A DNA stretch of 64,000 nucleotides from a bacterium (GTDB lineage Bacteria > Patescibacteriota > Microgenomatia > UBA1400 > UBA12108). The notes under the pieces are model-generated. The model saw only the letters and a program-made list of their open reading frames with translations. It was not told the origin of the DNA and made no database searches. Below are positions 1-64,000 of the stretch, piece by piece. Numbering within the stretch: the first letter of the stretch is position 1; every line of letters starts with the position of its first letter. The translations under genes and the position numbers were made by a program. Location: the NCBI GenBank assembly GCA_043827085.1, contig JBDRPO010000016.1, positions 42,752 through 106,751 of the forward strand, in the 5' to 3' direction.

Positions 1-506
1 GCAAAATCGGCGAAGAAATGGAAGTCGTCGGTATGGGCAAAGACAAAAAAACCGTCGTAACCGGTGTCGAAATGTTTAGAAAACAACTCGACCAAGGTCA
101 GGCTGGTGATAATGTCGGACTCCTCCTTCGAGGTATTGAAAAAGATGATATTGAGCGCGGTCAAGTTATCGCCAAGCCCGGTAGTATCAAACCACACACC
201 GATTTTGAAGCTGAGGTATACGTTCTTACCAAAGAAGAAGGTGGTCGTCACACTCCATTCTTCTCCGGCTACAAACCCCAGTTCTACTTCAAGACAACTG
301 ACATCACCGGTGAGATCAAACTTCCAGAAGGAGTAGAGATGGTTATGCCAGGTGACAACGCCAAGATGACCGTCAAACTTATCGTCCCAGTCGCCATGGA
401 AGACGGTCTCAACTTCGCCATTCGCGAAGGCGGTAAAACCGTCGGTGCTGGCATCATTACTAAAATTTTGGCCGACAGTAAGCCAGAAATAAAAGCTAAG
501 AAATAA
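1..506 (+). CDS. tuf: Elongation factor Tu, C-terminal part (5'-truncated by window edge)
   Basis: Translation ...[43 protein letters not shown]...[15 protein letters not shown] is the classic EF-Tu domain 2/3 sequence. The frame is open from the window start. Confidence 0.9.
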
Positions 507-520
507 GGACATGGATCTCT

Positions 521-558
521 AAAAGGACTTTCCTTCGAAGAAAGAGAGTCCTTTTACT
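521..558 (+). terminator. Rho-independent terminator-like hairpin after tuf (AGGACT...AGTCCT stem followed by TTTTACT)
   Basis: The inverted repeat aggact / agtcct plus a T-run is seen directly in the sequence. Confidence 0.5.
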
Positions 559-599
559 AAATAGTTATGTACAGCTCATGAGTTACCCTCATAGAGCAA

Positions 600-631
600 A
601 GATACGGTCCCGCCTTGGCAGGACCGTATCT
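600..631 (+). promoter_or_regulatory. Perfect 11-bp stem hairpin (AGATACGGTCC / GGACCGTATCT) in the S10-operon leader
   Basis: The perfect inverted repeat is seen in the sequence about 15 nt upstream of the rpsJ start. It could be an attenuator or processing structure. Confidence 0.4.
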
Positions 632-646
632 TAATTTAAAAAACAT

Positions 647-955
647 ATGGCAACCAACCGTATTAGAGTTAAGCTCAAATCTTTTGACCACCGCGTCATC
701 GACGAGGCAGCTCAAAAGATCGTCGATACCGCCATTCAGACCGGCGCCAGCGTTGTCGGTCCAGTTCCTCTCCCGACTCGCCGCAAGCTCATGGTTGTCT
801 TGACTAGTCCTCACGTCGATAAAAATGCCCGCGAACATTTCCAAATCCTGACCCACAAACGCTTAATTGACATCGAGAAGCCGACTGGCAAAACCATCGA
901 TTCACTGATGCACCTAGAACTTCCCGCCGGAGTAGGTATCGAAGTCAAGATGTAA
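647..955 (+). CDS. rpsJ: 30S ribosomal protein S10
   Basis: [29 protein letters not shown]... is a conserved S10 sequence. It is the first gene of the S10 operon. Confidence 0.95.
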
Positions 956-962
956 GGATTTT

Positions 963-1628
963 ATGATCACAATAATATACGGTCAAAAAATTGGCATGGG
1001 TGAGGCCTATCTCGGCGATACCCGTCGTGGAGTCACCAAAATTGAACTCTACCCAATGACCATTTCACAGCTGAAAACCGTTGAAAAAGATGGTTATTCC
1101 GCTCTCCAAGTCGGTTTTGGTAAGCGTAAGAAAAATCGCGAACTTACCTTTTTCGAAGGTCTAGAAAAGGGTAGCGTAATCAATCCTGGGGACGTTGTTG
1201 CCGTTGGCTCAGTTTGTGATATTCAGGGTACTTCAAAAGGTAAGGGTTTTGCTGGCGTCGTCAAACGCTGGAACTTCGCAGGCGGCCCCCGCACCCACGG
1301 CCAATCCGACCGCTTACGTGCACCAGGTTCTATCGGCCAAGGTACAACTCCAGGTCGCGTACACAAAGGCAAAAAGATGGCGGGCCGCATGGGTGGAGAC
1401 ACCGTGACCGTCAAAAAATCTCTCATTGTCGCCATGGACGGGAATGCCATTTGGGTCACTGGTCCGGTTCCAGGTGCTCGCCACTCCCTCATCCGCCTCG
1501 AAGTTATCAGTAAGCAAGACGCCGTCGAACTGTCCTATTTGACTGGTGGACTTCCCGTCAAAATTGTATCTAGCGTCAACGAAAAAAATCCAGAGCTTGT
1601 CGAAGAATCAGCCGAGGTAAAGGCATAA
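963..1628 (+). CDS. rplC: 50S ribosomal protein L3
   Basis: L3 motifs are present (GKGFAGVVKRWNF, GRMGGD) and the operon position fits. Confidence 0.95.
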   Translation: MITIIYGQKIGMGEAYLGDTRRGVTKIELYPMTISQLKTVEKDGYSALQVGFGKRKKNRELTFFEGLEKGSVINPGDVVAVGSVCDIQGTSKGKGFAGVVKRWNFAGGPRTHGQSDRLRAPGSIGQGTTPGRVHKGKKMAGRMGGDTVTVKKSLIVAMDGNAIWVTGPVPGARHSLIRLEVISKQDAVELSYLTGGLPVKIVSSVNEKNPELVEESAEVKA

Positions 1629-1632
1629 TAAT

Positions 1633-2259
1633 ATGAATATTCCTGTATTTGACCTCAAAGGTAAAGCTCTAGACGCCTGGAAAATCGACGACAAGTCCTT
1701 CGGTTGTGGGAATGATGTCCTCCTTGCTCAAGCAGTCCGGGTTTATACCAGCAACTCCCACCAAAAAACCCACAAAGTCTTAACTCGCGGCGAAGTTCAA
1801 GGTAGTACCAGAAAGATTTACCGCCAAAAAGGTACGGGTAATGCGAGGCACGGCGCCAAATACGCCCCAATCTTCGTTGGTGGTGGTATCGCCCACGGTC
1901 CAACGGGTGTGAGACCTGAAAATATGATCCTCCCCAAAAGCATGCGCCGAGCTGCGCTGCGAGCCGCCATACAAACTAAGCTTGTTGAGAAAACCATCTC
2001 TGGCCTTAGTGGGATTAAAACCTTCTCCGGCAAAACCTCTGGCCTCGTCAAGTTGCTTGCAACTGTTGCGGGTCACCCACAGAAATCAGTTCTCATGGTG
2101 ACCGACGGCAAAGCCATCCCCCTCTACCTTGGAGTCGCCAATCTCCAGGGTGTCAGCATGAAACGCGCAAGTCTTGTCAATGCCTACGATCTCATTGCGA
2201 GCGACCATCTAGTCCTCACCAAAAAAGCCTTAGAAACTATTACCAAAAGGACCCTATGA
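1633..2259 (+). CDS. rplD: 50S ribosomal protein L4
   Basis: L4-like sequence, in the operon between L3 and L23. Confidence 0.92.
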   Translation: MNIPVFDLKGKALDAWKIDDKSFGCGNDVLLAQAVRVYTSNSHQKTHKVLTRGEVQGSTRKIYRQKGTGNARHGAKYAPIFVGGGIAHGPTGVRPENMILPKSMRRAALRAAIQTKLVEKTISGLSGIKTFSGKTSGLVKLLATVAGHPQKSVLMVTDGKAIPLYLGVANLQGVSMKRASLVNAYDLIASDHLVLTKKALETITKRTL

Positions 2260-2543
2260 CTTTAATCAAACCCGTCATCACCGAAAAATCCATGCTCTCC
2301 GCCCGTCGCGGTATTTACACCTTTATGGTCCTGCTCGCTGCGGGTAAAAATCAAGTCAAAGAGGCCGTCGAAACGGCCTTTAAAGTTAAAGTTATCGCTA
2401 TCAATATCCTCCGTCGTCACGTGCCGGGGAAATCTACCGGTTCCAAACGTCTAAAAGGTAGTCCCAGCCAAACCAAGTTTGCCTCCGTCAAGTTAGTCAA
2501 AGGGCAATCAATTGATTTATTTGATCAGAAGGATAGTAAATAA
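2256..2543 (+). CDS. rplW: 50S ribosomal protein L23
   Basis: L23-sized ORF in the conserved position. Its start overlaps the rplD stop. Confidence 0.9.
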   Translation: MTLIKPVITEKSMLSARRGIYTFMVLLAAGKNQVKEAVETAFKVKVIAINILRRHVPGKSTGSKRLKGSPSQTKFASVKLVKGQSIDLFDQKDSK

Positions 2544-2544
2544 T

Positions 2545-3372
2545 ATGTTAAAAGCCAAAAATCCTACTTCTGCCGGTGTTCGCCATCAAGTCGATTTTGA
2601 TCGTGGCTTGACCGCCAGTAGTCCCGAGAAATCCCTGACTGTCGCCAAAAAGCAAAACTCCGGGAGAAATAATCATGGCCACGTCACCACTCGTCATCGG
2701 GGCGGGGGAGAGAAACGCCGTTTGCGTCTCCTAGATTACAAACGCAACAAGCCAGGCATCGAAGCTCGTGTGGTTTCGATCGAATACGATCCCAATCGGA
2801 GTGCTAATATCGCTCTCCTCTATTACCGCGATGGTGAAAAACGCTACATTTTGGCTCCCGACGGCTTGACTGTGGACTCACTGATTGTTTCAGGTCCAGA
2901 TGCTGAACCCAAAGTCGGTAATTCCCTTCCCATGAAAAAAATCCCCATAGGGCTCCCCATCCACAATCTCGAACTTAAAGTAGGTCGTGGTGGCCAAATT
3001 GTTCGCTCTGCAGGCACTTTTTCCTTAATTCAATCCAAGGAAGGGGAATTTGTTACTGTCAAGCTCCCTTCAGGGGAAATAAGATTGCTTAAAGGTGAAT
3101 GTTTTGCTACAATCGGCCAGGTCTCTAATCTGGATCACAAGAACCGGAAAATAGGGAAAGCTGGGCGGAAACGCCACATGGGTTGGCGTCCAGCCGTTCG
3201 TGGTATCGCTCAGCACCCCGGGTCTCACCCCCACGGTGGTGGAGAGGGCAGGTCAGGCATCGGTATGCCAGGACCCAAGACTCCTTGGGGCAAACCCGCA
3301 CTTGGTAAAAAGACTAGAGGCCGCTACAAATACTCGAATAAATACATTATTAAAGGCAGGAGAGTGAAATAA
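2545..3372 (+). CDS. rplB: 50S ribosomal protein L2
   Basis: L2 motifs are present (GRNNHGHVTTRHRGGG, GGEGRSG). The start is taken at the ATG right after the rplW stop (MLKAKNPTSAG...). Confidence 0.95.
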   Translation: MLKAKNPTSAGVRHQVDFDRGLTASSPEKSLTVAKKQNSGRNNHGHVTTRHRGGGEKRRLRLLDYKRNKPGIEARVVSIEYDPNRSANIALLYYRDGEKRYILAPDGLTVDSLIVSGPDAEPKVGNSLPMKKIPIGLPIHNLELKVGRGGQIVRSAGTFSLIQSKEGEFVTVKLPSGEIRLLKGECFATIGQVSNLDHKNRKIGKAGRKRHMGWRPAVRGIAQHPGSHPHGGGEGRSGIGMPGPKTPWGKPALGKKTRGRYKYSNKYIIKGRRVK

Positions 3373-3657
3373 ATGAGCCGCAGCAGTGCCAAAGGACCAT
3401 ACGTCGACGCTAAACTTCTAGCGAAGGTTATGAAGGCTGGTATGTCTGGCACCAAAATGCCCATCAAGACATGGGCTCGTGCCTCAAGTATCCCCCCAGA
3501 GTTCGTTGGGCACACCTTCCTCGTCCACAACGGGCGGGTATTCAAAGAAGTTTTTGTTTCTGAAGGTATGGTAGGTCACAAACTGGGAGAATTCTCTCCG
3601 ACCCGCACCTTCCGTGGTCACGGCAAGATCGTTAAACGCACACTCACAAAGACCTAA
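3373..3657 (+). CDS. rpsS: 30S ribosomal protein S19
   Basis: [12 protein letters not shown]...HNGR...GHKLGEF is an S19 signature. Confidence 0.95.
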
Positions 3658-3661
3658 ACTT

Positions 3662-4006
3662 ATGAAAACTATTCAACGCTTTGTCCGCACCAGTCCCCGC
3701 AAACTCCGTCTTGTGGCCGATGCCGTCCGCAAACTTTCGCCCGGTGAAGCCCTCCTCCACCTAAAATTCACCGGCAAAGCCGCCGCTCTCCCCATGTACA
3801 AAGCTATTAAACAAGCGGTATCAAACGCCAAAGATCAAACAGGCCTCACCGTCGATAAACTTGCCTTTAAAACCCTCGACGTCATGGAGGGTCCCACCTA
3901 CAAACGTTTCCAAGCAGTGTCCCGTGGAATGGCCCATTCTATTATGAAGCGCACTAGTCATATTCGTGTTGAGCTGAAGGAGGTTAGCCGTGGGCCAAAA
4001 AGTTAA
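3662..4006 (+). CDS. rplV: 50S ribosomal protein L22
   Basis: L22-like sequence starting MKTIQRFVRTSPRKLRLVADAVR. The start is chosen at the ATG after the rpsS stop. Confidence 0.9.
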   Translation: MKTIQRFVRTSPRKLRLVADAVRKLSPGEALLHLKFTGKAAALPMYKAIKQAVSNAKDQTGLTVDKLAFKTLDVMEGPTYKRFQAVSRGMAHSIMKRTSHIRVELKEVSRGPKS

Positions 4007-4640
4007 CCCCCTAAGTTTCCGCTTAGGTATCCTCTATAAGGCTTCATCTACTTGGTTTGCCGCCAAGAAAGATTACCAGGGTCTAGTTCTCTCGGACATC
4101 AAGATTAAACAATTTATCTTCAAACGCCTCACTCTCGCCGGTATTGTTTCCGTGGAAATCGAACGCTCCATCAACATCATCAAAATCATCGTGAGCGCCG
4201 GCAGACCCGGCGTGATTATTGGCCGTGGTGGTGCCAATCTCGAGATCCTCAAAAAAGAACTCGAAGCCTACCTCAAAAAAATCGGCTCCGGCAACTCGCT
4301 CAAGTTCCAACTCGATGTCAAAGAAGTCAAAAATCCCGATCTTTCCGCCAAACTCGTCGGCGAGCGGATTGCCGAACAGCTTATCAAACGTTATCCTCAC
4401 CGCCGTGCTGTGAGCCAAGCTCAGGAGCGCGTAATGTCTGCTGGAGCCAAAGGTATCAAAATCCAACTCTCTGGCCGTGTAGGGGGTGCCGAAATCGGCC
4501 GTAGCGAAAAATATCCCATGGGCACCATTCCCACTCAAACTCTCCGCTCCGATATTGACTACGCAAAAGTTCCAGCCCTCACTCGCTCCGGTTACGTCGG
4601 AATCAAAGTCTGGATTTATAAAGGCGAGGCAGTTATATGA
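3990..4640 (+). CDS. rpsC: 30S ribosomal protein S3 (GTG start)
   Basis: The KH-domain S3 sequence starts MGQKVNPLSFRLGI. It overlaps the rplV end. Confidence 0.93.
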   Translation: MGQKVNPLSFRLGILYKASSTWFAAKKDYQGLVLSDIKIKQFIFKRLTLAGIVSVEIERSINIIKIIVSAGRPGVIIGRGGANLEILKKELEAYLKKIGSGNSLKFQLDVKEVKNPDLSAKLVGERIAEQLIKRYPHRRAVSQAQERVMSAGAKGIKIQLSGRVGGAEIGRSEKYPMGTIPTQTLRSDIDYAKVPALTRSGYVGIKVWIYKGEAVI

Positions 4641-5050
4641 TGCAACCAAAAAAATCCAAACACCGCAAAGAGTTCCGTGGCACTATGGGCGGTGTTGCCA
4701 CGCGTGGGGCTACAGTCGCTTTTGGCGATTTTGGTCTCAAAGTCATCGAAAGCGCCTGGATTTCTGCCGCGCAGTTAGAATCCGCGCGCCGCACCATCAC
4801 CCATCACACCAAGCGTGGTGGCAAACTTTGGCTTCGCGTTTTCCCCCACAAACCTCTGACTCACAAAGCCGCTGGGAGCAAAATGGGATCCGGCAAAGGT
4901 GATATCGACAAATATACCGCCGTCGTCAAGCGTGGCACCGTCGTTTTTGAATTAGGTAGTCTCGACGAGGAAACCGCCCGCGAAGCTTTCCGCAAAGCCG
5001 CTTCCAAATTACCCGTCGCGACGAGCTTTGTTATCCGGGGTGCCATATAA
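4637..5050 (+). CDS. rplP: 50S ribosomal protein L16
   Basis: MMQPKKSKHRKEFRG...RGGKLWLRVFP is an L16 signature. Confidence 0.95.
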   Translation: MMQPKKSKHRKEFRGTMGGVATRGATVAFGDFGLKVIESAWISAAQLESARRTITHHTKRGGKLWLRVFPHKPLTHKAAGSKMGSGKGDIDKYTAVVKRGTVVFELGSLDEETAREAFRKAASKLPVATSFVIRGAI

Positions 5051-5119
5051 TATGACCTACATCATGAAATCTAATAAAAATCGAAATAGTTGTAGCGAAA
5101 CGAAGTGGAGCGAAATACT

Positions 5120-5329
5120 ATGAAACTCAAAAAAAATGACTATCAAGAACTAAGAAAAGGTGGGGTCAAAGCCATCGATACCAAGCTCGCCGAACTCTCA
5201 GGTGAACTAGTCAAAACTACAATTGCGAAAATGAAAAACGAACTCAAGAATCTTCGCGAGCCTGGGTTAATTCGCAGAGCGATCGCCAAACTCAAAACTA
5301 TTAGAGCCGAATTAAAGGGGGCCAAGTGA
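5120..5329 (+). CDS. rpmC: 50S ribosomal protein L29
   Basis: A ~69-aa coiled-coil L29-like protein in the conserved position. The start is taken at the internal ATG (MKLKKNDYQEL...). Confidence 0.85.
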   Translation: MKLKKNDYQELRKGGVKAIDTKLAELSGELVKTTIAKMKNELKNLREPGLIRRAIAKLKTIRAELKGAK

Positions 5330-5556
5330 AAAAATTAACCGCCACCGTTATCTCGACCAAACTTGCTCAAAGCGCCGTTGTACTGGTTGAGACTTCCTGG
5401 AAGCACCCCCTCTACAACAAACTCGTCAGAAGGAGTAAAAAATATCTCGTTCAAAATGACGTCAAAGCCAAAGACGGCGAGACCGTTGAGATCCAAGAAA
5501 CCAGGCCCCTCTCAGCTCGCAAACGCTTCACCATTACCAAGGTAATCAAGAAATAA
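5326..5556 (+). CDS. rpsQ: 30S ribosomal protein S17 (GTG start)
   Basis: S17-like OB-fold sequence in the conserved position. Confidence 0.9.
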   Translation: MKKLTATVISTKLAQSAVVLVETSWKHPLYNKLVRRSKKYLVQNDVKAKDGETVEIQETRPLSARKRFTITKVIKK

Positions 5557-5560
5557 CAAT

Positions 5561-5932
5561 ATGATACAACTACGCTCAGTCCTCGCTTCAGCCGATAACT
5601 CAGGTGCTCGCCGCCTCAAAGTTATCCACGTCCACGGTGGTTCATGGCGCCGTTTTGGCTACATCGGCGACATGGTCTCAGTCGTAGTTGATGGGGCTGA
5701 CCCCAATGGTACCGTCAAAGACTCCCAACTCGTCAAAGCCGTGATCGTCCGAACTCGTAAAGAGACGAGGCGCGAGGACGGAACCTACGTTCGCTTCGAC
5801 GACAACGCCGCCGTCATTATCGATGAGAAAACCAAAGATCCCATCGCCTCCCGTGTTTTTGGTCCAATCGCGCGTGAAGTCAAAGACCGAGGCTACACCA
5901 AGATCGCCTCGCTTGCAGAGGAGGTAGTATAG
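5561..5932 (+). CDS. rplN: 50S ribosomal protein L14
   Basis: MIQLRSVLASADNSGARRL is an L14 signature. Confidence 0.95.
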   Translation: MIQLRSVLASADNSGARRLKVIHVHGGSWRRFGYIGDMVSVVVDGADPNGTVKDSQLVKAVIVRTRKETRREDGTYVRFDDNAAVIIDEKTKDPIASRVFGPIAREVKDRGYTKIASLAEEVV

Positions 5933-5933
5933 T

Positions 5934-6233
5934 ATGAAAAAATTTAAGAAAGGGGACATCGTCCTCGTCACCGGCGGCAAAGACAAGGGCAAAACCGGCG
6001 AAATCATGAGGGTCTTCCCCAAAAAAGACACGGTTATCGTCAAAGGCGCCAATATGTACAAAAAGCACGTCAAACCCACCCAAAATACTCAGGGCGGCAT
6101 GGTAGCCAAAGAACGCCCACTTTCGACCGGTAAAATTATGCTCACAGTAGCAGGTAAACCAGTACGGGTTGGCCTTAAGGTTGAGAAGTCAGGCACCGTC
6201 CGCATCAACAAAAAGACCGGAGGAAAGATATGA
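5934..6233 (+). CDS. rplX: 50S ribosomal protein L24
   Basis: KOW-motif L24 sequence (KKGDIVLVTGGKDKGKTGEI). Confidence 0.92.
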   Translation: MKKFKKGDIVLVTGGKDKGKTGEIMRVFPKKDTVIVKGANMYKKHVKPTQNTQGGMVAKERPLSTGKIMLTVAGKPVRVGLKVEKSGTVRINKKTGGKI

Positions 6234-6787
6234 CCGTCGATGCCAATCTAAAGACTCGTTTCGAAACCGACTATAGTCTCAAGCTCATGCAAGAGCTGGG
6301 ACTTAAAAACAAGTTGGCTACGCCTCGCCTGTCCAAAATCATTCTCAACGTCGGCATCTCCAAATCCGACAGCTCCACTAAAGACGTCGAAGTAGTAAAA
6401 GGTGAGCTTGCTGCTTTGTCTGGTCTCTCACCCAAAGTGGGAGGCGCCAAGCAATCTATCGCCGGTTTTAAGATTCGCGCTGGCGACCCCGTCGGTGTGT
6501 CCGTGACTCTTCGCGGGGTAAAAATGTTTGATTTCCTCGATAAATTGTGTAGAATAGTGCTTCCGCAAGTTAAAGATTTTCGCGGAGTCAAAAGTACCGC
6601 TTTTGATGGTCACGGCAACTACACACTCGGACTCTCGGAACAGATAATTTTCCCCGAGATCGATTACGGGAAGACCGAAAAAATTCATGGTTTGGAGATC
6701 GTGATCGTCACGACCGCCAAAAATAATGAGGACGCTTACGCCCTCTTGAAAATACTCGGAATGCCTTTTGAAAAGGCGGATAAATAA
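6230..6787 (+). CDS. rplE: 50S ribosomal protein L5
   Basis: L5-like sequence in the conserved position. It shares an ATGA overlap with rplX. Confidence 0.93.
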
Positions 6788-6788
6788 T

Positions 6789-6974
6789 ATGGCACGCAAA
6801 TCACTGGTCCTCAAAAGCCAGCTTAAACCAAAGTTCTCAACCCGCGCTCACAGCCGCTGTAAACTTTGTGGTCGCCCCAAAGCCTACATGCGCCATTTTG
6901 GGATGTGCCGTCTATGCTTTAGACAAGAAGCCCAAAAAGGCAACCTACCAGGAGTTACCAAAGCCAGTTGGTAA
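6789..6974 (+). CDS. rpsN: 30S ribosomal protein S14 type Z (zinc-binding, 61 aa)
   Basis: [10 protein letters not shown]...[22 protein letters not shown] has the CxxC...CxxC short-form S14 pattern. Confidence 0.9.
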
Positions 6975-6984
6975 GGATACTTAT

Positions 6985-7380
6985 ATGATTAACGACCACA
7001 TCTCCGACATGCTGACTCGCGTAAAAAATGCTTACGCCATGCACAAAAAAACCGTCTCCATGCCCTATACCAAAGTTATTGAATCTGTGGCTAAAGTCAT
7101 GGAAGATGAAAAGTACCTCTCCAAAGTCGAGGTGACTGGCGAAAAAGCAGCCGACAAAAAATTGGTTTTAACTCTCAGTTACAAATTGGATACCGCGGCA
7201 GTGAGTAGCGTCAAACGCATCTCCAAGCCAGGTGTCCGCATCTATCGTCCTCTCCACAGCTTCCGTCCTGTGCTCTCTGGTATGGGGATCGCGATTCTGA
7301 GTACTTCCAAAGGAATTATGTCTGACCGCCAAGCTAAAATTGCGGGTGTAGGAGGAGAAGTTCTCGCCGAACTTTGGTAA
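6985..7380 (+). CDS. rpsH: 30S ribosomal protein S8
   Basis: MINDHISDMLTRVKNAY is an S8 signature. The start is set at the internal ATG after rpsN. Confidence 0.93.
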   Translation: MINDHISDMLTRVKNAYAMHKKTVSMPYTKVIESVAKVMEDEKYLSKVEVTGEKAADKKLVLTLSYKLDTAAVSSVKRISKPGVRIYRPLHSFRPVLSGMGIAILSTSKGIMSDRQAKIAGVGGEVLAELW

Positions 7381-7384
7381 TCAT

Positions 7385-7933
7385 ATGTCAAAAATAGGTC
7401 GTCTACCCATCACCGTTCCTCCCACTGTTACCATCACGGTTAGCGGCAAAGTCGTCACGGTCAAAGGGCCAAAAGGTGAACTTTCCTTGAACATTCAACC
7501 CAAAATTAAACTTGAACAAACCGGCGATCAACTGGTCATTACCCGCGAGAGTGAAGATAAGCCAGTCCGCGCCCTTCATGGCATGACTCGCGCCTTGCTC
7601 TCCAATATGGTTAAAGGCGTGACCGATGGTTTCACCAAAAATCTCGAACTCGTTGGCACAGGGTATCGCGCACGTATGAACGGTAAAACCATTGTCCTTT
7701 CTCTCGGTTTCTCTCACGAAATCGAATTTGTTCCGCCTCAGGGTATCGAAATTAAAGTCGAGGGCACCAACGTTATCACGATCACAGGACGCGACATTCA
7801 AGCCGTCGGTCAAGTCGCCGCTGTCATCAGATCATACAGAAAACCCGAGCCCTACAAAGGTAAGGGTATCCGCTACGCCGGAGAAGTTGTGCGTAGGAAA
7901 GCCGGTAAAGCCGCCAAAGCCGCTGTCGCCTAA
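7385..7933 (+). CDS. rplF: 50S ribosomal protein L6
   Basis: L6-like two-domain sequence in the conserved position. Confidence 0.93.
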   Translation: MSKIGRLPITVPPTVTITVSGKVVTVKGPKGELSLNIQPKIKLEQTGDQLVITRESEDKPVRALHGMTRALLSNMVKGVTDGFTKNLELVGTGYRARMNGKTIVLSLGFSHEIEFVPPQGIEIKVEGTNVITITGRDIQAVGQVAAVIRSYRKPEPYKGKGIRYAGEVVRRKAGKAAKAAVA

Positions 7934-7945
7934 TAAATAATAAAT

Positions 7946-8290
7946 ATGAAAAAACTAGTATCTAAACAGTCACGCATCACTCGAGTCCGCGCCAGTCTCA
8001 AAAGTTCTGGTCGTCCCCGCCTTACCCTTTTCCGCTCTAACGAGCATCTTTGGGCTCAAATTATCGACGATGCATCCGGTAAAACTATAGTCTCCGTAAG
8101 CACCAAGACTATTACAAGTAAAAAAGGTGACACGAAAACTGTTCGCGCTGGCATAGTTGGCACAGAAATCGCGCGTCTTGCTCTCGCCAAAAAACTTAAA
8201 CAAATAGTATTCGATCGTGGCGCATATAAATATCATGGTCGTGTCAAAGCCGTAGCTGATGCGGCCCGTGCCGGCGGACTGGAGTTCTAA
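7946..8290 (+). CDS. rplR: 50S ribosomal protein L18
   Basis: L18-like sequence ([20 protein letters not shown]). Confidence 0.9.
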
Positions 8291-8291
8291 T

Positions 8292-8831
8292 ATGTACAAC
8301 AATAGATCACAAAACAAAGATCGCGCACCTCGCGCCCCACAGGAATTTGACGAAAAAGTCATCCGCATCTCTCGGGTAACCAAGAAAACCAAGGGTGGCA
8401 ACAACATTAGCTTTACTGCTCTAGTAGTCGTTGGTGACCACAAGGGTCGAGTTGGGGTCGCGCTCGGAAAAGCCAAAGACGTCATGAACGCCATTAAAAA
8501 AGGCGTCCGTCGTGGCAAAAAGACAGTAATCACAGTCCCCTTAGTCGAAAATCGTACTATCCCTCACGAACTCATGGTCAAGTTTGGTGCTGCCAAACTT
8601 ATCCTCAAGCCCGCCCCCGCCGGTACCGGCGTGATCGCGGGAGGCAGTGTTCGCGCCATTCTTGAGCTCGCCGGCATCAAAGACGTTGTCTCCAAGATCC
8701 TCGGCACCAACAACAAGATGAGCAATGTCACCGCAACCTTTGAGGCTCTCAAAATTATGAAAAAAACTGTCGCCATAAAATCTGCGCTCGGTCAAACCAA
8801 CACTAAAAAAACAGTTACCCAAAATCATTAA
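8292..8831 (+). CDS. rpsE: 30S ribosomal protein S5
   Basis: S5 dsRBD and C-terminal domain are present (RVTKKTKGGNNISFTALVVVGD). The start is at the ATG after the rplR stop. Confidence 0.93.
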   Translation: MYNNRSQNKDRAPRAPQEFDEKVIRISRVTKKTKGGNNISFTALVVVGDHKGRVGVALGKAKDVMNAIKKGVRRGKKTVITVPLVENRTIPHELMVKFGAAKLILKPAPAGTGVIAGGSVRAILELAGIKDVVSKILGTNNKMSNVTATFEALKIMKKTVAIKSALGQTNTKKTVTQNH

Positions 8832-8840
8832 ATAAAACCT

Positions 8841-9287
8841 ATGCAACTAAACTTACTCCCCAAACTATCCGCCCGCAAAAACAAGCGCCTCGGCCATGGC
8901 TATGGCTCGGGAAAAGGTGGACACACCAGTAGTCGCGGTCAAAAAGGACAAAAGTCCAGGAACCACGTCCGCTTATCATTTACCGGCTCCTCTTGGGTTT
9001 GGTTCAAGCGTTTACCCTTTATGCGAGGGAAAAGTCGTTTTAACTCATTTGGCAAGCGCGCCCTCATCAACCTCTCATCCCTCAATGTATTCCCCGCTGG
9101 TTCAGTCATTACAATGGAAAAGCTCATCGAAGCCAAAATTATCTCCAAAAATCAGGCCACCATCTCTAGGGTTAAAATTGTCGGTACGGGAGAACTCACC
9201 AAAAAACTCAAAGTCATGATTCCGGCGACGACTAGTGCCGTCAAAGCCATCATAGCCGCTAAAGGGGAGTACAGTGGACAAGATTAG
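8841..9287 (+). CDS. rplO: 50S ribosomal protein L15
   Basis: [24 protein letters not shown] is an L15 signature. It directly follows rpsE with no L30 gene between them. Confidence 0.92.
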
Positions 9288-10560
9288 AGAATTTTTCTCA
9301 ACCTTAAAATCCAACCGCGAACTGCGGACTAGACTCTTAGTAACCCTATTTATTTTTGCTATCTTCCGTTTTGTCACCCACATCCCCGTGCCGGGAGTGA
9401 ATCTCGAAGCCATCAAACAAGTCTTCGCTTCCAATCAACTACTGTCACTTCTTGACGTCTTTTCTGGTGGTACTCTCGCCAACTTTTCCATCCTTGCTCT
9501 AGGCTTAAATCCCTATATCAACGCCTCTATCATTATGCAGCTCATGACCATGATTAACCCCAAGCTAGAAGAGATGCAAAAAGAAGGGGAGACTGGCCAG
9601 AACGTGATTAATGGGTATACCCGGATGCTCGCTGTCCCTCTCTCGATCATGCAAAGCGCCGCCATGTTTATGCTTCTCAAAAATAGTTCGCTGGTCACCG
9701 CAAGTAACCCTCTCGCGATTGTCACGCTCCTTGCGACCATGGCCGCCGGCAGCATCTTCCTCATGTGGCTAGGAGAGAACTTAACCGAGTACGGCATTGG
9801 CAACGGCATCTCCCTTCTCATTTTTGCCGGTATCGTCGGCCGCCTTCCCGTTACTTTCCTCCATACCAGCGCTACGTTCTCGACAGTTAATTCCGCCAGT
9901 ATGATTACTCTTGGCCTTCTTGGCTTATTTGTTATTTATGCAATCGTCGCAATCGACGAAGCCAAACGCCAGATCCCCGTCTCCTACTCGCGCCGCATCC
10001 GTGGTGGAAAAGACGTGGGTGGTGGCACGACGTACCTCCCGATCAAGCTCAATAATGCCGGCGTGATCCCGATTATCTTTGCGATCGCCTTGGTTTTGGC
10101 CCCGAGTATGCTCGCCAACGTCCTCAAAGGAGTCGCCAATTCGACAGTTGCGGGAGCTGCCGCTAGTTTCGCAGCCTGGTTTACCCCAACCTCTATCGCC
10201 TACAACGTCTTCTATTTCATCATGGTCGTGAGCTTTACCTATTTCTATACGGCGGTCGTTTTCGACACCGACAAAATTAGCGATCAGCTCAAACAAAATG
10301 GTGGCTACGTCCCTGGAATCCGCCCCGGCAAAGAGACCTCCAAATACCTAAGCTACATCGTCAAACGTACTACCTTAGCAGGCGCTCTCTTCCTTGGCGC
10401 TATTGCGGTTATGCCAAGTATCATTCAAGGCATGACCGGCATTACCAGTCTCACGATCGGCGGTACCAGTATCTTGATCGTCGTCTCTGTCGTCCTCGAG
10501 ACTTACCGCAAGACCCAGTCCTATCAAGTCGCCCGTAGCTATGATTCGTTTATCAGATAA
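9274..10560 (+). CDS. secY: Preprotein translocase subunit SecY
   Basis: A 10-TM protein with SecY-like sequence (plug and hinge regions) in the conserved position after rplO. Confidence 0.95.
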
Positions 10561-10582
10561 ATATATTATTGAAAGGAAAATC

Positions 10583-10801
10583 ATGTCCAAAAATATCATT
10601 TTCTATGCCCCCGAAGGCGCCGGTAAAACCACTCAGGCCAAAATGTTGGCCGAAAAGTTGGGCATTCCTTGCCAACCCTCCGGCGATTTAGTTCGCCGCA
10701 TGGCCGAGCAAGACAAGGGAATCATGGGTGAAACACTATCACTCCGGGTGACTATCACCCCGGGTGACTATCACCCCGGGTGTGTTAGCCTGGTAATTTA
10801 A
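10583..10801 (+). pseudogene. Adenylate kinase N-terminal fragment (~52 aa of Adk homology) that reads through tandem repeats
   Basis: MSKNIIFYAPEGAGKTTQAKMLAEKLGIPCQPSGDLVRRMAEQDKGIMGE matches the Adk P-loop and NMP-binding start. Homology then stops, and the rest of the ORF is encoded by 3x16-bp repeats. Confidence 0.6.
10735..10782 (+). repeat. Tandem direct repeat, 3 x 16 bp (ACTATCAC[T/C]CCGGGTG)
   Basis: Seen directly: actatcactccgggtg actatcaccccgggtg actatcaccccgggtg. Confidence 0.9.
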
Positions 10802-10810
10802 CCCGTTTTA

Positions 10811-10839
10811 ATATCACACACCCGGTGAGTGTGTGATAT
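10811..10839. repeat. Perfect palindrome ATATCACACAC-ccggtga-GTGTGTGATAT (11-bp stem) followed by TTTTCAT. Possible terminator or recombination site.
   Basis: Seen directly. The loop carries CCGGTGA, which is related to the adjacent repeat unit. Confidence 0.8.
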
Positions 10840-10930
10840 TTTCATACTTGACCTTTCCATTCGCCTTGATTGCGCTATAATATCTAAGTTCCATCATCAC
10901 TCGTTCACTTTATTTAGGAGATATAGTTCT

Positions 10931-11470
10931 ATGAAGATAATTTTGATTGGCATTCAGGGCTCAGGCAAATCCACGCAGGGCAATTTGTTATACGATAAAT
11001 TAAAACTTCCCTACCTCTCAAGTGGTCATATCTTCCGCGAAATGACCAAGGAAAAAACTCCTCTTGGTAGATATCTCAAAGAAACTCTCAACGCAGGCGC
11101 TTTAGTCTCAGATGAAAAAACCATTCCCATCATCGAAGAATACTTAGCCAAGCCCGAGTACCAAAAAGGCTACATCCTCGACGGTTTCCCTCGGACAACC
11201 AAACAAGCTCAAGAGTTTAGTAATGGTGTTGATAAAGTCATCCATCTCAAGGTTTCCGACAAAGAAGCTCTCTGGAGACTCTCTGGCCGCGTCGACGAAG
11301 GGGTAAGAGAAGATAACACCCTTGGGGCGATCCGCCAACGCATCAAACTTTTCCACGATGTCACTGAGCCAGTCCTCGATTTCTACCGCAGAGAAAACCG
11401 TCTCATTGAAGTTGATGGCGAGCGCGACATCGAGACCATCCATCAAGACATCATCTCGCAATTGAAGTAA
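10931..11470 (+). CDS. adk: Adenylate kinase (complete, short form)
   Basis: MKIILIGIQGSGKSTQ... and GYILDGFPRTTKQAQEF are Adk motifs. A TATAAT -10 element lies at 10876-10881 upstream. Confidence 0.9.
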   Translation: MKIILIGIQGSGKSTQGNLLYDKLKLPYLSSGHIFREMTKEKTPLGRYLKETLNAGALVSDEKTIPIIEEYLAKPEYQKGYILDGFPRTTKQAQEFSNGVDKVIHLKVSDKEALWRLSGRVDEGVREDNTLGAIRQRIKLFHDVTEPVLDFYRRENRLIEVDGERDIETIHQDIISQLK

Positions 11471-11473
11471 TTT

Positions 11474-12229
11474 ATGAACAAGCTTGACGCGATGCAGACA
11501 GGTGGGAAAATCCTCGGCAAAGTCCGCCAACGCCTGTATGACTTTACCCAAGTTGGAGTCACTCCCAAACAAATCGAGTTTAAAGCTCGGGAACTCATCA
11601 AAGCCGAGGGTGGTGAATTAAGTTTTAGCAAAGTCCCCGGGTATCGCTGGGCCACTTGTGTTAATCTCAATAGTGGCATCGTCCACGGCATCCCGACGAG
11701 TGAACAACCTCTCAAGGACGGTGATCTCGTCACCGTCGACATTGGCGTCTATTACCGTGGGTTTCACACCGATGCTTGCTTTAGTAAGGTGGTAGGAACC
11801 TCTAATTCAGAAAAACAACGTTTTCTTAAAGCTGGTCTAGAGGGGCTCAAAAACGCTGTTGCCTCCGTCAAAACAGGGAATCGTATCGGCGATATCACCC
11901 TCGCCATGGACTCTACCCTGAAAAAGTATGGCTACTCTGGTACTCGTGAGCTGACCGGACACGGTGTGGGGCGGCAGCTCCACGAAGACCCCATGATTAG
12001 CAATGTAGTTCTCACTCCTCGCGACAAAACTCCTCTTATGGCCGTCGGCCAGACTCTTGCCATCGAAATTATTTATGTCCAGGGGAAACCTGGTCTCGTA
12101 CTCGAGGAAGATGGCTGGACAATTAGTGCTAAAGATGGTACACTTTCAGCCGTATTCGAAGAGACCGTCGTCGTAGAAGACGACGGCTGTTCTATTTTGA
12201 CCACTCCTACATTGTTTCAGATCGTTTAA
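11474..12229 (+). CDS. map: Methionine aminopeptidase type I
   Basis: MAP metal-binding residue context is present (DLVTVDIGVYYRGFHTD, HGVGRQLHE, LAIE). Confidence 0.93.
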   Translation: MNKLDAMQTGGKILGKVRQRLYDFTQVGVTPKQIEFKARELIKAEGGELSFSKVPGYRWATCVNLNSGIVHGIPTSEQPLKDGDLVTVDIGVYYRGFHTDACFSKVVGTSNSEKQRFLKAGLEGLKNAVASVKTGNRIGDITLAMDSTLKKYGYSGTRELTGHGVGRQLHEDPMISNVVLTPRDKTPLMAVGQTLAIEIIYVQGKPGLVLEEDGWTISAKDGTLSAVFEETVVVEDDGCSILTTPTLFQIV

Positions 12230-12253
12230 TCTGGTACAATAATAAAATCAATT

Positions 12254-12493
12254 ATGAGCAAAGCCGGTGTCACAGAAAAGATCGGTACTGTCACTCAGGC
12301 TTTACCCAACACAATGTTTCGCGTCGCCCTCGATGAGGGGACCGAAATACTTGCGCATCTGTCTGGCAAAATGCGCATGTTTAGGATTAGCATCATGCCA
12401 GGTGACAAAGTTAAAGTTGAGATGACTCCATACGACACCACCAAAGGTCGTATTACTTATCGCGTACGCGAAGGTCAAGGGGCAACTATATGA
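12254..12493 (+). CDS. infA: Translation initiation factor IF-1
   Basis: S1-like IF-1 sequence ([24 protein letters not shown]). Confidence 0.93.
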
Positions 12494-12606
12494 AAGTACA
12501 GGCATCACTGCGCAAACGCTGTTTGAAGTGCAAATATGTGCGAAGAAAACGCGTCTTATTTATCGTGTGCGAAAACCCTCGCCACAAACAACGTCAAGGA
12601 TAAATC
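12490..12606 (+). CDS. rpmJ: 50S ribosomal protein L36 (38 aa; below the ORF-track threshold)
   Basis: Translated by hand to [37 protein letters not shown], a zinc-ribbon L36. It has an ATGA overlap with infA and abuts rpsM. Confidence 0.85.
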
Positions 12607-13002
12607 ATGCTACGTTTAGTTGGAATTGATCTACCAGAAAATAAGCGTATTGAAGTTGCCTTGACCTACGTCTATGGCATTGGTCCCAAGATCTCCAAAA
12701 CCATTCTCACCAAAGCCAAAATCGACGTCAATCTCCGCGCCGTAGATCTCTCATCCGCGGACGTTGCCAAACTGCAAAAAATCATCGAAGAGTTCAAAGT
12801 CGAGGGAGATCTCAGGAAAGAAATCCGTGAAAATATCCAGCGCCTTAAACGCATTGGCAGCTACCGTGGTAGCAGACACTCTGCCGGTCTACCCGTGCGT
12901 GGTCAACGCACCCGCACCAACGCTCGTACCCTTCGCGGCAAGCGAAAAACGATCGGCGCCATGAAGAAAGAAGACGCCGCAAAAATAGGGGAAAAGAAAT
13001 AA
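12607..13002 (+). CDS. rpsM: 30S ribosomal protein S13
   Basis: S13-like sequence (GIDLPENKRIEVALTYVYGIG). Confidence 0.93.
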   Translation: MLRLVGIDLPENKRIEVALTYVYGIGPKISKTILTKAKIDVNLRAVDLSSADVAKLQKIIEEFKVEGDLRKEIRENIQRLKRIGSYRGSRHSAGLPVRGQRTRTNARTLRGKRKTIGAMKKEDAAKIGEKK

Positions 13003-13003
13003 T

Positions 13004-13375
13004 ATGGTAGCCAATAAAAACACCAAAAACGTGACTGACGGCCGCATTTATATCTTGGCGACTTTCAACAACACCATCGTGACCGTAACCGACACAAATG
13101 GTGGCGTCATAGGTTGGAGCTCAACCGGCAAAGTTGGCTTCAAGGGTTCCCGGAAGTCCACCCCCTACGCAGCTACCCAGGCAATCACCGCCGCAGTCGA
13201 TGCTGCAAAGGGCATGGGACTACGCCAAGCCGCCGTCTATATCAAAGGTCCTGGCCCAGGTCGCGACGCTGCCCTCCGAGTCCTTCGTGGGATTGGTATA
13301 AAAGTTACTGAAATGCTCGACGTGACACCTATTCCCCACAATGGTACAAGAGCTAAAAAACCGAGGCACGGATAA
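13004..13375 (+). CDS. rpsK: 30S ribosomal protein S11
   Basis: S11-like sequence (GRIYILATFNNTIVTVTD...GFKGSRKSTPYAA). Confidence 0.95.
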   Translation: MVANKNTKNVTDGRIYILATFNNTIVTVTDTNGGVIGWSSTGKVGFKGSRKSTPYAATQAITAAVDAAKGMGLRQAAVYIKGPGPGRDAALRVLRGIGIKVTEMLDVTPIPHNGTRAKKPRHG

Positions 13376-13376
13376 T

Positions 13377-13985
13377 ATGGCACGCTACACTGGACCAAAA
13401 AATAAAAAGGCTCGCCGCTTAGGTGTAGATTTAAATCTCAAATCTAACCCAAAATCGATCGAGCGCAGACTAAGTACTCCTCCAGGGGCTCACGGCCGCA
13501 AGGGAACCAGAAAAGTCTCCGATTATGGCGTCCAACTCGCCGAAAAACAAAAAGCCAAAATCTTGTACGGTATCCTTGAGCGTCAATTCCACAAATACTA
13601 CGTTGAAGCTTCTCGCGATCCTCTCGCAACCGGCGAAGTGATGCTGTCCCTTCTCGAGCGCCGTCTCGACAACTGTATCTATCGCCTCGGATTCGCTCCA
13701 ACCCGCGCGGCCGCTCGCCAACTAGTCGCACACGGCAACGTCACGGTGAACGGCAAAAAACTCAACATCCCCTCATACACAGTTCGCTTAAACGACGTGA
13801 TCTCCTTGACCGTTACCGGCAGCAAAATTCCCTATATTAAAGCCCGTCTTGAAAACAAAGATATTTTATCCGCTCCTTGGCTGGAGAAAAAAGCCATTGC
13901 GGGCAAGGTTTCTCGCTTGCCTGTAAGAAGCGACATCAATGAGGCTATTAACGAACAATTAATTGTGGAGTTTTATTCCCGTTAA
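13377..13985 (+). CDS. rpsD: 30S ribosomal protein S4
   Basis: MARYTGPKNKKARRLG is an S4 signature. The start is at the ATG after rpsK. Confidence 0.93.
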   Translation: MARYTGPKNKKARRLGVDLNLKSNPKSIERRLSTPPGAHGRKGTRKVSDYGVQLAEKQKAKILYGILERQFHKYYVEASRDPLATGEVMLSLLERRLDNCIYRLGFAPTRAAARQLVAHGNVTVNGKKLNIPSYTVRLNDVISLTVTGSKIPYIKARLENKDILSAPWLEKKAIAGKVSRLPVRSDINEAINEQLIVEFYSR

Positions 13986-14008
13986 TACGCTATATAAAGG
14001 GGGTCTGT

Positions 14009-14908
14009 ATGCAATCTATGAATTTCTCGGTGAAAACCATTGAAGAGAAAAACAACTATGGTGTCTTTGCGATCGAACCACTAGAAAATGGTCTGGGTCA
14101 CACCTTGGGCAACGCTCTTCGCCGCGTCCTTCTATCTAGTTTTCGTGGTGCCGCCATTACCGAAGTAAAAGTTGGTGGCGTAACTCACAAATTCTCGACC
14201 TTGGCCGGTCTCAGTGAAGATATGATTGATCTTATCCTCAACCTAAAATCTGTCAAAGTGGCCTACGATGGCGAGGAACCAGTAACTGCCAAGCTTAGTG
14301 TTAAAGGTCCCAAAATCGTCACCGCCCGCGACATCATCACTCCCGCGACTGTCAAAATCGTTAGTAGCGACGTGGTGATTGCCAACCTAAGTAAAGACAC
14401 CAAGCTTGAACTCGAGCTCACGATAGGTACTGGCTATGGTTACTCTCCCGCCGAGGAAAGACCAACTTCCACGATCGGAGCCATGTCAATTGACGCCATC
14501 TACTCTCCTGTCGAACGCGTCGCTTATAAAGTCGAGGCTACTCGTGTGGGTCGCCGCACGGACTACGACAAAGTAGTCATGGAGATTTATACCGATGGTT
14601 CAGAGCTCCCCTCCGTTGTCCTCAAAGAAGCCGCACGTATTCTCGTTGCAGCCTTCACTCAAATCGTCGAACCCAAAGAAGTTGTCGATTCGAATGTTGC
14701 CGCAACCATCTCTTCAAGCGTCCTCGTCGATGACCTAGGTCTCCCGACTCGTGTAGCAAATGCCCTCAAGGCTGCTGGCTACAAAACCGCCGCCGAGCTA
14801 GCTGGAGCAAGCGACAAAGATCTTAAAACCGTCAAAAATCTTGGTGGAAAATCCCTCGGATTGATCGACGAAGCTCTTGCTACCAAAGGTCTTACCCGCA
14901 CGAAATAA
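14009..14908 (+). CDS. rpoA: DNA-directed RNA polymerase subunit alpha (short, ~299 aa)
   Basis: The alpha N-terminal domain and CTD are present (GHTLGNALRRVLLSS; the CTD has LGLPTRVANALK). Confidence 0.93.
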   Translation: MQSMNFSVKTIEEKNNYGVFAIEPLENGLGHTLGNALRRVLLSSFRGAAITEVKVGGVTHKFSTLAGLSEDMIDLILNLKSVKVAYDGEEPVTAKLSVKGPKIVTARDIITPATVKIVSSDVVIANLSKDTKLELELTIGTGYGYSPAEERPTSTIGAMSIDAIYSPVERVAYKVEATRVGRRTDYDKVVMEIYTDGSELPSVVLKEAARILVAAFTQIVEPKEVVDSNVAATISSSVLVDDLGLPTRVANALKAAGYKTAAELAGASDKDLKTVKNLGGKSLGLIDEALATKGLTRTK

Positions 14909-14909
14909 T

Positions 14910-15419
14910 ATGAAAAAACACATCAGTGGTTACAAGCTCAATCGGGATTCAGAAGCGCGTCGAGCTCTGATGAAAAACCTGGTGTACTCGCTTATAAAGC
15001 ACGAGATGGTTATCACGACCAAAATCAAAGCCAAAGCAGTCACTCCCATTTTTGAGAAAATGATCACTCGCGCCAAGATTGATTCCGTCCAAAACCGCCG
15101 CATGATCCAAGCCTATATTCAAGAAAATGATCTTGTCCAGAAATTATTTGCGAGTATTGCCCCTCTTTATAAAGACGTCAAAGGTGGTTATACCAAACTG
15201 ACTTTGATTGGCAACCGTCGTGGCGACAACGCACCTTTGGTTAGACTATCGCTCACCAAACGTACCGTAGCCGCTGCCAAATCAGCTGCTCCTGCTGAAA
15301 CCGACAAAGCTAAATCCACCCCCAAACCAGCCGCCCCGAAACTCGTAGCTCCAAAAATTACCAAAGCCAGTACTGTTAAGTTAGCACCCGTTAGAGCTGG
15401 CAAAAGAGGTGACAAATGA
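14910..15419 (+). CDS. rplQ: 50S ribosomal protein L17 with Ala/Lys/Pro-rich C-terminal extension
   Basis: The L17 core (GYKLNRDSEARRALMKNL) is followed by a low-complexity ~50-aa tail (KSAAPAETDKAKSTPKPAAPK...). Confidence 0.9.
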   Translation: MKKHISGYKLNRDSEARRALMKNLVYSLIKHEMVITTKIKAKAVTPIFEKMITRAKIDSVQNRRMIQAYIQENDLVQKLFASIAPLYKDVKGGYTKLTLIGNRRGDNAPLVRLSLTKRTVAAAKSAAPAETDKAKSTPKPAAPKLVAPKITKASTVKLAPVRAGKRGDK

Positions 15420-15844
15420 AAAAACAAACTTCCATGGTCAAAACTGCCGATATCAAACGTTCCTGGCATCTAGTGGACTGTCAGGGTCAGACCCTCGGTC
15501 GTCTCGCAACCAAAATTGTTGGCCTTCTGACCGGCAAGCGTAAAGTTGACTACACTCCTCACATGGATATGGGTGATTTTGTAGTCGTCGTGAACGCCGA
15601 GGGCGTCGTGCTCACTGGCAATAAACTATTGAGTAAACAATACTCTCGTCACTCCGGTCATCCCGGCGGCTTCCGCCAGGAATCAGCCGGCCGCCTGATG
15701 GATCGAGATCCCCGGAAAGTCATCGAGCACGCCGTCCACGGAATGCTAGCTAAAAATAAGCTCCAAGATCCCCGCATGTCTCGCTTAAAAGTGTACAAAA
15801 CTGCAACTCACCCTCATTCTTCACAATTTGAAAAAAAGGACTAA
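15416..15844 (+). CDS. rplM: 50S ribosomal protein L13
   Basis: L13-like sequence (WHLVDCQGQTLGRLATKIVGLLTGK). Confidence 0.92.
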   Translation: MKKQTSMVKTADIKRSWHLVDCQGQTLGRLATKIVGLLTGKRKVDYTPHMDMGDFVVVVNAEGVVLTGNKLLSKQYSRHSGHPGGFRQESAGRLMDRDPRKVIEHAVHGMLAKNKLQDPRMSRLKVYKTATHPHSSQFEKKD

Positions 15845-15847
15845 TAT

Positions 15848-16294
15848 ATGGCTGAAAAAACCAAAAAAGCTATCAAAAAACCCAATTATACCTATGCTGT
15901 CGGGCGCAGAAAAACCGCTAATGCTCGTGTCCGCATCTATAATTCAGCTACTGTCCCAGGGTCAGACGGGGTTCAGATGACCGTCAACGGTAAACCAGCC
16001 GAAGTTTACTTCCCCGGTGAGACCGCCAAAGCCACTTACCGTAAACCCTTCATCATCACCGAGACTCTGACCAAGATGTCCGTCTCCGTCGTTGTCGCAG
16101 GATCAGGTAAAATGGGGCAGCTCGATGCTACCGTCCACGGCATTGCCCGCGCCCTCTCTCTTTTAGACCGCGACAAATATCGTGCCACCCTCAAAACTGC
16201 AGGGTTACTGACCCGCGACGCCCGCGCCAAACAGCGCCGCATGATCGGTACCGGCGGCAAGGCTCGTCGCACCAAGCAATCTCCGAAACGTTAA
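15848..16294 (+). CDS. rpsI: 30S ribosomal protein S9
   Basis: S9-like sequence with the characteristic C-terminal ...GGKARRTKQSPKR. Confidence 0.93.
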   Translation: MAEKTKKAIKKPNYTYAVGRRKTANARVRIYNSATVPGSDGVQMTVNGKPAEVYFPGETAKATYRKPFIITETLTKMSVSVVVAGSGKMGQLDATVHGIARALSLLDRDKYRATLKTAGLLTRDARAKQRRMIGTGGKARRTKQSPKR

Positions 16295-16310
16295 TCTTTC
16301 TGTTCCCCTA

Positions 16311-16397
16311 AAGGTCTGACCTGCTAAGGAAATGCTGAGCTTGCCGAAGCATGTTTAGTCGACTTCAAAATGCAATCAGGAGACCAGGTCAGACCTT
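16311..16397. repeat. REP/MITE-like palindromic element copy A (13-bp TIRs AAGGTCTGACCTG / CAGGTCAGACCTT, conserved core CTAAGGA...GATGTTTAGTCGACTTCAAAAT)
   Basis: Compared by eye with the copies at 20165, 43721, 42249 and 33019. The internal variable hairpin is ATGCT...AGCAT. Confidence 0.8.
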
Positions 16398-16485
16398 ATT
16401 GAATTTAATCTAGTGAATTTAATCTAGTTGACATTCGGGTAGTGTTTGGTCATAGTAGATATAGAATAAGTTTATAGGAGGGTTT

Positions 16486-17541
16486 ATGGCTAAAGCATCA
16501 GACAAAGCAGAGAAAACAGTCGGCGCCAAAAGTAATCTTCAATCCGAGAAACTTCAGGCAATCAAAGTAGCCATGGAACAGATCGACAAGCAATTTGGCA
16601 CCGGCTCTATCATGAAACTTGGTACCTCTCACCACATGGATATTGACTCTATTCCCACTTCAGCCATGGCGCTCGACTTGGCGCTAGGTATCGGTGGCTT
16701 CCCCCGCGGTCGGATCACCGAGATCTACGGCCCCGAGGCCTCAGGCAAGACTACCGTCTGTTTGCATGTCATCGCCGAAGCCCAAAAGTGTGGTGGTACC
16801 GCGGCCTTTATCGACGCCGAGCACGCGCTTGATCCAGCCCGCGCCAAAGCCGTGGGAGTAAATCTTGACGAACTCCTGATTTCCCAGCCCGATACCGGCG
16901 AGCAAGCACTTGAAATTGCTGAGACTCTCATTCGCTCCGGCGCAGTCGATGTGATTGTGGTTGATTCTGTCGCGGCTCTCGTCCCTAAAGCCGAGATCGA
17001 AGGGGAGATGGGCGACGCCGTCATGGGTATGCAAGCCCGCCTCATGAGCCAAGCCCTCAGGAAGCTCACCGGCGCGATCAGTAAAAGCAATACCGTTATG
17101 ATCTTTACCAACCAGCTCCGCATGAAGATCGGAGTGATGTTTGGCAATCCAGAGACAACCGCCGGCGGACAAGCCCTTAAGTTTTATTCTTCTGTTCGGA
17201 TCGACATGCGCAAAATTGGCAACATTACCGAAGGAGAAATTATCATTGGTTCTCATCATCGCGCCAAAATTGTGAAAAACAAAGTTGCTCCTCCCTTTAA
17301 AATTGCCGAGTTTGACATTATGACCACAGGCGGTATCTCCAAGTCCGGTGGTGTGTTGGATGTTGCCGTCGAGCAGGGGATAATTGAGAAATCTGGCTCC
17401 TTCTTCAAATATGCGGGGGAGATGCTCGCGCAAGGCAGGGAAGCCACCAAACAAATTCTCGAAGAAAAACCCGAACTCATGAAAAAAATCGAGAGAGAAA
17501 TCTGGGACAAAATCAAAGCCGTCGAAAAAGCCGCTGCCTAA
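16486..17541 (+). CDS. recA: Recombinase RecA
   Basis: Walker [10 protein letters not shown], plus IDAEHALD and the L1/L2 loops, are canonical RecA. Confidence 0.97.
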
Positions 17542-18162
17542 ATGCCTACAATTACTCGTCTTGTTCAGGGCAAGAAAAACCAGAGTCGTGTAAACCTCTA
17601 TCTCGACGGTCAGTTTGCCTTTGCACTTGGGATTGATGAGGTTGGAAAGCGTGGCCTCAAAAAAGGTCTCGAACTTACAACTGAGCAAGTAAACACTCTT
17701 GTCGCCACCGATGAAGACAATAAAGTTTACGCCAAAATCCTTAACTTTCTCTCTTTTCGTCCCCGTACTATTAAAGAAGTCCGCGATCGACTTATTCGTT
17801 ACGATGTCAAAGATCCTATCAAGCAATATGCTCTCATCAATCGATTGAAAAATAGAGGATATCTCGATGACCTCGCGTTTGCCCGCTGGTTTATTGAGTC
17901 TAGAAATACCCACAAGCTCCGTTCTCCCCGCATGCTCGAGCTTGAGCTCAAACGTCACGGGGTAGGAGATGACACCATCTCCCAAGTTATCTCAACTGTC
18001 ACCGCTCCCGAGGATACTATTTATCGTCTCTTGAGCAAGAAGTTAGGGACTAAACATACTCTAACCACTCAAGAAAGACAAAAAATCTACGCTTATTTCT
18101 CTCGTCAGGGTTTTGTTTGGGAAAAAATTCGGGAGGTTGTCAAAAAGTGGGAATCAGAGTAA
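17542..18162 (+). CDS. recX: RecA regulator RecX
   Basis: A ~200-aa three-helical-repeat protein immediately downstream of recA, with RecX-like sequence. Confidence 0.75.
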   Translation: MPTITRLVQGKKNQSRVNLYLDGQFAFALGIDEVGKRGLKKGLELTTEQVNTLVATDEDNKVYAKILNFLSFRPRTIKEVRDRLIRYDVKDPIKQYALINRLKNRGYLDDLAFARWFIESRNTHKLRSPRMLELELKRHGVGDDTISQVISTVTAPEDTIYRLLSKKLGTKHTLTTQERQKIYAYFSRQGFVWEKIREVVKKWESE

Positions 18163-18313
18163 AATAAAGCTACCTTTTAAGAAAGATATTACAAAAAACA
18201 TAAAAACATGACCAAACATATTTTCTCGACTTTCGTGAGTGAGGCTATCTAAGCCAGTTTTGTTGTTTTGGTAAGAATTTTCTTGACAGGGATAACAGTA
18301 TTTTAGGAGCTTT

Positions 18314-19816
18314 ATGAGTATATTACTTAAGTCACTGCTAGCTACTTTTCAACAATCAGGGAAACCCAAACCCCCTCAAGTCAAAGCCAAGCCAGCTGTA
18401 GCCAAAAAAGATGCGGTCAAAACAGTCAGTCCAGAACTTATCAAACAAGCCGAGAACACAGCAAAAGAGGTCCTGGCTTTTGCCCGCGAGGAAGCCGACA
18501 AAATCAGGGAAACCGCCAAAGTTGAGATGCGCGAACTCCAGAACACTCTGCGCACCCAAGAAGAGAAACTCCGGAAAACCGAAGATGACTTGGGTCACAA
18601 AAACTCTCAAATCTCTGCTCGTCTCGCCGAAATAGAAGAGACCAAACAAGCGATTCAAGAACTACAAGTAAAACAAGTCGAAAAACTCGAAAAAATTGGC
18701 GGACTCACCAAAGAAAAAGCCAAAGACATCCTCCTTGAAGCCGTCGACAAAAAGCTCGCTCGTGACGTGGCCGAGCGCATCCGCGCTGCCGAAGACGAGA
18801 TTAAAGAGACGGTCGACAACAAAGCTCGCGATCTCTTGATCGATGCCATGTATCACGGTTCAACAGAGTATGTTGCCGAGTTTACGATCTCCACCGTCAA
18901 GATAGCCGACGACGACGTCAAAGGTCGCATCATTGGTAAAGAGGGTAGAAACATCCGCACCTTTGAAAAAGTCACTGGAGTTGATATCGACATGGATGAG
19001 ACTCCCGGGGAAGTTCGCTTGTCCTGTTACGACGGGGTGCGTCGCGAGATTGCCCGCGTCGCCCTCGAGCGCCTCATTAAAGACGGTCGTATCCAACCAA
19101 CCCGCATCGAAGAATATGTCACCAAAGCCCGTCACGACATCGAAAAAATCATGTATGAGGAGGGTAAGAAACTCTGTCACATGGTTGGAGCCTACAACCT
19201 TCCCCAGGAACTGATCGCCATGTTGGGTAGGTTCAAATTCCGTTCCAGTTACGGCCAAAATATGCTGGCCCATACCCTAGAAGAAACCAGGATCGGCATG
19301 AATCTAGCCGCCGAAGTCCGCGCCAATGTTGATGTGGTGAAGCTTGGTTGTCTCTTCCATGATATCGGTAAAATAATTACCGAAGAAGAGGGTAGTCACG
19401 TCGAGCTCGGTGTAAAACTGCTCAAAAAACACAACATGCCACAAGCTGTCGTGAACTGCGTAGCCGAACACCACGAAGACATGGAGTTCTCGAGTAAAGA
19501 ATCTATCCTCGTCTACATCGCCGACGCAATCTCTGGCTCCAGGCCTGGCGCTCGCTACGAAAATGTCCAGGAATACACAACTAGGCTCAAAGCCATCGAA
19601 GACATCGCCATGAGTAAGTCTGGCGTGACCGAAGCTTACGCCATCTCGGCAGGACGTGAAGTGCGCGTGATGGTTGATCCAGGCAAGGCCAACGATGATG
19701 AAGCTGTGAGGCTAGCTTCTGATATCCGTGACGAGATCAAAGAAAAACTGACCTATCCAGGTACAGTCACTGTTACCGTCATTCGAGAAACTCGCGCCCA
19801 ACAAGTAGCTAAATAG
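18314..19816 (+). CDS. rny: Ribonuclease Y
   Basis: It has an N-terminal TM helix, a coiled coil, a KH domain (GRIIGKEGRNIRTFEKVTGVD) and an HD domain (LFHDIGK...AEHHE). Confidence 0.9.
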   Translation: MSILLKSLLATFQQSGKPKPPQVKAKPAVAKKDAVKTVSPELIKQAENTAKEVLAFAREEADKIRETAKVEMRELQNTLRTQEEKLRKTEDDLGHKNSQISARLAEIEETKQAIQELQVKQVEKLEKIGGLTKEKAKDILLEAVDKKLARDVAERIRAAEDEIKETVDNKARDLLIDAMYHGSTEYVAEFTISTVKIADDDVKGRIIGKEGRNIRTFEKVTGVDIDMDETPGEVRLSCYDGVRREIARVALERLIKDGRIQPTRIEEYVTKARHDIEKIMYEEGKKLCHMVGAYNLPQELIAMLGRFKFRSSYGQNMLAHTLEETRIGMNLAAEVRANVDVVKLGCLFHDIGKIITEEEGSHVELGVKLLKKHNMPQAVVNCVAEHHEDMEFSSKESILVYIADAISGSRPGARYENVQEYTTRLKAIEDIAMSKSGVTEAYAISAGREVRVMVDPGKANDDEAVRLASDIRDEIKEKLTYPGTVTVTVIRETRAQQVAK

Positions 19817-19877
19817 TCAAATTATTATTAATAATGTACTATGTACTAAGTACTATGTACACAACCGAAGGGAGTAT

Positions 19878-20153
19878 ATGAAGAAGTCCGATTACTACGA
19901 TATTATTGCCAAGTCCGCCCACATGACTAAAAAAACCGCCAAAGACGCGATCGACACGTTTTTGGGTGAAGTGGTAAAAACTTTGAAAAAGGGTGACAAA
20001 GTAGTTTTATCTGGTGTCGGGACACTTTCTATCGGCAAAGTCGGACCCAAAGATGTCGTCCCTTTCGGCAAAGCTGATAAACGTGTCACAGTGAAGTCTC
20101 ACCACGTCGTGAATTTCAAAGCCTCCAAGCCCCTCCGCAAGATAATCTGGTAG
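19878..20153 (+). CDS. hup: HU/IHF-family DNA-binding protein
   Basis: A 91-aa basic protein with HU-like arm motifs (KKGDKVVLSGVGTLSIGKVGPK). Confidence 0.75.
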   Translation: MKKSDYYDIIAKSAHMTKKTAKDAIDTFLGEVVKTLKKGDKVVLSGVGTLSIGKVGPKDVVPFGKADKRVTVKSHHVVNFKASKPLRKIIW

Positions 20154-20164
20154 TCCCGCTCCCA

Positions 20165-20241
20165 AAGGTCTGACCTGCTAAGGAGATCCCGACAAACAGT
20201 CGAGATGTTTAGTCGAACGCAGTGAGACCAGGTCAGACCTT
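20165..20241. repeat. REP/MITE-like palindromic element copy B
   Basis: AAGGTCTGACCTGCTAAGGAGATCC...GATGTTTAGTCGAAC...CAGGTCAGACCTT. It lies between hup and the ABC ATPase gene. Confidence 0.8.
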
Positions 20242-20258
20242 AATGTATACTGAAGCCT

Positions 20259-21185
20259 ATGACTCATACAATCCTTGTAGAAAATTTATCAAAAGTATAT
20301 CAAGTCCAAAAAAAGCGTCCTGGCTTAGCAGGGTCTCTCAAAGACCTCTTTTCTCCAAAGTATGAGGACAAACCAGCCGTTAATGGAGTCTCCTTTGTCA
20401 TCGACGAAGGGGAGCTAGTCGGTTTCATCGGCCCCAACGGCGCGGGCAAGACGACTACCCTCAAAATGCTCTCCGGCCTCCTCCATCCCACCTCGGGGGA
20501 GGTGCGCGTCCTTGGGTTTGATCCGTGGGGGAGAGATTATGAGTTCCTCAAATCCATCTCGCTTGTCATGGGTCAGAAAAACCAGTTATGGTGGGACTTG
20601 CCCGCCATCGAATCATTTAACCTCGCCCGCGACATCTACGATATCCCGAACGTTGATTACAAAAAGACACTTCATTCACTTGTTGAAATGCTCGGTATTG
20701 GCGATGTACTAAATGTCCAGGTTAGGAAACTCTCCCTTGGCCAAAGGATGAAAGCAGAGCTCGTTGCCGCCCTCATTCACTCTCCCAAAGTACTCTTTTT
20801 GGACGAGCCCACGATCGGTCTCGACGTCGTGATGCAGCAAGCCGTTCGTAGTTTTATCAAAGACTACAACGCTCATCATGATGGCGCGATTATTTTGACC
20901 AGTCACTACATGGAGGACGTGAAAGAACTCTGTAAACGCATCATCATTATCAACGAAGGAACCATCCTCTACGACGGACTCTTGGGGGACGTCATCACCA
21001 AGTTTAGCAAACACAAAATCATCGAGATCATCCTCGTAAGTGGTGAGATAAAAACTCAAAAAGTCCTTCGCGCCAAAGTCCCCGAAGTCGCTGCTCAAAT
21101 CCTAAAAACTATGCCGGTTATGGATATTAACATCAAAGAAATCACGATCGAAGAAGTAATCAGGTCAGTCTTTACCGCCAAATGA
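20259..21185 (+). CDS. ABC transporter ATP-binding protein (ABC-2 type exporter)
   Basis: Walker A GPNGAGKTTTLKML, the LSLGQRMK signature and Walker B LFLDEPT are present. Confidence 0.9.
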   Translation: MTHTILVENLSKVYQVQKKRPGLAGSLKDLFSPKYEDKPAVNGVSFVIDEGELVGFIGPNGAGKTTTLKMLSGLLHPTSGEVRVLGFDPWGRDYEFLKSISLVMGQKNQLWWDLPAIESFNLARDIYDIPNVDYKKTLHSLVEMLGIGDVLNVQVRKLSLGQRMKAELVAALIHSPKVLFLDEPTIGLDVVMQQAVRSFIKDYNAHHDGAIILTSHYMEDVKELCKRIIIINEGTILYDGLLGDVITKFSKHKIIEIILVSGEIKTQKVLRAKVPEVAAQILKTMPVMDINIKEITIEEVIRSVFTAK

Positions 21186-21970
21186 AAAAATATCTCTCAA
21201 TTTTCTCTATTACTTTTCAGGAAATTTTTACCTATCGCTTAAACATGTTTATGTGGCGTGTTCGCCAGATTTTCGTTTTTCTCATTCCTTTCTTTATTTG
21301 GCGAGCAGTCCTCGGAGGTGGTGGCGACATCTATGGGTATTCTTTTGCCGGGATCATGACCTACCTTTTTGGTACCACCATTTTGCGCTCACTAGTCATG
21401 GGTTCTCGCACGGTCGATTTAGGTTGGATGATCAATAGTGGTAACTTAACGATTCCCCTAATGCGCCCCATTGGTATTTTTCGCTTTCTGATGACCCGTG
21501 ATCTCGCCGACAAATTGTTTAATCTGAGTTTTATCTTCCTCGAAGTGCCCCTCATTCTTTTTCTTTTTCACCCTCCCGTTTTTCTGCAAGTCAACCCCCT
21601 AAATCTCGTTTTAACAATTTGTAGTGTCGTTCTAGCTATTCTTCTGTACTTTTTCATCAACATTATCTTCGGCGCGATTGGTTTTTGGTCACGTGACGTG
21701 TGGGCACCCAGATTTCTCCTTATGGTAATCATGGAGTTTGCGACCGGCGCCATGTTCCCCCTCGACATGCTCTCTTCTTTTTGGCAAAAAATTATGCTTG
21801 CCACTCCCTTTCCCTATCTTCTCTTTGTCCCACTTAAAATATATCTCGGGGCAGACTCCAACCTTATCCTCCACTTAAGTATTCAATTAATCTGGACTAT
21901 CGTCTTGTTCCTCCTCACTAAATCTATTTGGCAGAAAGGACTCCTTAGATATGAGGCAGAGGGACGTTAG
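21182..21970 (+). CDS. ABC-2 family transporter permease
   Basis: A six-TM hydrophobic protein coupled by overlap to the ATPase. Confidence 0.65.
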   Translation: MKKYLSIFSITFQEIFTYRLNMFMWRVRQIFVFLIPFFIWRAVLGGGGDIYGYSFAGIMTYLFGTTILRSLVMGSRTVDLGWMINSGNLTIPLMRPIGIFRFLMTRDLADKLFNLSFIFLEVPLILFLFHPPVFLQVNPLNLVLTICSVVLAILLYFFINIIFGAIGFWSRDVWAPRFLLMVIMEFATGAMFPLDMLSSFWQKIMLATPFPYLLFVPLKIYLGADSNLILHLSIQLIWTIVLFLLTKSIWQKGLLRYEAEGR

Positions 21971-22760
21971 ACTAAAGAGTTATTGGCAGGTCTGGCTCAG
22001 GCTTACCCAACTTCAGTTCCAGCAGCAGATAGGTAATGCTCGTGGAGCCGCACTCCTGTTTATCTTTGGTAAACTATTCCGCCTAGGCACCGCCTTTCTC
22101 ATGGTATTTTTGATAGTCGGACGCGCCAAACTAATAGCTGGCTACAACCTTCCTCAAGCCATCTTTATCTTGGCTCTTTTTAATCTCACCTCAAGTGTTA
22201 CACAACTTTTTATGCGGGGAATCTATGTCTTCCGCCAAAAAATTGTCGATGGCACTTTCGATTTTTACTTGCTCAACCCCTTGTCTGAGCTTTTTTATAG
22301 CCTCTTCTCCTATACCGACCCCATGGATCTCCTTCTTTTTATCCCCTATCTTGGTATCGCGATTTGGGCTGGGATCGGCACTGGTTTTACCTTTACACTT
22401 CCAATAATTATCTCTATTCTGATTACCTTTATTCTTGTTGAGATCATGATTATTGCTTGGCACATCATTATGATGGGAGTGGGTATCCGCTATCTTGAAG
22501 TTGATAACATCATTATGCTTTACCGCGATCTCGAAAAAATGGCTGCCTTCCCCATCAATATGTATGGCAAATGGGGGAGCATTTTCTTGACCTACGTCAT
22601 GCCCTTTGCCCTCATGGCGACGATCCCCGCCAACATTCTCTTTGGCCTTTTTAATCCCTGGTATCTACTTGTCTTTGCAGCTCTAGCTTTTGCTCAGCTC
22701 AAATTCGCTCTCCATTTCTGGTACCAATCGCTTCTTGTTTATAGTTCAGCCTCGAGTTAG
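21951..22760 (+). CDS. ABC-2 family transporter permease (second subunit)
   Basis: Hydrophobic multi-TM protein in the same operon. Confidence 0.6.
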   Translation: MRQRDVRLKSYWQVWLRLTQLQFQQQIGNARGAALLFIFGKLFRLGTAFLMVFLIVGRAKLIAGYNLPQAIFILALFNLTSSVTQLFMRGIYVFRQKIVDGTFDFYLLNPLSELFYSLFSYTDPMDLLLFIPYLGIAIWAGIGTGFTFTLPIIISILITFILVEIMIIAWHIIMMGVGIRYLEVDNIIMLYRDLEKMAAFPINMYGKWGSIFLTYVMPFALMATIPANILFGLFNPWYLLVFAALAFAQLKFALHFWYQSLLVYSSASS

Positions 22761-22778
22761 ACGTGTTACAATTAAGGG

Positions 22779-23702
22779 ATGGCTATTCTTGAGGTCAAAG
22801 ATCTAGTTAAGACTTTTAAAAAATCTCCCGTCATTAAAGGGATTAGTTTTGACATGGCAGAAGGGGAGATCTTGGGTATCCTAGGTCCAAACGGTGCCGG
22901 CAAAACCACCACCATTCAGATGATTTTAGGTATCCTCACTCCGACCTCCGGTTCCATCAATGTTTTCGGGAAAGAGATTATGGCTCACCATTCCGAGATT
23001 CTCGAGTCCATGAACTTTTCTTCGACCTATGTCGATCTCCCGTGGCGCCTCACCGTCAAAGAAAATCTCACCTGGTCATCCTATCTCTACAATATTCCTG
23101 ACCGGAAGAAACGCCTCAACCAAATCAAAGAACTCTTTCGTTTAGAGAAACAATGGAACCAACCGGTAGCCAGTCTCTCCGCTGGCCAAAAGACACGCGT
23201 GAACCTTGCTCGCTCCATGGTCAATTTCCCTCATCTCCTGCTCCTTGATGAGCCAACGGCTAGCCTCGACCCCGAAGTAGCCGCCTATATCCGCGAGTTT
23301 TTTTCCGATCAACAAGAACGATTTAATAAAAGTATTATCTTGACTAGCCACAACATGGCAGAAGTCGAGGAACTCTGTGATCGTGTCCTTATCCTCAAAG
23401 ATGGTCTCTTAATAGATAATGACACGCCAGCGAACCTTGCTAAAAAAATCGAATTCTGTCATCTCCGCCTTCGCGTCACCAAAAACCCAAGTGCGCTGCA
23501 ACAACTCGCCTCTACTCGTCATCTCGAAATAAGTAACGAAGATGGGATATATTCAATTACTATCAAAGAAAAGCTCCTCCCACTTTTCCTTTATGAAGTG
23601 ACCAAAAAGAATACTGTCTACACCGAAATCTCTATCGATAAGCCTACCCTCGAGGACTATTTTATGAAAGTTGCCAAAGGTGGATCAAATGAAGCTCTAT
23701 AG
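22779..23702 (+). CDS. ABC transporter ATP-binding protein
   Basis: GPNGAGKTTTIQMI, the LSAGQKTR signature and LLLDEPT are present. Confidence 0.9.
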   Translation: MAILEVKDLVKTFKKSPVIKGISFDMAEGEILGILGPNGAGKTTTIQMILGILTPTSGSINVFGKEIMAHHSEILESMNFSSTYVDLPWRLTVKENLTWSSYLYNIPDRKKRLNQIKELFRLEKQWNQPVASLSAGQKTRVNLARSMVNFPHLLLLDEPTASLDPEVAAYIREFFSDQQERFNKSIILTSHNMAEVEELCDRVLILKDGLLIDNDTPANLAKKIEFCHLRLRVTKNPSALQQLASTRHLEISNEDGIYSITIKEKLLPLFLYEVTKKNTVYTEISIDKPTLEDYFMKVAKGGSNEAL

Positions 23703-24474
23703 AATCTGGGGACTTTTCCTCCGTTACTACTATAATATGGTCCATTCATACGATCGTTTAAGCGACATATTTTTTTGGCCATTTCTTGATCTGCTCATGT
23801 GGGGACTAACCACACGCTATATCGTCGGCGAGAGTGGGGTAGACAACAAAATCGTTCTGGCTCTTTTGGGCGGACTAATTTTATGGATCTTCCCCTGGCG
23901 CAGTCAATACGAAATCTCAGTTAGTCTCCTAGACGACATTTGGAATAGGAACTTTGTCAATATTTTTGCGACCCCAGTCTTATTTATCGAATGGGTCGTC
24001 ACCCTCATGCTAATTGGTATCCTCAAAGGCATTATCTCCTTCGCCTTCGCTTCCGCCTTAGCGTATGCGCTCTACTCCACCAACATCTACTCTCTTGGGT
24101 TATCACTCCTACCCTGGGCGGGACTACTCATCATTTTTGGTTGGGTTTTTGGTATCCTCATTAGTGGTATTATCATGCGCTACGGTACCAAAATCCAAAC
24201 CCTCGCCTGGACATCCATCTACATGATTGCACCTTTTGTTGGAGTTTTCTATCCAGTCTCTATCCTTCCCGCTTGGGCACAAAACGTCGCCCACTGGGTA
24301 CCCGCGAGTTATGTTTTTGACGCTATGCGTAAACTAATCAACGGTACCCCAGTTCCCATGCCCAATCTCATTTGGCCACTGATCCTTTGCTTGTTCTATC
24401 TGATTATCGCCATGTATATGCTCTATGTTAGCTACCGCGCCATCCTCAAACGAGGATTGATCTCAGTTGAATAA
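23671..24474 (+). CDS. ABC-2 family transporter permease
   Basis: A multi-TM protein following the ATPase. Confidence 0.65.
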   Translation: MPKVDQMKLYRIWGLFLRYYYNMVHSYDRLSDIFFWPFLDLLMWGLTTRYIVGESGVDNKIVLALLGGLILWIFPWRSQYEISVSLLDDIWNRNFVNIFATPVLFIEWVVTLMLIGILKGIISFAFASALAYALYSTNIYSLGLSLLPWAGLLIIFGWVFGILISGIIMRYGTKIQTLAWTSIYMIAPFVGVFYPVSILPAWAQNVAHWVPASYVFDAMRKLINGTPVPMPNLIWPLILCLFYLIIAMYMLYVSYRAILKRGLISVE

Positions 24475-24476
24475 GT

Positions 24477-25331
24477 ATGAACAAGCTCCTCTGTATCGTT
24501 GGCCCAACCGGAACCAGGAAAACCGCGAGAGCACTTGAAATGGCTAAAGAGCAACCCAGTGTCCTCATTTCCGCCGACTCGCGCCAAGTTTATCGCGGCA
24601 TGGACATCGTGACGGGGAAAGATCACCCGCGAGATATCGCCATTTATGGGATCGATGTCGTGGAGCCCGACGAATCTTGTTCTGTCTCTGTTTGGTACGA
24701 TGCCGTGATGCCAAAGATCGAGCGAGCTTGGGGAGAGAGGAAGCTTCCGATCGTCGTCGGTGGTACCGGTCTCTACGTCAAAGCTTTGACTATGGGGATT
24801 CAGACTATGCATATTCCAATCAATCACGCTCTCCGCGACAAACTCGAGACACTTTCTGTTTCAGAATTGCAGACCAAACTACAAGAAGAAAATTCAGCTA
24901 AATTCTCCTCTCTGAACCACAGCGATCAAAACAATCCGCGCCGTCTGATACGCGCGATCGAAGTATCCCAGTCTTCCCACCAATCATTGACTATTGGTCC
25001 TCTACCATCGGCCAAGCTAATCGGACTCAAATACTTCGATTATTCGAATTATCGAAGTATTGTTCACAAGCGAGTTTTAATTCGTCTTTCGCAGGGCGCC
25101 ATTGAGGAAACAAAATTTCTTCTTAAAAAATATAACAAAGACATCCAATCCATGTCTGCAATTGGTTATCGCAGTATTATCAAATTTCTTGAGAAATCAT
25201 TGACTGAAGAAGAAATGATCAAAACTTGGGTAGAGGGTGAGCTCGCCTATGCCAAGCGCCAACTAACCTGGTTTCGCAAACAGAGCGTAATTTGGTATGA
25301 TGTAGACACATATGGAATCACACAAAATTGA
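24477..25331 (+). CDS. miaA: tRNA dimethylallyltransferase
   Basis: The P-loop IVGPTGTRKT and DSRQVYRGMDIVT are MiaA signatures. Confidence 0.85.
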   Translation: MNKLLCIVGPTGTRKTARALEMAKEQPSVLISADSRQVYRGMDIVTGKDHPRDIAIYGIDVVEPDESCSVSVWYDAVMPKIERAWGERKLPIVVGGTGLYVKALTMGIQTMHIPINHALRDKLETLSVSELQTKLQEENSAKFSSLNHSDQNNPRRLIRAIEVSQSSHQSLTIGPLPSAKLIGLKYFDYSNYRSIVHKRVLIRLSQGAIEETKFLLKKYNKDIQSMSAIGYRSIIKFLEKSLTEEEMIKTWVEGELAYAKRQLTWFRKQSVIWYDVDTYGITQN

Positions 25332-26301
25332 AATCTCCCCAAAAACAATCCTTTTTGCCATCGGCACCTTGTTGTCAATCTGGTTTTTTTATCAAGTTAG
25401 GAGCATTATAGTTCTTCTTTTTGTAGCCTTTATCCTCATGACCGCCGTTAATCCCTTAATCAAACTCGCTAAAAAAGTCAAAATCCCCACTATCATTGTG
25501 ATGCTAATCGTCTATTTTGGTTTGATCGCCTTGGTCTCGACTGTCGTAGCCTCCCTGATTCCCGCCGTGGTGCAACAAACCAAAGACATTACCCTCCAGC
25601 TCCCTACCTACGTGCATAATCTCGAGACAATTTTCAATGCGAAGTTCGACCCCAACGTCGCTGGCAGCTACCTCAACTCCATCCCCTCCAATCTCTTGAA
25701 AATTGCCGCCGGAGCTTTTAATAACATCATGAATATCCTAGCTCTCTTCTTTATGGCCTATTATCTAGTAGTCGAGCGTCCACATCTCCACAAATATCTG
25801 ATTCGCTTCTTCGGTAATCACCACGCAGAAGAACGCGCCGAAGCCCTCGTTCTAGAAGTTGAAAATCAAGTTGGTGGCTGGGTCCGTGGAGAGCTTATTC
25901 TCATGGCTATCATTGGCGTTATGACCTATTTTGGTTTGATTTTACTTGGGATCCCATACGCCCTACCTTTAGCAATCCTCGCAGGTCTTCTTGAAGCTGT
26001 CCCCAATCTAGGGCCTACTATTGCTGCCGTCCCCGCCATCCTCATGGGTTTGACAGTTTCTCCGATCATCGGTTTAGGAGCACTAATCTTGAGTATCATC
26101 ATCCAACAGCTCGAAAATAATCTCATCGTCCCCAAAGTCATGCAGTCCACGACAGGTACCCAGCCTCTCATTACTATCATCGTCCTCCTTATTGGCTTCA
26201 CCCTCGGTGGTATCGCCGGTGCCATCCTCTCCATGCCACTTTATCTAACTTTGCAGATAGTTATAAAATCATTTAGTCCGTCTCCGGGCGAAAGGAGTTA
26301 A
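25312..26301 (+). CDS. AI-2E family transporter (PerM/UPF0118-like)
   Basis: An eight-TM protein with the typical AI-2E arrangement and motifs (GLILLGIPYALPLAILAGLLEAVPNLGP). Confidence 0.75.
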   Translation: MESHKIEISPKTILFAIGTLLSIWFFYQVRSIIVLLFVAFILMTAVNPLIKLAKKVKIPTIIVMLIVYFGLIALVSTVVASLIPAVVQQTKDITLQLPTYVHNLETIFNAKFDPNVAGSYLNSIPSNLLKIAAGAFNNIMNILALFFMAYYLVVERPHLHKYLIRFFGNHHAEERAEALVLEVENQVGGWVRGELILMAIIGVMTYFGLILLGIPYALPLAILAGLLEAVPNLGPTIAAVPAILMGLTVSPIIGLGALILSIIIQQLENNLIVPKVMQSTTGTQPLITIIVLLIGFTLGGIAGAILSMPLYLTLQIVIKSFSPSPGERS

Positions 26302-26303
26302 AT

Positions 26304-26996
26304 ATGGATATCATGGCATGGCAAAACGCTCTATCCTCAGTATGGACAAGTACCATTGGTTCTTTTCTCGCTCTTTTCCCCAATATTTTAGGTTCCATAA
26401 TTGTAGCTACCCTCGGCATTGTTCTTGGGAATTGGATCAAAACTTTAACTATCAAAAGCCTCCAAATGCTCCGTTTTGAGACTCTGATCAAAGACAGTAA
26501 ATTCAAGGCTTTTCTGCTCAAGGCTGAGGTAACAGACAAGGTCGAAGAAGTGATAGGTAGTATCCTCAAATGGCTCATCGTCTTGACTTTCTTTATCGCC
26601 GCAACCAACATCCTAGGGCTCACTACTGTCTCCAACGTCCTGGTCGGTGTCCTCGGTTATGTTCCAAATGTAATTTCCGCGGTCATTGTCATGGCCATCG
26701 GAGTACTCCTCGCCGGCATCGTTGAAGGTTTTGTCAAAGGCGCTCTCGCCAGTGTGGATCTCAAAACTTCCCGTTTAATGGGGAAAATCGCTAGCTACAC
26801 CGTCATCACGATCGCCACCTTGGCCGCCTTCTCCGAACTCAAGATAGCCGCTGGCTTCATCAACATCCTCTTTATCGGATTTGTTACCATGATGGCCCTT
26901 GGCTTTGGTCTCGCAATCGGGCTCGGCGCTAAAGATGTGATCGGTCAGATATTATCTGATTGGTACAAAGAACTAAAAAGAGATCTCAAAAAATAA
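26304..26996 (+). CDS. Membrane protein with two internal TM-helix repeats (MscS-N-terminal TM_helix-like)
   Basis: The motif AIGVLLAGIVEGFVKG is repeated in each half. Function unknown. Confidence 0.45.
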   Translation: MDIMAWQNALSSVWTSTIGSFLALFPNILGSIIVATLGIVLGNWIKTLTIKSLQMLRFETLIKDSKFKAFLLKAEVTDKVEEVIGSILKWLIVLTFFIAATNILGLTTVSNVLVGVLGYVPNVISAVIVMAIGVLLAGIVEGFVKGALASVDLKTSRLMGKIASYTVITIATLAAFSELKIAAGFINILFIGFVTMMALGFGLAIGLGAKDVIGQILSDWYKELKRDLKK

Positions 26997-26999
26997 GCC

Positions 27000-27779
27000 T
27001 TGCTTATGAATATTTTACAGAGTCTAGTCCTCGGTATTGTCGAGGGACTTACCGAATTTTTGCCCGTTTCCTCCACTTTTCATCTTATCGTTTCCGCGCG
27101 TCTCCTCGCCCTTAGCTCCTCTGACTTTCTCAAGCTATTCGAGGTATTTATCCAAAGTGGCGCCATCCTAGCTCTCCTTTTTATCTATACTAGAACACTT
27201 CTCAAAGATCAAAAACTCATTACGAATGTTTTCTATTCCTTCGTCCCTACCGCAGTTGTGGGCCTAGTGTTTCACAAAATTATCAAGACTGTATTTTTTG
27301 AATCCAACTGGCTCATGCTGTCAGCCTTTATTGGCGTTGGATTGATCTTTCTTTTTCTCGAAAGATCCTCACTTGTCCTCGAGAAGACCTGTCACGCCAT
27401 TACTCCCAAACAGGCGATTCTAATTGGTCTCGCCCAAGCCTGTTCAGTTATCCCAGGTGTATCACGCGCGGGCTCCGTCATTGTCGTTATGATGCTTCTT
27501 GGTTACAAAAGAGCTGAAGCTGCCAAGTATACATTCCTTTTGTCTTTCCCGACGATCCTAGCTGCGAGCGTGCTTGACTTATATCAGGGGAGGACGGCCA
27601 TCATCGATCATAGTGACGGTTGGCTACTCCTCGCTCTCGGATTTTTCAGCGCTCTCTTCGTTGCCTACTTTGTCGTGAAATGGTTCACGCGCTACCTCGA
27701 AAACCACACTCTCACCATCTTTGGATGGTACAGACTAGCTCTGGCCAGTCTCCTGGTAGTCTTTAAGGTCTTACCTTAA
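27000..27779 (+). CDS. uppP: Undecaprenyl-diphosphatase
   Basis: GLTEFLPVSST.HL and the later PGVSRAGS motif are typical of BacA/UppP. Confidence 0.85.
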   Translation: MLMNILQSLVLGIVEGLTEFLPVSSTFHLIVSARLLALSSSDFLKLFEVFIQSGAILALLFIYTRTLLKDQKLITNVFYSFVPTAVVGLVFHKIIKTVFFESNWLMLSAFIGVGLIFLFLERSSLVLEKTCHAITPKQAILIGLAQACSVIPGVSRAGSVIVVMMLLGYKRAEAAKYTFLLSFPTILAASVLDLYQGRTAIIDHSDGWLLLALGFFSALFVAYFVVKWFTRYLENHTLTIFGWYRLALASLLVVFKVLP

Positions 27780-28578
27780 TTGCCAGGGGATCAGAGAATA
27801 TCGAAAGCATTTTTCCACTGCCGTCATACAGCTCAGCTCTAATAATCTCAACTTCCCCAAGTCCTGGGAAACTGTAACTCGCAAGCTCAGTTCGACTGCT
27901 CGGGAGCGCGCCAACAGAGTCAAAATTAACTCTAATTTTTTTACCCAGGCTATCAGAACTCGGTGTTTGTGCGGTGATATTTATCCCTGCCGCTGGTTGG
28001 ATAGTAAACGGTTCGCTCACATACGATACCTCTATCATCCCTCGTACTGCCCCAGTTCCATTTATCGTATATATTCTTCCTTCAGTGTTAGAAATCTTCT
28101 GCAAGCCAATCTGAGCTGCTCGCGCCACGTCATACAGAAGAAGACTGCCTTCCCACTTTGCCTCTTGATTGTTTACGACCACCCAAACCGCTCCCGTTCT
28201 AGCTCCTTCTGGGATTTTTACCTCTAGAATCGAATTGCTCCATCTGACAATAGATTCTTTAGTCGCTTCGCTGTTTCCCACAAACACGCGGCTACCCCAT
28301 TGGTAATCACCAAAGTTTGATCCGAGAAGTACCACCGTGTCCCCAGTCTTTCCGAAAAACATGCTTACTCTATCAATCTTTGGTGGAACAGTCGGATAGT
28401 TAGGGGGAGGAGTCACAACCGGAGCTTCCTCCGCCGCCGATGACCTATTTTCTGTGTCCTGCTGAGCCAGCCTCACGGAAATTGGGACAATCAGGACCAA
28501 GAACAGGACCACATTAAATCCAACAATCCTTTTCCAGGACAAGGTACGATTAATTCGTTCATAGATATTTTCTTGCAT
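27763..28578 (-). CDS. Hypothetical membrane-anchored extracellular protein with an IPT/TIG-like domain
   Basis: It has an N-terminal TM helix, a Pro-rich linker and VVLLGSNFG (IPT-like). No catalytic motif was found. Confidence 0.45.
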   Translation of the reverse strand: MQENIYERINRTLSWKRIVGFNVVLFLVLIVPISVRLAQQDTENRSSAAEEAPVVTPPPNYPTVPPKIDRVSMFFGKTGDTVVLLGSNFGDYQWGSRVFVGNSEATKESIVRWSNSILEVKIPEGARTGAVWVVVNNQEAKWEGSLLLYDVARAAQIGLQKISNTEGRIYTINGTGAVRGMIEVSYVSEPFTIQPAAGINITAQTPSSDSLGKKIRVNFDSVGALPSSRTELASYSFPGLGEVEIIRAELYDGSGKMLSIFSDPLAIKVRP

Positions 28579-28584
28579 GGGTCT

Positions 28585-29163
28585 CTAACTCCTTTTACTG
28601 ATTGTAATGACTCGCTCTTCATGATTAAAGTTAATTGTAAAGTCGTCAAATAATCCCTTCCTCCCAAGAATGTAGGTTGTAGAGTTAGATTCGGTAAATG
28701 TCGCAGGGAATTCAAAATCTGAGCTTCCGATCTTAAGGGTAATTTTGTCCAAATATGCAAAGGCTGGTACTCCCGAGAAACCTTGGAGAGTGATTCGCTT
28801 GGCTCGGGAAAGGTCTACCCCCGTATCTTGAGCAGCCTGCAAAGGGAGGGTAGACACCACTGCCCCAGAGTCAAGAAGAAACGTGGTATCAACGTAACCC
28901 TTTGTCGTCCTGAGGGGTAAAGTAACTTTAGGTTCTTGCACAAACCCAAAACTTTCGTATAGGGTGTTTTTATAGGGGACTTTATACTCCAAGTTCCCGA
29001 ATGAATCTGTAATCGTTACTTTATTAACCCCACCTTTTATAAATACCCCCCGAATCAAGAAAAACCCTCCAATTAGGAGTGCAAAACCAAACAAAGAAAC
29101 CACCTTGATAATAGCCGTTGCTTTTCCTGAAGAACCCACGCTCTCAAATTCCAAATAAGCCAT
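28585..29163 (-). CDS. Membrane-anchored retropepsin-like (clan AA) aspartic protease
   Basis: It has an N-terminal TM helix, the LLDSGAVVS active-site motif and a downstream ILGR flap-like motif. Confidence 0.55.
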   Translation of the reverse strand: MAYLEFESVGSSGKATAIIKVVSLFGFALLIGGFFLIRGVFIKGGVNKVTITDSFGNLEYKVPYKNTLYESFGFVQEPKVTLPLRTTKGYVDTTFLLDSGAVVSTLPLQAAQDTGVDLSRAKRITLQGFSGVPAFAYLDKITLKIGSSDFEFPATFTESNSTTYILGRKGLFDDFTINFNHEERVITISKRS

Positions 29164-29185
29164 ACAACTATGCTATCATAATCTC

Positions 29186-29656
29186 ATGCAATTTTCGTTT
29201 GAGATCATTATTGTTGGAGGAATAGCTCTTGTCGCCATCATTCTCGACTTGATCTTATTGTTTTGGCTACTCCGCGTTGCCCGTCACTATAATTCCCTCA
29301 CCCATGGGATCGAACAAAAAACTCTCATGAACGCTCTCCAAGGAATCCAGTCTACGATTGCTGAACATGAAAGAGTCCAGGGCATAACCAAGAACGAACT
29401 TCAGAAAGTCAAAGAAAGTGCAGAACTGCATGTACAACATGTAACCCTCAAGCGCTTTAACCCCTTTGGGGACACCGGGGGAGATCAGAGCTTTATGCTG
29501 GCCTTACTCGACGGAAATCTTGACGGCGTGGTAATTACTTCGCTCCATAGTAGAGAAAATACGCGTTTCTATGTAAAATCAGTTAAGGGTGGTGTTGGTA
29601 TTGACCATCCCCTCTCTGATGAAGAGCAAAAAATTATTAATCGAAAGGGCAAATAA
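29186..29656 (+). CDS. Hypothetical protein (DUF4446-like) with N-terminal TM helix
   Basis: FNPFGDTGGDQSF...GVVITSLHSRE resembles the DUF4446 family. Confidence 0.4.
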   Translation: MQFSFEIIIVGGIALVAIILDLILLFWLLRVARHYNSLTHGIEQKTLMNALQGIQSTIAEHERVQGITKNELQKVKESAELHVQHVTLKRFNPFGDTGGDQSFMLALLDGNLDGVVITSLHSRENTRFYVKSVKGGVGIDHPLSDEEQKIINRKGK

Positions 29657-29659
29657 AAT

Positions 29660-30859
29660 ATGCAAAAACCATTTATCAAATCTCTTCTAGTTTTCCTTTT
29701 GTCTTTCCTCCTCTCTGGTAGCGCCAGTTACGCCATTACGACTTATCTCTACGCTCCTGAATCAGGTGGTCCCATGACTCCAGTTGCTACCCCTCCAATT
29801 GGCGGAGGATTAAATATCGATCCCTCTGCTCCCCGAACTTCAGAGTGTCCTATTAACGGTCAAATGTATACCTCCGCAGAAGCAAAAGTCTGGGAATCAC
29901 GCCGTCCCCTCTTTGTTATGATTGAAAACATGCCCGAGGCCAGACCTCAGTCAGGTCTTAACTCGGCCGATATTATCTACGAAGCCGTGGCCGAAGGGGG
30001 TGTTTCTCGCTTTGGCACTGTCTTTTATTGTGGTGTTGCTGCCCGCGACACAATCCTAGGCCCGGTCAGGAGTGCTCGTACCCACTTTGTTAATTTAGCT
30101 TCCGAGTATAACTATCCGCTCTACACCCACGTGGGCGGGGCCAACTGTGGCTCGAGCGACCCCAGGATCTGTGTCACCGACAAGCGCGTTCAAGCTCTCG
30201 AACAGATCAACCAATACGGCTGGGGTGGATCCAAGGGAAACGATCTCAACCAATTCTCGATAGGTTTTCCTACTTTTTGGCGTGACTACGAGCGCTTAGG
30301 AAAAACTGTGGCGACCGAGCACACCATGTACAGTAGCACCGAAAAACTCTGGAAATATGCTGCTGGGACTCGTGGCTGGACCAACAAGGCTCCAGACGGT
30401 AAATCAGAATGGAAAGATAAGTATGTTCCCTTCACTTTCAAAGACGATGCCAAAGAAAAGGGTAGTGTTGGAAAGATCTCCTTTGGATTCTGGGAGAGCT
30501 ACCACCAGTTTGACGTCGTCTGGACTTATGATTCTGGAAAGAACCTCTACACCCGCGAAAACGGCGGGGAAGTTCACAAAGACAGAGATGACGACTCGCA
30601 ACTCTCAACTAGAGTAGTAGTCGTGCAGTTTACCAAAGAGCTAGGGCCCCTGGACGAGTCCAAACACATGCTATATGAAGTGATCGGGACCGGCAAGGGC
30701 ATAGTCTTCCAGGATGGGACTGCGACCGAAGCTACCTGGACCAAGAAAGACCGTGAGGCCAAGACTGTCTGGACTGACGCGAAGGGTAAAAAGATCTCCT
30801 TCAACCGCGGCAAGATCATCTTCGAGATCCTTCCTCTCGACAACAAAGTTGAGTACTAA
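29660..30859 (+). CDS. Secreted DUF3048 (YerB-like) protein
   Basis: Signal peptide, then ...MIENMPEARPQSGLNSADIIYEAVAEGGVSRF, which matches the DUF3048 core. Confidence 0.6.
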   Translation: MQKPFIKSLLVFLLSFLLSGSASYAITTYLYAPESGGPMTPVATPPIGGGLNIDPSAPRTSECPINGQMYTSAEAKVWESRRPLFVMIENMPEARPQSGLNSADIIYEAVAEGGVSRFGTVFYCGVAARDTILGPVRSARTHFVNLASEYNYPLYTHVGGANCGSSDPRICVTDKRVQALEQINQYGWGGSKGNDLNQFSIGFPTFWRDYERLGKTVATEHTMYSSTEKLWKYAAGTRGWTNKAPDGKSEWKDKYVPFTFKDDAKEKGSVGKISFGFWESYHQFDVVWTYDSGKNLYTRENGGEVHKDRDDDSQLSTRVVVVQFTKELGPLDESKHMLYEVIGTGKGIVFQDGTATEATWTKKDREAKTVWTDAKGKKISFNRGKIIFEILPLDNKVEY

Positions 30860-30892
30860 GCAAAGTCGTACACCTATTGTGTTCGAGTAGTT

Positions 30893-31492
30893 TTGTTGTA
30901 CACTATAGCTATGGCTGGTCTGCAGGACTTCATTATTAGCAAAGTTCGCGTCAAACTCCTCGAAGTATTTTTAATTGATCCCGAGAGCATGTTTTACATC
31001 CGCGAGCTCACCCGGAAAATCGGGGAGGAAATCAACGCCGTCCGGCGCGAACTCATCCACATGCAAAGTGTCGGTATGGTGAAAGAAGAGAAGCGTGGTA
31101 ACCGCATCTACTATACCTTCAACAAAAACTACCTTTTTCACAAAGAACTCATGAGCATGATCGGTAAAACCACGGGGCTAGGACTTGCTCTTACCAAAGC
31201 TTCTCCCAAATTGGGGCGCCTCAAGTTTGCCATGGTCTCCGGCCGCTTTGTCCGCCACATGCCGCGGGCCAAAGACACCGTCGATCTCCTACTGGTTGGC
31301 GACCTCATCATGCCCCAGCTGACTGAGGTGGTGAAAGAACAAGAGGCCAAGTTAAGTCGTGAAATCAACTATACCGTCATGACCGAAGCAGAGCTCTTAT
31401 ACCGCAAAACCCACAACGATCCCTTTATCGGTCGCATCCTTGAAGCCTCACGCGTCATGATAGTGGGTGACGAAGAGGAACTCGTAGCATGA
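30893..31492 (+). CDS. Winged-HTH + minimal nucleotidyltransferase-like fusion protein
   Basis: The N-terminus is ArsR/MarR-like wHTH (IRELTRKIGEEINAVRRELIHMQSVGMV). The C-terminus has an NTase-like GS...DxD pattern (VSGRF...DTVDLLLVGD). Confidence 0.45.
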   Translation: MLYTIAMAGLQDFIISKVRVKLLEVFLIDPESMFYIRELTRKIGEEINAVRRELIHMQSVGMVKEEKRGNRIYYTFNKNYLFHKELMSMIGKTTGLGLALTKASPKLGRLKFAMVSGRFVRHMPRAKDTVDLLLVGDLIMPQLTEVVKEQEAKLSREINYTVMTEAELLYRKTHNDPFIGRILEASRVMIVGDEEELVA

Positions 31493-31668
31493 TCGGGACC
31501 AAAATTATTAAAATAGGCAACTCCAAAGGCATCATTATCCCGAGTGAAATCATCAAAGCTCTGTCGCTTGTTGAGGGAGACGAGGCCAAGCTCCACTACG
31601 ATCCAGTGTCTCAAGTCTTATCAGTTCAATTCCCCCACACTAAACAACTGAAATTAACCGATCGGTAA
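31489..31668 (+). CDS. AbrB/MazE/SpoVT-family small DNA-binding protein (59 aa; not in the ORF track)
   Basis: Hand translation MIGTKIIKIGNSKGIIIPSEIIKALSLVEGDEAKLHYDPVSQVL... is the typical swapped-hairpin antitoxin-like motif. It has an ATGA overlap with the upstream gene. Confidence 0.5.
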   Translation: MIGTKIIKIGNSKGIIIPSEIIKALSLVEGDEAKLHYDPVSQVLSVQFPHTKQLKLTDR

Positions 31669-31699
31669 TTAAGATTATCCTGCTGTATACTATTCAAAT

Positions 31700-33124
31700 A
31701 TGCGTCTCCGACGAAATATCTTTCTTATCATTATCCTTGTAGCAACAGCCCTCGTAATCGACGCTCCCAAAAACTACCCCGTAAACTTCAATCTCTTTGG
31801 TAATAGCATCTCCTTTACGCTCTCGAGCCCCACCATCAACATCCGCAATTTTAAGCGTGATCTCAACATCAAACAGGGACTAGATCTGCAAGGTGGCACT
31901 GAAGTCACCCTCGCGCTCGATATGAAAGATCTGGCAGCTGCGGATCATCTGGACGCGCTCGACTCAGCCAAAGAAATCATTACCCGCCGAGTTGATCTCT
32001 ACGGCGTTGCCGAGCCAACCATTAAAACCGTGGTGAGTGACGACACCTACCGTATCCTCGTCGCTCTCCCCGGTGTCAGTAGTCCCGACGAAGCTTTGAG
32101 TTTGATTGGACAGACCGCCTCCCTCGACTTCCGCGAGCTCCCAGTTGCAACTGACGCGGCAACCTACGCCGACTTTCAGCTTACCGGCTTAACTGGCAAA
32201 GATTTAGAAAAGTCATCGGTTGGCTTTAGCTCCCAAAACGGCAAACCCGAGATCAATCTCCAGTTTACAGAGGAGGGGGGGAAGAAATTCGGCGAAATCA
32301 CAGGGCGTAACGTCGGCAAACCCCTCGCCATCTTTCTCGACGGCATACCCCTGACTACCCCTACCGTCCAACAAGCGATCACCGACGGCCGCGCCGTCAT
32401 TAACGGTATCTATACAGTTGAAGAAGCCAAGAACATGGTAATCACCCTCAATGCCGGTGCTCTGCCTGTCCCGATCGAAATCATCCAGCAACAAAATATT
32501 GCCCCGACCTTAGGGGCATCAAGCGTCCAAAGTAGTCTCAAAGCCGGAGCAGTCGGCTTGGGACTCGTCGCACTCTTTATGATCATGAACTACGGCGCCC
32601 TTGGCGCGATCGCCGACATTGGTCTCGTGATTTACGGTCTCCTGACGCTCGCAGTCTACAAATTTGTCCAGATTACGATCACCCTTCCCGGCCTCGCCGG
32701 CTTTATCCTCTCGATCGGCATGGCTGTCGATAGCAATATCCTCGTTTTTGAACGCATGAAAGAAGAAAGCCGCAAAGGGAATGATTGGCTTGGGAGCATG
32801 GAGCTCGGATTTGGCAAAGCTTGGGACTCCATCAAAGATGCCAACGTCGCGACCTTGATCACAACCTTCGTCCTTTTCAATCCTTTTGACTGGACTTTCC
32901 TCAATAGCTCCGGCATGGTCCGTGGCTTCGCCCTCACTCTTTTTCTTGGCATCGTTATCTCGCTCTTCACCGGAATATTTGTTACTCGCAACCTGCTCCG
33001 AGCTCTGACGGCCTCCAAAGGGTCTGACCCTAAAGGACGATCCCACCCCGCAGACTCAAAGGCGGGAAGGTCAGACCCTAAAGGTATTTTCAACGAAAGG
33101 ACAGACCTCCATGGAATCAAATAA
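31700..33124 (+). CDS. secD: Protein translocase subunit SecD (C-terminal tail encoded by an embedded repeat copy)
   Basis: The P1 periplasmic domain plus 6 TM are present (ILSIGMAVDSNILVFERMKEE). The last ~35 codons run through repeat copy C. Confidence 0.88.
   Translation: MRLRRNIFLIIILVATALVIDAPKNYPVNFNLFGNSISFTLSSPTINIRNFKRDLNIKQGLDLQGGTEVTLALDMKDLAAADHLDALDSAKEIITRRVDLYGVAEPTIKTVVSDDTYRILVALPGVSSPDEALSLIGQTASLDFRELPVATDAATYADFQLTGLTGKDLEKSSVGFSSQNGKPEINLQFTEEGGKKFGEITGRNVGKPLAIFLDGIPLTTPTVQQAITDGRAVINGIYTVEEAKNMVITLNAGALPVPIEIIQQQNIAPTLGASSVQSSLKAGAVGLGLVALFMIMNYGALGAIADIGLVIYGLLTLAVYKFVQITITLPGLAGFILSIGMAVDSNILVFERMKEESRKGNDWLGSMELGFGKAWDSIKDANVATLITTFVLFNPFDWTFLNSSGMVRGFALTLFLGIVISLFTGIFVTRNLLRALTASKGSDPKGRSHPADSKAGRSDPKGIFNERTDLHGIK
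33019..33084. repeat. REP/MITE-like element copy C (short subtype) embedded in the secD 3' coding end
   Basis: GGGTCTGACCCTAAAGGAC...GGAAGGTCAGACCCTAAAGG is near-identical to copy D at 42249. Confidence 0.7.
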
Positions 33125-33995
33125 ACTTCGCATTCTCCAACCCATGAAGTACTGGTGGCTCTACTTTACGATCTCTCTCTCCGTGATTATCCCAGGGACT
33201 TACTCCCTCGTCACTTACGGCCTCAAGCCCTCCATCGATTTCACTGGTGGTTCGACCATCGTCTGGACTACTTCAGTTGAAGAAAGTACACTGCGCGATT
33301 TGGCGAAGACTGAGAGTATCGACATCCGCGAAATGGGGAAAGTTAGTGGTGTCTGGACTATCACAACTTCACCTCTGGGCAAAGATCTTTATCAAACCTA
33401 CAAAACCAAAGTGGCCGATATAGGGAGTGTTGTTGAACAACAGTTCAACACCGTAGGTCCTGCCTTGGGGAGTGAACTCATCAACAAAACTATTTATGCG
33501 GTCGTCCTTGCCGCTTCACTCATTTTGTTCTATGTCGCCTACCGTTTCCAAAACATCAAGTTTGGGGTCTCAGCGATCCTTGCCATGCTTCACGACTCAC
33601 TGGTTCTCTTAGGGGTCTTCTCTCTTCTCGGGCATTTTATGGGGATCGAGGTAGACACGCTCTACGTCACAGCTCTCTTGACCATCCTCAGTTTCTCCGT
33701 CCACGATACAATTGTTGTCTACGACCGTATCCGCGAACTCAAGAAAAAATATGGCTATCTTGATTTCAAAGAAATCGTCAACCGCGCCGTTGTGGAAACC
33801 ATGGGCAGGAGTATCAACAATAGTCTCACAATTATCTTCATGCTTCTAGCTATGTATATGCTAGGCGGTGAAACCACACGCTGGTTTATCTTTGCGCTCC
33901 TTGTGGGCACCGTCTCCGGCACCTACAGCTCCACCTTTACCGCTGCCCCGATCCTTATCGTCTGGGAAAAACTAGCTAAAAAACGCCTTGGGTAG
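33111..33995 (+). CDS. secF: Protein translocase subunit SecF
   Basis: SecF sequence with 6 TM (TLYVTALLTILSFSVHDTIVVYDRIRE). Confidence 0.9.
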   Translation: MESNKLRILQPMKYWWLYFTISLSVIIPGTYSLVTYGLKPSIDFTGGSTIVWTTSVEESTLRDLAKTESIDIREMGKVSGVWTITTSPLGKDLYQTYKTKVADIGSVVEQQFNTVGPALGSELINKTIYAVVLAASLILFYVAYRFQNIKFGVSAILAMLHDSLVLLGVFSLLGHFMGIEVDTLYVTALLTILSFSVHDTIVVYDRIRELKKKYGYLDFKEIVNRAVVETMGRSINNSLTIIFMLLAMYMLGGETTRWFIFALLVGTVSGTYSSTFTAAPILIVWEKLAKKRLG

Positions 33996-34290
33996 GCATA
34001 AGCCAGATTCTGTTTTTAAGACGATCATTTCTCTAATGCCCGCAAACTTTAGGACTCGCCCGCCTGCAACGCTTGCGCGTAGCAATGCGGGCAGGGGAGT
34101 GCACCCATCATCCAATTCGTCGGTTGCAGCAGGGAGGATTGCCCGTTTCACCCGAACTAAATCGGTTCGTCACTGTTGCTCTAAACTAGCGGTTACCCGT
34201 CATAGCTTACGCTACGCACCTCGCACTCTGCTGTCTGGACTTTCCTGACTCGGCTTTCACCTCGCCCGATCATCCACCTACCCAAGGCAA
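33984..34290 (-). ncRNA. rnpB: RNase P RNA (bacterial type A-like, compact ~305 nt)
   Basis: On the minus strand: a P1 stem GCCUUGGGUAGG / CCUACCCAAGGC, the P4 5' strand AGGAAAGUCCAGA with 3' ACAGAAUCUGGCUUAU, GGGUAACCGC, GCAACAGUGACGAACCG and GGGUGAAACGGG. These match the conserved RNase P motifs. Confidence 0.7.
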
Positions 34291-34323
34291 GAAGATTATA
34301 ACATTTAAGGGTATAATTTCCCT

Positions 34324-35175
34324 ATGTCATGGTTTTTTCTCGTTACCATCTCGGTGATTTTCTACTCTCTATCAACAATTGTTCAACGCAAAATGATGGC
34401 GCAGGACAAAAGTGATCCGGTGGCCTCAATGATAATTTTCCAGTTTGTCGTAACCATTATTCTGTTTTTCTATACGTTGCTATTTGGTACAGGTTGGCCT
34501 GAAATCATGAAAGTTTGGCCATTTTTATTACTCAATGGTGCATTAGTTGCAATAGCTAGTTTATCCATGTTTCAAGCTACAAAATACACTCAAGCAGGGG
34601 AATACACAATTATTTCTACATTCTCCGCCTTCATTAACCTTTTTGTTGTCACACTATTTCTCCACGAAACACTAACTATTTCAAAAATATTTGGCACCAT
34701 TCTGATAGTTCTCAGTATATTTATCATCACTGGTTTTGCAAAAAATAAAATCACCTGGCACAAAGGCCATCTCTACACCCTCCTTTCTGCAACGGCTTTC
34801 GGCGCAGTTTTTGCCAGCGAGTCATACGTCGCCAGCCAAATAGGTGTAACTCAAGACCTATTAATTGCTTTCTTCTTGCCAGGACTATTTGTCCTAATGT
34901 TCAAACCAAAAGCTCTTAGTCAAATTAAAAGTCTACTTAATAGAGACTATTTATCTAAGATAATGTCATATTCACTACTATACTTATTAGGCGCGGTTAC
35001 CATCTTTGCTGCATATACCCACGGAGGAGATGCTGGGAAAATTTACGGTATCAGCAACTCTTCGGTCATTGTCACAGTAATTTTAGCAGCAATCTTCCTA
35101 GGCGAAAAAGACAGGCCAATCAGAAAATTTCTCGCCACAATAGCAGCCTTTGGTGGTATCTTGCTACTACGCTAG
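34324..35175 (+). CDS. EamA/DMT-family transporter
   Basis: A ten-TM protein with two EamA-like halves. Confidence 0.7.
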   Translation: MSWFFLVTISVIFYSLSTIVQRKMMAQDKSDPVASMIIFQFVVTIILFFYTLLFGTGWPEIMKVWPFLLLNGALVAIASLSMFQATKYTQAGEYTIISTFSAFINLFVVTLFLHETLTISKIFGTILIVLSIFIITGFAKNKITWHKGHLYTLLSATAFGAVFASESYVASQIGVTQDLLIAFFLPGLFVLMFKPKALSQIKSLLNRDYLSKIMSYSLLYLLGAVTIFAAYTHGGDAGKIYGISNSSVIVTVILAAIFLGEKDRPIRKFLATIAAFGGILLLR

Positions 35176-36534
35176 CTCTTTTACTCTTTTCTCCAGATAT
35201 TCTTTCGTATTTTTCGCGCTGTCGTCCAGGATTTCTTCAAACAAAGTATTAAGGATTTCTCCCACGCGGCGGGAAGGGGGGATGCCCAAGATTTTCATGA
35301 CCTCCGCACCATTTATGTTTAGATCTTTGAGTGATAACGGCTCGTAGAACTGCTCGCCGATCCTCTTCTGTAGCTCCGTCAGTCGCCAGCTGGTAGCTTT
35401 GCTTCCTCCTCCAATCCGGTCGCCGACTCTGAGGGCCATCATATCGTGGATATTCTCTTTTCCCACCCGGCGGATAAACCGACGGATCGAGGCATCCGTC
35501 ATCTTGGACTCATACACAAACATATGCCAGCGCACGAGTGTAAACACTCGGTCCTGATCTTTCTTCGAAAGCTTGAGTCGCTCCGCAATCCGCTTGGCAG
35601 TGCGTGCTCCCGATACCTCGTGATTGTAGAAAGTTACCCCTCGCTCACCCCCAGATTTCGACACTACTGGCTTGTCCACGTCGTGGAGCAAGGTAGCGAG
35701 TCTCACCACCGGATCAGGCGATGGGCAAGCCCGCAAAGCCTCGATCGAGTGGGTAAAAACGTCATAGATATGGTGACCACCTTGCTTGACCGCTTTAGTC
35801 ATCAAAAGTTCTGGGATGAGTATCTCCATAATCCCGGTATTGACCATGAGTTGCACCCCGTCAGCCGCGTGCTCGGTCGCCAGGAGCTTCATCACCTCCG
35901 CCCCCGTCCTCTCAGAAGATATTTCTTTGAGATTAGGTACTTTTTCTTTTAATGCGGTAAGCGTCTTCTCCTCGATAGTAAATCCGAGTTGGGCCGCAAT
36001 CCGGATCGCTCGCATGATGCGCAGAGCATCTTCCTCAAATCGCTCACTTGGAGTTCCAACCGCTTTAATTACCTTATTCTTGATATCTTTTTGTCCCCCG
36101 TACGGATCCACTAGTTTACCCTTAGCATTCATCGCGATGGCGTTAATAGTAAAGTCACGACGCTTCAAATCCTCTTTTACCGTTTTCCCCCACACCACAA
36201 TATCTGGTCTCCGTTTGTCCGAGTATCCCGACTCCGATCGGTAGGTTGTAATGTCGTATAACTCCTCGCATTTGATCTCGCCTTCTTTTAGGTTAAACTG
36301 TTCGCGGATATGTTTCCCCGCTACCTTCACCGTCCCAAACTCATTGTCGTAAAAGCACTCATCAAACAAGGGTTGGATTTGCTCGGGCGTTGCCGAAGTC
36401 GTCACATCCCAGTCGTAGGCAGGGATCCCGAGTAAGAGGTCTCGTACCGCTCCTCCGACCATCCACGCCTCGTATCCTTTCGCTTCCAATGCCTCAATAA
36501 TTTTGACTACCCCAGGATCAAACTTGAACTTCAT
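35167..36534 (-). CDS. cca: CCA-adding tRNA nucleotidyltransferase with HD domain
   Basis: PolA-head motif GGAVRDLLLG...DWDV, and a C-terminal HD motif (LLHDVDKP). Confidence 0.85.
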   Translation of the reverse strand: MKFKFDPGVVKIIEALEAKGYEAWMVGGAVRDLLLGIPAYDWDVTTSATPEQIQPLFDECFYDNEFGTVKVAGKHIREQFNLKEGEIKCEELYDITTYRSESGYSDKRRPDIVVWGKTVKEDLKRRDFTINAIAMNAKGKLVDPYGGQKDIKNKVIKAVGTPSERFEEDALRIMRAIRIAAQLGFTIEEKTLTALKEKVPNLKEISSERTGAEVMKLLATEHAADGVQLMVNTGIMEILIPELLMTKAVKQGGHHIYDVFTHSIEALRACPSPDPVVRLATLLHDVDKPVVSKSGGERGVTFYNHEVSGARTAKRIAERLKLSKKDQDRVFTLVRWHMFVYESKMTDASIRRFIRRVGKENIHDMMALRVGDRIGGGSKATSWRLTELQKRIGEQFYEPLSLKDLNINGAEVMKILGIPPSRRVGEILNTLFEEILDDSAKNTKEYLEKRVKELA

Positions 36535-36589
36535 AAAGCTAGTCTACCACAGGGGAAGTGATGTATCATGTAGTTATATTTAGGATATA

Positions 36590-36613
36590 TTCCGTTGAAT
36601 CGATAGATCGGAA
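36590..36613 (+). repeat. 24-bp leader repeat TTCCGTTGAATCGATAGATCGGAA (copy 1, immediately upstream of the TrpR-like gene)
   Basis: Identical to 37073-37096, seen directly. Confidence 0.9.
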
Positions 36614-36619
36614 CAAATT

Positions 36620-37072
36620 ATGACACAAGTATCTAAACATAAACTCCAGCCAGAAATGACGACATTAATTTATGGTGAATTTTGTGGCTTTCTTTCCAAA
36701 ATCGATTCAAATAGTGGTGTAAGTCAATTTCTCGACGATTTTCTCACTTCCACGGAGAAAATAATGCTAAGTAAAAGATTTATGATCATGGTTTTCCTCA
36801 TGCGAGGCCATTCTGTCGAACATATTAAAAACACCCTACATGTTAGCAATTCAGCAGTCATGAGTGTGAATAGTTGGTTTAAAAACGCCAGCTCCACGAC
36901 TAAACAATCTCTAATTCGACTTAATCAAGAGAAAAATTTGGAAAAGCTTTTTGATCAAGTAGAGTCAATACTCGATAAGCTACCACCTGGAAAATATCGC
37001 GACTGGCACAAAGTGGGCAAAGAAAAATTTGCTCGTCTGAAAACTCGTCAATTAATAGATCGATTACGTTAA
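36620..37072 (+). CDS. TrpR/YerC-YecD-family HTH DNA-binding protein
   Basis: LTSTEKIMLSKRF...GHSVEHIKNTLHVSNSAV is a Trp-repressor-like HTH. Confidence 0.5.
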   Translation: MTQVSKHKLQPEMTTLIYGEFCGFLSKIDSNSGVSQFLDDFLTSTEKIMLSKRFMIMVFLMRGHSVEHIKNTLHVSNSAVMSVNSWFKNASSTTKQSLIRLNQEKNLEKLFDQVESILDKLPPGKYRDWHKVGKEKFARLKTRQLIDRLR

Positions 37073-37096
37073 TTCCGTTGAATCGATAGATCGGAA
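37073..37096 (+). repeat. 24-bp leader repeat TTCCGTTGAATCGATAGATCGGAA (copy 2, overlapping the recJ start codon)
   Basis: Identical to 36590-36613. Confidence 0.9.
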
Positions 37097-38769
37097 TGAA
37101 ATATATGACTGACATAAAAGTTAAAACAAAAGTATATGTCGATGCCTCAGCCGAGGAGATTTTTCAAGCAATCCTTGAAAGTAGGGGATATAAAACCACA
37201 AGCGAGCAGGAAGCATTCTTAAATCCTTCCGCGCCCACTCTCGATTTACTCCTTGGGCAGTCCGGTCTCAAAAAAACTACTCTCAAAAAAGCCAAAGCGA
37301 TTCTCGACTCTCATTTGAAAAGTAACCATGATATCTGCGTTTTCGGTGACTACGACGCTGACGGCGTGACCGCCACGGCTATTATGTGGCAAGCCGTCTC
37401 GGCTTACGCCAAAGTCCAAGAATCAAAGTCGCACGTCCTCCCCTTTATCCCCGATCGTCATCGCCACGGCTATGGCTTAGGTGACAAAGCAGTGGCCGAA
37501 GTTATTGGTGGTGAAGCCTTTCGCACCACTCAATTTCAAGGTTTTGCCCCCAAACTCATCGTGACGGTTGATACCGGCATTGTGGCGCACGTTGGCATCA
37601 AGTCTTTTGTAAATGCCAAAATTGATGTGATCGTCACTGATCACCACCAGCCCGAAGAGAAGCTCCCTCCCGCTAGCTGTATTGTTTATACGCTCGCGAC
37701 CAGTGGTGCCGGCTTGGCTTGGATCTTTTCGATGTATCTCCTCGGGAGTCCCGCAGGGAAACTTCTCGATTTAGCCACTATCGGGGTGATTGCCGACATG
37801 ATGCCCCTGACCGGCCTCAACCGCTCGATAATCGCGCGTGGCTTGGACGCTCTCTCTCACACCTTGAGACCCGGCCTCCTCGCTATGAAAAAAGCCATGG
37901 GGATAGGGGAAAAGGATCTCTCCACTTATGACATCAGCTTTGGTATCGCCCCGCGTCTCAATGCCGCGGGTCGGATCTACAATCCGCTCGATGCTCTCCG
38001 GCTCATGTGCACGAGCGACAAAAATCTGGCAACTGAACTAGCCGGGAAAATCGAATCACACAATCGCGATCGCCAAGAATATACTGACCATGCCCTCCGC
38101 CTCGCGGCTAGTTACACTGCCGCTCATAAAATAATCATCGTCTCGGGTGACTACCATGAAGGTGTGATTGGGCTAGTGGCCGGCAAGCTCACTGAAATAT
38201 ATCACCGTCCCGCCATCGTGATGAGTGACAACGGCGAAGTAGTAAAAGGCTCAGCCCGCTCTGTATCGGGTATAAATATCACCGAGCTTTTACGCTCACT
38301 AAAAACTCCATTTCTTGGCTTAGGTGGTCACGAGCAGGCGGCTGGATTTAACTTGGCTCGCAACAAAGTTACCGGCTTTACCAAAGAACTTAAAACTCTC
38401 GCCGATCGAGAGATCAAGGACACTCTACTCATCAAAAGTGAGTCCGCTGATCTCACGCTCCCCCTTAAATCTACTTCCCTCAAGTTAGCCAAGATGTTAT
38501 CTACTCTTGAGCCAATCGGCATCGGCAACCCCAAACCCAAATTTATTCTTTATGACTTAAATGTGCTGGAAGACCGCGAGCTTGGGGCTGGTGGCAAGCA
38601 CCACAAACTCACAGTGGAGCAAGGTGGGGCGACCCGTGAACTCCTTATGTTTAATACCGTTCATTCCCATCCTCTCGATCATATAAGCACACTAATTTGT
38701 ACACTCGACGTCAATGTTTGGCGAGACCGCGAATCGCTTCAACTCATAGGTAGTTATGTGGAAAATTAA
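37096..38769 (+). CDS. recJ: Single-stranded-DNA-specific exonuclease RecJ
   Basis: DHH motifs (VFGDYDADGVTA; VTVDTG; DHH at ...VIVTDHHQP) plus a DHHA1 domain. Confidence 0.9.
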   Translation: MKYMTDIKVKTKVYVDASAEEIFQAILESRGYKTTSEQEAFLNPSAPTLDLLLGQSGLKKTTLKKAKAILDSHLKSNHDICVFGDYDADGVTATAIMWQAVSAYAKVQESKSHVLPFIPDRHRHGYGLGDKAVAEVIGGEAFRTTQFQGFAPKLIVTVDTGIVAHVGIKSFVNAKIDVIVTDHHQPEEKLPPASCIVYTLATSGAGLAWIFSMYLLGSPAGKLLDLATIGVIADMMPLTGLNRSIIARGLDALSHTLRPGLLAMKKAMGIGEKDLSTYDISFGIAPRLNAAGRIYNPLDALRLMCTSDKNLATELAGKIESHNRDRQEYTDHALRLAASYTAAHKIIIVSGDYHEGVIGLVAGKLTEIYHRPAIVMSDNGEVVKGSARSVSGINITELLRSLKTPFLGLGGHEQAAGFNLARNKVTGFTKELKTLADREIKDTLLIKSESADLTLPLKSTSLKLAKMLSTLEPIGIGNPKPKFILYDLNVLEDRELGAGGKHHKLTVEQGGATRELLMFNTVHSHPLDHISTLICTLDVNVWRDRESLQLIGSYVEN

Positions 38770-39718
38770 ACTCTTTCACGAATTCATTGCTCGCTTCCAG
38801 AAAATGGATCTCCCGCGCCAGCTATTAGCTGTAAGCTGTATGCTGTTAGCTTTTCTTTATCCCGGCCACAACTCTCTCCAAACTATTGTTCTAACTCCTG
38901 GCGAAGTTCGCGCCTACTCACTCGCCACACCGATACTTTCCCTTTATCCCAAAAATGATGGTACCAAAGCTCCTGGTGTTTCCGCTCGCGCCGTCATCGT
39001 CCAAGACGCAGTAGGGAAAACCATCATGTACGAGAAAAATCCGGATACTTATCTTCTCCCCGCCTCGATTACCAAAGTTATGACCGCCCTCGTCGCACTC
39101 GACAACTGGCCTGACTTAAATACCGTGATTACTGTCAAGAATGAAGATCGCGCGATAGGTCAAACCATCGAACTTCAGAAAGGTGAGCAAATCACTCTCA
39201 TTAACATCCTCTACGGTCTCCTTGTTCACTCCGGCAACGACGCGGCGCTTGCGATCGCCGACAACTATCCCGGCGGCTACTCTGATTTTGTCGCTGCCAT
39301 GAACGTCAAAGCCAAGGAGCTTCATCTAGACCACACTACCTACAAAAACCCGTCAGGTGTTGAGCAGTACGGTCACGTCACGACCGCTCGCGACCTTGCC
39401 GTTCTAGCCTCAACTGCACTGCAAAATCAAATCATTGCGAGTGTTGTTGATACCAAAAAAATCACCGTGACCGATGTTTCAGGCGAAATCGTTCACGAAC
39501 TAGTCACAACCAACGAGCTCTTGGGGGAAATTCACGGACTCAAAGGACTCAAGACCGGCTGGACCACCAATGCCGGCGAGTGCCTAGTCAGCTACATCGA
39601 CCGTGATGGCAAAAGGATTATCGTCGTAGTCCTAGGCTCGCTTGATCGCTTTGGTGACACTCGCCTCCTCGTCGACTGGACCTACTCCCACCACGACTGG
39701 ATTACCCCTGTACTCTAA
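38756..39718 (+). CDS. D-alanyl-D-alanine carboxypeptidase (S11 / PBP5-like)
   Basis: SxxK motif PASITKVMTA, SGN (HSGND) and KTG (KTGWT). Confidence 0.8.
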   Translation: MWKIKLFHEFIARFQKMDLPRQLLAVSCMLLAFLYPGHNSLQTIVLTPGEVRAYSLATPILSLYPKNDGTKAPGVSARAVIVQDAVGKTIMYEKNPDTYLLPASITKVMTALVALDNWPDLNTVITVKNEDRAIGQTIELQKGEQITLINILYGLLVHSGNDAALAIADNYPGGYSDFVAAMNVKAKELHLDHTTYKNPSGVEQYGHVTTARDLAVLASTALQNQIIASVVDTKKITVTDVSGEIVHELVTTNELLGEIHGLKGLKTGWTTNAGECLVSYIDRDGKRIIVVVLGSLDRFGDTRLLVDWTYSHHDWITPVL

Positions 39719-39732
39719 GTTATAATCACCAT

Positions 39733-41133
39733 ATGCTACGCACGCTCATCAAGGAAACAATCAAAAAAATCGGCGAGACAGTCACCCTAAAAGGGTGGAT
39801 AAGTACAAAAAGAGATCATGGGAAACTTACATTTATTGACCTCCGCGACCGGACCGGAACCATCCAGTGTGTTGGCTATCAAAAAATGGGGGAGTTAACT
39901 ACAGAATCTGTAATTGAAGTGACAGGAATTCTGAAAGAACGAAACGATAAGAGTATCAATCCTGAGTTACCTTTGGGAACCATAGAAATAGATGTTCAAG
40001 AGTATGTGGTGGCAGGAAAAGCAACCGAACTACCTATCCACGTTAAAGAAGCCGGTGGTAATGACGTGTCAGAAGATATTCGCCTACGCTATCGCTACCT
40101 CGATTTACGTCGTGATCACATGCAAAAAATTATGCGACTCAGGTCTATCTATTCGCATACTTTACGTCAAGCCTTTATAGATCGAGATTTTGTAGAAGTA
40201 GAAACACCCATTCTTTCGAAAGCGACCATGGAAGGTGCACGCGACTTTCTCGTTCCCTCCCGTTTTCAGCACGGTAAATTCTATGCATTACCCCAAAGTC
40301 CTCAACAATATAAACAACTTCTCATGGTAGCCGGGGTAGATCGTTATTTCCAATTCGCGAGGTGTTTCAGAGATGAAGATTTGCGTGCAGATCGCGGGTT
40401 TGAGTTTACGCAGGTTGATGTAGAGATGAGCTTTTTGACGAGTGACGAAATTCGAGGGACAATGGAAGATGTTGTTAAGCAAGCAGTAAAAGCCGTTGGT
40501 GGCAAACTCAAAGATGAAGTCTTCCCAGTATATTCGTTTGCTGATGTTATCAAACAATTTGGCACCGATAAATTTGATCTCCGTACAGAATCAGAAAAAA
40601 ATGATGGAACATTAGCATTTGCCTGGGTTACTCGGTTTCCATTCTTTAAAAAAATTGACAAAGGGGATGTCGCCGAACTCCGGGACGGCAAGAGTGGGTG
40701 GACCTTTACCCACAATCCATTCGGAGCTCCAATTCCTGAACACACACAGTGGCATCTAAAAGGTGAGCACATTGAAGAAATTATCGCCGATCAATACGAC
40801 TTAGTATGCAATGGGTACGAAGTAGGTGGGGGTAGTATCAGAGCTCACAAACCAGAACTTCTGGCCGCTACTTATCGGACCATGGGTTATACCGAAGCAG
40901 AAACTCAAGCTAGTATTGGTCATATGCTTGAGGCGTTCTCGTATGGTGTGCCACCTCACGGTGGAATTGCCTTGGGACTTGATCGTCAAATAATGTTATT
41001 GGCGAACGAAAATTCACTCAAAGAAGCAATTGCTTTCCCCATGACATCAACAGGGCATACTGCAGTCATGGATGGTCCGAATATTGCCACGGACGAACAG
41101 CTGAAAGAATTAGGGTTAAAAATAAATAAGTAA
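39733..41133 (+). CDS. aspS: Aspartate--tRNA ligase, compact form lacking the GAD insertion domain
   Basis: Class IIb motifs are present (FRDEDLRADRGFEFTQVDVEMSF; GGGSIRAH; GLDRQIMLL). At 466 aa with no GAD insert, it could alternatively be AsnRS-like, but the anticodon-binding N-terminus looks more AspRS-like. Confidence 0.7.
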   Translation: MLRTLIKETIKKIGETVTLKGWISTKRDHGKLTFIDLRDRTGTIQCVGYQKMGELTTESVIEVTGILKERNDKSINPELPLGTIEIDVQEYVVAGKATELPIHVKEAGGNDVSEDIRLRYRYLDLRRDHMQKIMRLRSIYSHTLRQAFIDRDFVEVETPILSKATMEGARDFLVPSRFQHGKFYALPQSPQQYKQLLMVAGVDRYFQFARCFRDEDLRADRGFEFTQVDVEMSFLTSDEIRGTMEDVVKQAVKAVGGKLKDEVFPVYSFADVIKQFGTDKFDLRTESEKNDGTLAFAWVTRFPFFKKIDKGDVAELRDGKSGWTFTHNPFGAPIPEHTQWHLKGEHIEEIIADQYDLVCNGYEVGGGSIRAHKPELLAATYRTMGYTEAETQASIGHMLEAFSYGVPPHGGIALGLDRQIMLLANENSLKEAIAFPMTSTGHTAVMDGPNIATDEQLKELGLKINK

Positions 41134-41136
41134 AAT

Positions 41137-42189
41137 TTATTCAGTCCACGCGTCACTTACCGCCGGTACATAAGCTACAAAATCAGGGTCACCCGTAAAC
41201 ACATACACCGGCTGCATAAATTGTTGAGGCATATCCGCGTCGTAATACTGGAGCGTGATGTCGCGAATTGTAACGTTTGTCGTATTCGGCTTCACCCCCG
41301 CGATAAACCCAGTTCCTTTTTGCAATCTCTGCCACGCTTCGGCGACGCCGATCAGGGGGTACACCGCCGAGCGGTCAAGGTCAACCGGGTAGTAGTTGTA
41401 ATCCAAGTTCACAAACTGTCGCTCATCCTCTCGCTGCAGGGCCAATATCCCGGTAATTAGACCGCTATCTGAGTGTGGTGCGACGACGTCCACCCCGTCT
41501 ACCGGCGCCCGGTACAGATTAACTCGTACAAAATGAGCTTGGGATAGTGAAGCTGCCGCGACAATCTGGTCTTTATCCCCCTTTAGATACTGAACCGTCG
41601 ATTTGCCTTCTTTAATATCGTCAGGGAGCAGCTCAACCCGTCCAAGCAAGTTGTACAACCTATCGAGAGCCTGCGGATCAGTATAGTAAATGGTTGGGAT
41701 TGTATAACTAGGATCCAATTGCCACTTTTTATCGAGGACAAACGAACCGGTAATGATATTTATAGTCAGGGATGAAGGGATTGGGTCAGTAGAGTTCCAC
41801 CGGTACTCCGTTTCCGACAATTTCGTCGGTTGCTCAATAAAGTCTAGCTTGGTCGCAACGGCAGAAGCTGCGTCGTACGCAAGTAGATTGGCTTTCTTGA
41901 TCGGCATAAAGAAAACTTTGAATTGATTAGGTAATCGGGTCGGTAGTCCTCCAGTTGGAGTCTCGAGTTTATACGTGTATGACACCGATTCCACCAACTG
42001 CGGGAACTGGATCTTGGGGATCTTACCAAACAACACGTCTGGCGGGGGAGGGGGGGCGGGATGAAGCTTCTTCCAGTATGCGATCGACGCCGTGAGTACA
42101 ATCCGTCCAACCATGAGAAATACAAGGGTAAGCCCTCCATACTTAATCGCCTTCCGGGCCACAACCGCCGTCTCTCCAAGTGTTGCCAT
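41137..42189 (-). CDS. Hypothetical membrane-anchored protein (N-terminal TM, Pro-rich linker, large extracytoplasmic domain)
   Basis: No recognisable motif. It may be operonic with the convergent terminator region. Confidence 0.45.
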   Translation of the reverse strand: MATLGETAVVARKAIKYGGLTLVFLMVGRIVLTASIAYWKKLHPAPPPPPDVLFGKIPKIQFPQLVESVSYTYKLETPTGGLPTRLPNQFKVFFMPIKKANLLAYDAASAVATKLDFIEQPTKLSETEYRWNSTDPIPSSLTINIITGSFVLDKKWQLDPSYTIPTIYYTDPQALDRLYNLLGRVELLPDDIKEGKSTVQYLKGDKDQIVAAASLSQAHFVRVNLYRAPVDGVDVVAPHSDSGLITGILALQREDERQFVNLDYNYYPVDLDRSAVYPLIGVAEAWQRLQKGTGFIAGVKPNTTNVTIRDITLQYYDADMPQQFMQPVYVFTGDPDFVAYVPAVSDAWTE

Positions 42190-42248
42190 AAGTTTAGTAT
42201 ACGGTATTCAGACTGCAATTCTCAAACAAGTAAACAACGTGCCGTCAG

Positions 42249-42314
42249 AGGGTCTGACCTTAAAGGACTCAAGTGCAAAAAGCACCTGAAAAGACCCCAA
42301 AAAGGTCAGACCCT
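42249..42314. repeat. REP/MITE-like element copy D (short subtype) upstream of gltX
   Basis: AGGGTCTGACCTTAAAGGAC...AAAAGGTCAGACCCTAA. Confidence 0.7.
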
Positions 42315-42332
42315 AATGTATAATCCAACCAT

Positions 42333-43727
42333 ATGGTAGTACGCACTCGTATCGCCCCTAGTCCGACTGGTATTGCCCACTTAGGCACAGCCTATACCGC
42401 CATGCGCAATCTCGCAATTGCCAGGCAAAACAATGGGAAATTTATTATTCGCATCGAAGACACCGATCGTGAGCGCTACATCGAGGGCGCAGTTGATGTC
42501 ATTTTCGACGCACTAAAATGGTTAGGTCTTACCTATGACGAAGGCCCTTACACTCAGTCAGAGCGGCTCGCGATCTACCAAAAGCACGCCAAGCAGCTAG
42601 TCGAGAAAGGGCAGGCCTACTACTGTTTCTGCACCAAAGAGCGCCTCGACGAGGTGAAGCAAGCCGCGATCGCCAAAAAAGAACTCCCCCGCTACGACCG
42701 CCACTGTCGCTCCTTAGATCAGAAAGTTGCAGGGAAGCGCGCAGAAACTGAACCTCACGTGATTCGTCTCAAAGTCCCCGAGTCAGGAGTGACGATTTGT
42801 CAGGATGTAGTAAGAGGTCCCATCGAGTTCCAAAACTCTGGGATCGACGATCAGGTGATCCTCAAATCCGATGGCTACCCCACCTACCACCTCGGCGTGG
42901 TCGTGGATGATCACTTAATGGGTATCACCCATGTGATCCGTGGTGAGGAATGGCTCTCCAGTTCCCCGAAGCATATCTTGCTCTACCAGGCCTTCGGCTG
43001 GGAGCTGCCCGTCTTTGCCCACTTGCCAATAATTAGAAATAAAGATCATAGCAAGATGAGTAAAAGGAAAAACGACGTTTCTATCCTTTCTCACCGCGAC
43101 AAAGGTTATCTCCCCGAAGCCATCAATAACTTTATAGCTCTTATGGGTTGGTCCCATCCAGAGAAAAAAGAAATCTTCACGCTCGACGAGTTCTTGCGTC
43201 TCTTCACACTCAACAGAATTACTCTGACCGCTCCTGTTTATGATCTCGAAAAACTCAACTGGATCAACGGCCAATACATCCGCTCTATGTCAGACTCTGA
43301 GCTCTTAGAACGTCTCAAACCCTTCTTGTCATCTGATTGCTCTCCTACGCTCGCAACCCAGATCCTTCCTCTCATCAAAGAGCGGCTAGTCACTCTCAAA
43401 GATTTCGAGTCTCTGACCGACTTCTTCTACCGCGATGTCAAAGTTGATCCAACCCTCCTTACCAAAAAATCTACGATAGAAGAAGTAAAGTCCCAGCTTA
43501 CTGCAACCAATACTTCTCTTTCTTCCATTGAAGACAAAGATTGGACAAGTGAAAACATTGAACAAAAAGTTAGGTCATTAGCTGAAACTAATGGTTGGAA
43601 GCCTGGTCAATACTTTATGCTGCTCCGCGTGGCCGTGACCGGCAAGACTGCCACTCCACCTCTTTTTGAAACCATGACCGTCCTCGGTCGTGAAAAGTGC
43701 CTTTCTCGCTTGTCCGCCATGGTCTGA
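42333..43727 (+). CDS. gltX: Glutamate--tRNA ligase
   Basis: HIGH variant (PSPTGIAHLGT) and KMSKR are present. Confidence 0.93.
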   Translation: MVVRTRIAPSPTGIAHLGTAYTAMRNLAIARQNNGKFIIRIEDTDRERYIEGAVDVIFDALKWLGLTYDEGPYTQSERLAIYQKHAKQLVEKGQAYYCFCTKERLDEVKQAAIAKKELPRYDRHCRSLDQKVAGKRAETEPHVIRLKVPESGVTICQDVVRGPIEFQNSGIDDQVILKSDGYPTYHLGVVVDDHLMGITHVIRGEEWLSSSPKHILLYQAFGWELPVFAHLPIIRNKDHSKMSKRKNDVSILSHRDKGYLPEAINNFIALMGWSHPEKKEIFTLDEFLRLFTLNRITLTAPVYDLEKLNWINGQYIRSMSDSELLERLKPFLSSDCSPTLATQILPLIKERLVTLKDFESLTDFFYRDVKVDPTLLTKKSTIEEVKSQLTATNTSLSSIEDKDWTSENIEQKVRSLAETNGWKPGQYFMLLRVAVTGKTATPPLFETMTVLGREKCLSRLSAMV

Positions 43728-43805
43728 CCTGCTAAGGAGATCCTGGCCAGCGGCCAAGATGTTTAGTCGACTTCAAAATACAATTGGAAGATCAGGTCAG
43801 ACCCT
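43721..43805. repeat. REP/MITE-like element copy E lying between convergent gltX and proS and overlapping both stop codons
   Basis: GGTCTGACCTGCTAAGGAGATCC-[TGGCCAGCGGCCA hairpin]-GATGTTTAGTCGACTTCAAAATACAAT...CAGGTCAGACCCT. Confidence 0.8.
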
Positions 43806-45057
43806 ACAGTTGCGACTTTGCGATTTCCACCAACTCTTCCACACTCACGAGCTTTGTCTCTTTCTCACTCCTCATCTTCACCTCAATTTTATCTTGGGTT
43901 TTAGTAGACACGACGGCACGGATCGGACAGCCGATCATATCCGCCTCCCCTAGTTTCTGTCCTGCCCCCACATCCGTCCGGTCGTCATACAATACTTCAA
44001 CTCCAGCCCTGATCAGTTCTTGGTAAACCTCATCTGCTTTTTTGATCACACTTTCATCATTCGTATTGATACTCGCCAGGTGGACGGTAAATGGAGCAAC
44101 CGCCGCCGGCCAGACGATCCCTCGCTCATCATTAAACTTCTCGACCACGACGCCCATCGTCCGCGAGATCCCAATCCCGTAACAACCCATGATTGGGTAG
44201 ATCTTTTCCCCCTTTTCGTTGGGGATCGTGAGTTCAAATGCCTTGGTATACTTTTGTCCCAAATCAAATACATTCCCCACCTCCGATGCCATTGCACTCT
44301 TGAGCTTATCTTTCTTGCAGATCGGGCAGTCGTCGCCGATTTTATATTTCTTAATATCATCCGTATTTACGCAGTAATCACACTTATCGCAGTACAAAAC
44401 TGGGGCTTCTCCTGCGTCGGTCAGTACTTCAAACTCGTAGGAGACTTTCTCGGTAAACGCCCCGCCCGATGCCTCCGTTGCTTTAGCAGTCAGTCCCATC
44501 CGCTTAAACACTCGTAAATACGCTGCCTTTGCCTCAGCATAAAACTTATCAAAATCCTCTTGGGTCGCGTGCCAGCTATACATATCTTTCATCAAAAACT
44601 CGCGCCCCCGCAGGATCCCAGATTTACTCCTCAATTCATCTCGGAACTTAGAGTTGATATGGTAGATTGCGAGGGGAAGGTCTTTGCTACTGTGGATCCA
44701 CTCTTTGGCGAGGGGCGTGACCGTCTCCTCGTTACTTTGGGCGAGTGCATACTCGCGGTCGGTCCGGCTTTTCACTTTAAACAAAACGTCGATCTTGTCC
44801 CAGCCTCCAGTTTGTTTCCAAAGTGCGGAGGGGTGGAGGATCGGCATCAGGACTTCTTGCCCGCCGATTGTGTTCATTTCTTCCCTTATAATTTGTGATA
44901 TCTTATCAAGGACTCGCTTCCCCAGTGGCAAATAGGTATAGACCCCGGCCATCACTTGTCGCACAAACCCAGCCTGTACCAGGAGTTTATGGTTCATCGT
45001 TTCCGCTGCCGCCGGGGCAGTCTTGAGGGTTTTGACAAACATTTTTGAGTACTTCAT
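43804..45057 (-). CDS. proS: Proline--tRNA ligase (bacterial-type core without the INS editing domain)
   Basis: Class II motifs are present (FRDE...RGREFLMKD; GCYGIGISR) and the N-terminal sequence (VRQVMAGVYTYLPLG) is ProRS-like. The start is at the MKYSKMF ATG, which sits behind an AAGGAG site. Confidence 0.8.
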   Translation of the reverse strand: MKYSKMFVKTLKTAPAAAETMNHKLLVQAGFVRQVMAGVYTYLPLGKRVLDKISQIIREEMNTIGGQEVLMPILHPSALWKQTGGWDKIDVLFKVKSRTDREYALAQSNEETVTPLAKEWIHSSKDLPLAIYHINSKFRDELRSKSGILRGREFLMKDMYSWHATQEDFDKFYAEAKAAYLRVFKRMGLTAKATEASGGAFTEKVSYEFEVLTDAGEAPVLYCDKCDYCVNTDDIKKYKIGDDCPICKKDKLKSAMASEVGNVFDLGQKYTKAFELTIPNEKGEKIYPIMGCYGIGISRTMGVVVEKFNDERGIVWPAAVAPFTVHLASINTNDESVIKKADEVYQELIRAGVEVLYDDRTDVGAGQKLGEADMIGCPIRAVVSTKTQDKIEVKMRSEKETKLVSVEELVEIAKSQL

Positions 45058-45067
45058 ATTGGGCTCC

Positions 45068-45403
45068 TTAGTATAATTTTCCGCCAACTATTGCTTCGTT
45101 TCTATCTGGTACTATCAGTATACACTCGTGATCCTCATCAGGCACCCCAAGCGTCAATATTTCCGACTGGAATGGTCCTATTTGGCGGGGAGGGAAGTTT
45201 ACTACCCCCAACACCAACTTATTCATCAGTTGCCCCTTTGTATAGTGCTTGACCAACTGAGCACTAGACACTTTAATCCCTATTTCAGCTCCAAAATCTA
45301 CTTTCAGTTTATAAGAAGGTTTTCTGGCCTCAGGGAAATCCTCAACCGCCACAATTTTTCCCACTCGGATGTCCAGCTTTGTAAAATCATCATATGTTGC
45401 CAT
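45068..45403 (-). CDS. tRNA-binding protein (CsaA/Trbp111/EMAP-like OB-fold)
   Basis: LDIRVGKIV...E.HP.A.KL..L.VD.G is a MetRS-C-terminal-like tRNA-binding domain pattern. Confidence 0.75.
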   Translation of the reverse strand: MATYDDFTKLDIRVGKIVAVEDFPEARKPSYKLKVDFGAEIGIKVSSAQLVKHYTKGQLMNKLVLGVVNFPPRQIGPFQSEILTLGVPDEDHECILIVPDRNEAIVGGKLY

Positions 45404-45600
45404 ACATTTGTCCTCAATAATTTAAATGACAAAAAACCCTTGCACATCCCCAAAAAGGAACATGCAAGGGTCTTTTCAGACGGTACCACCTCGCTATTTA
45501 CTTCATTACTGCGTCTCGTGCAGCCTACGTAGTGCTCATCGCACCCAGCTCCAGGGCGGGAACCCTTTCATCGCTTTGTCACTTTTTAGACATCCATGAA
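45404..45600 (-). promoter_or_regulatory. Probable T-box riboswitch leader controlling the CsaA-proS operon
   Basis: The minus-strand leader carries AAAUAGCGAGGUGGUACCGUCU, which matches the T-box core GGUGGUACCG. Next comes a GUCU-GAAA-AGAC mini-helix, then a terminator (CCCUUGCA...UGCAAGGG + UUUUUUG) whose 5' strand can alternatively pair with the T-box 5' side (antiterminator). A K-turn-like GCG-A-UGA / AGA-CGC motif sits at the putative Stem I base. Confidence 0.5.
45431..45477. terminator. Bidirectional intrinsic terminator hairpin (8-bp stem CCCTTGCA/TGCAAGGG), part of the T-box expression platform on the minus strand
   Basis: Stem-loop with a T-run on the minus strand (GGGTTTTTTGTC) and TCTTTT on the plus strand. 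Confidence 0.6.
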
Positions 45601-45601
45601 T

Positions 45602-46252
45602 TCATTGTACAGTATAAGTCAATAACTCCTCAAACAGGGGCTCGACATCTTCTTCGCTGATCTCATCTAAATCTACATTTGTTTGCCTTCTAACTTGCTC
45701 TTCCAATTTATACAAAAAGTCATACCACCCCATCTCTCGCCCATACCTCCTCTGTAAGTCCTCGATCCTCTTTTTTAGTGTAGTCACCCCAGTAGGCACC
45801 ACCCGCACATCACAATACGACAAAATCTTTCCCCCCCAACCTTGCTCCAGTAATTGCGCTGGGTTATCGCTCGCATACCCCGCATGTTCCCGTCCCATTA
45901 TCAGATTAGTGTCATCTTGCCCAAGCTCTGCGACGATCTTAGTCGTTGCTTCATGAGCATTAGTACCATATTTTTCTCTGTACTTTGCTTGTATTTTCTT
46001 CCAGTATTCTAAATTCTCAATTTGTATGATGTTTTTCCCCAAATCAAACTTCACAATATTTCCCATATCATGCAGGAGGAGTGACCGCATGACCAGATCT
46101 CGGTCGATTCCACCCTTCCATCCGTCAACAATTAACTTACCTACTCCCGCCACCCGCAGCATGTGTGTCGCCAACTGCGGCATAATATGATACTTGGCGT
46201 ACACATCTTGGATCGTCATACGTGTAGTATATAATGAATTCATGGCCACCAA
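45602..46252 (-). CDS. HD-domain phosphohydrolase
   Basis: H...LLHDMGN...D pattern of the HD superfamily. Confidence 0.65.
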   Translation of the reverse strand: MVAMNSLYTTRMTIQDVYAKYHIMPQLATHMLRVAGVGKLIVDGWKGGIDRDLVMRSLLLHDMGNIVKFDLGKNIIQIENLEYWKKIQAKYREKYGTNAHEATTKIVAELGQDDTNLIMGREHAGYASDNPAQLLEQGWGGKILSYCDVRVVPTGVTTLKKRIEDLQRRYGREMGWYDFLYKLEEQVRRQTNVDLDEISEEDVEPLFEELLTYTVQ

Positions 46253-46598
46253 ACACGTCCACTACAAGTCACCCTTTGCCGAGTACTTCAACTATCTAAG
46301 TCGGATTGATCGCGGCAAACGCTACTCAAATGAATACGGATCGATCCTCATCCTCTCGCTGGTCGAAGAAGTAGGGGAGGTGGCGCGGGCTTACCTCGCC
46401 GAGCACGGCCGGAAGCCTCTAAACCTCGCCGCCCAACACGACGAATCCTACGAGCAAGAGCTAGGGGATCTCATGGTCACAATCCTCCGCATCGCGCGGA
46501 TCAAGGATATCAACCTCAACGAGCGGATCCTGTATACTCTAAAGAAGATCGAAGCCAGAAAATTAAAACCCAAAGAATATAAGGAGCTAAAGTCATGA
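46245..46598 (+). CDS. MazG-like nucleotide pyrophosphohydrolase (small, all-alpha)
   Basis: EEVGEVARA...EELGDLM is the MazG EExxE...EELGD motif. The start is at the internal ATG, giving a short divergent overlap with the HD gene. Confidence 0.6.
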   Translation, partial: ATKHVHYKSPFAEYFNYLSRIDRGKRYSNEYGSILILSLVEEVGEVARAYLAEHGRKPLNLAAQHDESYEQELGDLMVTILRIARIKDINLNERILYTLKKIEARKLKPKEYKELKS

Positions 46599-47767
46599 AA
46601 CATTATCTAGTTGCCCTCTTCACCATTTTTATCTCTCTCTTTACCTTCGCGCCAGTAGCCTTTGCCAAAGTTATGTGGCAAGAAAAAGGCAAACTCACCA
46701 TTCCGGTGGGTGAAACCATCGACGATGATCTCTTTATCGCTAGCGAAAACGTCGCGATCGACGGTACGGTCAATGGCAGTGTCTTTGTCGGGGCTGGGAA
46801 TGTGGCAGTGAGCGGCAACATCAAAGGTGATCTCTTGATCGGTACCGGTCAAGCTGATCTGTCCGGCGTAGTGAGTGGCGATCTTTATATCGGCGCTGGC
46901 AACATCACACTCTCCAAACTCACGGTGGGCGGTAATGTCGTGACCGCAGCTGGTAACCTAACAATCGATGAAACAAGTAAGATCGGAGGCTCGCTCATTA
47001 CGGGTGTGGGTAACCTGAAAAACTCCGCTCCAGTCGGTAGAAGCATCATGGTTGGTGCCGGGATGGCCTATCTCGATAACAAGGTGGGTCGCGAACTCCG
47101 CTTTGGTGGGCGTGATCTTGAGCTTGGTCCTCACGCAAGTATTGCCGGCAATGTGACGTATGCCCTTGGCGAAGAACGAGGGACTTTCAAGCAAGACCCC
47201 TCCGCTACAATCGGCGGCACGGTGAGTAAGTACACTCCTCCCGTCCAAGCTCAGCGTGACATGACCAAAGTCAAATCTGACTTAGCCAAATTCGGTCGGG
47301 CTTTCCATGGCACCTGGCTCGTCATCTCTTTCCTCGGTTCGCTTCTCGTCGGCTTTTTCCTCCTCAAGCTTTTCCCCAAAACCTCGCTTGGTTTGACTAG
47401 CCAGATTACCAAGTCTCCCATGCCAAGCCTAGGTATCGGCTTTCTTATCATGATCTTGGCCTTCCCCGTCTTCCTGGTGCTAGCTCTCACCGTGATAGGC
47501 CTCCCCTTGGCCGGGCTACTCTTCCTTTTATTCTGCCTCGAAGTTCACCTCGCCAAGCTTGTCTCGGCCTACGCGCTCGGTCGCTTTGTGGCTGGGCAGT
47601 TTAGCTGGAACAAGCTAGGAGTGTACGCCGTCTTCGGAATTGGTCTCGCGCTCTTCTATTTCCTCCGCGCCATACCCATGATCGGCTGGATAAGTTCCAA
47701 TCTCTTCACCTGGGCCGGTCTCGGCGCCATGTGGCACTACGCCAGCGCCCACCAAAAAAACCTCTAA
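46595..47767 (+). CDS. Secreted beta-helix repeat (bactofilin/DUF583-like) protein with C-terminal 4-TM anchor
   Basis: Signal peptide, then repeated G(N/T)VxVxGxIxGDLxIG units, then hydrophobic C-terminal helices. Confidence 0.45.
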   Translation: MKHYLVALFTIFISLFTFAPVAFAKVMWQEKGKLTIPVGETIDDDLFIASENVAIDGTVNGSVFVGAGNVAVSGNIKGDLLIGTGQADLSGVVSGDLYIGAGNITLSKLTVGGNVVTAAGNLTIDETSKIGGSLITGVGNLKNSAPVGRSIMVGAGMAYLDNKVGRELRFGGRDLELGPHASIAGNVTYALGEERGTFKQDPSATIGGTVSKYTPPVQAQRDMTKVKSDLAKFGRAFHGTWLVISFLGSLLVGFFLLKLFPKTSLGLTSQITKSPMPSLGIGFLIMILAFPVFLVLALTVIGLPLAGLLFLLFCLEVHLAKLVSAYALGRFVAGQFSWNKLGVYAVFGIGLALFYFLRAIPMIGWISSNLFTWAGLGAMWHYASAHQKNL

Positions 47768-47823
47768 TCTAGTGGCCTGCCATCCGTAGCCTTGGCGAAG
47801 GATGGTAAAATATCTCCAGTATT

Positions 47824-47896
47824 TGCCGGGTCGCTAATGGTAAGCAGCGTGACTCTGAATCACGTAATCTAGGTCCGAATCCTAGCCCGGCAACCA
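47824..47896 (+). tRNA. tRNA-Gln (anticodon CUG) candidate with atypical features
   Basis: Cloverleaf by eye: acceptor UGCCGGG/CCCGGCA with U1-A72 as in bacterial tRNA-Gln, U8, D-loop with GG, and anticodon stem CGUGA/UCACG with loop CUCUGAA (U33, CUG, A37). The T-arm is CUAGG-UCCGAAU-CCUAG and CCA is encoded. Irregular points are C55 instead of U55 and a 3-bp D-stem with a 2-nt connector. Confidence 0.45.
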
Positions 47897-48008
47897 ACTA
47901 GTGCAACCCGAGAGGCCGTGACGCCTCAAACAGACTAATGAGTCCTACTAATTTGTCGAAATCTCCTCAAACTCCTGCAACCGCGAAAATCATCGGAAAC
48001 TTGAGGAA

Positions 48009-48341
48009 ATGCGATATACTCATATCATGTTTAACCAGAGTGTGTACTTTGAGGAAGCTAACGCCAAGAGGATATTTTGCTGCCTTGCCGAACCGGATAG
48101 CACCATCAAAAAGATTGTTATTATGTCGCACGGCTTTCGCGGATCCTCTATTGGTCCCGCCAGGCAGTTTGTTGATTTCGAGCAGGTACTCACCAAAAAT
48201 GGGTACTCGGTCCTCCGCTTTGACCAACCAAACTGTGGCAATTCTGAGGGTGACTTTCTCCAGTCTTCATTCAATGAATGGGTAGCCACCATTTCCCACC
48301 GAAGTGGCTGGAGATCCCGCAGGATGAGCAGGCATTTATGA
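48009..48341 (+). pseudogene. Truncated alpha/beta-hydrolase gene fragment (N-terminal ~95 aa only)
   Basis: IVIMSHGFRGSSIGPARQFVDFEQVLTKNGYSVLRFDQPNCGNSEGDF is the N-terminus of an alpha/beta hydrolase (e.g. dienelactone hydrolase or peptidase-like). The frame breaks before the nucleophile elbow, and the downstream 48278-48475 ORF is in another frame. Confidence 0.5.
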
Positions 48342-48488
48342 AATTTATGAAAGAGGTTGATACTCTTATTGCCGGTCCTATCCCGCTGGAGGGTGAAGCC
48401 TGCCAGTTCTGTAAATACCGGCATGTGAACGAACAGTATCAAGAGTCATCCGGCGAGAATAACTTGCCGTTTTAGAGGAACTTGACGG

Positions 48489-49046
48489 TCAAAGCTGGTT
48501 TGCCAGGTATTTTACCAAAACTTCAATCTTTCCATTATCATCAATCGAGAGCTTCATCACACTGCCAACTCGCTTTCTTGTTGAGTATGCTGCCCCTGGG
48601 TTAAGTATTAGCAAATTACCATACTTTTTAATAACGACTTCGTGAAAGTGTCCAAATACGCATACGTTTACTTTATTATGCAACTGATCTTTTAGCCTAG
48701 TTAGCTGCATATGTAAAGCTATGCTTTTTAGCTTGAATGCCTTGCTGATTAAATACTCAGCATATTGAATAGCTTTACGGCTTGTTTTATGCACCAGCAT
48801 AATCTTCAAGGGCCCAATCGTGAGATGCTCTACATCTCGTAAATTGTACTTCTCCCTATCGGACTGTTTGTTCCCCATAACCGCAACAACAGGAGCAATA
48901 TTCTCTAACTTTTTAAACTCTGACTTATCGCCGATGTCCCCAGCATGCAAAATCATCGAAACGTCGGAAAAGAAATTAATTATGTCGGGAGCTAACTTAT
49001 TACACTTGGTAAAATGAGTATCTGCAATTACCCCAATTATTTTCAT
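48489..49046 (-). CDS. YfcE/MJ0936-like metallophosphoesterase
   Basis: Calcineurin-fold motifs are present (IADTH, HAGDIGD, GN, GHFH). It is the last gene of the minus-strand operon. Confidence 0.8.
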   Translation of the reverse strand: MKIIGVIADTHFTKCNKLAPDIINFFSDVSMILHAGDIGDKSEFKKLENIAPVVAVMGNKQSDREKYNLRDVEHLTIGPLKIMLVHKTSRKAIQYAEYLISKAFKLKSIALHMQLTRLKDQLHNKVNVCVFGHFHEVVIKKYGNLLILNPGAAYSTRKRVGSVMKLSIDDNGKIEVLVKYLANQL

Positions 49047-50842
49047 TTAAGGTTGCTCGCGTTGCTCTCTAATTTATTCGCAATCTCAATCAACAAGTCG
49101 AAATCCTCAACTTTTCGAAATCTTGAGTCAACAACATTAAGACCGTTATAAGCTCCAATCAAAGCTCCAGTTATCCCTGCAATACCGTCAGTATTGCCAC
49201 CCCGAGCTTCAATTAGCTGTTTATCCCAAGATAAACCGGTCAATCTTTTCTTTTCTTCGACGGTATCCTGACGATAAGAATTGGCCGATAGTAGTATTGG
49301 TTTTGCGAATATACTCGGGTATGATAAAAAGTAAAATAATGCCAATGGCACTGTCTGCCAAACAGGGGAACCAGTACCATAAGTTACGGTAGCTCTCTTT
49401 ACATCGGTATCTCCTCTAATCGCCTGCTGAATATTTTTAACTAATATATTGACTCTTTTATTATCACTTCCATATTTAGTAATAATAAACTCTAAACTTT
49501 TTTGAGCCGAGGACTGTGGATTTTCGTTATTTTGTAAATAATGTATAAGTATGGCTATAAATACGTTCGCAGCTTTAGAAACTGAGGAATTATGTGTTAA
49601 GGACGCTTCCATCTCTGAATATTGCGCAATATCATTTATATCGTTGAAAAATAGTCCTATTGGAATAACTCGATATATCGATGAACAGGATTCTGTATTT
49701 GTAGATCCAGACTTATCAATTGCTACCCCCATACGTAATTTGTTGGCTGCAGATAGCGAAGTTGGTCCAGGCCATCTAGCATATTCTTTATCTTGACAAT
49801 CTTTGGCCCACTTTATAAGTGTATCCACTCTTGAGTCAACATTATACCCACCATCTTTAATAAGGTCTTTGGTTACATCAGTGAGCATCCTAGTGTTGTC
49901 TGTATAATACCCCGCGTTCAAGTGGCTAAAATATGGATGCTTAGCATTCGTTTGAAAGCCTTCGATACGACCCCTATTCATTGCAATAAATTCTTTACCC
50001 TCAATACCGGCAGCTGGGAATCCAAGTGAGTCTCCCACAGCAAATCCTACTAATGCCCCTCCAATTTTGTTTAATGGATCGTTATTGTGATACGACCTCT
50101 CCATTCTCTGCTCTAAGTGGAATAATAATGAAGCATCGCTGGTATATGCCCTCCCTACAAATAATTTTGACAACCACGGATACACACAAAACAATTTAAT
50201 TTCAGATTTAACATCGGCCTTTACCTGTAAATAGCAATCCATTAGAAATAAGGCAAAGGTAGCCTGGAGGCCTGTATCCACAAAGCAAATATTATCTTCC
50301 ATTCCAACTATTGCCCGTAATTCTCTAGTCATGGAAGTATGTAAGGCTCTAAGGTCACTATTAGACTCTAATATCATGCCAAGCTCTGTGGAGTAAGCCT
50401 GTATAAAGTCTTTCCAATTCTTAGCTTGTAGAGCTGCACTATTTACAACACTAAATAGCTTCAAATAATTCTCTTGAGATCCCAAATTTTTTCTAGACAA
50501 TGACATTTTTAGTACTCTCGTACTATCATTTCCGGGGTAGAAAACCTTTGCATCATTCAACAAAAACACATGCTTCTTCCCATCATTTAACAAGTCGTTT
50601 TTGAACTTTGTTATATGTTGATTTAGATTTTTTGCTTTTAGGGCAGATTGTCTTGGAATCTTTAGATTTAGTAACGTCTCTAATTTCTTTACGAATTTAG
50701 TCGGGTACTTATATGTCCATACGCTAAGAGCATCCTCGACTTTGGTAACATCAGTATCTACTTTGGCAATGCAAGCCCTAATCAGAGCCAGCATGTCTTG
50801 TGAATAAGTCAATAGTGTTTCAGTGTTTGGAGTTTTGTCCAT
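49043..50842 (-). CDS. Two-domain protein: unknown alpha-helical N-terminal domain (~270 aa) + ADP-ribosylglycohydrolase (ARH/DraG-like) domain with atypical metal-site residues
   Basis: ARH motifs are present: GALVGFAVGDSLGFP, GYYTDNTRM (canonical YTDDT) and GGNTDGIAGITGALIGAYNGL (canonical GGDTDT). Confidence 0.6.
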   Translation of the reverse strand: MDKTPNTETLLTYSQDMLALIRACIAKVDTDVTKVEDALSVWTYKYPTKFVKKLETLLNLKIPRQSALKAKNLNQHITKFKNDLLNDGKKHVFLLNDAKVFYPGNDSTRVLKMSLSRKNLGSQENYLKLFSVVNSAALQAKNWKDFIQAYSTELGMILESNSDLRALHTSMTRELRAIVGMEDNICFVDTGLQATFALFLMDCYLQVKADVKSEIKLFCVYPWLSKLFVGRAYTSDASLLFHLEQRMERSYHNNDPLNKIGGALVGFAVGDSLGFPAAGIEGKEFIAMNRGRIEGFQTNAKHPYFSHLNAGYYTDNTRMLTDVTKDLIKDGGYNVDSRVDTLIKWAKDCQDKEYARWPGPTSLSAANKLRMGVAIDKSGSTNTESCSSIYRVIPIGLFFNDINDIAQYSEMEASLTHNSSVSKAANVFIAILIHYLQNNENPQSSAQKSLEFIITKYGSDNKRVNILVKNIQQAIRGDTDVKRATVTYGTGSPVWQTVPLALFYFLSYPSIFAKPILLSANSYRQDTVEEKKRLTGLSWDKQLIEARGGNTDGIAGITGALIGAYNGLNVVDSRFRKVEDFDLLIEIANKLESNASNLK

Positions 50843-50845
50843 AAA

Positions 50846-52147
50846 TTACCTGTACGGAGGATCGGGATATTCTTCGACAGTTAAATGACCTGTGGTGGAA
50901 TCCCCGTCGCTAAAAATATAATATGAACTAGGAGGAAAGTAGCTATCGGGGTTTACCCCCAACTCTTCCATTACTTCTTTAAATATTCTCTTTACTATTC
51001 GTTGCAATACGTTTACCTGTGTAGGGTATAAACTTGCAAGAGCAATAATAATCTCTTCAAGCGAATGATATCCAATCCTATGGTCATAAAATGTACTGTA
51101 CTCTATCGGGATTGTATTTTGTGGGACACGGCCCCCCGCAATCTTAGATTCTTTTGGGTTATCTGCTGGTAGACCAATCTTCTTACGATACTCGGGATTA
51201 ACAGAAGCTGCCTGCAAATCTCGATATATAAATCTCGTAATTTGCCAGTCACTATCAAGTTCTATTAATGTATTTTGCGTGTGTGCTTCGAGTAAGATGC
51301 CGTATTTGAATGCAATAAACAACACGTTACTTATCATTGGTCTAGCGACTTTTTCTTCAAAAAATTTCTCCGGGGATAACCCAGAAAAATTAACCAACTG
51401 CTTAATAATTAGTGTATGTCCTGGGTTTCTAAAGTCTGGAGAATATAAACTAAACACAGGCATGAGATATTTACCCGATTGGTTGGTTGGGCTAGGATTT
51501 ACTAAGCGAAAAATGTTGCCGAAACTACTATCTAAGCAAGATGTTCCTAACGACATGGGTTCAGGCAAGTACCCGAATGTAGCCGGTAGATTATCAGTCT
51601 TCGAGATTTTTATAAATTCACCACTCATATAATGGCTTTGAATTGCAGACACTTCTGTCAATGCCCTGGGCAACCTGCCCAATTTTTTCCCTGATAAGTC
51701 CACCTTTATCATGTATGGCTTACCATCCAGAGACGTAATTAATGTTCTAGTAGATGATGTAGGACATGCTTTCACGTAGCCAGAGATTCTTTCTTTCGCA
51801 AATTCTCCAATTCCTCTCTCCGTGTACACGTCTACCATATCCGGATGTATGAAGAAGTGTACCTGCTTATTATCAAGTATTATGTTATTAAGTTCTGGTA
51901 CATCCTGAGTTTGATATAAATTCACAGCCTTTTTTGGAAGCGAAACATAGGGCAAATCAAACTCATCGTCTCCATCGAGAGGACGAAACTGTCTCGATAC
52001 TTCCGACCTATGTCTGTATGAATGGTAAGCTCCCTTATTAACATATCTTTCTGTATAAATCAAAAGCGACAATGGATCGTCAAAAGAAGTAATCCACTCT
52101 TCATTATGGCTCGGAGTATTGGGAGTTAGTATTGATTTGTTGCTCAT
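50846..52147 (-). CDS. Hypothetical protein, possibly kinase-like or IucA/IucC-like adenylating fold
   Basis: Motifs CPTSSTRTL, KPYMIKVDLSGKKLGRLPRALTEVS and EAHTQNTLIELDSDWQITRFIYRDLQ. The assignment is not secure. Confidence 0.4.
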   Translation of the reverse strand: MSNKSILTPNTPSHNEEWITSFDDPLSLLIYTERYVNKGAYHSYRHRSEVSRQFRPLDGDDEFDLPYVSLPKKAVNLYQTQDVPELNNIILDNKQVHFFIHPDMVDVYTERGIGEFAKERISGYVKACPTSSTRTLITSLDGKPYMIKVDLSGKKLGRLPRALTEVSAIQSHYMSGEFIKISKTDNLPATFGYLPEPMSLGTSCLDSSFGNIFRLVNPSPTNQSGKYLMPVFSLYSPDFRNPGHTLIIKQLVNFSGLSPEKFFEEKVARPMISNVLFIAFKYGILLEAHTQNTLIELDSDWQITRFIYRDLQAASVNPEYRKKIGLPADNPKESKIAGGRVPQNTIPIEYSTFYDHRIGYHSLEEIIIALASLYPTQVNVLQRIVKRIFKEVMEELGVNPDSYFPPSSYYIFSDGDSTTGHLTVEEYPDPPYR

Positions 52148-52150
52148 AAA

Positions 52151-53683
52151 TTAGTCATGGTTTTCTAGATTCTCCACTAACCAGTCGAACTTACGCCTAG
52201 TTGTGTCTGTGGCTCTGACAAGCGGTAGTTCTTTAAGCTTACCACTTAACTCACCCATTTCGTCTAGAATCGCAGTCCGATCACCCGGCTCAGAATTAGG
52301 ATTTATTCCTTTGTACTCAAGCTCTGCTTGAGAAAGAGTTTTATGTTCGCCCGTTTGACAGAAATCAGCCGAAAGATTGTAATACCTCCCTGATTGTCTA
52401 TTGTGTAAGAACAGATAGAACTTTTTTCGCCTGGTTGTACCTACATACTCCACAGGTTTTCCTAGTCGACTTTCTTGGATAGACTTAATCACCCCCAAAT
52501 CTCGAGAATCGTATGTTCGATTCACCTTAATCATTTCTTCAGGCCTACTCATAACTTGATCTTGACCGTTAGCACTAGTAGGGAGCATCTCCTTTTTCCC
52601 TTTAATCTTTATAAAGTATTTGGGTTTACGGGGATGTCTCACGATCACAAAAGCTTCTTCAAGGGTAGATCCAGCATCACGATATCCGTAGTTGTCAAAG
52701 TAATATGTCCAAAATGATACACTCTCCATACCAGGTACAAGCTCAACATCGCCAAACAATCCAGATTTACAATAAGAGGCGACAATTTCAAGAAAAGTAG
52801 ATGGATCTTGAGGGGTTAACTCAAACTTCTTTTCTAATTCTTCTCCCTCCAGTTCATCAGTCATTTCCCACCCCAATAGTGAATGGAGCGGTTCACTTTG
52901 ATCTTCAGAATGGTTGAGTTCCGCAGAAGTTTGTTTTGGCAGTAGCTTAACTGTTTCCCGGTATTGGGCTTCGACTTTGCCTTGCAATGTTCCGATTGGG
53001 ATTGCTCCTTCTTTCGTTAATTTTTCGATAATAGGTACCGTAAGTTGGTCTGTTTCGGGAGAGTACTTTACCTCACCTTTCATCATCCCCTCTGTTCCCA
53101 TAACCAATGCGCTATTAGGTTTGCCAGCAATAAAAGCGTAATAGTGTATGTTCTTGTCTAGCGTCAATCGTAACTGCAGATCACTTTCAATTGGATGAAA
53201 ATGGGATCGTTCATATACAATGCCCAATAATGGCTCCAGCGCTTCAAAATCAAACTCGGTAAACAACATTTTCAGCAACGCTGGATCAAACTCGGACTCT
53301 GTAGACGTTTGCAGATAATTTAGAAACCCCAGAGGGTTATTTAATATTCGCAACACTGTCTCATAAGTTGTGGTTAGTCGGTCCTTAGTCACTCTATCTT
53401 GTTGGTGACCTTTAATTTCCATATGTACAACGTCTTGATCTGCAATAGTGATTGCGCCTGGATTCAAATTCGACAAATATCTCCTTGTCCTCACCAAACC
53501 ACCTTGATTCAAGCTGACACCGTTACCAAAATAAATGTTTTCGGTAACTGGGAAGCATCCGCCATCCAGTAACAATGTTTGTTGCGTTAACTCTGGTAAA
53601 ACATCACCAATTCTTTCTCCGACCTCGTTTGGAATCAAAAATCTGATCTCTCTTCTACTGTTAAAAATGGTGTCTTCTTTCAC
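52151..53683 (-). CDS. Hypothetical protein with weak CYTH/VTC (triphosphate-tunnel)-like N-terminal domain and unknown C-terminal region
   Basis: Beta-strand motifs EIRFLIP, GLVRTRRY, MEIKG and LRLTLDKN are reminiscent of the TTM/VTC fold. The C-terminus has ...YNLSADF...SQAELEYKG. Low confidence. It is the first gene of the operon. Confidence 0.35.
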   Translation of the reverse strand: MKEDTIFNSRREIRFLIPNEVGERIGDVLPELTQQTLLLDGGCFPVTENIYFGNGVSLNQGGLVRTRRYLSNLNPGAITIADQDVVHMEIKGHQQDRVTKDRLTTTYETVLRILNNPLGFLNYLQTSTESEFDPALLKMLFTEFDFEALEPLLGIVYERSHFHPIESDLQLRLTLDKNIHYYAFIAGKPNSALVMGTEGMMKGEVKYSPETDQLTVPIIEKLTKEGAIPIGTLQGKVEAQYRETVKLLPKQTSAELNHSEDQSEPLHSLLGWEMTDELEGEELEKKFELTPQDPSTFLEIVASYCKSGLFGDVELVPGMESVSFWTYYFDNYGYRDAGSTLEEAFVIVRHPRKPKYFIKIKGKKEMLPTSANGQDQVMSRPEEMIKVNRTYDSRDLGVIKSIQESRLGKPVEYVGTTRRKKFYLFLHNRQSGRYYNLSADFCQTGEHKTLSQAELEYKGINPNSEPGDRTAILDEMGELSGKLKELPLVRATDTTRRKFDWLVENLENHD

Positions 53684-53961
53684 AATGATATATTGTAACC
53701 TATAGTCATCGCAAATACAACATCCACTATATCAAAGTATATCACCGCAAGTAAGCTATGTACCGTCCCATTTGTCTCAAATAGCCTGGAGAGTGAGACA
53801 CTACTAGTTGAGCTATAAGGATTGAAAGGTTCCAGACCTAGCTCCACAACATGCAAAATAAGACGGAATTATCCATCTTAATAAGTTCCTCACTTAAAAC
53901 CCAGAGCGTAAAGTCGTGGGAGTGTTATAAGTTAATGAGATTTTAAACTGGTTCTCCAAAT

Positions 53962-54174
53962 CTACCTCATCGCTTTGATGTGCATCACGATTCCGGCTAT
54001 GACAAACACCGCTCCCCATCGCACCGGGTGCGCTCCGGCGAGAGGGTAGGTGAGAAGAAATCCCGCGCCTATCCCCAGAAGCAAATGTGCGGTCGCGTTC
54101 TCTCCCGGGTGCTTGGCAAAGTACTTCACAGCTTTCTTACTTATCATTCTTACCTCCTTTGTACCTCTATCCAA
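53962..54174 (-). CDS. Small two-TM membrane protein (hypothetical)
   Basis: Hydrophobic 60-70 aa ORF (LLLGIGAGFLLTYPLAG...AVFVIAGIVMHI). No homology was recognised. Confidence 0.3.
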   Translation of the reverse strand: MDRGTKEVRMISKKAVKYFAKHPGENATAHLLLGIGAGFLLTYPLAGAHPVRWGAVFVIAGIVMHIKAMR

Positions 54175-54216
54175 TCATATCGGATGCGATATATCAACCA
54201 ATGCTAAAATATTCTC

Positions 54217-54669
54217 ATGGTTAAAGGTATCGACTACATTGGTGTTTCAGCCGGAGCCATGATAATCAACGATCAAGGACAGATCTTTCTCGCCCAGCGC
54301 GGGCAAAAAGCCAATAATGAACGAGGCTGCTGGGAGAATCCCGGTGGCAGTGTAGAGTTTGGGGAAAAACTGGCAGACGCCGTCAAGCGTGAAATCATGG
54401 AAGAATATGGAGCCGAGATCGAAATCATCAAACAATTCCCCGCTGAAGATCATTTGATTCCGGCCGAGCATCAGCATTGGGTTGCAACCACTTTCCTCGC
54501 GAAATTCAAGAAGGGGAGTGAGCCCAAAATAATGGAGCCAGACAAATGCTCGGCCATCGGCTGGTTTGATTTGAGCGCGCTACCCTCTCCACTCTCCATC
54601 ATTACCGAGCTAGATATTAAGCATCATGGCAAAGATGTATCAAACTTAGTTACCGATTTCCCAGTATAA
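54217..54669 (+). CDS. NUDIX hydrolase
   Basis: Nudix box GGSVEFGEKLADAVKREIMEEYG. Confidence 0.8.
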   Translation: MVKGIDYIGVSAGAMIINDQGQIFLAQRGQKANNERGCWENPGGSVEFGEKLADAVKREIMEEYGAEIEIIKQFPAEDHLIPAEHQHWVATTFLAKFKKGSEPKIMEPDKCSAIGWFDLSALPSPLSIITELDIKHHGKDVSNLVTDFPV

Positions 54670-54676
54670 TCGAGCC

Positions 54677-55528
54677 ATGTCTTGGCAACTATTTACCGCC
54701 ATCGGCGTATTGCTATATTCCGTAAACGGTCTTCTCCATCGTGTTCTCATGAAAGATCAGCATTCGGATCCGTATGCCCAAACAATCATGTTTGCGGGAC
54801 TAGTGGGGATATTTGGTTGGTTTATCCTCTGCTTCCGCGACATCTCTCTCCCGCCACTTACTCCGAATAATATTATTCTTCTCACCACCATTTCTATCCT
54901 GTCAGCTATCGGTGGAGTCTTTGCCTTTAAAGGTTTCAAGTATATTGAGGCCTCAGAGCACACCATCCTCCTCACTTCTTCCAAACTCTGGTCATTGCTC
55001 GGCGCCGTACTAATTTTAGGAGAAACCTTAACTTTCAAAAAATTACTCGGAGGACTTATTATCATTTCTGGGGTTTTGATTGCCGAGTGGCGCAAACACA
55101 AATTTGTCTTCAACACAGGTGCACTTTATGTACTCATCGCTGCCGCAAGTTACGCGCTTGGGGAAATACTCTCCTTTTTTGTCCTGCGTGACTTTGATAG
55201 TACTTCCTTTCTTGTCTTGAATTGTCTGATCATGGTAGTACTCATGCTCATAGCTAAGCCCAAGATAATCCCCAAATTTGCTTTTTATTCTAAACCAAAA
55301 AACTTAATTAACATTTTAATTGTCTCTTTCAACGACACTTTCGCCACACTCGCTGTCTTTTTCGCCTATCAGCTCGGTCGCAACGCCCTCCAAATTGGCC
55401 CTCTTATGGCCACTCAAACCATCGTCACCGTAATTCTCGCCCACATTTTCCTTCGCGAACGCGACAATCTTTTGCAAAAGTTTATTGGCGCCTCACTTGC
55501 CGTTATAGGGGCGATCATCGTGTTATGA
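54677..55528 (+). CDS. EamA/DMT-family transporter (second paralog)
   Basis: Ten TM helices with two EamA-like halves. Confidence 0.7.
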   Translation: MSWQLFTAIGVLLYSVNGLLHRVLMKDQHSDPYAQTIMFAGLVGIFGWFILCFRDISLPPLTPNNIILLTTISILSAIGGVFAFKGFKYIEASEHTILLTSSKLWSLLGAVLILGETLTFKKLLGGLIIISGVLIAEWRKHKFVFNTGALYVLIAAASYALGEILSFFVLRDFDSTSFLVLNCLIMVVLMLIAKPKIIPKFAFYSKPKNLINILIVSFNDTFATLAVFFAYQLGRNALQIGPLMATQTIVTVILAHIFLRERDNLLQKFIGASLAVIGAIIVL

Positions 55529-55584
55529 ATTTTATAGTCTCTATATTTGACTTACCTATAATAACTGGTATATCCTGATCTCAT

Positions 55585-56379
55585 ATGAATACAAAAAAAC
55601 TGTTGCTGCTAACGTTCCTAGTTATCTCTGTTTTTCTCTTTGCTCCCAAGCCATCAAAGGCCGTCGATTTCCAGGAAATATTTACCGCCGACGATTCATT
55701 CTTAGTTAGGCTTCAGGAAGAGCTTCAGTATTTTTTCGCCATTAAGTTAGAAAATAAAGTAGAAGTACTGGAGCAGCACGCAGAAAAACGCCTGACTATG
55801 GCTCAAGGTTACGCCGAGGCAGGTAATGGCGAAAAAGTCCAAAACCTCCTCCAAAATTATCTTCAGATTAAAGAAAAACAAAATAATTTACTGGGTAAAA
55901 CTGCGGGCGGGGAAGTATTAGGGGCAGTTGAAGAAAGAACCATCGAACAACAAAAAACCATGGAACAAATCAAGACAAAAATTGACGAAAATGGACAAGG
56001 GCAAGTCAGGCAAGTACAAGAACAAGTAGTCAATCAAGTCGCAGAGAGAATAGTCGTAGTCAATGGATCAGAGGGACAAAACGAATTCTTTCAAAAAGTT
56101 GAACACGTCTGGGCTCCAGGCACAGGTCCAGGAGGAACCGCCGGGGTAGTATACGAAGGAGGTTCCAAATTAATTTTTGCTCCAGGCACCTCAGCCGGAG
56201 GCAACGCAGGGTCCGACATCAAGACCGTAGAAGTCAAAACTGGTGGAGGTGAAGAGACTGGTTTACCCCCAGGAGTAACTGCCGGAGATGGCGACACAGC
56301 CCAAAATCATTATGCCCCAGGTACAACCGGTCCAGCAGATGGTAGTGGAGTCATGGATCCAGGTAAAATTGACAAGTAA
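55585..56379 (+). CDS. Secreted hypothetical protein with coiled-coil/Gln-rich region and APGT-type Gly/Pro repeats
   Basis: Signal peptide. Repeats APGTGPGGTAG / APGTSAGGNAG / APGTTGPADG. Confidence 0.45.
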   Translation: MNTKKLLLLTFLVISVFLFAPKPSKAVDFQEIFTADDSFLVRLQEELQYFFAIKLENKVEVLEQHAEKRLTMAQGYAEAGNGEKVQNLLQNYLQIKEKQNNLLGKTAGGEVLGAVEERTIEQQKTMEQIKTKIDENGQGQVRQVQEQVVNQVAERIVVVNGSEGQNEFFQKVEHVWAPGTGPGGTAGVVYEGGSKLIFAPGTSAGGNAGSDIKTVEVKTGGGEETGLPPGVTAGDGDTAQNHYAPGTTGPADGSGVMDPGKIDK

Positions 56380-56484
56380 TAGCTTATCAAAAGGCAAAAT
56401 TATGCCAGTCAAAAGCATCATCTGGCCCGCCATGCTCGTCTTCCAGGCTTTTCCCCTCTTGCATCTGTAAACGACAATCATGCA

Positions 56485-57081
56485 TTAAGTGTAGAAAAGC
56501 TTAGCTTTGACCAAGGCCGCGCGTTTACGTTCAGTAGTTACTTCTTGGATTTTGTTATATAGATCACGATCTTTAGCAATATGTCCTGAATTTACCCTCC
56601 ATAACTGATAAATGTCTTCAAGGAGTATGTTTATCTCTTCTATTTTAGTCGTGTCAGCCTCAGTAATGTCTTTCCACCGCTTGCTAAATTCTACTCTTTT
56701 CTCCGGATCTTTAAAGTCTAGGGGTCGAACTCTAGGTAGTTCCTCCCTTTCTTCAGGTTTATCCTTATTTAATTTAGCCTTCTTCCTGATCTCTTCTTTC
56801 CGTGCCCGTCTCGAGAGTTTAGTTAGTACAAACTGTTCGAGGAAATCCAATTTATTCCATTTATCATCACTATCAACTTGTAGACGGGTATGTTCAATTG
56901 CTAAGTTTACTAGCGGAATAAGAGGATGACACTCCAACATCGCCCCCGTCGCCAGATTCTCTCGATTTGCCCTATCCTCATCAGTTTCTTTTACTTTTGG
57001 TTGCAGTCTCTCTACCAACCCGCTCCACCACCCACCATTTTTACCTACAGAAACAGTCGTGCTATGAACAAGTTCCACCAT
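56485..57081 (-). CDS. Hypothetical protein (charged, helical)
   Basis: ORF with a Lys/Glu-rich central region. No recognisable domain. Confidence 0.4.
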   Translation of the reverse strand: MVELVHSTTVSVGKNGGWWSGLVERLQPKVKETDEDRANRENLATGAMLECHPLIPLVNLAIEHTRLQVDSDDKWNKLDFLEQFVLTKLSRRARKEEIRKKAKLNKDKPEEREELPRVRPLDFKDPEKRVEFSKRWKDITEADTTKIEEINILLEDIYQLWRVNSGHIAKDRDLYNKIQEVTTERKRAALVKAKLFYT

Positions 57082-57088
57082 ACGTGAA

Positions 57089-57640
57089 TTAATTTTCTAG
57101 GTCAGTAGGCATCGGCTCGGGCGGGAGAAATTCATCACCACCGTCTTTGGGAACGTACTGCTCAGCTTTGAGCCACTCCACGTACGTGCAACCCGTTGCC
57201 TCTTTTTTCTCGCGGTCCCAGCCTGCGGTAGAACACTTTTTCATTTTTTTGCCACTAGCTGTTGTATATAAAACAAGCTTCTTCCCACACTCTGGACAAT
57301 TTTCATCCAGCTTTTCTGTCGTACCATTGATCCACTCTATATAGTCACACCCCTCGGCTTTCTTGGTCTCCGCGTTCCACACATTGGTCGAACACTTTTT
57401 CATCTTTTTGCCAAACCTGGTCACGTTCAAGACTAGTGGTTTTCCGCACTTGGGGCATTTCTCGTCTAATTCTTTTGGTTGTACTTCAAGCCACTTTACA
57501 TAATCACAACCTTCATTTTTGTGTGTTTCCGGATTCCACGAGCCTTTTGAGCAGCGCTGCAACTGGCGGCCAGTCTTAGTTTCAGTGACTGGAGATAACT
57601 CGGCTCCACACTTTGGACATTTATCTTCCATGATTGTCAT
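57089..57640 (-). CDS. Protein of three tandem topoisomerase-type C4 zinc ribbons (YrdD-like)
   Basis: The module CP(K/E)CG..L....G....KCS...W.......GCDY..W is present three times. Confidence 0.65.
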   Translation of the reverse strand: MTIMEDKCPKCGAELSPVTETKTGRQLQRCSKGSWNPETHKNEGCDYVKWLEVQPKELDEKCPKCGKPLVLNVTRFGKKMKKCSTNVWNAETKKAEGCDYIEWINGTTEKLDENCPECGKKLVLYTTASGKKMKKCSTAGWDREKKEATGCTYVEWLKAEQYVPKDGGDEFLPPEPMPTDLEN

Positions 57641-57650
57641 AATAGATGGT

Positions 57651-57911
57651 ATGTCCTACTTTGTCTATATGCTAATTTGTGAAGACGGGAGTTACTATCT
57701 CGGATCTACCAATGATGTTAATAAGCGTTTTGCCGCCCACCTTGCCGGCCGTGGTGCCAGCTATACTCGTAGTCACAAACCAATCAAAATCGTTTACAGA
57801 GAAGAGTTGTCGGACAAGTCCAACGCTCTCCGCCGCGAACACGAACTCAAAAAACTTACTCATGTCCAAAAAGCTATTTTGCTACGTAAAAAGTGTGACC
57901 CCAAACCTTAA
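57651..57911 (+). CDS. GIY-YIG nuclease-family protein (UPF0213/YhbQ-like)
   Basis: YFVYMLICEDGSYYLGSTNDVNKRFAAHLAGRGASYTR...REHELKK is a GIY-YIG motif set. The start is at the internal ATG, divergent from the zinc-ribbon gene. Confidence 0.7.
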   Translation: MSYFVYMLICEDGSYYLGSTNDVNKRFAAHLAGRGASYTRSHKPIKIVYREELSDKSNALRREHELKKLTHVQKAILLRKKCDPKP

Positions 57912-58506
57912 GTCTATTTACACTTGTAAAAACGCCATTTAATAATTTTTCGAAACAAACAAAATCATCTTCTCGGAAACTATGCGAGGCATAATTAAAT
58001 ATCGCCTGCCCATCTAGTGTTATTGCGCGCTTGACATCACTCAAAAATCTTTTTGTTTCCACAAACTTGGGTACCCCATCCCCGCTGTACAAATCCACAA
58101 TTACCAACTCATATCGCTGTTTATTCCGTTTCACATATGTTTTTGCATCTTCTGTAACTATCTGCAGCTTCTCGTTCGGGATAATTCCGAAATAATCTTT
58201 TGCCACTCTGACCACTTCTGCCTCTAGTTCTACTACCACAATTTTCCCGTGGGTATGTTGGCTCGTTAATTGTTTTACTACATCTCCTCCACCTAACCCC
58301 AATAGCAATACATTTTTTGCCTTTCCTCTTCTTTCTAATACCTTTTTCCAAATCCTCCTATACAGACTCCCTGATTGGGGATAACCGTTGAGATCCATTT
58401 TTCTCTGTCCACAAGCCTCACGCACTTCAATTGAGGTGGATCTTACGGTCTTACCGTGGTAGAGGGTGAGGGGAATAAGGTAAGAAATCCAAGTCATATG
58501 TAGCAA
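57874..58506 (-). CDS. Spermidine-synthase-like / class I SAM-dependent methyltransferase-fold protein
   Basis: VLLLGLGGGDVVKQL, IVVVELEAEVV and VIVDLYSGDG are PABS/MTase-like motifs. Confidence 0.55.
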   Translation of the reverse strand: MLHMTWISYLIPLTLYHGKTVRSTSIEVREACGQRKMDLNGYPQSGSLYRRIWKKVLERRGKAKNVLLLGLGGGDVVKQLTSQHTHGKIVVVELEAEVVRVAKDYFGIIPNEKLQIVTEDAKTYVKRNKQRYELVIVDLYSGDGVPKFVETKRFLSDVKRAITLDGQAIFNYASHSFREDDFVCFEKLLNGVFTSVNRLKVWGHTFYVAK

Positions 58507-58535
58507 TATTATACTTTTTCAGGCACAATTGATGT

Positions 58536-59813
58536 ATGAAGAAAGGCATTAAAGAATTTTTCAAAAGTGTCGGACCCGGAGTGATCACGGGTGCCGCCGA
58601 CGACGACCCCTCTGGCATCGCTACCTACAGCCAAACTGGTGCTCAGTTTGGTCTTGGCCAACTATGGACTGCCGTTTACATGCTTCCGTTTCTAGTTTCA
58701 GTCCAAGAAGCCTGTGCTCGGATTGGTGCCGTCACCGGCCATGGCTTATCTTACGCCGTCAAAAAGCACTTTAGTCGTAAAGTGCTAATGTTCATGGTGA
58801 TTTTAGTTTTGGTTTCCAATACGATCAACATCGGTGCCAACATCGGTGCTATGGCTGCCTCGCTCCAGCTTGTGACTCCCCTTACCTTCACCCCCCTTGC
58901 CCTCATTGTCACCGTGTCAATTCTGATCCTCGAAATTTTTACCTCCTACCGTGTTTACTCTCGCCTACTCAAGTGGCTCGCCCTCACTCTCTTTGCCTAT
59001 CCACTCACTCTCTTCATCATTCAAGCGTCTTGGGCAGCTATCCTTCCCGCTACCTTTATCCCACATATTGAGTTTAACTTTGCCTTTTTCTTTATCATCA
59101 CCGGCGTTCTCGGGACCACTATCTCACCTTTTATGTTTTTCTGGCAAGCATCGGAGGAGGTAGAAGAAGAACGGTCTCAAAAAATGATCAAATATGGTAT
59201 TCCTCACCTCACCGCTCGTTTCATCCGCTCTCTCCGCTTTGACAATTTTATCGGTATGCTCTTTTCCGAACTTGGCACCTGGTCGATCATCATTGTCGCC
59301 GCCACGGTCTTGCATAATAGTGGGGTAACCGATATTAGGACTGCCGCCGACGCCGCAGCTGCCCTCGAACCTCTCGTCCACACTTTTCCCAATGCTGGTT
59401 ATTTGTCCAAATTATTGTTTACTACCGGTATCGTGGGTTTGGGATTTCTCGCTATTCCCGTTATGTCTGGCTCCGCTGCCTATGCCCTCGCCGAAGCCTT
59501 CAATTTTCGTGACGGTTTAAACCTGAAACTAAAGCAAGCACACGGCTTTTATGGCGCCATCACTCTTGCGACTTTGATTGGTCTCCTCATCAACTATATA
59601 GGGATCGATCCGATGAAAGCTCTGGTCTATGCCGCCGTCCTCAATGGTTTTGTAGCCGTCCCGCTCATCTTCCTCATCGGCAAAATCAGCAGTGATAAAA
59701 ATATCATGGGAAAATACAGGAGCGGGTTTCTTTCCCGCTCCTTTATTTGGTTGACTTTTATCGGTATGTCTTTTGCCGCTGCCGGGACCATCTACATGCT
59801 CTTAGTTCGCTAA
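58536..59813 (+). CDS. NRAMP-family divalent metal transporter (MntH-like)
   Basis: GPGVITGAADDDPSGIATYSQ...GAQFG and ~11 TM helices. Confidence 0.75.
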   Translation: MKKGIKEFFKSVGPGVITGAADDDPSGIATYSQTGAQFGLGQLWTAVYMLPFLVSVQEACARIGAVTGHGLSYAVKKHFSRKVLMFMVILVLVSNTINIGANIGAMAASLQLVTPLTFTPLALIVTVSILILEIFTSYRVYSRLLKWLALTLFAYPLTLFIIQASWAAILPATFIPHIEFNFAFFFIITGVLGTTISPFMFFWQASEEVEEERSQKMIKYGIPHLTARFIRSLRFDNFIGMLFSELGTWSIIIVAATVLHNSGVTDIRTAADAAAALEPLVHTFPNAGYLSKLLFTTGIVGLGFLAIPVMSGSAAYALAEAFNFRDGLNLKLKQAHGFYGAITLATLIGLLINYIGIDPMKALVYAAVLNGFVAVPLIFLIGKISSDKNIMGKYRSGFLSRSFIWLTFIGMSFAAAGTIYMLLVR

Positions 59814-60101
59814 ACTCCCCACCCTGTATTTTGCCAGTAGTTGTCTCGGTATCTGTGAATGTATGTGCCCCATCGCCGACTTGCCACTAAACAAATCGCT
59901 CGCATCCTTTCCACATGCCTGCAAAATCCTTCCACCACCCGGATGCAACGACACATAACCAGATACGTTATAAACTTGACCTTCGATTACAGTCCAACAA
60001 TCACTAGAACTTGTATGTTGGGTAACTTCTGCCAGACTTATTGCCTCCTGCTGAGTTGGGGTTGGAGAAGGGGAGGGGAAAGGGAGTAGATTTATTTGCA
60101 C
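59802..60101 (-). CDS. Cytochrome b5-like heme-binding domain protein (apparent frameshift versus the upstream signal-peptide ORF)
   Basis: DCWTVIEGQVYNVSGYVSLHPGG is a cyt-b5 motif. A signal-peptide ORF (MMKKSYLAVVIVGGLSLLGVVLA..., minus strand 60007-60174, with the MMKK start at 60174) is in a different frame and joins across a C-rich tract. Confidence 0.6.
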   Translation of the reverse strand: MQINLLPFPSPSPTPTQQEAISLAEVTQHTSSSDCWTVIEGQVYNVSGYVSLHPGGGRILQACGKDASDLFSGKSAMGHIHSQIPRQLLAKYRVGSLAN

Positions 60102-60173
60102 TTTTTGCCAAAACCACTCCTAGTAAACTCAACCCTCCAACTATCACCACTGCCAAATAACTTTTTTTCATCA

Positions 60174-60632
60174 TTAATTATTCCCGGTTTGTCCCCGCAT
60201 TACTGGGTTTAACTCTATACTTGTCGCTGTCGTGCTCCCATCAGCATTATGTGTCCCTTGTATCGCCACGCTCTTGCCGACTTGCAGCTCGTCTGCGGTT
60301 GTCTCACTTGCCATGCGGTACGTTGTAGTGCTAGAGAGGATTACTATCTTACTACTCCCATCAGGCAATTTTACCGTCATGCTCTTATCGTCTTTAGCCG
60401 TAACCTCTCCGACTACCGCTCCGCCTCTCATCATTTCAATTCCGGGTTGTGCTGATCCACCTACGCTTCGTGTGACATTATTACTATTTTGAGTATTCCC
60501 AGTTCGATTTCCTATCTGTCCAAAACGGTCATTGCGCTGATTCTGGGAATATTTAGTTCCTCCCCAAAATCCTCCTCCTCCCGCAACCACTGCGGTTAGT
60601 GCCACCGCCAAAATCAAATTAGTATTCTTCAT
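60174..60632 (-). CDS. Secreted hypothetical protein (signal peptide, Gly/Asn/Thr-rich)
   Basis: N-terminal signal sequence. No recognisable domain. Confidence 0.45.
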   Translation of the reverse strand: MKNTNLILAVALTAVVAGGGGFWGGTKYSQNQRNDRFGQIGNRTGNTQNSNNVTRSVGGSAQPGIEMMRGGAVVGEVTAKDDKSMTVKLPDGSSKIVILSSTTTYRMASETTADELQVGKSVAIQGTHNADGSTTATSIELNPVMRGQTGNN

Positions 60633-60691
60633 AAGATCTCCTCTAACAATTATTATTTAAATAATATAAGAATTATCTGAAATTACGCTGA

Positions 60692-61924
60692 CTATTCGTA
60701 TCTGAGTGCCTCAATTGGCTGGAGCGATGCTGCTTTGCGGGCTGGATACCAACCAAAAATTATTCCGATTATAGTAGAGACAGCAAACGCCAAAAATACT
60801 GATGAAACCGAAACTACAAACAATCCAGAAGTACTCGTTGCATATATATAAGCAAGAAGAATACCTAAAAGTATTCCGATAAGCCCACCAGTAAAGGTAA
60901 GGATTACCGCCTCCATCAAGAATTGCGTAATAATCAAACGATCCTTGGCACCCAATGCTTTGCGTAGTCCAATCTCCCGCGTTCGCTCAGTCACTGTCAC
61001 AAGCATAATATTCATAATTCCTATTCCTCCCACGAGTAGTGATATAGCCGCCACTCCCGAAAGTAAGCTCGTCAATGTTCCCGTTACTGAGCTCACCGCA
61101 TTTAACATATCTTGTTGGTTGCGGATCGAAAAATCAGCTTTTGTTGTATCAGAGATATGATGTCTCTCCATCAGAGTGTATCCTATTTGATTCATTGCCT
61201 GGGTCATAACATCTTCACTATTTGTCTCTACAATTATCGAACTTAGGTATTTCACCCCAAACAGTTTCTTTTGTGCCGTAGAGAGAGGGATGTAAATGAT
61301 ATCGTCTTGGTTTGACATACCACTGCCACCTTTTTGTTCCGTCACTCCAATTATAGAGAAATTGAGTGCTCCAATCCGGATAGACTGTCCCACCGCATCG
61401 GTATCAAGCGCATTATCTCCCCATAGACCAGTGAGTACTGTGGGGCCAATTATCGCTACGTTCGTATTTGCATCAAGATCATTCTTTGTGATGTTGCCAC
61501 CTGTTGCCACTTTAATATTTCTTGCACTCAAATATTCTGGGGTTATTCCTGTAATAGAAGTATTTGTATTACTATCACCGTAAACAACTTGTGAACGAGC
61601 AGTATAAGTCGGTAAAACCGTTTTAAGCGCAGTTAATGTTTGGTCAGAGGAGAGAGCTTTGGCATCATCATAAGTCAAAGTTGTTCCCCCCCCTTGAGCT
61701 CCTCTCACCAGTCCAGTCCTCTGTGCTCCCGGACTCACGGTCAGGATATTTGACCCAAGAGATTGAATTTGAGCAGTAATAGATTTCTGGCTTGCTTCAC
61801 CAATTGAAAGAAGTGCAATCACACTGCCTATACCTATCACGATCCCAAGCATTGCAAGTCCTGTTCTCATTTTATTGAGGAGTAGGGTACCGACACTTTC
61901 GCTAAATAGTTCTTTGTAATCCAT
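60692..61924 (-). CDS. ABC transporter permease, MacB/FtsX-like
   Basis: One TM, a large periplasmic domain, then the three-TM FtsX domain (REIGLRKALGA). Confidence 0.85.
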   Translation of the reverse strand: MDYKELFSESVGTLLLNKMRTGLAMLGIVIGIGSVIALLSIGEASQKSITAQIQSLGSNILTVSPGAQRTGLVRGAQGGGTTLTYDDAKALSSDQTLTALKTVLPTYTARSQVVYGDSNTNTSITGITPEYLSARNIKVATGGNITKNDLDANTNVAIIGPTVLTGLWGDNALDTDAVGQSIRIGALNFSIIGVTEQKGGSGMSNQDDIIYIPLSTAQKKLFGVKYLSSIIVETNSEDVMTQAMNQIGYTLMERHHISDTTKADFSIRNQQDMLNAVSSVTGTLTSLLSGVAAISLLVGGIGIMNIMLVTVTERTREIGLRKALGAKDRLIITQFLMEAVILTFTGGLIGILLGILLAYIYATSTSGLFVVSVSSVFLAFAVSTIIGIIFGWYPARKAASLQPIEALRYE

Positions 61925-62649
61925 TATTTTTTATTCCCCGACAGACTGAATTTATGCAAATTGTCGCCAATTAATTTCCCATCTTTGATAGTAATAACTC
62001 TCTTGGCATGCTCGGCGATATCTAGCTCATGTGTAATTATCACCATGGTGTGTCCATCTTTGTTTAATTTATCAAATATCTCCATTATTTCTTCAGCCTG
62101 CGCAGAAGCAATATTGCCGGTTGGTTCATCAGCTAAAATCATGGCTGGGTTCATGGAGAGCGCTCGTGCTATAGCTACTCGTTGTTGTTGTCCACCAGAG
62201 AGCTGATTAGTTAAATGATAAATTCTGTCCTGAAGTCCCACAAGTGTTAGGTATTTAACCGCGCGCGCTTTGCACTCTGCAACTGGTATATCACCGTAAC
62301 GCATAGGCAACATGACATTTTTCAAACAACTCGTACGAGGTAATAGATTATATGCCTGGAAAACAAATCCGATTTTTCGGTTACGAATATCTGCTAGCTC
62401 ATCACCTGACATTTTCTCTACGTTTTGACCATCTAGTTTGTAAACTCCACTTGTTGGTTGGTCTAGACATCCAAGTATGTGCATCAATGTACTCTTCCCC
62501 GATCCCGATGGACCCATGATTGCCACATACTCTCCTCGCTTAATATGAAAACTAACTTTATCTAGTGCGACAGTCTGCACTTCGCCAACCTGGTAAATTT
62601 TACTAATATCTTTGATATCTATTATGGTGCTAGCATTTCTATTAGTCAT
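61924..62649 (-). CDS. ABC transporter ATP-binding protein (MacB/LolD-type)
   Basis: GPSGSGKSTL, LSGGQQQRVAIARAL and ILADEPTGN. Confidence 0.9.
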   Translation of the reverse strand: MTNRNASTIIDIKDISKIYQVGEVQTVALDKVSFHIKRGEYVAIMGPSGSGKSTLMHILGCLDQPTSGVYKLDGQNVEKMSGDELADIRNRKIGFVFQAYNLLPRTSCLKNVMLPMRYGDIPVAECKARAVKYLTLVGLQDRIYHLTNQLSGGQQQRVAIARALSMNPAMILADEPTGNIASAQAEEIMEIFDKLNKDGHTMVIITHELDIAEHAKRVITIKDGKLIGDNLHKFSLSGNKK

Positions 62650-63935
62650 TAAAATCCTGGCATGCCCATACCACCTTGCCGAGTGTTGTCAAAAGCTGAA
62701 GTAGTATTACTATTTTTTACGCTAATGCTACTGCCAGTAACGATAGCATCCCCCTCAGATAGTCCACTGACAATAACTGTTTGAGTGTCATTTGTCGCTC
62801 CAGTTTCCACGGAAGTCGTGACAGGTTTTTTATCTTTCATGATTTGTATAGTACTCACTCCATCAGTTGTAGTCAGTGCGGTAGAAGCAACTAGCAATAC
62901 ATCTGTCTCTATGTTCGTTATTATCGTCGCCGAAACCGACATATTGGGATATATTGGCAACTCTGTTGGATCCATCAGGATAGTCGCCGGGTAAGAACTC
63001 ACTCCGGAACTAGATGTGCCAGACACATCGACCGCCAATACCTTGCCCGTAAATGACTTGTCACTATGTGCATCCATTGTAATATTTACCTTTTGCCCAG
63101 CCTGAACTTTTGGAGCATCTACCTCAGTCAAGCTTACTTTTGCCTGATACTGATTGTTGGCCGATCGCACAAAGCCTATTGTCTGGCTACTAGCATAAGT
63201 TGATCCTGTCGTTGTGCTCTGACTTGTACTTGCTGTCATGGTGCTACCCGCGGTAAGCGTGAGATTATTGATGATCCCGTCAGCTGGCGCCACGATCGAA
63301 CCACTTACATCTTGGTAATCAAGATACGCTGCTTGTTGACTAATTTTTGCAGCACTGATAACCGAATCCGCATTAGCGAATTCGGCAGCAGATACATCGA
63401 AAGCAAGTTTTGCTTGCGTCACCACCTCTTCTTTTTGGTGTTTTTCATCATCTGTGAGTCCTGTCAAATTTTCAATATGACTAATAGTATCCTCAGCATC
63501 GATGATTGATTGTCTATCTTTCCAAATCTGGATAGAAGTATCTTGTTTATCTTTCATCGCTGATACGACTGCTTCTTGAGTCCTAAGATATGCTTGCCAA
63601 GCACTCGATCTTCGCTCTATTCCATCAGAATCTAGAGTAATATCCAAAATTTTTTGTCCTTTTTTAACAAGATCGCCATTCTTTACGTAGACTTTAGTTA
63701 CCGTCCCACTAGCTTTTGTTGAAATATTAGTTGTATTACCAGCCGTTATCGACCCAGTTGCCGCAATACTCGTGATTAGCGTCCCCTTGATCACAGTTCC
63801 CGTCTGATAGGCCACAGCACTCGTTTTAACGAATAGTTTTGTATACCCGAAGTATCCCCCTATCAAAAGCACCGCCACCAAAGCCAATTTGATATACCAC
63901 CTCGCATTTTTAAGCCAGTTCATTATCTTAATCAT
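62649..63935 (-). CDS. HlyD/MacA-family periplasmic adaptor (membrane fusion) protein
   Basis: N-terminal TM, coiled-coil hairpin, lipoyl and beta-barrel regions, with a Thr/Ser-rich C-terminus. Confidence 0.75.
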   Translation of the reverse strand: MIKIMNWLKNARWYIKLALVAVLLIGGYFGYTKLFVKTSAVAYQTGTVIKGTLITSIAATGSITAGNTTNISTKASGTVTKVYVKNGDLVKKGQKILDITLDSDGIERRSSAWQAYLRTQEAVVSAMKDKQDTSIQIWKDRQSIIDAEDTISHIENLTGLTDDEKHQKEEVVTQAKLAFDVSAAEFANADSVISAAKISQQAAYLDYQDVSGSIVAPADGIINNLTLTAGSTMTASTSQSTTTGSTYASSQTIGFVRSANNQYQAKVSLTEVDAPKVQAGQKVNITMDAHSDKSFTGKVLAVDVSGTSSSGVSSYPATILMDPTELPIYPNMSVSATIITNIETDVLLVASTALTTTDGVSTIQIMKDKKPVTTSVETGATNDTQTVIVSGLSEGDAIVTGSSISVKNSNTTSAFDNTRQGGMGMPGF

Positions 63936-64000
63936 ATAATTGTATCCTGAAGTTTCGCTGAATAGGGGAGGGTAATTATGACGCTAATTCCTTTTCCTAT

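Follow-up and report, generated by a model that had tools for sequence, protein, structure and literature searches.

Results

Organization of the secY–map interval

The window analyzed here is a 64-kb stretch of DNA from a metagenome-assembled genome of a small-genome Microgenomates (CPR) bacterium. It was compared with the secY–adk loci of about 30 related Microgenomates. All features described below lie on the forward strand. On its left side, the variable junction is bounded by the highly conserved secY (9274–10560, 428 aa; Pfam SecY, 1.6e-100), the product of which is 69–90% identical to SecY of these relatives, and on its right side by the conserved map, the methionine aminopeptidase gene (11474–12229; Pfam Peptidase_M24, 1.3e-37). 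Between these genes are found, in order, an ORF that contains the stump of an adenylate kinase gene (adk1), three copies of a 16-bp repeat, a hairpin, a predicted −35/−10 promoter, and a complete adenylate kinase gene (adk2), which lies 200 bp downstream of the stump. The spacer between secY and the stump (10561–10582) is of the tight, "no-insert" type: it carries the ribosome-binding site GAAAGGAAAATC, is a homologue of the 23-bp secY–adk2 spacer of relative L010 (TAAATATTATTGAAAGGATGATA), and resembles the tight spacers seen in adk1 outgroups. The position of the stump behind secY is the ancestral, tight one.

The ORF behind secY contains the first 50 codons of an adk1-type gene

The ORF that follows the spacer (10583–10801, 72 aa) carries the P-loop GAGKTTQ and ends in a tail of translated repeat and downstream module sequence. 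It matches the Pfam families AAA_17 (6e-8) and ADK (3e-4), and its top NCBIfam matches are all to adenylate kinase models. Against PF00406 the score is 21.3 bits, which falls under the gathering cutoff of 26.8 because the ORF is a fragment that covers profile positions 4–43 of 151 rather than the full-length ADK domain. The rest of adk1, including the DGFPR motif, the LID and the C-terminal parts, is absent throughout the 64-kb window. The 72-aa ORF is a fragment and encodes no enzyme. A first-pass annotation of this DNA had described an Adk fragment of about 52 residues after secY; the fragment and its P-loop are present, with the profile matches given above, and its likeness to Adk ends at codon 50 (GAA, 10730–10732). 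Using tblastn and codon alignment, the remnant of codons 1–50 was placed at 10583–10737. This placement is secure to 10732; if a 12-nt ICRE deletion is allowed for, the adk1 homology may reach 10737 (GAAACACT).

Over its 50 codons, the stump shares 72–84% amino acid identity with the intact, 191–192-aa adk1 of four relatives (L003, L006, L013, and L014), and it is also homologous to adk1 of L083, L088, L089, and L105. Judged by these alignments, the remnant belongs to the adk1 type. The intact relatives were retrieved solely through locus scans anchored on secY; a word-indexed protein search with the fragment returned two matches only. The GC content at third codon positions is 0.60 in the stump and 0.61 in secY. 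All 50 codons are intact, and the dN/dS values between the stump and intact adk1 genes (0.03–0.07) are indistinguishable from those of intact genes, with no visible decay. An undecayed stump of this kind would fit a recent truncation, and selection on the stump would fit as well. Pro32 was considered as a sign of decay and was withdrawn, as intact adk1 in L089 and L105 also carries it.

adk2 is a complete adenylate kinase gene of a second type

The complete gene, adk2 (10931–11470), encodes a short-type adenylate kinase of 179 aa (Pfam ADK, 9.7e-35). The first-pass annotation had recognized this second, full-length Adk and set its start one nucleotide too far downstream, at 10932. The protein scores 120 bits against PF00406 (cutoff 26.8) over the full length of the domain. 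For both adk2 and the intact adk1 of L014, the top NCBIfam matches are adenylate kinase models, at scores under the equivalog cutoffs. The adk2 gene is presumably the functional Adk copy. It is preceded by an adk2-type 5′ leader (10882–10930) with the ribosome-binding site AGGAG (10916–10920), and this leader is common to L004, L005, L007, L008, and L087 (80–88% identity).

Identity between adk2 and the stump is 38% over 39 alignable residues. Identity to adk2 of L004, L005, L007, L008, L010, and L087 is 82–87%, no relative has an adk2 more than 87% identical to that of the window, and identity to the adk2 of Levy- and Roizmanbacteria is 63–68%. The composition of adk2 is unremarkable and gives no import signal. 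Both adk2 and map of the window are approximately as diverged from the sampled relatives as secY is, with no sign of recent import.

A tandem repeat marks the joint between the stump and a conserved module

Immediately behind the stump lies the tandem repeat ACTATCAC(T/C)CCGGGTG (10735–10782), composed of three 16-bp units (period 16, 3.0 copies), as had been noticed on first reading. Its TRF score of 89 is the highest of the 64-kb window, and its strictly periodic stretch measures 39 nt. The 16-mer is matched three times in the window, compared with 0.04 matches expected, and all three matches are at this locus. In L088 the unit is present as a single copy (ACTATCACCCCGGGTGTGT, 19/19 identical) that directly follows a cargo-gene stop codon, and in L005 as one diverged copy. 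The last unit and its linker (…GGGTGTGTTAGCCTGGTAATTTAACCCGTTTT, 10767–10809) contain stops in all three frames and can be aligned with L088, L005, L007, and L089. On this alignment, the tandem repeat is the expanded first 16 nt of a conserved module and is variable in copy number. The module is non-coding and consists of the unit ACTATCACCCCGGGTG, the linker, hairpin 1, and the predicted promoter; by the same comparison it is conserved across relatives, where assorted cargo genes lie on its 5′ side and adk on its 3′ side.

The adk1 homology ends about 5 nt or less from the first base of the module (10732–10737 versus 10735). The joint is thus marked by the repeat, at the first unit of which this homology stops. 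A comparison with L088 (TAA|ACTATCAC) gives a candidate microhomology of 3–4 nt (ACT/AAAC), which does not place the joint to the base. GGGTG closes the repeat unit, and the end of the adk1 stump likewise reads ...GGGTGAAAC. The first-pass annotation had suggested searching the genome for other copies of the 16-mer and the palindrome. A search of the 64-kb window gave no further copy of the 16-mer, the hairpin arm, or the promoter block; in relatives these elements are confined to the secY–adk gap. Because they occur at a single locus, they are not REP-like, and an assignment to dispersed palindromic repeats (REP/MITE-like) was rejected, as many scattered copies are not present in the window or in the loci of the relatives.

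The number of repeat units differs between the two assemblies that could be compared, the window and L002 (Logan assembly, SRR26275510). These are separate assemblies, possibly built from shared reads. Their alignment spans 13,932 columns (13.9 kb) with 0 mismatches and one 16-nt gap: the architecture of the locus is the same, with three units in the window versus two in L002, as in a variable-number tandem repeat. With one unit fewer, the stump ORF of L002 is frameshifted into a different tail and encodes 65 aa (P0001). As the tail is read in another frame in L002, it is unconstrained. An exact-protein look-up of adk2, aimed at further samples with the window strain, returned nothing, although L002 encodes the identical protein.

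Hairpin 1 and a predicted promoter precede adk2

Hairpin 1 (10810–10840) is formed by the arms AATATCACACAC (10810–10821) and GTGTGTGATATT (10829–10840), which are 100% complementary over 12 nt, one more than had first been counted for this perfect palindrome, and enclose a 7-nt loop. In the RNA fold, the hairpin forms the centroid structure. It is conserved across 8 species: 94.8% of cells are paired, and two pairs show compensatory double changes. Its conservation score was reached by only 2 of 500 shuffles. This conservation, together with the compensatory changes, argues for a functional element and not a scar. The suggestion that the repeat and hairpin are a recombination site therefore holds only in that the repeat marks the joint: the unit is single-copy in relatives and the hairpin is conserved among species. 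Hairpin 1 is probably a terminator or an RNA 3′ stabilizer for the upstream operon. It is not a canonical terminator, as the 12-bp stem includes 5 G-C pairs and is followed by TTTC in the window and by TTCC in relatives; a T tail is found only here, as 4 T, and is missing from the relatives. A terminator scan did not call hairpin 1.

Downstream of the hairpin, the previously noted TATAAT box is confirmed and is joined by TTTCCA 16 nt upstream. Together these hexamers form a sigma-70-like promoter (10854–10881) that agrees with the consensus at 10 of 12 positions and lies within the conserved block GATTGCGCTATAATATCTAAGTT. The block GTGCGCTATAATA.C..AGTT, with TTTCCA or TTCCCA as the −35 element, precedes adk in L003, L005–L008, L083, L085, and L087–L089, which represent both adk types. 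The hexamers, their 16–18-nt spacing, and the conserved position in at least 10 relatives support the prediction of a sigma-70-type promoter. In a search of the junction against Rfam at E ≤ 10, just chance microRNA and sRNA matches far under the gathering scores were obtained, and ARAGORN detected no tRNA or tmRNA between 9000 and 13000. The idea that TAGCCTGGTA is what remains of a tRNA D-arm at a former att site was rejected on these empty searches.

Two Adk types alternate at a hypervariable junction

Across the about 30 relatives, the slot between secY and map is occupied by one of two Adk types that share about 35% identity with each other. The adk1 type (191–192 aa) is found in L003, L006, L011, L013, L014, L083, L088–L093, L102, and L105, and the adk2 type (179 aa) in L004, L005, L007, L008, L010, L012, L085, and L087. 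Both types pass the Pfam ADK threshold (115 bits for the intact adk1 of L014). A single slot between conserved neighbors is occupied by two non-sister homologues, as expected for in situ displacement. The comparison of both window Adk sequences with relatives assigns the stump to the adk1 type and the full copy to the adk2 type, each of which is found in this slot. The part of the first-pass reading that proposed a gene replacement within secY–adk–map is borne out by this result. None of the related loci compared carries two intact adk genes, and the combination of an adk1 stump with adk2 occurs in the window strain only.

In a neighbor-joining tree of SecY, which has short internal branches and no support values, the adk types are interleaved among species with 84–90% SecY identity, and pairings across types are observed (L087 with L083, and L008 with L003), so that adk type and SecY tree are incongruent. 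With distance-based trees of this kind, the number of switches is uncertain. In the corresponding Map tree (also without support values), relatives group by adk type more than they do on the SecY tree, which is expected if adk segments, with or without map, have been exchanged.

The secY–adk gap of the relatives ranges from 12 bp to 4.5 kb and contains cargo that includes HicAB, HEPN/MNT, EamA, KilA-N, and unknown ORFs. The gap of L085 holds three secY 3′ ends, an 89-bp direct repeat of the promoter module, and an internally deleted cargo gene. The secY–adk junction is a hypervariable gene-swapping hot spot in this genus-level Microgenomates clade.

Two further observations were made at related loci. 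In L091, hicAB is flanked by a 9-bp duplication, GCTATAATA. In L001, a 1.2-kb metagenome contig, codons 1–45 of adk1 continue in frame into an integron-type integrase, of which the C-terminus is present (best NCBIfam match TIGR02249, 5.8e-31), and the GC content jumps from 0.35 to 0.65 at the joint. Because L001 is a single short contig with such a jump, it may be a chimera.

Discussion

The architecture described above is best explained as the scar of an in situ displacement of adk1 by the deeply divergent adk2 at the hypervariable secY–adk junction, to which we assign a probability of roughly 80%. Two routes could have led to it. In the first, DNA comprising the module, the promoter, and adk2 would have been imported, anchored by homology in adk2, map or beyond, and would have replaced codons 51–191 of adk1. 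The left joint would then be illegitimate and of microhomology level, as in homology-facilitated illegitimate recombination. In the second, a transient tandem of the form secY–adk1–...–module–adk2 would have existed, from which the 3′ part of adk1 was then deleted. Following either route, slipped-strand mispairing may have expanded the first 16 nt of the module to three units here and two in the sister population. Because neither a donor nor an intermediate occurs among the relatives, we infer rather than observe which event came first and whether import or deletion took place. In the present-day arrangement, the spc-operon transcript would cross secY and a 72-codon junk ORF, the peptide product of which would be functionless, and would be ended or stabilized at hairpin 1. 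Expression of adk2, map, infA, and the genes that follow would start from the TTTCCA-16-TATAAT promoter.

The scar is ordinary in character and adds one more example to a known kind of event. Xenologous (non-orthologous) in situ gene displacement in conserved operons was reportedly described by Omelchenko, Makarova, Wolf, Rogozin, and Koonin in 2003 under the term "mosaic operons". As in such displacement, the slot of an essential gene has been taken by a distant homologue with the flanks in place, and the type found conflicts with the species tree. In contrast to the classical cases, which were inferred from phylogeny only and have no physical relic, a stump of 50 codons is left here, and several switches are seen among congeneric species.

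Homology-facilitated illegitimate recombination in naturally transformable bacteria provides a known precedent for such a joint (PMC3240628; see also the references of PMC5361080). The likeness lies in one side that is continuous with adk2, map, and beyond, and another that ends in an abrupt joint, with a candidate microhomology of a few bases, within the resident gene. The difference is that, at this locus, a deletion from a tandem of two adk genes would leave an identical structure. Sequential displacement at T6SS effector/immunity and Rhs loci also leaves orphan gene fragments (PMC5361080). Like those loci, the junction is conserved at its boundaries and gathers truncated remnants and shifted cargo, and the secY 3′ ends of L085 and the adk1 5′ stump of the window are analogous orphans. 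Unlike them, it lies inside a ribosomal-protein/secY operon, the displaced gene encodes a housekeeping enzyme and not a toxin module, and no selective arms race is evident. The 16-bp unit, with 3 versus 2 copies and no other difference in 13.9 kb, behaves as slipped-strand VNTR loci do. It differs from them in that it sits in the tail of a dead ORF, and no phase-variable product is therefore expected.

Site-specific cassette integration, in which the hairpins and the 16-mer would be attachment sites and a recombinase of the tyrosine or ssDNA-hairpin kind would have inserted adk2 and the cargo at the secY–adk junction, is an improbable account of the same features. In relatives, hairpins H1 and H2 and promoter modules do sit between variable cargo, and they are repeated inside L085, much as the variable genes of integrons are split by imperfect palindromes (attC) beside a fixed promoter. 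The triple secY 3′ end of L085 is also what repeated integration at a gene 3′ end would give, and the adk1–integrase fusion of L001 supplies an IntI-like fragment on one related contig. However, L001 is a lone short contig and maybe chimeric, and a tyrosine recombinase is absent from the 64-kb window and from the ~5 kb around secY in 162 related loci. Using the C-termini of IntI and XerD as tblastn queries, the best E-value in the window was 0.1, and the L001 fragment itself was the only match in the 162 loci. There is no intI nearby, and R″/R′ core sites are missing. No attC-like RYYYAAC...GTTRRRY pairs surround the cargo: core pairs 40–160 bp apart were absent from the junction of the window and from the gaps of L004, L005, L007, L087, L088, and L089, and the one pair in L085 is a chance occurrence within a gene. 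In addition, the positions of the cargo relative to H1, H2, and the promoter vary, the cargo occurs in either orientation and is often equipped with a promoter of its own, and the window contains no second copy of the module. With neither attC-like sites nor a recombinase at the loci searched, the cassette half of the first-pass proposal is not upheld.

It is similarly improbable that the junction as a whole is a dedicated gene-capture platform, in which H1, H2, and a reusable promoter module bound the cargo, including a replacement adk, and a recombinase acting in trans (tyrosine/IntI-like, or hairpin-recognizing and ssDNA-specific) has three targets: the 3′ end of secY, the module, and a site close to codons 45–50 of adk1. 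The IntI-like fragment at adk1 codon 45 in L001, the secY 3′ triplication in L085, and the GCTATAATA duplication in L091 would count as traces of such a platform.

Still more doubtful is the proposal that the stump ORF functions as a leader or attenuator. Translation of the ORF, or pairing of CCGGGTGTGT (10776–10785) with ACACACCCGG (10816–10825), would govern hairpin 1 and the read-through to adk2 and map, and the repeat number would tune this control. A good ribosome-binding site precedes the ORF, which terminates 9 nt short of hairpin 1, the stump lacks excess non-synonymous change, and the 10-nt alternative pairing is perfect and is present in the minimum-free-energy fold, for which the z-score is −3.7. 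This pairing does not co-vary in relatives, for which reason the attenuator was rejected as the main reading. Hairpin 1 is changed in L085 and L089 (ACATAC/GTATGT) with no accompanying change in the upstream partner, and in L005 this partner pairs at just 8 of 10 positions. The reading frames of the ORF tail differ between the two-unit and three-unit variants, and a short ORF of this kind is found in no relative compared, which also speaks against the ancestral leader peptide that had been offered as a refutation of the replacement. Finally, read-through is not needed, as adk2 has its own conserved, predicted promoter 3′ of the hairpin.

The least credible explanation is an assembly artefact, which the first-pass annotation had also named as a possible refutation, either a chimeric join of an adk1 strain and an adk2 strain or a mis-assembled repeat, because, although the source is a metagenome-assembled CPR genome, related species circulate both adk types, and the two assemblies disagree in repeat count, the joint recurs base for base in L002 (0 mismatches in 13.9 kb, possibly from shared reads), the periodic stretch of only 39 nt is spanned by ordinary reads or 31-mers, and a strain chimera would not cut adk1 at codon 50 onto a module whose adk2 and map diverge equally from all sampled relatives.

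Read as the scar of an adk1-to-adk2 displacement, the locus offers a physical intermediate for the swap of an essential gene by a distant homologue with its operon neighbors undisturbed, an event normally known from trees only. The 16-bp repeat is usable as a strain-level marker. The ribosomal-protein/secY/adk operon is widely used as a stable block of phylogenetic markers, and it is not inviolate in some CPR bacteria: in this genus, the operon is split by an internal terminator-like hairpin and a predicted promoter, and the gap gathers toxin–antitoxin pairs and other cargo. As two adk types segregate among sister species, adk orthology is not to be assumed in these lineages.

Structure of the secY–adk–map junction

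In the window, rplR, rpsE and rplO are followed by secY (9274-10560), which starts with GTG and overlaps the 3′ end of rplO (8841-9287) by 14 nt (9274-9287). A 22-bp spacer carrying a ribosome-binding site separates secY from a short ORF (10583-10801), codons 1-50 of which (MSKNIIFYAPEGAGKTTQAKMLAEKLGIPCQPSGDLVRRMAEQDKGIMGE) represent the P-loop N-terminus of an NMP kinase. This stump ORF matches Pfam AAA_17 (6e-8), and its best NCBIfam matches are all adenylate kinases; its Pfam ADK score (3e-4) is sub-threshold because the sequence is a fragment. From 10735, still inside the ORF, three tandem 16-bp units are found (ACTATCAC(T/C)CCGGGTG; TRF score 89), and the unit is unique in the 64-kb window (3 matches observed versus 0.04 expected). 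Stop codons in all three forward frames lie within 18 nt (10784-10801; TAG at 10785-10787, TAA at 10794-10796 and TAA at 10799-10801), so that the ORF ends before the adjoining hairpin at any repeat number. This hairpin (hairpin 1) is a perfect inverted repeat with 12-nt arms (10810-10821 and 10829-10840) and a 7-nt loop, and is followed by TTTC, a promoter-like site (TTTCCA-16-TATAAT, 10854-10881), an AGGAG ribosome-binding site, a complete adenylate kinase gene (adk2, 10931-11470; 179 aa, Pfam ADK 1e-34) and map (11474-12229). The stump and the full-length Adk share 38% identity over 39 residues, and no further piece of the first kinase gene, adk1, is present anywhere in the window. The disrupted adk locus described in the first-pass annotation is borne out with minor corrections: the inverted-repeat arms are 12 rather than 11 nt long, the Adk-like sequence reaches codon 50 rather than ~52, and the start of the second, complete adk is moved to 10931.

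In a codon alignment with intact adk1 genes, adk1 homology extends through GGT GAA (10727-10732). Relatives continue with ATT TGT CGC GAA ACA CTC (ICRETL), and the window continues with ACA CTA TCA, which could be either the beginning of non-coding sequence or 5 nt more of adk1 if 12 nt had been deleted between GAAA repeats. The non-coding sequence in question belongs to a conserved module of 16-bp unit, linker, hairpin 1 and promoter located 5′ of adk. Homology to the module of a related locus, L088, begins at 10735, which places the joint within ~5 nt of the first repeat unit, with at most 3-4 nt of microhomology (ACT/AAAC). The stump ends in GGGTGA, the same bases that close each unit and open the next, and this similarity could plausibly have seeded slipped-strand expansion. 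The dN/dS of the stump against intact adk1 genes (0.03-0.07) is the same as that between intact genes, indicating either that truncation is recent relative to species divergence or that 50 codons give too little power.

Two adenylate kinase types alternate between secY and map

SecY-anchored scans of species-representative genomes and metagenome contigs yielded 160 loci, the closest of which are assigned to Microgenomates (Woese-/Levybacteria-like CPR). At ~30 loci (SecY identity 69-90%), the secY–map slot is filled by one of two short Adk types: adk1 (191-192 aa; L003, L006, L011, L013, L014, L083, L088-L093, L102 and L105) or adk2 (179 aa; L004, L005, L007, L008, L010, L012, L085 and L087). 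The types are ~35% identical to each other, and both score above the Pfam ADK threshold. More distant Levy-/Roizmanbacteria carry mostly adk2 (63-68% identity), with adk1 in L103 (63%). At Levy-/Roizmanbacteria-like loci (L016-L023, L094, L100 and L103), the distance from the end of secY to map is ~1.1-1.37 kb, versus ~0.6-0.7 kb, which points to an additional ~600-700-bp segment between adk and map in that clade.

The fragment in the window is of the adk1 type. Over 50 codons, its protein is 72-84% identical to the intact adk1 products of L003, L006, L013 and L014, and it sits directly behind secY, in the tight position that adk1 occupies in the outgroups. The GC3 of the stump (0.60) agrees with that of secY (0.61) rather than with those of adk2 (0.52) and map (0.50). 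Among all loci, a stump of one type ahead of an intact gene of the other is found only in the window and in L002, a near-identical Logan contig. In a SecY neighbor-joining tree, the family-level outgroups almost all carry adk1, and crown-group loci (SecY 84-90% identical) of the two types are intermingled. Clustering by adk type is stronger in the corresponding Map tree, the pattern expected from exchange of adk(+map) segments; both trees are distance-based and have short internal branches.

The best-supported account of this locus is that a resident adk1 was displaced in situ by adk2. Imported DNA carrying the module, promoter and adk2 could have recombined homologously at its right end and joined illegitimately inside adk1 at its left end, a route that would amount to homology-facilitated illegitimate recombination (PMC3240628; PMC5361080 gives the model and cites the primary papers). 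Alternatively, a transient tandem of two adk genes may have been resolved by deletion. Neither a donor nor a tandem intermediate is found among the related loci, and adk2 and map show the same degree of divergence from all relatives as secY, so that import and deletion are not separable.

A conserved module and a cargo hot spot

The secY–adk gaps of relatives contain recurring short non-coding elements between and 3′ of cargo genes: (i) ACTATCACCCCGGGTGTGT, a linker and hairpin 1 (AATATCACACAC-CCG-GTGTGTGATATT); (ii) a second palindrome, TTCCGATGAATCGATTCATCGGAA; (iii) CCTTCAAGG...CCTCGTAGG; and (iv) GTGCGCTATAATA.C..AGTT with a TTTCCA/TTCCCA −35 element, found immediately 5′ of adk of whichever type. 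In L088, the 19-mer of element (i) is present in single copy, identical to the last unit of the window plus TGT, and the stop codon of a cargo gene (125 aa) immediately precedes it; L005 has one diverged copy. These single copies indicate that the tandem array in the window arose by expansion of the module's first 16 nt. In L005, a short tandem duplication (CGTCCTCGTAGGCT x 2) lies between hairpin 1 and the promoter, ~100 bp 5′ of adk2 (at 3023), so that slippage has occurred more than once in this intergenic sequence.

Eight species retain hairpin 1, with 94.8% of alignment cells paired and compensatory double changes at two pairs (C-G to U-A in L085 and L089; A-U to U-A in L088). Its score is reached by only 2 of 500 shuffles, and slid controls collapse. 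The spc transcript is probably ended or stabilised at this hairpin, which lacks a proper U-tract and was not called by a terminator scan, and the conserved promoter probably drives adk2-map-infA and the following genes. A search for the further copies of the 16-mer and palindrome that the first-pass annotation had raised found no module element in the window outside this locus, nor, in relatives, outside the secY–adk gap; this confinement rules out dispersed repeats of the REP type. A tRNA att site and a known RNA family were likewise rejected by tests of the locus. The second palindrome (TTCCG-loop-CGGAA, 29 nt) of L004 (5316-5344) is 100% identical to that in the L007 module in the opposite orientation, a difference that corresponds to a small inversion affecting only the loop enclosed by the stem. 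In L087 (2895-2925) and L089/L090 (~6725-6755) only, the second palindrome encloses a G+C-rich near-palindrome (CCCGCCTTGCCGGCGAGGCAGG).

Family-level outgroups have secY–adk spacers of 12-40 bp. The crown-group gap is hypervariable, with lengths of 23, 91 and 105 bp at the short end and of 1.7 and 4.5 kb at the long end (surveyed in L003-L009, L083-L091 and L105), and the inserted genes differ between species. They include HicAB in four species (L004, L088, L089 and L091), a HEPN–nucleotidyltransferase pair, a KilA-N protein and a putative HAD-like hydrolase (assigned by eye) in L085, an EamA transporter in L005, and several ORFs without a Pfam match. L085, whose secY–adk2 gap measures 4.5 kb, has three copies of the final 61 nt of secY (6223-6283, 7010-7070 and 8107-8167; 80-89% identical), and an 89-bp direct repeat of element (iii) plus promoter (7517-7605 and 10710-10798; 98% identical) brackets 3.2 kb of cargo. 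The pattern resembles the outcome of recurrent insertions that used either secY or the promoter module as anchor. L085 also carries a copy of the 125-aa gene with an internal deletion. In L091 (1472-2024), the sequence GCTATAATA, which forms the −10 region of the conserved promoter, stands on both sides of hicB-hicA in the manner of a 9-bp target duplication, and hicA of L088 and L089 ends with a stop codon within the TATAAT box. In this genus, the secY–adk junction is a hot spot for cargo genes. It is reasonable to suppose that the hot spot is limited to this genus because the terminator-like hairpin and promoter split the operon and leave a gap that would tolerate non-polar insertions, bounded by two highly conserved genes that could supply homology arms.

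Alternative explanations for the truncated ORF

A word-indexed protein search with the fragment as query returned two proteins only, P0001 and P0002. The latter is encoded by an in-frame fusion ORF (L001:173-499) on a 1.2-kb contig (JGI 3300009285, 1181 bp), in which the first 45 codons of adk1 are joined to sequence for the last 63 residues of an integron-type integrase (TIGR02249 is its best NCBIfam match, 5.8e-31); the adk1 part follows a promoter and leader of the adk1 type, as in L003 and L083. This second broken adk1, interrupted within 15 nt of the break in the window, would be consistent with integron-like or other site-specific gene capture. However, L001 is a single short contig in which GC rises from 0.35 to 0.65 at the joint and then falls to ~0.45; it may be chimeric, or else it records a second, independent break. 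Moreover, neither a recombinase in the window or in 162 loci nor attC-like core-site pairs were found, and cargo occurs at varying positions and in both orientations. An integron was rejected on these grounds, and site-specific capture in general is very unlikely.

P0001 is encoded on L002, a 13.9-kb contig of SRR26275510 with the gene order of the window. The two sequences align over 13,932 columns with 0 mismatches and one 16-nt gap, corresponding to three repeat units in the window and two in L002. The repeat is the sole variable site between these otherwise identical genomes over the aligned columns, close to ordinary slipped-strand repeat-number variation. As the exactly periodic stretch is just 39 nt, an assembler artefact is unlikely for either count. 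With the change in unit number, the ORF tail is read in another frame (ORF of 72 aa in the window versus 65 aa in L002), an argument against constraint on the tail. A role of the stump ORF as a leader peptide or attenuator draws on an alternative pairing, perfect over 10 nt, that is part of the minimum-free-energy fold, but this pairing shows no co-variation in relatives, and none of the relatives scanned has the short ORF, contrary to an ancestral leader; such a role is about as unlikely as site-specific capture. Least likely of all is an assembly chimera, since the mismatch-free L002 contig contains the same joint.

Significance of the locus

In-situ displacement of adk1 by adk2 falls close to what the literature terms xenologous gene displacement. 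Such displacement in conserved operons was reportedly described by Omelchenko et al. in 2003. The secY–adk locus also resembles hot spots that accumulate orphaned gene ends through one replacement after another. T6SS and Rhs loci, for example, retain orphan remnants after sequential displacement (PMC5361080). The locus is a new case, and an unusually clear one, of a type of event already known. Its interest lies in the physical relic of gene displacement, in the occurrence of two types of an essential gene among sister CPR species, and in the presence of a cargo hot spot within the ribosomal-protein/secY operon.

Follow-up and report, generated by a model that had tools for sequence, protein, structure and literature searches.

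The closest described counterparts of the repeats analyzed here are the RPEs of Rickettsia (Ogata et al. 2000). The passages on RPEs in PMC10969869 describe short palindromic repeats of about 100-150 nt that fall into several families, many of them in frame within unrelated housekeeping genes; each family has a conserved peptide that is apparently compatible with the fold of its host protein, and these passages give no known transposase of their own. The elements reported below are likewise short palindromes in a reduced genome, with coexisting families, a large in-frame fraction in unrelated housekeeping genes, a conserved family-specific peptide compatible with the host fold, and no known transposase of their own. 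They differ from RPEs in host (CPR versus Alphaproteobacteria), in length (about 60-95 nt versus about 100-150 nt) and in that all types have one sharp arm of 11-13 bp, an asymmetric 3' tail and stops in the other frames. Insertion in frame, flanked on either side by conserved host protein, is one property by which we judged an element to be RPE-like, and it was observed, with 27 of 62 typed copies lying in ORFs. Because the host phylum differs, we treat the family as a putative analogue of RPEs and not as a member; the two are likened by their features, and sequence homology to Rickettsia RPE-1 to RPE-10 would not be expected.

Bacterial MITEs, for example Correia/CREE, ERIC and the Coxiella QMITE1/2 (PMC10969869, PMC5896051), are a second point of comparison. 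As in MITEs, the copies are small and dispersed, have terminal inverted repeats and a stable stem-loop, carry no transposase gene, occasionally form in-frame fusions with host ORFs, and cluster or insert into one another. Unlike MITEs, they are GC-neutral rather than AT-rich, show no target-site duplication and lack a detectable parent IS that ends in the same way (423 kb of related loci contain no long arm-bounded element), and their orientation-specific tail and compensatory stem suggest recognition of a hairpin rather than of duplex terminal inverted repeats.

REP sequences are single hairpins of 20-40 nt with a 5' GTAG, are extragenic by definition, and are mobilized by RAYT proteins, which are IS200/IS605-like HUH transposases. 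The present elements resemble REPs and BIMEs in combining a hairpin with a short asymmetric flank, in lacking a target-site duplication, in their high intergenic copy number and in the clustering of their arms, but they are 57-95 nt long and often intragenic. Their right-arm flank reads YTA[T/A/C], and the CTAC form, which places GTAG on the opposite strand, is found in only 8 of 62 copies. Integron attC sites, 57-141 nt long with core sites RYYYAAC ... GTTRRRY, are similar in size range, imperfect palindromy, conserved ends, variable center and frequent location at gene 3' ends in one orientation. The ends here are instead GGTCTGACC/GGTCAGACC, the neighbors are core housekeeping genes and not cassettes, and copies occur inside ORFs. 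No RAYT, integrase or transposase gene is present in the window, by which we mean the whole 64-kb stretch of DNA that was analyzed.

Five copies, A to E, lie in the window in a single shared orientation. Their arms enclose interiors of different types, here called T1 to T4, and the copies are as follows:

Copy A, 16311..16402, + strand: T1 element (101.8 bits) between rpsI (stop 16294) and recA (start 16486), with arms at 16311-16323 and 16385-16397 and a tail, TTATTGA, that runs to 16402.
Copy B, 20165..20246, + strand: T1 element with a shortened third hairpin (84.5 bits), between hup (stop 20153) and an ABC ATPase gene (start 20259).
Copy C, 33019..33084, + strand: T2 element (78.6 bits) within the 3' end of the secD ORF (31700-33124).
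Copy D, 42232..42319, + strand: T3 element (42.9 bits) with core 42249-42314 and tail CTAATGT, between a divergent hypothetical gene on the minus strand (41137-42189, start 42189) and gltX (start 42333).
Copy E, 43719..43810, + strand: T1 element (97 bits) between convergent gltX and proS.

A preliminary description of this DNA had reported five copies at these places, and all five were recovered. The window contains 11 instances of the motif GGTCTGACC or its complement where 0.25 +/- 0.48 would be expected, and 0 of 100 shuffles reached 11; 10 of the 11 matches are the paired arms of copies A-E, and the remaining one (position 15485) falls within conserved coding sequence of rplM. The terminal inverted repeats had been given as 13 bp throughout, which is correct for A, B and D, whereas the arms pair over 12 bp in C and 11 bp in E. 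The long subtype proposed for A, B and E was borne out: its shared blocks CTAAGGA(A/G)AT and ATGTTTAGTCGA(CTTCAAAAT) emerged as repeat families D1 and D4, and these three copies constitute T1. The proposed short subtype of C and D, in contrast, proved to be two, T2 and T3. Placement at gene 3' ends had also been claimed, and four copies do follow a gene end; D, however, lies between divergent genes and C inside the secD ORF. Every window copy has the conserved 3' tail past the right arm and folds far below shuffled sequences on either strand (z -3.2 to -7.7). Covariance models of T1 and T2 matched exactly copies A-E and no degenerate extra copies in the window, giving a density of about 1 copy per 13 kb.

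Several of these copies adjoin or enter the signals of neighboring genes. In copy B the tail, TTAATGTATACT, overlaps with a -10-like box (TATACT) situated 7 nt ahead of the ATG. In SecD the Pfam domain extends to residue 436 and copy C begins at about residue 440; the ORF continues through the element, which forms the SecD C-terminus, with KGSDPKGRSHPADSKAGRSDPKG as its in-frame reading; the secF start (33111) overlaps the secD ORF as extended by the copy. Copy D has a 5' leader, AAACAACGTGCCGTCAGA (42232-42249), that is common to copies in other genomes. At copy E, the gltX stop is the TGA in the left arm (43725-43727), and proS ends with a TAG supplied by the CTA (43804-43806) immediately past the right arm.

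The copies are real, and they belong to a previously undescribed family of palindromic repeats in Microgenomates-type CPR bacteria. A literature search found no published description of such elements in CPR, and a search for the arm sequence retrieved only unrelated operator and primer matches. In all members, common arms A[A/G]GGTCTGACC...GGTCAGACC[C/T]T enclose one of at least four interior types (T1-T4), found across about 15 CPR species genomes. The arm, A[A/G]GGTCTGACC[Y][K], pairs with its complement in a closing stem of 11-13 bp, which encloses one or two variable hairpins; the modules of these hairpins define the types and are shuffled between them. An asymmetric, strand-specific 3' tail, YTAWWGG(TAC), follows the right arm in all types, and some copies have a 5' leader containing an extra degenerate arm. 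The elements measure 57-95 nt and have no transposase ORF inside; more than 60 copies could be typed in the roughly 15 genomes, 5 of them in the 64 kb of the window.

Dispersal was assessed by scanning one genome per species with the arm pattern, and arms that pair at a distance of 35-65 nt were detected at multiple loci of about 15 CPR genomes. These include CAJAUT01, JBAQEX01 (Microgenomates), JAZDDW01, CAXCDZ01, DALYDJ01 (Woesebacteria), and CP011210 and JBDRQW01 (both Beckwithbacteria). In the 423 kb of related loci, 124 of 133 arm 9-mers are paired in small elements. The arm pattern gave 0 matches in viral contigs and thus no evidence of a phage vector. A protein search with concatenated T1 and T2 consensus peptides retrieved no candidate sharing three 5-mers, and an exhaustive HMMER search of the 34-aa copy E peptide against 1.8 billion proteins gave 0 hits at E<=0.001, the query being too short for a library of that size.

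Stem pairing is maintained by covariation. In the T1 alignment 98.8% of cells are paired, with 24 double-change cells versus 5.9 in shuffles (0 of 500 reach 24), and in the T2 alignment 97.6% are paired, with 20 double-change cells versus 6.1 (0 of 500). Even the arm center covaries, being usually T..A but C..G in L052 and A..T in L073 (L numbers denote related loci). The interior hairpins are conserved in structure and not in sequence, as the preliminary description had noted in observing a different hairpin in each copy. That description had classed the copies as REP/MITE-like dispersed palindromic repeats and proposed a search of relatives for additional copies and empty sites; both were found, the copies being numerous, and together with the covarying stems they uphold this classification.

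All 27 copies inside ORFs are in forward orientation, and nearly all are read in the GG-TCT-GAC frame. In each of the four types this frame is open and gives a hydrophilic peptide (GRAVY -0.6 to -1.7; for example GSDLKGSAQPADSKAGRSDP), and the peptides are conserved within each type and rich in Gly, Ser, Asp, Pro, Lys and Arg. Reverse frames are also open in T2, T3 and T4, and these are never used by in-ORF copies. Genes in related loci were called with our own codon-bias caller, and public annotation was compared for the ClpC case only. Judging from these open reading frames, the in-gene copies are probably translated in frame. This in-frame, translation-compatible occurrence inside genes, of which copy C is one case, was absent from the preliminary description and is in our opinion the most interesting property of the family.

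Insert-bearing hosts include ClpC, a Wzy-like protein (at 4 sites), a nucleotidyltransferase-like protein and a succinyl-CoA-ligase-like protein, in addition to the SecD C-terminus in the window, and orthologues conserve the host protein sequence to either side of the inserts (A2, A3). The insert in ClpC comprises 27 aa within the Pfam AAA_2 domain; proteins of Beckwithbacteria annotated at NCBI have it, and homologues that are 60-75% identical do not. In the AlphaFold model of this ClpC, residues 416-446 are the sole internal stretch of at least 20 residues with pLDDT <50, and the flanks score 82-90. For this one modeled host, the insert is therefore predicted to be a disordered loop that leaves the flanking fold intact.

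Orthologous sites vary in occupancy. The junction of the ABC ATPase and permease genes is empty, with the genes overlapping, in the window and in L002, yet holds a T2 copy in L012 and a T3 copy in L061. L096, the closest relative, has no element at either site D or site E, and its gltX stops at the same place as the window gltX. A metagenome scan seeded with GltX found one close relative only, L096 itself (80% aa); neither there nor elsewhere in our comparisons did we find a near-identical pair of filled and empty genomes differing by one copy. Elements turn over and nest at fixed sites, and another type can fill an orthologous site. Several sites are kept between genomes that are only about 70% identical, and there the element is better conserved than its flanks, which could also be compatible with a host function. 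No direct repeat distinguishes filled from empty sites; what flanks the copies is an extension of the palindrome or the fixed tail. The missing target-site duplication is weak negative evidence because old copies can lose such duplications.

We consider it likely (probability roughly 0.75) that these sequences form a multi-type family of palindromic repeats of about 60-95 nt, derived from non-coding sequence and specific to a Microgenomates-like CPR lineage, that are selfish, at least formerly mobile, MITE-like and especially RPE-like. The distribution of copies suggests that, in genomes as compact as these, they persist only where they do little harm. Such places would be the few intergenic spacers, or genes entered in the single stop-free orientation and frame, where the host protein may take up the hydrophilic peptide as a loop, as a linker or as a new C-terminus. 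When read in the other frames, the arms supply stops, TGA inside GGTCTGACC and TAG from the CTA past the right arm, and consequently a gene that runs into an element ends after a few residues, as do gltX and proS at copy E. Spread may have involved a trans-acting enzyme that recognizes the folded single-stranded hairpin (HUH/RAYT-like, or another hairpin-specific recombinase), gene conversion between copies via their shared arms, or both. We favor these routes because of the compensatory stem changes, the lack of target-site duplication, the asymmetric flank, and the nesting and replacement at the same sites; classical DDE cut-and-paste fits less well.

A more far-reaching proposal, which we put forward tentatively and regard as unlikely, is that a hairpin-specific enzyme re-targets a limited number of fixed 'ports' in CPR genes, making the family a lineage-wide engine of protein remodeling. 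The in-gene copies would then be more than tolerated junk, and over long periods one type would give way to another at a given codon position. If this were true, the family would have produced new loops, new C-termini (SecD, GltX) and fusions of neighboring genes (nucleotidyltransferase to cytidylyltransferase in L017). Bolder still, some copies might be bypassed or cut out at the level of RNA.

That the copies instead act as sense-strand RNA elements, such as factor-independent terminators, 3'-end stabilizers or RNase processing sites at operon boundaries, seems improbable. The setting of the window copies invites this idea, since all five are co-oriented with + strand genes and four follow a gene end; intergenic copies elsewhere are also co-oriented with the upstream gene more often than not (25 versus 9), a bias that could reflect transcription, replication or shared ancestry, and the folds are very stable with covarying stems. 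However, none of the window hairpins is followed by a T run and a terminator scan called 0 of 5, copy D sits between divergent genes, and the many copies in ORFs include some within conserved domains. At L059, L074, L084 and L085, intergenic copies lie antisense to essentially every gene around them in the locus. Folding, compared between strands together with wobbles and mismatches as a sign of the transcribed strand, gives no consistent advantage to the sense strand: the better fold belongs to the antisense strand in T1 (15 of 23), T3 (8 of 8) and T4 (4 of 4), and to the sense strand in T2. The + strand has C.A mismatches, which agree with its compositional skew (C>G and A>T). Comparison with Rfam, another step proposed in the preliminary description, yielded no overlapping match at the gathering threshold or at E<=1, so this is not a known Rfam family. 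The 3'-UTR or terminator role that the description had left as an alternative is thus not supported.

Paired double-stranded binding sites for a regulator or nucleoid protein are a very unlikely explanation. Each arm is itself a near-perfect 9-bp dyad, GGTC-N-GACC, that resembles GntR/FadR-family operators; the same 9-mer appears in papers on PdhR/LldR operators, and several copies adjoin -10-like boxes. Yet the arm center changes in a way that keeps intrastrand pairing, pairs outside the dyad covary too, the interior hairpins are kept as structures and not as sequences, and many copies lie deep in ORFs, far from promoters.

In T4 gene 60 the bypass gap is 50 nt, and the arms of T2 are 48 nt apart. 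It is nonetheless extremely doubtful that the in-gene copies go untranslated, whether excised from the mRNA with the stem joining the exon ends, or skipped by ribosomal bypassing in the manner of gene 60 and yeast mitochondrial 'byp', with GTC-TGA at the hairpin foot as take-off and the right-arm GTC as landing site. The stems are very stable, and frame 2 does read G GTC TGA CC in the left arm and G GTC AGA CC in the right. A removed element would need no open frame, however, and in every in-ORF copy the frame is open throughout with the host frame continuing behind it, which counts against excision and bypassing alike. Where a gene ends at the arm TGA, either the orthologue ends at the same place (gltX, L096) or the next ORF is separate with its own start, and we saw no gene that an element had split.

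Four further candidates were discarded: Tn3-type ends (GGGGTCTGAC..., which share 9 nt with the arm), as the arm measures no more than 11-13 bp and a 5-bp duplication is lacking; DNA uptake sequences, as practically every 9-mer is paired within an element; a small ORF in T1 (ATG/ATC...TAG, 8 codons), which is not kept in other copies; and a k-turn or ribozyme reading of the T1 junction, which has no Rfam support.

A family of RPE-like and MITE-like selfish palindromic elements, new for CPR, is the best reading of these data. The genomes of CPR bacteria (Patescibacteria) are tiny and densely packed with genes, and mobile DNA is usually said to be scarce in them. Among related genomes, members of this family are found in essential genes (ClpC, SecD and the ends of genes for tRNA synthetases) in a form compatible with translation, and the family would account for unexpected insertions, extended C-termini and seeming gene fusions in annotated CPR proteins. 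The arm and tail together may serve as a sequence marker for a Microgenomates sublineage, and the combination of a hairpin with an asymmetric tail and no target-site duplication offers a concrete substrate for seeking the mobilizing enzyme.

Five palindromic repeats had been recognised in the window by the preliminary description, and the sequence bears out the coordinates of all five exactly. Each is closed by arms, the complementary 11-13 bp ends of an outer stem, and is followed 3' of the right arm by a conserved flank, the tail. T1 to T4 denote interior types held between the common arms. Contexts come from Pfam assignments and an ORF map.

Copy A, 16311-16402 (+): T1, between rpsI and recA
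Copy B, 20165-20246 (+): T1, between hup and an ABC ATPase gene
Copy C, 33019-33084 (+): T2, within the final 35 codons of the secD ORF
Copy D, 42232-42319 (+): T3, between a divergent hypothetical gene and gltX
Copy E, 43719-43810 (+): T1, between convergent gltX and proS

The gltX stop is a TGA within the left arm of copy E, and the proS stop (TAG, here CTA) lies immediately 3' of its right arm. Copy C starts near residue 440 of SecD, past the end of the Pfam SecD domain at residue 436; the secD ORF stays open through the copy, reading KGSDPKGRSHPADSKAGRSDPKG, and its end overlaps the secF start. The proposed siting at gene 3' ends therefore holds only in part, because C lies inside an ORF and D between divergent genes. 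The blocks attributed to a long subtype were recovered by repeat finding as families D1 and D4; the single short subtype proposed for C and D separates into T2 and T3.

The arm 9-mer GGTCTGACC, or its centre-changed complement, occurs 11 times in the 64 kb against 0.25 expected, a count that 0 of 100 shuffles reached. The five copies account for ten of these as their paired arms; the remaining one, at 15485, is unrelated to the repeats and falls within the conserved LGRL-coding part of rplM. Every copy folds far better than its shuffles on both strands (z -3.2 to -7.7), and covariance models found exactly five copies in the window and no weaker ones. No T tract or terminator call was found at the five copies, and no transposase, RAYT or integrase was found in the 64-kb window.

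Directly 3' of the tail of copy A is a perfect tandem duplication (TGAATTTAATCTAG twice, 16400-16427) that ends right before a promoter-like TTGACA-17-CATAGT (16428-16456) upstream of recA. TATACT or TATAAT boxes stand 7-8 nt before the ATG of the ABC ATPase gene (20246-20261) and of gltX (42319-42335), a spacing that suggests leaderless or near-leaderless mRNAs. Because copies B and D abut these boxes, any -35 region would fall within the element. The empty gltX site of L096, a related locus, has the same arrangement of box and ATG.

Scanning one genome per species with the pattern GGTCTGACCY-N35-65-AGGTCAGACCYT returned 94 loci. About 35 of them are unrelated: some match a conserved coding motif in gyrB, some are palindromic repeats of Bacillaceae, spirochaetes and other groups, and some arise by chance. 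In about 56 loci, drawn from about 15-19 genomes of candidate phyla radiation-type bacteria (CPR, Patescibacteria), the elements are clear relatives of those in the window; copy numbers per genome come from 8-kb blocks around exact-arm matches and are minimum figures. The repeats form a dispersed, multi-type palindromic family restricted to a CPR lineage, with at least four interior types within the same arms.

Interior types of the repeat family, with predicted type-specific peptides
T1, ~83 nt: CTAAGGArAT, hairpin, ATGTTTAGTCGA, second hairpin, GAGACC; window A, B, E; peptide GSDLLRKSWPTAKMFSRLQNTIRRPGQTL
T2, ~57 nt: TTAAAGGAAGTGCCCAACC then a CCCGC/GCGGG hairpin; window C; peptide GSDLKGSAQPADSKAGRSDP
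T3, ~60 nt: TTAcAGGACTCGAGGC...GCCCAAAAA; window D; peptide GSDLTGLEAPSSKSSPKRSDP
T4, ~70 nt: Beckwithbacteria; peptide RSDLNRNSRLQAEKGSPAGERSDL
Fifth type: AT-rich

Modules are exchanged between types: some T2 variants bear the T1 segment TCAAAATACA..CAGGAG, and the GAGCTTGCCGAAG hairpin is found in the first or second hairpin position. Across 423 kb of related loci, 124 of 133 arm 9-mers are paired in small elements and no long arm-bounded unit was found; viral contigs scanned for the arm pattern held no element.

Several other repeats came to light. Ten Bacillaceae/Paenibacillaceae loci (L013, L022, L041, L043, L046, L062, L078, L079, L087, L094) contain 60-83 nt palindromes that share this arm core and have runs of A and T on the outside (AAAAGGGTCTGACCyc...grGGTCAGACCCTTTT); they look like bidirectional terminator-type repeats. 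Clusters based on GGTC[T/A]GACC also occur in spirochaetes, Verrucomicrobia, Hyphomicrobiaceae and Paceibacterota. In L096, a 225-nt spacer 3' of gltX (2592-2817) has three GC hairpins, CCCCGCCATGGCGGGG, CCCCGCCAAAGGCGGGG and CCCGCCACGGCGGG, resembling the T1/T2 variable hairpins in style and lacking arms; Rfam gave no match in this spacer.

The compensatory hairpins of the preliminary description are upheld, as the outer stem and inner hairpins covary in both the T1 and T2 alignments. Paired cells make up 98.8% for T1 (25-46% in slid controls) and 97.6% for T2, and double-change cells number 24 versus 5.9 in shuffles and 20 versus 6.1, respectively (0 of 500 shuffles reach either value). Since the arm 9-mers were fixed by the search pattern, covariation at the arm centre was read from degenerate copies found otherwise: T..A is usual, with C..G in L052 and A..T in L073. 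No consistent advantage of sense-strand RNA folding was found across T1-T4; the antisense folds better in T1 (15 of 23), T3 (8 of 8) and T4 (4 of 4), and the sense in T2 (20 of 27). Structure is thus a property of the palindrome, which either DNA strand could equally form.

The elements are asymmetric outside the stem. The strand-specific tail YTAWWGG(TAC) is common to all types, with A at +3 in 49 of 62 copies, G at +6 in 58 and G at +7 in 49, and only A[A/G] is fixed on the 5' side. Because the tail is kept despite different frames in T1 and T2 (...PGQT-LWV versus ...RSDP-IGT), it is a nucleic-acid feature. Some copies, window D among them, carry a leader, AACAACGYGCCRTCAGAG, in which GTCAGA is one more, degenerate arm; additional or nested arms are common. 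Among intergenic copies, 25 are co-oriented with the upstream gene versus 9 that are not. The coding sequence of a locus lies mostly on the element-forward strand (73% of bases on average), with four loci as clear antisense exceptions. The bias of the intergenic copies could come from replication strand, transcription or shared ancestry. Strong T1 matches in L002-L095 also favour one contig strand: in 17 of 20 loci the copies are on the minus strand of the contig as deposited, although contigs should be deposited in either orientation at random. Chance may account for this, as may an assembler or orientation convention correlated with gene strand.

Many copies lie within genes. Genes outside the window are our own calls, made with a codon log-odds caller trained on the long ORFs of the related loci, which reproduced the expected window gene map. 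By these calls, 27 of 62 typed copies lie inside an ORF, a number that includes orthologous sites and corresponds to ~22 independent ones. All 27 ORFs run in element-forward orientation, the one in which all five window copies lie, and 23 use the frame GG TCT GAC. This frame has no stops and is hydrophilic in all types (GRAVY -0.6 to -1.7), and the arms provide stop codons in other frames. It is the sole open frame of T1; T2, T3 and T4 have one open reverse frame each, more hydrophobic (GRAVY +0.12, +0.45 and -0.20), which is never used among the in-ORF copies. Frequent in-frame residence through a single hydrophilic frame is a trait of the family at the level of predicted translation. Some copies are N- or C-terminal read-throughs, such as window C in secD, and others are internal, with host sequence conserved on both flanks.

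Wzy_C-like membrane protein: four sites (L032 and L028, 68% identical)
Nucleotidyltransferase-like protein: one site (L018, L007, L017, L010)
Succinyl-CoA-ligase-like protein: one site (L004, L010)
L056 intein: one site (T4, residues 861-884)
ClpC/ClpB-type ATPase of Beckwithbacteria: one site in the AAA_2 domain (L033)

The 27-residue ClpC insert, PSVLPRSDLNRNSRLQAEKGSPAGERS, is present in the NCBI-annotated proteins P0003 and P0001 and absent, as a clean 81-nt gap, from seven aligned homologues (60-86% identity). In an AlphaFold2 model (mean pLDDT 79.5) the insert (residues 416-446) has pLDDT <50 and is without secondary structure, and the flanking strand and helix have pLDDT 82-90. The L017 T4 copy fuses the nucleotidyltransferase-like gene in frame with the next, cytidylyltransferase-like gene. 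The L056 ORF itself (205-4350, minus strand, 1381 aa) has an N-terminal MerR/HTH domain and an intein splicing domain.

Occupancy differs between genomes. The junction of the ABC ATPase and permease genes is empty in the window and L002, where the genes overlap (ATGA and TAATG), and is filled by T2 in L012 and T3 in L061, each with a few extra nucleotides on either side. L096, the closest gltX relative (80% aa), has a 23-nt divergent spacer at the site of window D and its leader, and its GltX ends ...LARL* versus ...LSRL-SAMV* in the window, where the stop is in the arm of E. No direct repeats flanking elements were found on comparing filled with empty sites and flanks. The A, B and C sites are filled in genomes just ~73% DNA-identical to the window (L090, L002, L026), and inner hairpins are exchanged between sites, the window A hairpin standing at the B site of L002. 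In-gene sites hold different types at the same codon position: the nucleotidyltransferase site is occupied by T1 in L018, by T4 in L017 and by T2 together with the 3' remnant of a T1 in L007, with a decayed relic there in L010, and the first Wzy site has T2 in L032 and L028 and T1 in L052. Conserved sites with differing types and swapped hairpins indicate that the elements are old, undergo turnover at their sites and become nested; such nesting is described for pneumococcal BOX/RUP/SPRITE elements (PMC10969869). Short tandem repeats in L052 (TTTGAGAAT-type and CTTTACGA-type) adjoin or replace elements at the same in-gene sites.

The sole exact match of the window is a Logan contig, L001 (13.9 kb, 99.9% identical), in whose ribosomal block S5 is directly followed by L15 without L30 between, a CPR pattern. 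Labels on the nearest syntenic genomes and on the nearest protein homologues read Microgenomates, Beckwithbacteria, Woesebacteria or 'uncultured bacterium'. Third-party MAGs titled 'uncultured Pseudomonadales' (L012, L004, L010, L026 and others) have syntenic proteins, ABC ATPase and SecD among them, 60-82% identical to those of the window, and in several such MAGs syntenic genes are 70-80% identical; these labels are almost certainly wrong and the bins evidently mislabelled CPR.

Three further features of the window were recorded.

33984-34285 (-), flanked by secF and an EamA transporter gene: the bacterial RNase P RNA class A model matches below threshold (76.3 bits vs gathering score 100, E 2.5e-21) and is covered over its whole length by just ~300 nt; looks like a reduced CPR-type RNase P RNA missed by the Rfam cut-off
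36589-36621 and 37072-37104: 33-nt direct repeat ATTCCGTTGAATCGATAGATCGGAA..., 91% identical, partly palindromic, with a small Trp-repressor-like ORF (36620-37072) between the copies, shortly before recJ; possibly an operator pair
48000-54000, after tRNA-Gln (47824-47896): G+C 0.39-0.42 vs ~0.48 elsewhere, minus-strand genes for a metallophosphoesterase, a 599-aa ADP-ribosylglycohydrolase-domain protein, a FhuF-like protein and a VTC-domain protein; possibly an acquired island

Of the known systems compared, the Rickettsia palindromic element (RPE) is the nearest analogue; it comprises several families with about half of the copies in frame in unrelated genes, encoding fold-compatible peptides (PMC10969869, citing Ogata et al. 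2000, 2002). The CPR family shares these functional traits; it differs in being in another phylum and shorter, with one sharply conserved arm across all types and an asymmetric tail, and we file it as an analogue rather than a member. The MITE-like reading of the preliminary description agrees with the inverted ends, size, copy number and absence of a transposase, but no target-site duplication was seen, and no parent IS in the window or the 8-kb blocks searched. The REP-like reading shares the hairpin-plus-flank logic and the absent duplication, but the family does not follow the GTAG rule or fit the size of REPs, and the window yielded no RAYT. The family lacks the defining features of terminators, attC sites and Rfam families; the Rfam check, which addressed the suggestion of a known family, gave no match at curated thresholds or E<=1.

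We infer that the elements are selfish and formerly mobile. They may have spread through a single-stranded intermediate that folds and is recognised by an enzyme acting in trans, and/or by gene conversion via the common arms, and selection would have left insertions only in intergenic spacers and at translation-compatible positions. In the literature searched, we found no account of such elements in CPR. In-frame palindromic selfish DNA is a known kind; this family and its host lineage are new.

Follow-up and report, generated by a model that had tools for sequence, protein, structure and literature searches.

A probable reduced T-box leader ahead of a csaA-like/proS operon in a Microgenomates bacterium

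The window analysed here (the whole 64,000-nt stretch of the contig) carries on its minus strand an operon that opens with a csaA-like gene and continues with proS. The genes and the site from which they might be transcribed are as follows.

45604..45633, minus strand: promoter-like site with -35 TTGAGG (45628-45633), an 18-nt spacer and -10 TACAAT (45604-45609)
45068..45403, minus strand: csaA-like gene, first gene of the operon, encoding a free-standing tRNA-binding domain protein of 111 aa
43804..45057, minus strand: proS, encoding a prolyl-tRNA synthetase of 417 aa without the INS editing domain

The promoter-like site lies inside the last codons of an upstream HD-domain gene and agrees with the consensus at 9 of 12 positions; the equivalent position reads TTGACG-18-TATAAT in the related loci L003, L008, L011, L014, L057 and L077. 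The transcript probably starts near 45597. The csaA-like product matched PF01588 (47.9 bits), TIGR02222 CsaA (144 bits) and NF007495, 'tRNA-binding protein' (147 bits against a cutoff of 117). Its ribosome-binding site, GAGGA at 45411-45415, lies downstream of a terminator and is not paired with it, and the leader has a terminator with a U-run instead of a platform for Shine-Dalgarno sequestration. The proS ATG is at 45055-45057, with its Shine-Dalgarno sequence AAGGAG overlapping the csaA stop codon, and homologues begin MKYSKMF. Between the promoter-like site and csaA, the following leader elements were delineated.

45547..45575, minus strand: ultrashort Stem I, 29 nt, consisting of a K-turn, a 4-bp helix and an apical loop
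45558..45560, minus strand: proposed specifier codon CCC (Pro), followed by the purine G 45557 and then by the 3' strand of the helix
45531..45545, minus strand: hairpin H2, 5 bp, with the pentaloop GAUGA (45536-45540)
45508..45524, minus strand: hairpin H3, 5 bp, with the 7-nt loop ACGAGAC, followed by UAA
45495..45507, minus strand: purine-rich linker AAUGAAGUAAAUA, from comparison with the consensus line of Rfam model RF00230
45464..45494, minus strand: antiterminator (T-box discriminator core), made of A1, a 7-nt bulge and A2
45431..45475, minus strand: intrinsic terminator as a predicted fold, a hairpin of about 20 bp with a U-run (45431-45436) on its 3' side

The first-pass annotation had seen a T-box core upstream of the csaA-like gene, and this core is indeed present on the minus strand, where the sequence reads ...AAAUAGCGAGGUGGUACCGUCUGAAAAGACCCUUGC... 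and includes GGUGGUACCG at 45481-45490. Within 45431-45575 the bulge UGGUACC (45482-45488) is held between helices A1 and A2, the complete antiterminator being GCGAGG-UGGUACC-GUCUGAAAAGAC-CCUUGC. A1 is formed by GCGAGG (45489-45494) and CCUUGC (45464-45469), A2 by GUCU-GAAA-AGAC, and the UGGU of the bulge would be able to pair with the ACCA 3' end of a tRNA. The strong intrinsic terminator that had been reported close to the start codon was also recovered, as 20 pairs at 45475-45432 with a U7 tail, about 28 nt upstream of the csaA ATG (45403) and with an energy of about -30 kcal/mol. Its 5' strand includes the 3' strands of both A2 and A1, so the two folds overlap and compete; the alternative pairing with GCGAG proposed earlier holds as GCGAGG/CCUUGC, in which CCUUGC serves A1 and the terminator alike. 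The terminator is the predicted minimum-free-energy state (-29.5 to -31.6 kcal/mol, versus -9.5 kcal/mol for the antiterminator). Thus, as in class I T-boxes, the 3' strands of A1 and A2 are taken up by a more stable terminator, mutually exclusive with the antiterminator.

Upstream of this switch lies a short Stem I. Its K-turn has the layout AGC|GAU|GA|A|AGGG...CCCU|G|GA|GCU, with the C-helix AGC/GCU, a GAU bulge, and tandem G·A and A·G pairs formed by GA 45568-45569 and GA 45550-45551. The base of the stem thereby carries a K-turn, as expected of a T-box, and is nearly identical to the RF00230 consensus aagCgaUGAaagGG...CCcugGAGc. The K-turn pairing originally suggested (GCG with the CGC of AGA-CGC) was discarded because that CGC belongs to the separate, covarying hairpin H3; on its 3' side, the K-turn strand in fact pairs with CCCUGGAGCU (45547-45556). 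Above the K-turn, the 4-bp helix AGGG/CCCU is topped by the apical loop UUCCCG (45557-45562). Of the CCU/CCC triplets noticed earlier at the 5' side, where no specifier had been placed, the CCC at 45558-45560 falls in this loop. Stem I and a specifier loop can therefore be folded, with a Pro codon in the canonical T-box register beside a canonical K-turn, and the order of codon, purine, CCcu, gGA and Gc agrees with the RF00230 consensus. Two observations count against this assignment: an alternative Pro frame, CCG or CCA, lies one base 3' in the loop, and scans for tRNA genes in the window and in 60 of the loci recovered none for tRNA-Pro. The same 60 loci yielded no tRNA-Asp gene either.

The region between Stem I and the antiterminator departs most from known T-boxes. 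By position, H2 would be a truncated Stem II without an S-turn: it is a plain hairpin of 5-6 bp lacking an AGUA/GAA internal loop, it has 6 bp in most relatives, and its GAUGA pentaloop is invariant. In the related leader L012, cmscan places an identical hairpin on the Stem II positions of RF00230. H3, in whose loop CGAGA is invariant, may be either Stem IIA or a displaced Stem III; its counterpart in L012, CGG-AAGUCAA-CCG-UAA, is aligned by cmscan to Stem IIA/B. No covarying partner was found for the H3 loop that would indicate a IIA/B pseudoknot, and inspection by eye revealed no complementary, covarying pairing of the H2 or H3 loops with the linker. The linker AAUGAAGUAAAUA matches the canonical flanks of Stem III (AGuG ... 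AAaUa) with no hairpin between them: directly 5' of A1 the window reads GAAGU-AAAUA, and H3 lies some 13 nt further upstream. The long Stem I with AG bulge and distal loop, which forms the double T-loop platform, is likewise absent, as Stem I ends in the specifier loop; for L012, cmscan deletes 84 Stem I positions of the RF00230 model. At its base, A2 has G-C in place of G•U in 14 of 14 window-type leaders (pair 127-179) and A-U in L012, L005 and L019. [quoted passage not shown] The absence of all four counts against reading the window leader as a T-box.

Against the expectation of a significant match, RF00230 (gathering score 93 bits) did not detect the window leader. At the gathering threshold, cmscan of the whole window returned only a tRNA-Gln, and at E <= 10 the 331 nt of 45350-45680 gave noise without RF00230. 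These noise matches were a terminator-like one to a Wolbachia sRNA and one to a snoRNA. Full-length matches below the threshold were obtained for two related leaders, L012 (34.8 bits, E = 3e-4) and L019 (25.3 bits). The 10-mer GGUGGUACCG is by itself not evidence, because two further exact copies occur in the window at Gly-Gly-Thr codons in the coding sequences of recA and miaA. Other copies of GGTGGTACCG in the window (with at most 1 mismatch) all fall within long open reading frames. A heuristic scan for A1-UGGNAYC-A2 over the window and 136 loci gave no further intergenic candidate in the window; one match near 58839 on the minus strand, antisense inside an open reading frame, was judged to be due to chance.

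Another 18 distinct loci, from genomes that are Microgenomates/Woesebacteria-like, carry the same leader ahead of proS, in three structural variants. Window-type leaders occur in L001, L003, L004, L006, L007, L008, L009, L011, L014, L057, L077, L088 and L098, with repeated copies in L093 and in L106/L116/L122, while L005, L012, L019 and L026 carry variant forms. Behind the leader the operon may be csaA-proS, proS alone, csaA-eamA-proS or ocd-csaA-proS. Given that six distinct loci (L011, L077, L093, L098, L019 and L026) have the leader directly before proS with no csaA, the leader tracks proS rather than csaA. In L012 and L005 it heads ocd-csaA-proS, where ocd encodes an ornithine cyclodeaminase (421 bits against a cutoff of 350), an enzyme that makes proline. 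We also scanned metagenomes for the pattern GATGAG...CGAGA...AGGTGGTAMCG. Among 57 matches there were 6 family members, of which only L098 was a distinct new sequence, and the pattern revealed no leader with the H2/H3 combination before any other type of gene. The remaining matches comprised one canonical human-gut T-box seen 13 times and matches resembling coding sequence.

Across the 14 window-type leaders, compensatory changes were found in 16 of 28 base pairs, and 94.9% of cells were paired. On four of five measures no shuffle out of 500 came up to the observed value, and on the fifth 2 of 500 did; alignments slid as controls gave at most 6 compensatory pairs, and RNAalifold independently predicted the same helices. 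In related genomes, the leader as a whole is thus conserved and covaries beyond chance. Stem I is paired in 100% of cases across these sequences, with C-helix pair 7-59 seen as AU, GC and UA, pair 16-46 as GU, AU and GC, and pair 18-44 as GC and AU. Compensatory changes affect 5 of 6 pairs in H2, 5 of 5 in H3 and 3 pairs in A2; A1 is 98.8% paired, one of its pairs being seen as AU, GU and GC. The near-invariant positions are the loop CCC plus purine, the GA/GA of the K-turn and the UGGUA motif. The K-turn GA dinucleotides are invariant in all 14; L012 and L005 have a degenerate K-turn. These two keep the loop UUUCCCG even though their stem reads UUUGG/CCAAA. The apical loops of the Pro leaders, 6-7 nt long, end in CCCG or CCCA in 19 of 19 distinct leaders.

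Leaders of the same build, with covarying stems, also precede aspS in L009, L143, L144 and L145, where aspS encodes an Asp-tRNA(Asn) ligase. Here the apical loop is CYGACAA, presenting GAC followed by A in 4 aspS leaders, and the bulge is UGGC; L013, whose 5' end is cut, has UGGC too. Every Pro leader has U as the variable base of UGGN, and 5 of 5 Asp leaders have C; this base switches together with the loop triplet, both following the identity of the synthetase. In other bacteria tRNA-Pro carries the discriminator base A73 and tRNA-Asp G73, which would fit UGGU and UGGC, respectively. On the other hand, the Asp codon lies one position further from the helix than the Pro codon, which counts against the T-box reading. 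A hairpin in the position of Stem III is present in L009 and L143 and absent from L144 and L145. Of the 24 Pro and Asp leaders, 23 have a hairpin and a U-run behind the antiterminator; the exception is L005, for which the sequence shown stops before the U-run. No leader was found upstream of aspS in the window or in the genomes of L003, L004, L011 and L012; in these, aspS sits in a recJ-peptidase-aspS operon.

Several other explanations were weighed. A T-box 10-mer lying next to an ordinary terminator by chance might be suspected from the extra GGUGGUACCG copies in coding sequence and from the silence of RF00230, but this idea is already refuted, and we give it practically no credence: a 145-nt element is conserved and covaries in many genomes, upstream of proS despite gene rearrangements. 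Leader-peptide attenuation, in which ribosomes stalling at Pro codons of a short open reading frame control the terminator, draws on an AUG inside GAUGA that opens an 11-codon frame with CCG CCC in the window (MKGFPPWSWVR). Yet this frame is not preceded by a Shine-Dalgarno sequence, its AUG is UUG in L006 and L008, its stop position is not conserved, and the Pro-Pro pair is lost in most relatives because a 1-nt U indel changes the frame. What is conserved is RNA helices rather than codons, so a leader peptide was ruled out and its probability is negligible.

The leader could instead be an autoregulatory operator that ProRS or the CsaA-like protein binds so as to favour termination, much as E. 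coli ThrRS binds a tRNA-like operator in its own mRNA. A first operon gene encoding a free-standing tRNA-binding domain would suit such a mechanism, as would Stem I with its 6-7-nt loop, which superficially resembles an anticodon arm. However, the loop holds the codon CCC and not the Pro anticodon, and so does not mimic the anticodon arm of tRNA-Pro. The leader also stands before proS without csaA in the six loci named above, the same build recurs before aspS with GAC and UGGC, and an operator would give no role to the K-turn in T-box register or to the UGGN bulge. We regard this explanation as very improbable. It is also unlikely, in our view, that the leader is a T-box relic whose remnants no longer bind tRNA, having lost this ability with the elbow platform, the S-turn and Stem III, and whose terminator is a constitutive or otherwise regulated attenuator. 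In its favour, the missing elements are those called essential for transcriptional T-boxes (PMC7583486), and the difference of a whole Stem III hairpin between L143 and L144 could mean relaxed constraint. Nevertheless, the elements that remain are under purifying selection, with near-invariant motifs and compensatory stems across relatives whose ProRS are 66-85% identical, and the triplet and the UGGN base co-switch between Pro and Asp leaders.

We therefore consider it very likely, from the sequence comparisons, that the leader is a reduced tRNA-Pro-sensing T-box controlling the csaA-like/proS operon by transcription antitermination. The earlier suggestion of a T-box-type leader with antiterminator/terminator logic is supported by the 18 loci, the covariation, the register of the Pro codon and the aspS sisters. 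Under this model, transcription would start at the sigma-70-like promoter within the last codons of the HD-domain gene, and the emerging RNA would fold into an ultrashort Stem I presenting CCC and a purine, followed by H2, H3 and the purine-rich linker. By default the strong terminator would form, halting transcription about 28 nt short of csaA. Uncharged tRNA-Pro would pair through its anticodon with CCC and through its free 3' end, ACCA, with the UGGU of the 7-nt bulge, and these contacts would stabilise the weak A1/A2 antiterminator, which takes up the 5' strand of the terminator, so that RNA polymerase reads through. The leader would accordingly have to bind tRNA, sense its charge state, select the isoacceptor and reach sufficient affinity without an elbow platform, S-turn or Stem III, all of which we infer from its architecture. 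The all-G-C CCC/GGG duplex could possibly offset the missing elements; the same argument has been made for glycine T-boxes without Stem II. A bolder extension is that the CsaA-like protein, or a protein binding the K-turn, might supply the missing affinity.

We classify the window leader as a variant of a known riboswitch class, one that would act by termination yet has an ultrashort Stem I. With class I T-boxes (RF00230, minimal Bacillus glyQS) it shares the near-consensus K-turn at the base of Stem I, a specifier codon and purine beside the first helix, a 7-nt UGGNACC bulge between A1 and A2, a far more stable and mutually exclusive intrinsic terminator, and an aminoacyl-tRNA synthetase as the regulated gene; like glyQS, it would form a codon-anticodon duplex of G-C pairs only, and it lacks a functional Stem II S-turn. 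In contrast to theirs, its Stem I runs straight into the specifier loop without an upper stem, AG bulge or distal loop, and therefore offers no tRNA-elbow platform. There is also no Stem III between its purine flanks, A2 has G-C rather than G•U at its base, and RF00230 is silent on the window and scores its relatives at 25-35 bits, against a gathering score of 93. In its specifier, placed in the apical loop of an ultrashort Stem I on a K-turn, the leader resembles the class II translational T-boxes (ileS, Mycobacterium/Nocardia). These ileS T-boxes of Actinobacteria have an ultrashort Stem I and no tRNA-elbow platform (PMC7583486). However, they sequester the Shine-Dalgarno sequence, whereas here an intrinsic terminator is followed by a free ribosome-binding site. 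They also keep Stem III and depend on a full Stem II S-turn and on a IIA/B pseudoknot clamping the codon-anticodon duplex; in our leader a hairpin of 5-6 bp replaces Stem II and Stem III is missing. Further differences lie in the phylum, here Patescibacteria, and in the specificities, Pro and Asp. The E. coli thrS operator likewise belongs to a synthetase gene and is a structured leader in which a hairpin resembles an anticodon arm, but it displays an anticodon, binds the enzyme and blocks translation, while the window leader displays a codon, a UGGN bulge and an antiterminator/terminator switch.

Transcriptional T-boxes are said to need a long Stem I platform for fast tRNA capture, variants with truncated Stem I to need Stem II, and Stem III to be indispensable (PMC7583486). 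A natural, conserved T-box coupled to a terminator and without all three would put these requirements to the test and, if the reading is right, would mean that co-transcriptional tRNA sensing does not always depend on the platform, the S-turn and Stem III. We lean, with little more than even confidence and from sequence comparison, towards the view that Microgenomates may carry an undescribed minimal class of termination T-boxes, which would sense tRNA-Pro or tRNA-Asp through an apical-loop codon on a K-turn plus UGGN and would lack the elbow platform, the S-turn and, in many members, Stem III. Counted from the K-turn through the antiterminator, such a leader spans about 112 nt, and the whole element 145 nt; it would give structural studies and synthetic biology a scaffold of very small size. 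Searches with the standard Rfam model would overlook leaders of this kind, as would the TBDB database, which uses that model. The literature searched contained no mention of T-boxes in candidate-phyla bacteria, to which T-box regulation would be extended if the reading is true. In these organisms, proline sensing would then be linked to a minimal ProRS, to a free-standing tRNA-binding protein and, in some genomes, to ornithine cyclodeaminase.

The genome behind the window is a Patescibacteria (CPR) genome of Microgenomates/Woesebacteria type; the nearest ProRS relatives in the GTDB genome collection belong to MAGs of that type, and a 120.6-kb NCBI MAG contig encodes a protein 100% identical to the window's AspRS. 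The leader precedes an operon in which the Shine-Dalgarno of proS overlaps the stop codon of csaA.

Features of the leader and its surroundings (window positions).
45602-46252, minus strand: HD-domain gene, upstream of the leader
198 nt, minus strand: spacer between the HD-domain and csaA-like genes, holding the leader
45547-45575, minus strand: Stem I, AGC GAU GA A AGGG-UUCCCG-CCCU G GA GCU
45558-45560 plus 45557, minus strand: proposed specifier CCC and purine G, canonical position
45531-45545, minus strand: small hairpin H2, pentaloop GAUGA invariant
45508-45524, minus strand: small hairpin H3, loop with invariant CGAGA, then UAA
45495-45507, minus strand: linker GAAGUAAAUA, matching the purine flanks of Stem III (Rfam consensus AGuG-Stem III-AAaUa)
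45068-45403, minus strand: csaA-like tRNA-binding protein (PF01588; NF007495 147 bits, cutoff 117)
43804-45057, minus strand: proS, 417 aa, without INS domain

Most leader copies carry a good promoter, TTGACG-18-TATAAT, which overlaps the closing codons of the HD gene. The promoter of the window leader (45604-45633, minus strand) is likewise embedded there (…LFEELLTYTVQ), and its -35 box coincides with Phe-Asp/Glu-Glu codons conserved among relatives. A tRNA-Gln(CUG) gene is located at 47824-47896 (plus strand) and, in about 18 of the relatives scanned, within a few kb upstream of proS.

The first-pass annotation had proposed a T-box riboswitch on the basis of a core sequence, a strong terminator before the csaA-like gene and competition with an antiterminator, and each of these holds. 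The core is present in the minus strand, within an antiterminator of two helices, A1 and A2, flanking a 7-nt bulge (GCGAGG / UGGUACC / GUCU-GAAA-AGAC / CCUUGC). Just 3' of it is the terminator-like hairpin, with 20 pairs and a U-run behind them (45475-45432); the 3' strands of A1 and A2 serve as its 5' strand, and the two folds are mutually exclusive. The terminator hairpin dominates the minimum-free-energy fold (z = -4.2), with predicted energies of about -30 kcal/mol against -9.5 for the antiterminator. As stand-alone proof the 10-mer GGUGGUACCG was rejected: it recurs exactly at two more places in the window, in recA and miaA, where it encodes Gly-Gly-Thr.

Stem I begins with a C-helix; a 3-nt bulge and tandem G·A/A·G pairs come next, and a 4-bp helix capped by an apical loop of 6-7 nt completes it. 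Its base, judged by sequence, is a textbook K-turn, nearly identical to the consensus of the Rfam T-box model RF00230 (aagCgaUGAaagGG ... CCcugGAGc). The K-turn suggested earlier was right in its GCGAUGA strand and wrong in pairing it with AGACGC, whose CGC belongs to H3, a hairpin that covaries on its own (CUGC/GCAG, CCUAC/GUAGG, CUGU/ACAG, CCAC/GUGG). The specifier, which had not been placed, can be assigned to CCC-G in the apical loop, where canonical T-boxes have the codon and a purine directly 5' of the CCcu strand. Every Pro leader (before proS) has a loop ending in CCC plus purine (UUUCCCG, UUCCCG, UCCCCA, AUCCCCA, CCCCA). The frame one base 3' would read CCG or CCA, which likewise code for Pro; CCC agrees with the canonical register and with the "C-rule", which concerns the third base of the specifier (PMC7583486, PMC7778990).

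A scan of ProRS relatives gave 79 loci, in which the leader occurs in several gene contexts.

Gene contexts of the leader (L numbers are loci on relatives' contigs).
Upstream of csaA-proS: L001, L003, L004, L006, L007, L008, L014, L057
Directly upstream of proS: L011, L077
Upstream of csaA-eamA-proS: L009

A metagenome pattern scan added L088 (whose sequence ends soon past the start codon), L093 (a copy of L077), L106, L116 and L122 (copies of L008) and, as a distinct new member of the family, L098, directly 5' of proS. The structure was proposed by eye on an eight-sequence alignment, in which 94.6% of cells are paired and 12 pairs are compensatory. On four of five measures the observed value was matched by 0/500 shuffles (by 34/500 on the fifth), slid controls had no more than 3 compensatory pairs, and RNAalifold independently predicted the same helices. 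Fourteen distinct leaders were then aligned with a covariance model built from this structure, to which the alignment is fitted: 94.9% of cells are paired, compensatory changes occur in 16 of the 28 pairs, and the observed value was matched by 0/500 shuffles on four of five measures and by 2/500 on the fifth. The model also found weaker variants, including L012 and L005, where the Stem I helix is changed to UUUGG/CCAAA, yet the loop still reads UUUCCCG. In both, the leader heads a three-gene operon, ornithine cyclodeaminase-csaA-proS (for the cyclodeaminase, NF005762 421 bits, cutoff 350).

The cyclodeaminase converts ornithine to proline; its gene comes first after the Pro leader in these two relatives (L012:2594-3652; same gene 5' of csaA in L005) and is a biosynthetic gene unexpected in a CPR genome. 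Hairpins are inserted in two Pro leaders: 25 nt in the 3' K-turn strand of Stem I at L004:3445-3591, with a loop (UCCCU) that again has CCC, and ~35 nt in the A2 loop at L098:1599-1753, otherwise typical, with Stem I helix AGAG/CUCU and loop AUCCCCA.

Leaders of the same build precede aspS in L009, L143, L144 and L145, and in L013, whose copy is cut at the 5' end. These aspS genes encode Asp-tRNA(Asn) ligase (NF003483 449 bits, cutoff 353). The Stem I helix of these Asp leaders covaries (UCGU/ACGA, UCGU/GCGA, GUUUG/CAAAC), the apical loop is C(U/C)GACAA, GAC plus A, and the bulge reads UGGC instead of the UGGU of Pro leaders, so both the loop triplet and the UGGN base switch with the synthetase. 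In bacteria the discriminator base is A73 in tRNA-Pro and G73 in tRNA-Asp. Between GAC and the helix there is one nucleotide more than between CCC and the helix in Pro leaders; TBDB likewise permits specifier frames shifted by one position (PMC7778990).

The contigs L143 and L144 encode the identical AspRS (P0122), and of their Asp T-box-like leaders (L143:1318-1500, L144:512-679) one has and the other lacks the entire Stem III hairpin (CCGCCAAUCGGCGG), so that nature has here deleted Stem III. The window aspS (39733-41133, plus strand) encodes a bacterial-type AspRS of 466 aa, and in close relatives (L137-L142) an archaeal-type non-discriminating enzyme of ~428 aa occupies that recJ-peptidase S11-aspS-hyp-gltX position, which looks like non-orthologous displacement; a related archaeal-type enzyme, in L013, shares ~33% identity with homologues of the window enzyme. 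Many AspRS homologues (P0004, P0006-P0008, P0011-P0013), 83-87% identical, are 620-624 aa long and carry a YbaK/ProX-type aminoacyl-tRNA editing domain (PF04073), which the window protein lacks.

The variant leaders, the RF00230 matches in relatives and the Asp leaders each served as an independent test of the T-box reading. We conclude that the window leader is most likely an antitermination switch of T-box type with tRNA-Pro as its specific ligand. The analysis shows its elements, their mutual exclusivity, the covariation of the helices, and that specifier and UGGN vary together with the regulated gene; we infer that it binds tRNA, tells charged from uncharged tRNA, and which isoacceptor it reads. 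Neither the window nor the 60 loci scanned for tRNA genes yielded a tRNA-Pro gene. An operator bound by protein is disfavoured because what the loop presents is the codon and not the anticodon, because the leader also occurs without csaA, and because Asp leaders have the same build. A decayed T-box relic is likewise disfavoured, since loop, K-turn and UGGN bulge are under purifying selection. Attenuation by a leader peptide was rejected, as the small ORF of the window is not conserved, and chance co-occurrence is refuted by conservation and covariation. The observation is real, and its main interpretation, a T-box-type leader before the csaA-like/proS operon, is supported, with Stem I corrected and the specifier located. 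The leader tracks proS and not csaA. That a free-standing tRNA-binding protein is often inserted between leader and minimal ProRS is a secondary curiosity.

RF00230, by which the proposal was to be judged, returned no T-box for the window leader, either at the gathering score of 93 or at E <= 10 on a 331-nt stretch. Full-length, sub-threshold matches were obtained for the variants L019 (25.3 bits) and L012 (34.8 bits; E = 3e-4, with 42 kb searched). In L012 the alignment skips 84 model positions of Stem I and places H2 on Stem II, CGG...CCGUAA on Stem IIA/B and a long hairpin on Stem III, with T-box and A2 on their own model positions. A canonical-looking T-box caught by chance by the DNA pattern scan (L080:4373-4620, minus strand), identical or near-identical in 12 other loci from human-gut and other metagenomes, scored only 61 bits. 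A glmS ribozyme match (51.3 bits, gathering score 37) lies on a Patescibacteria contig (L019:7004-7223, minus strand).

[quoted passage not shown] The translational ileS T-boxes of Actinobacteria have a similar ultrashort Stem I with apical specifier, but they need Stem II with IIA/B, have retained Stem III and act by hiding the Shine-Dalgarno, whereas the window leader leaves the RBS free and its platform is a terminator. According to a 2020 review, transcriptional T-boxes generally require a long Stem I, truncated Stem I variants without Stem II barely bind tRNA, and Stem III is indispensable (PMC7583486). TBDB used RF00230 and a class II model, the latter run on Actinobacteria genomes and class I matches with truncated Stem I. 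In full-text searches no paper came up that brings T-boxes together with Patescibacteria, the Candidate Phyla Radiation or Microgenomates.

Glycine T-boxes are thought to manage without Stem II because GGC/GCC is all G-C; CCC/GGG is equally so, which may account for part of the reduced architecture. We regard the leader as a structurally new variant within a known riboswitch class and not as a system of a new kind.
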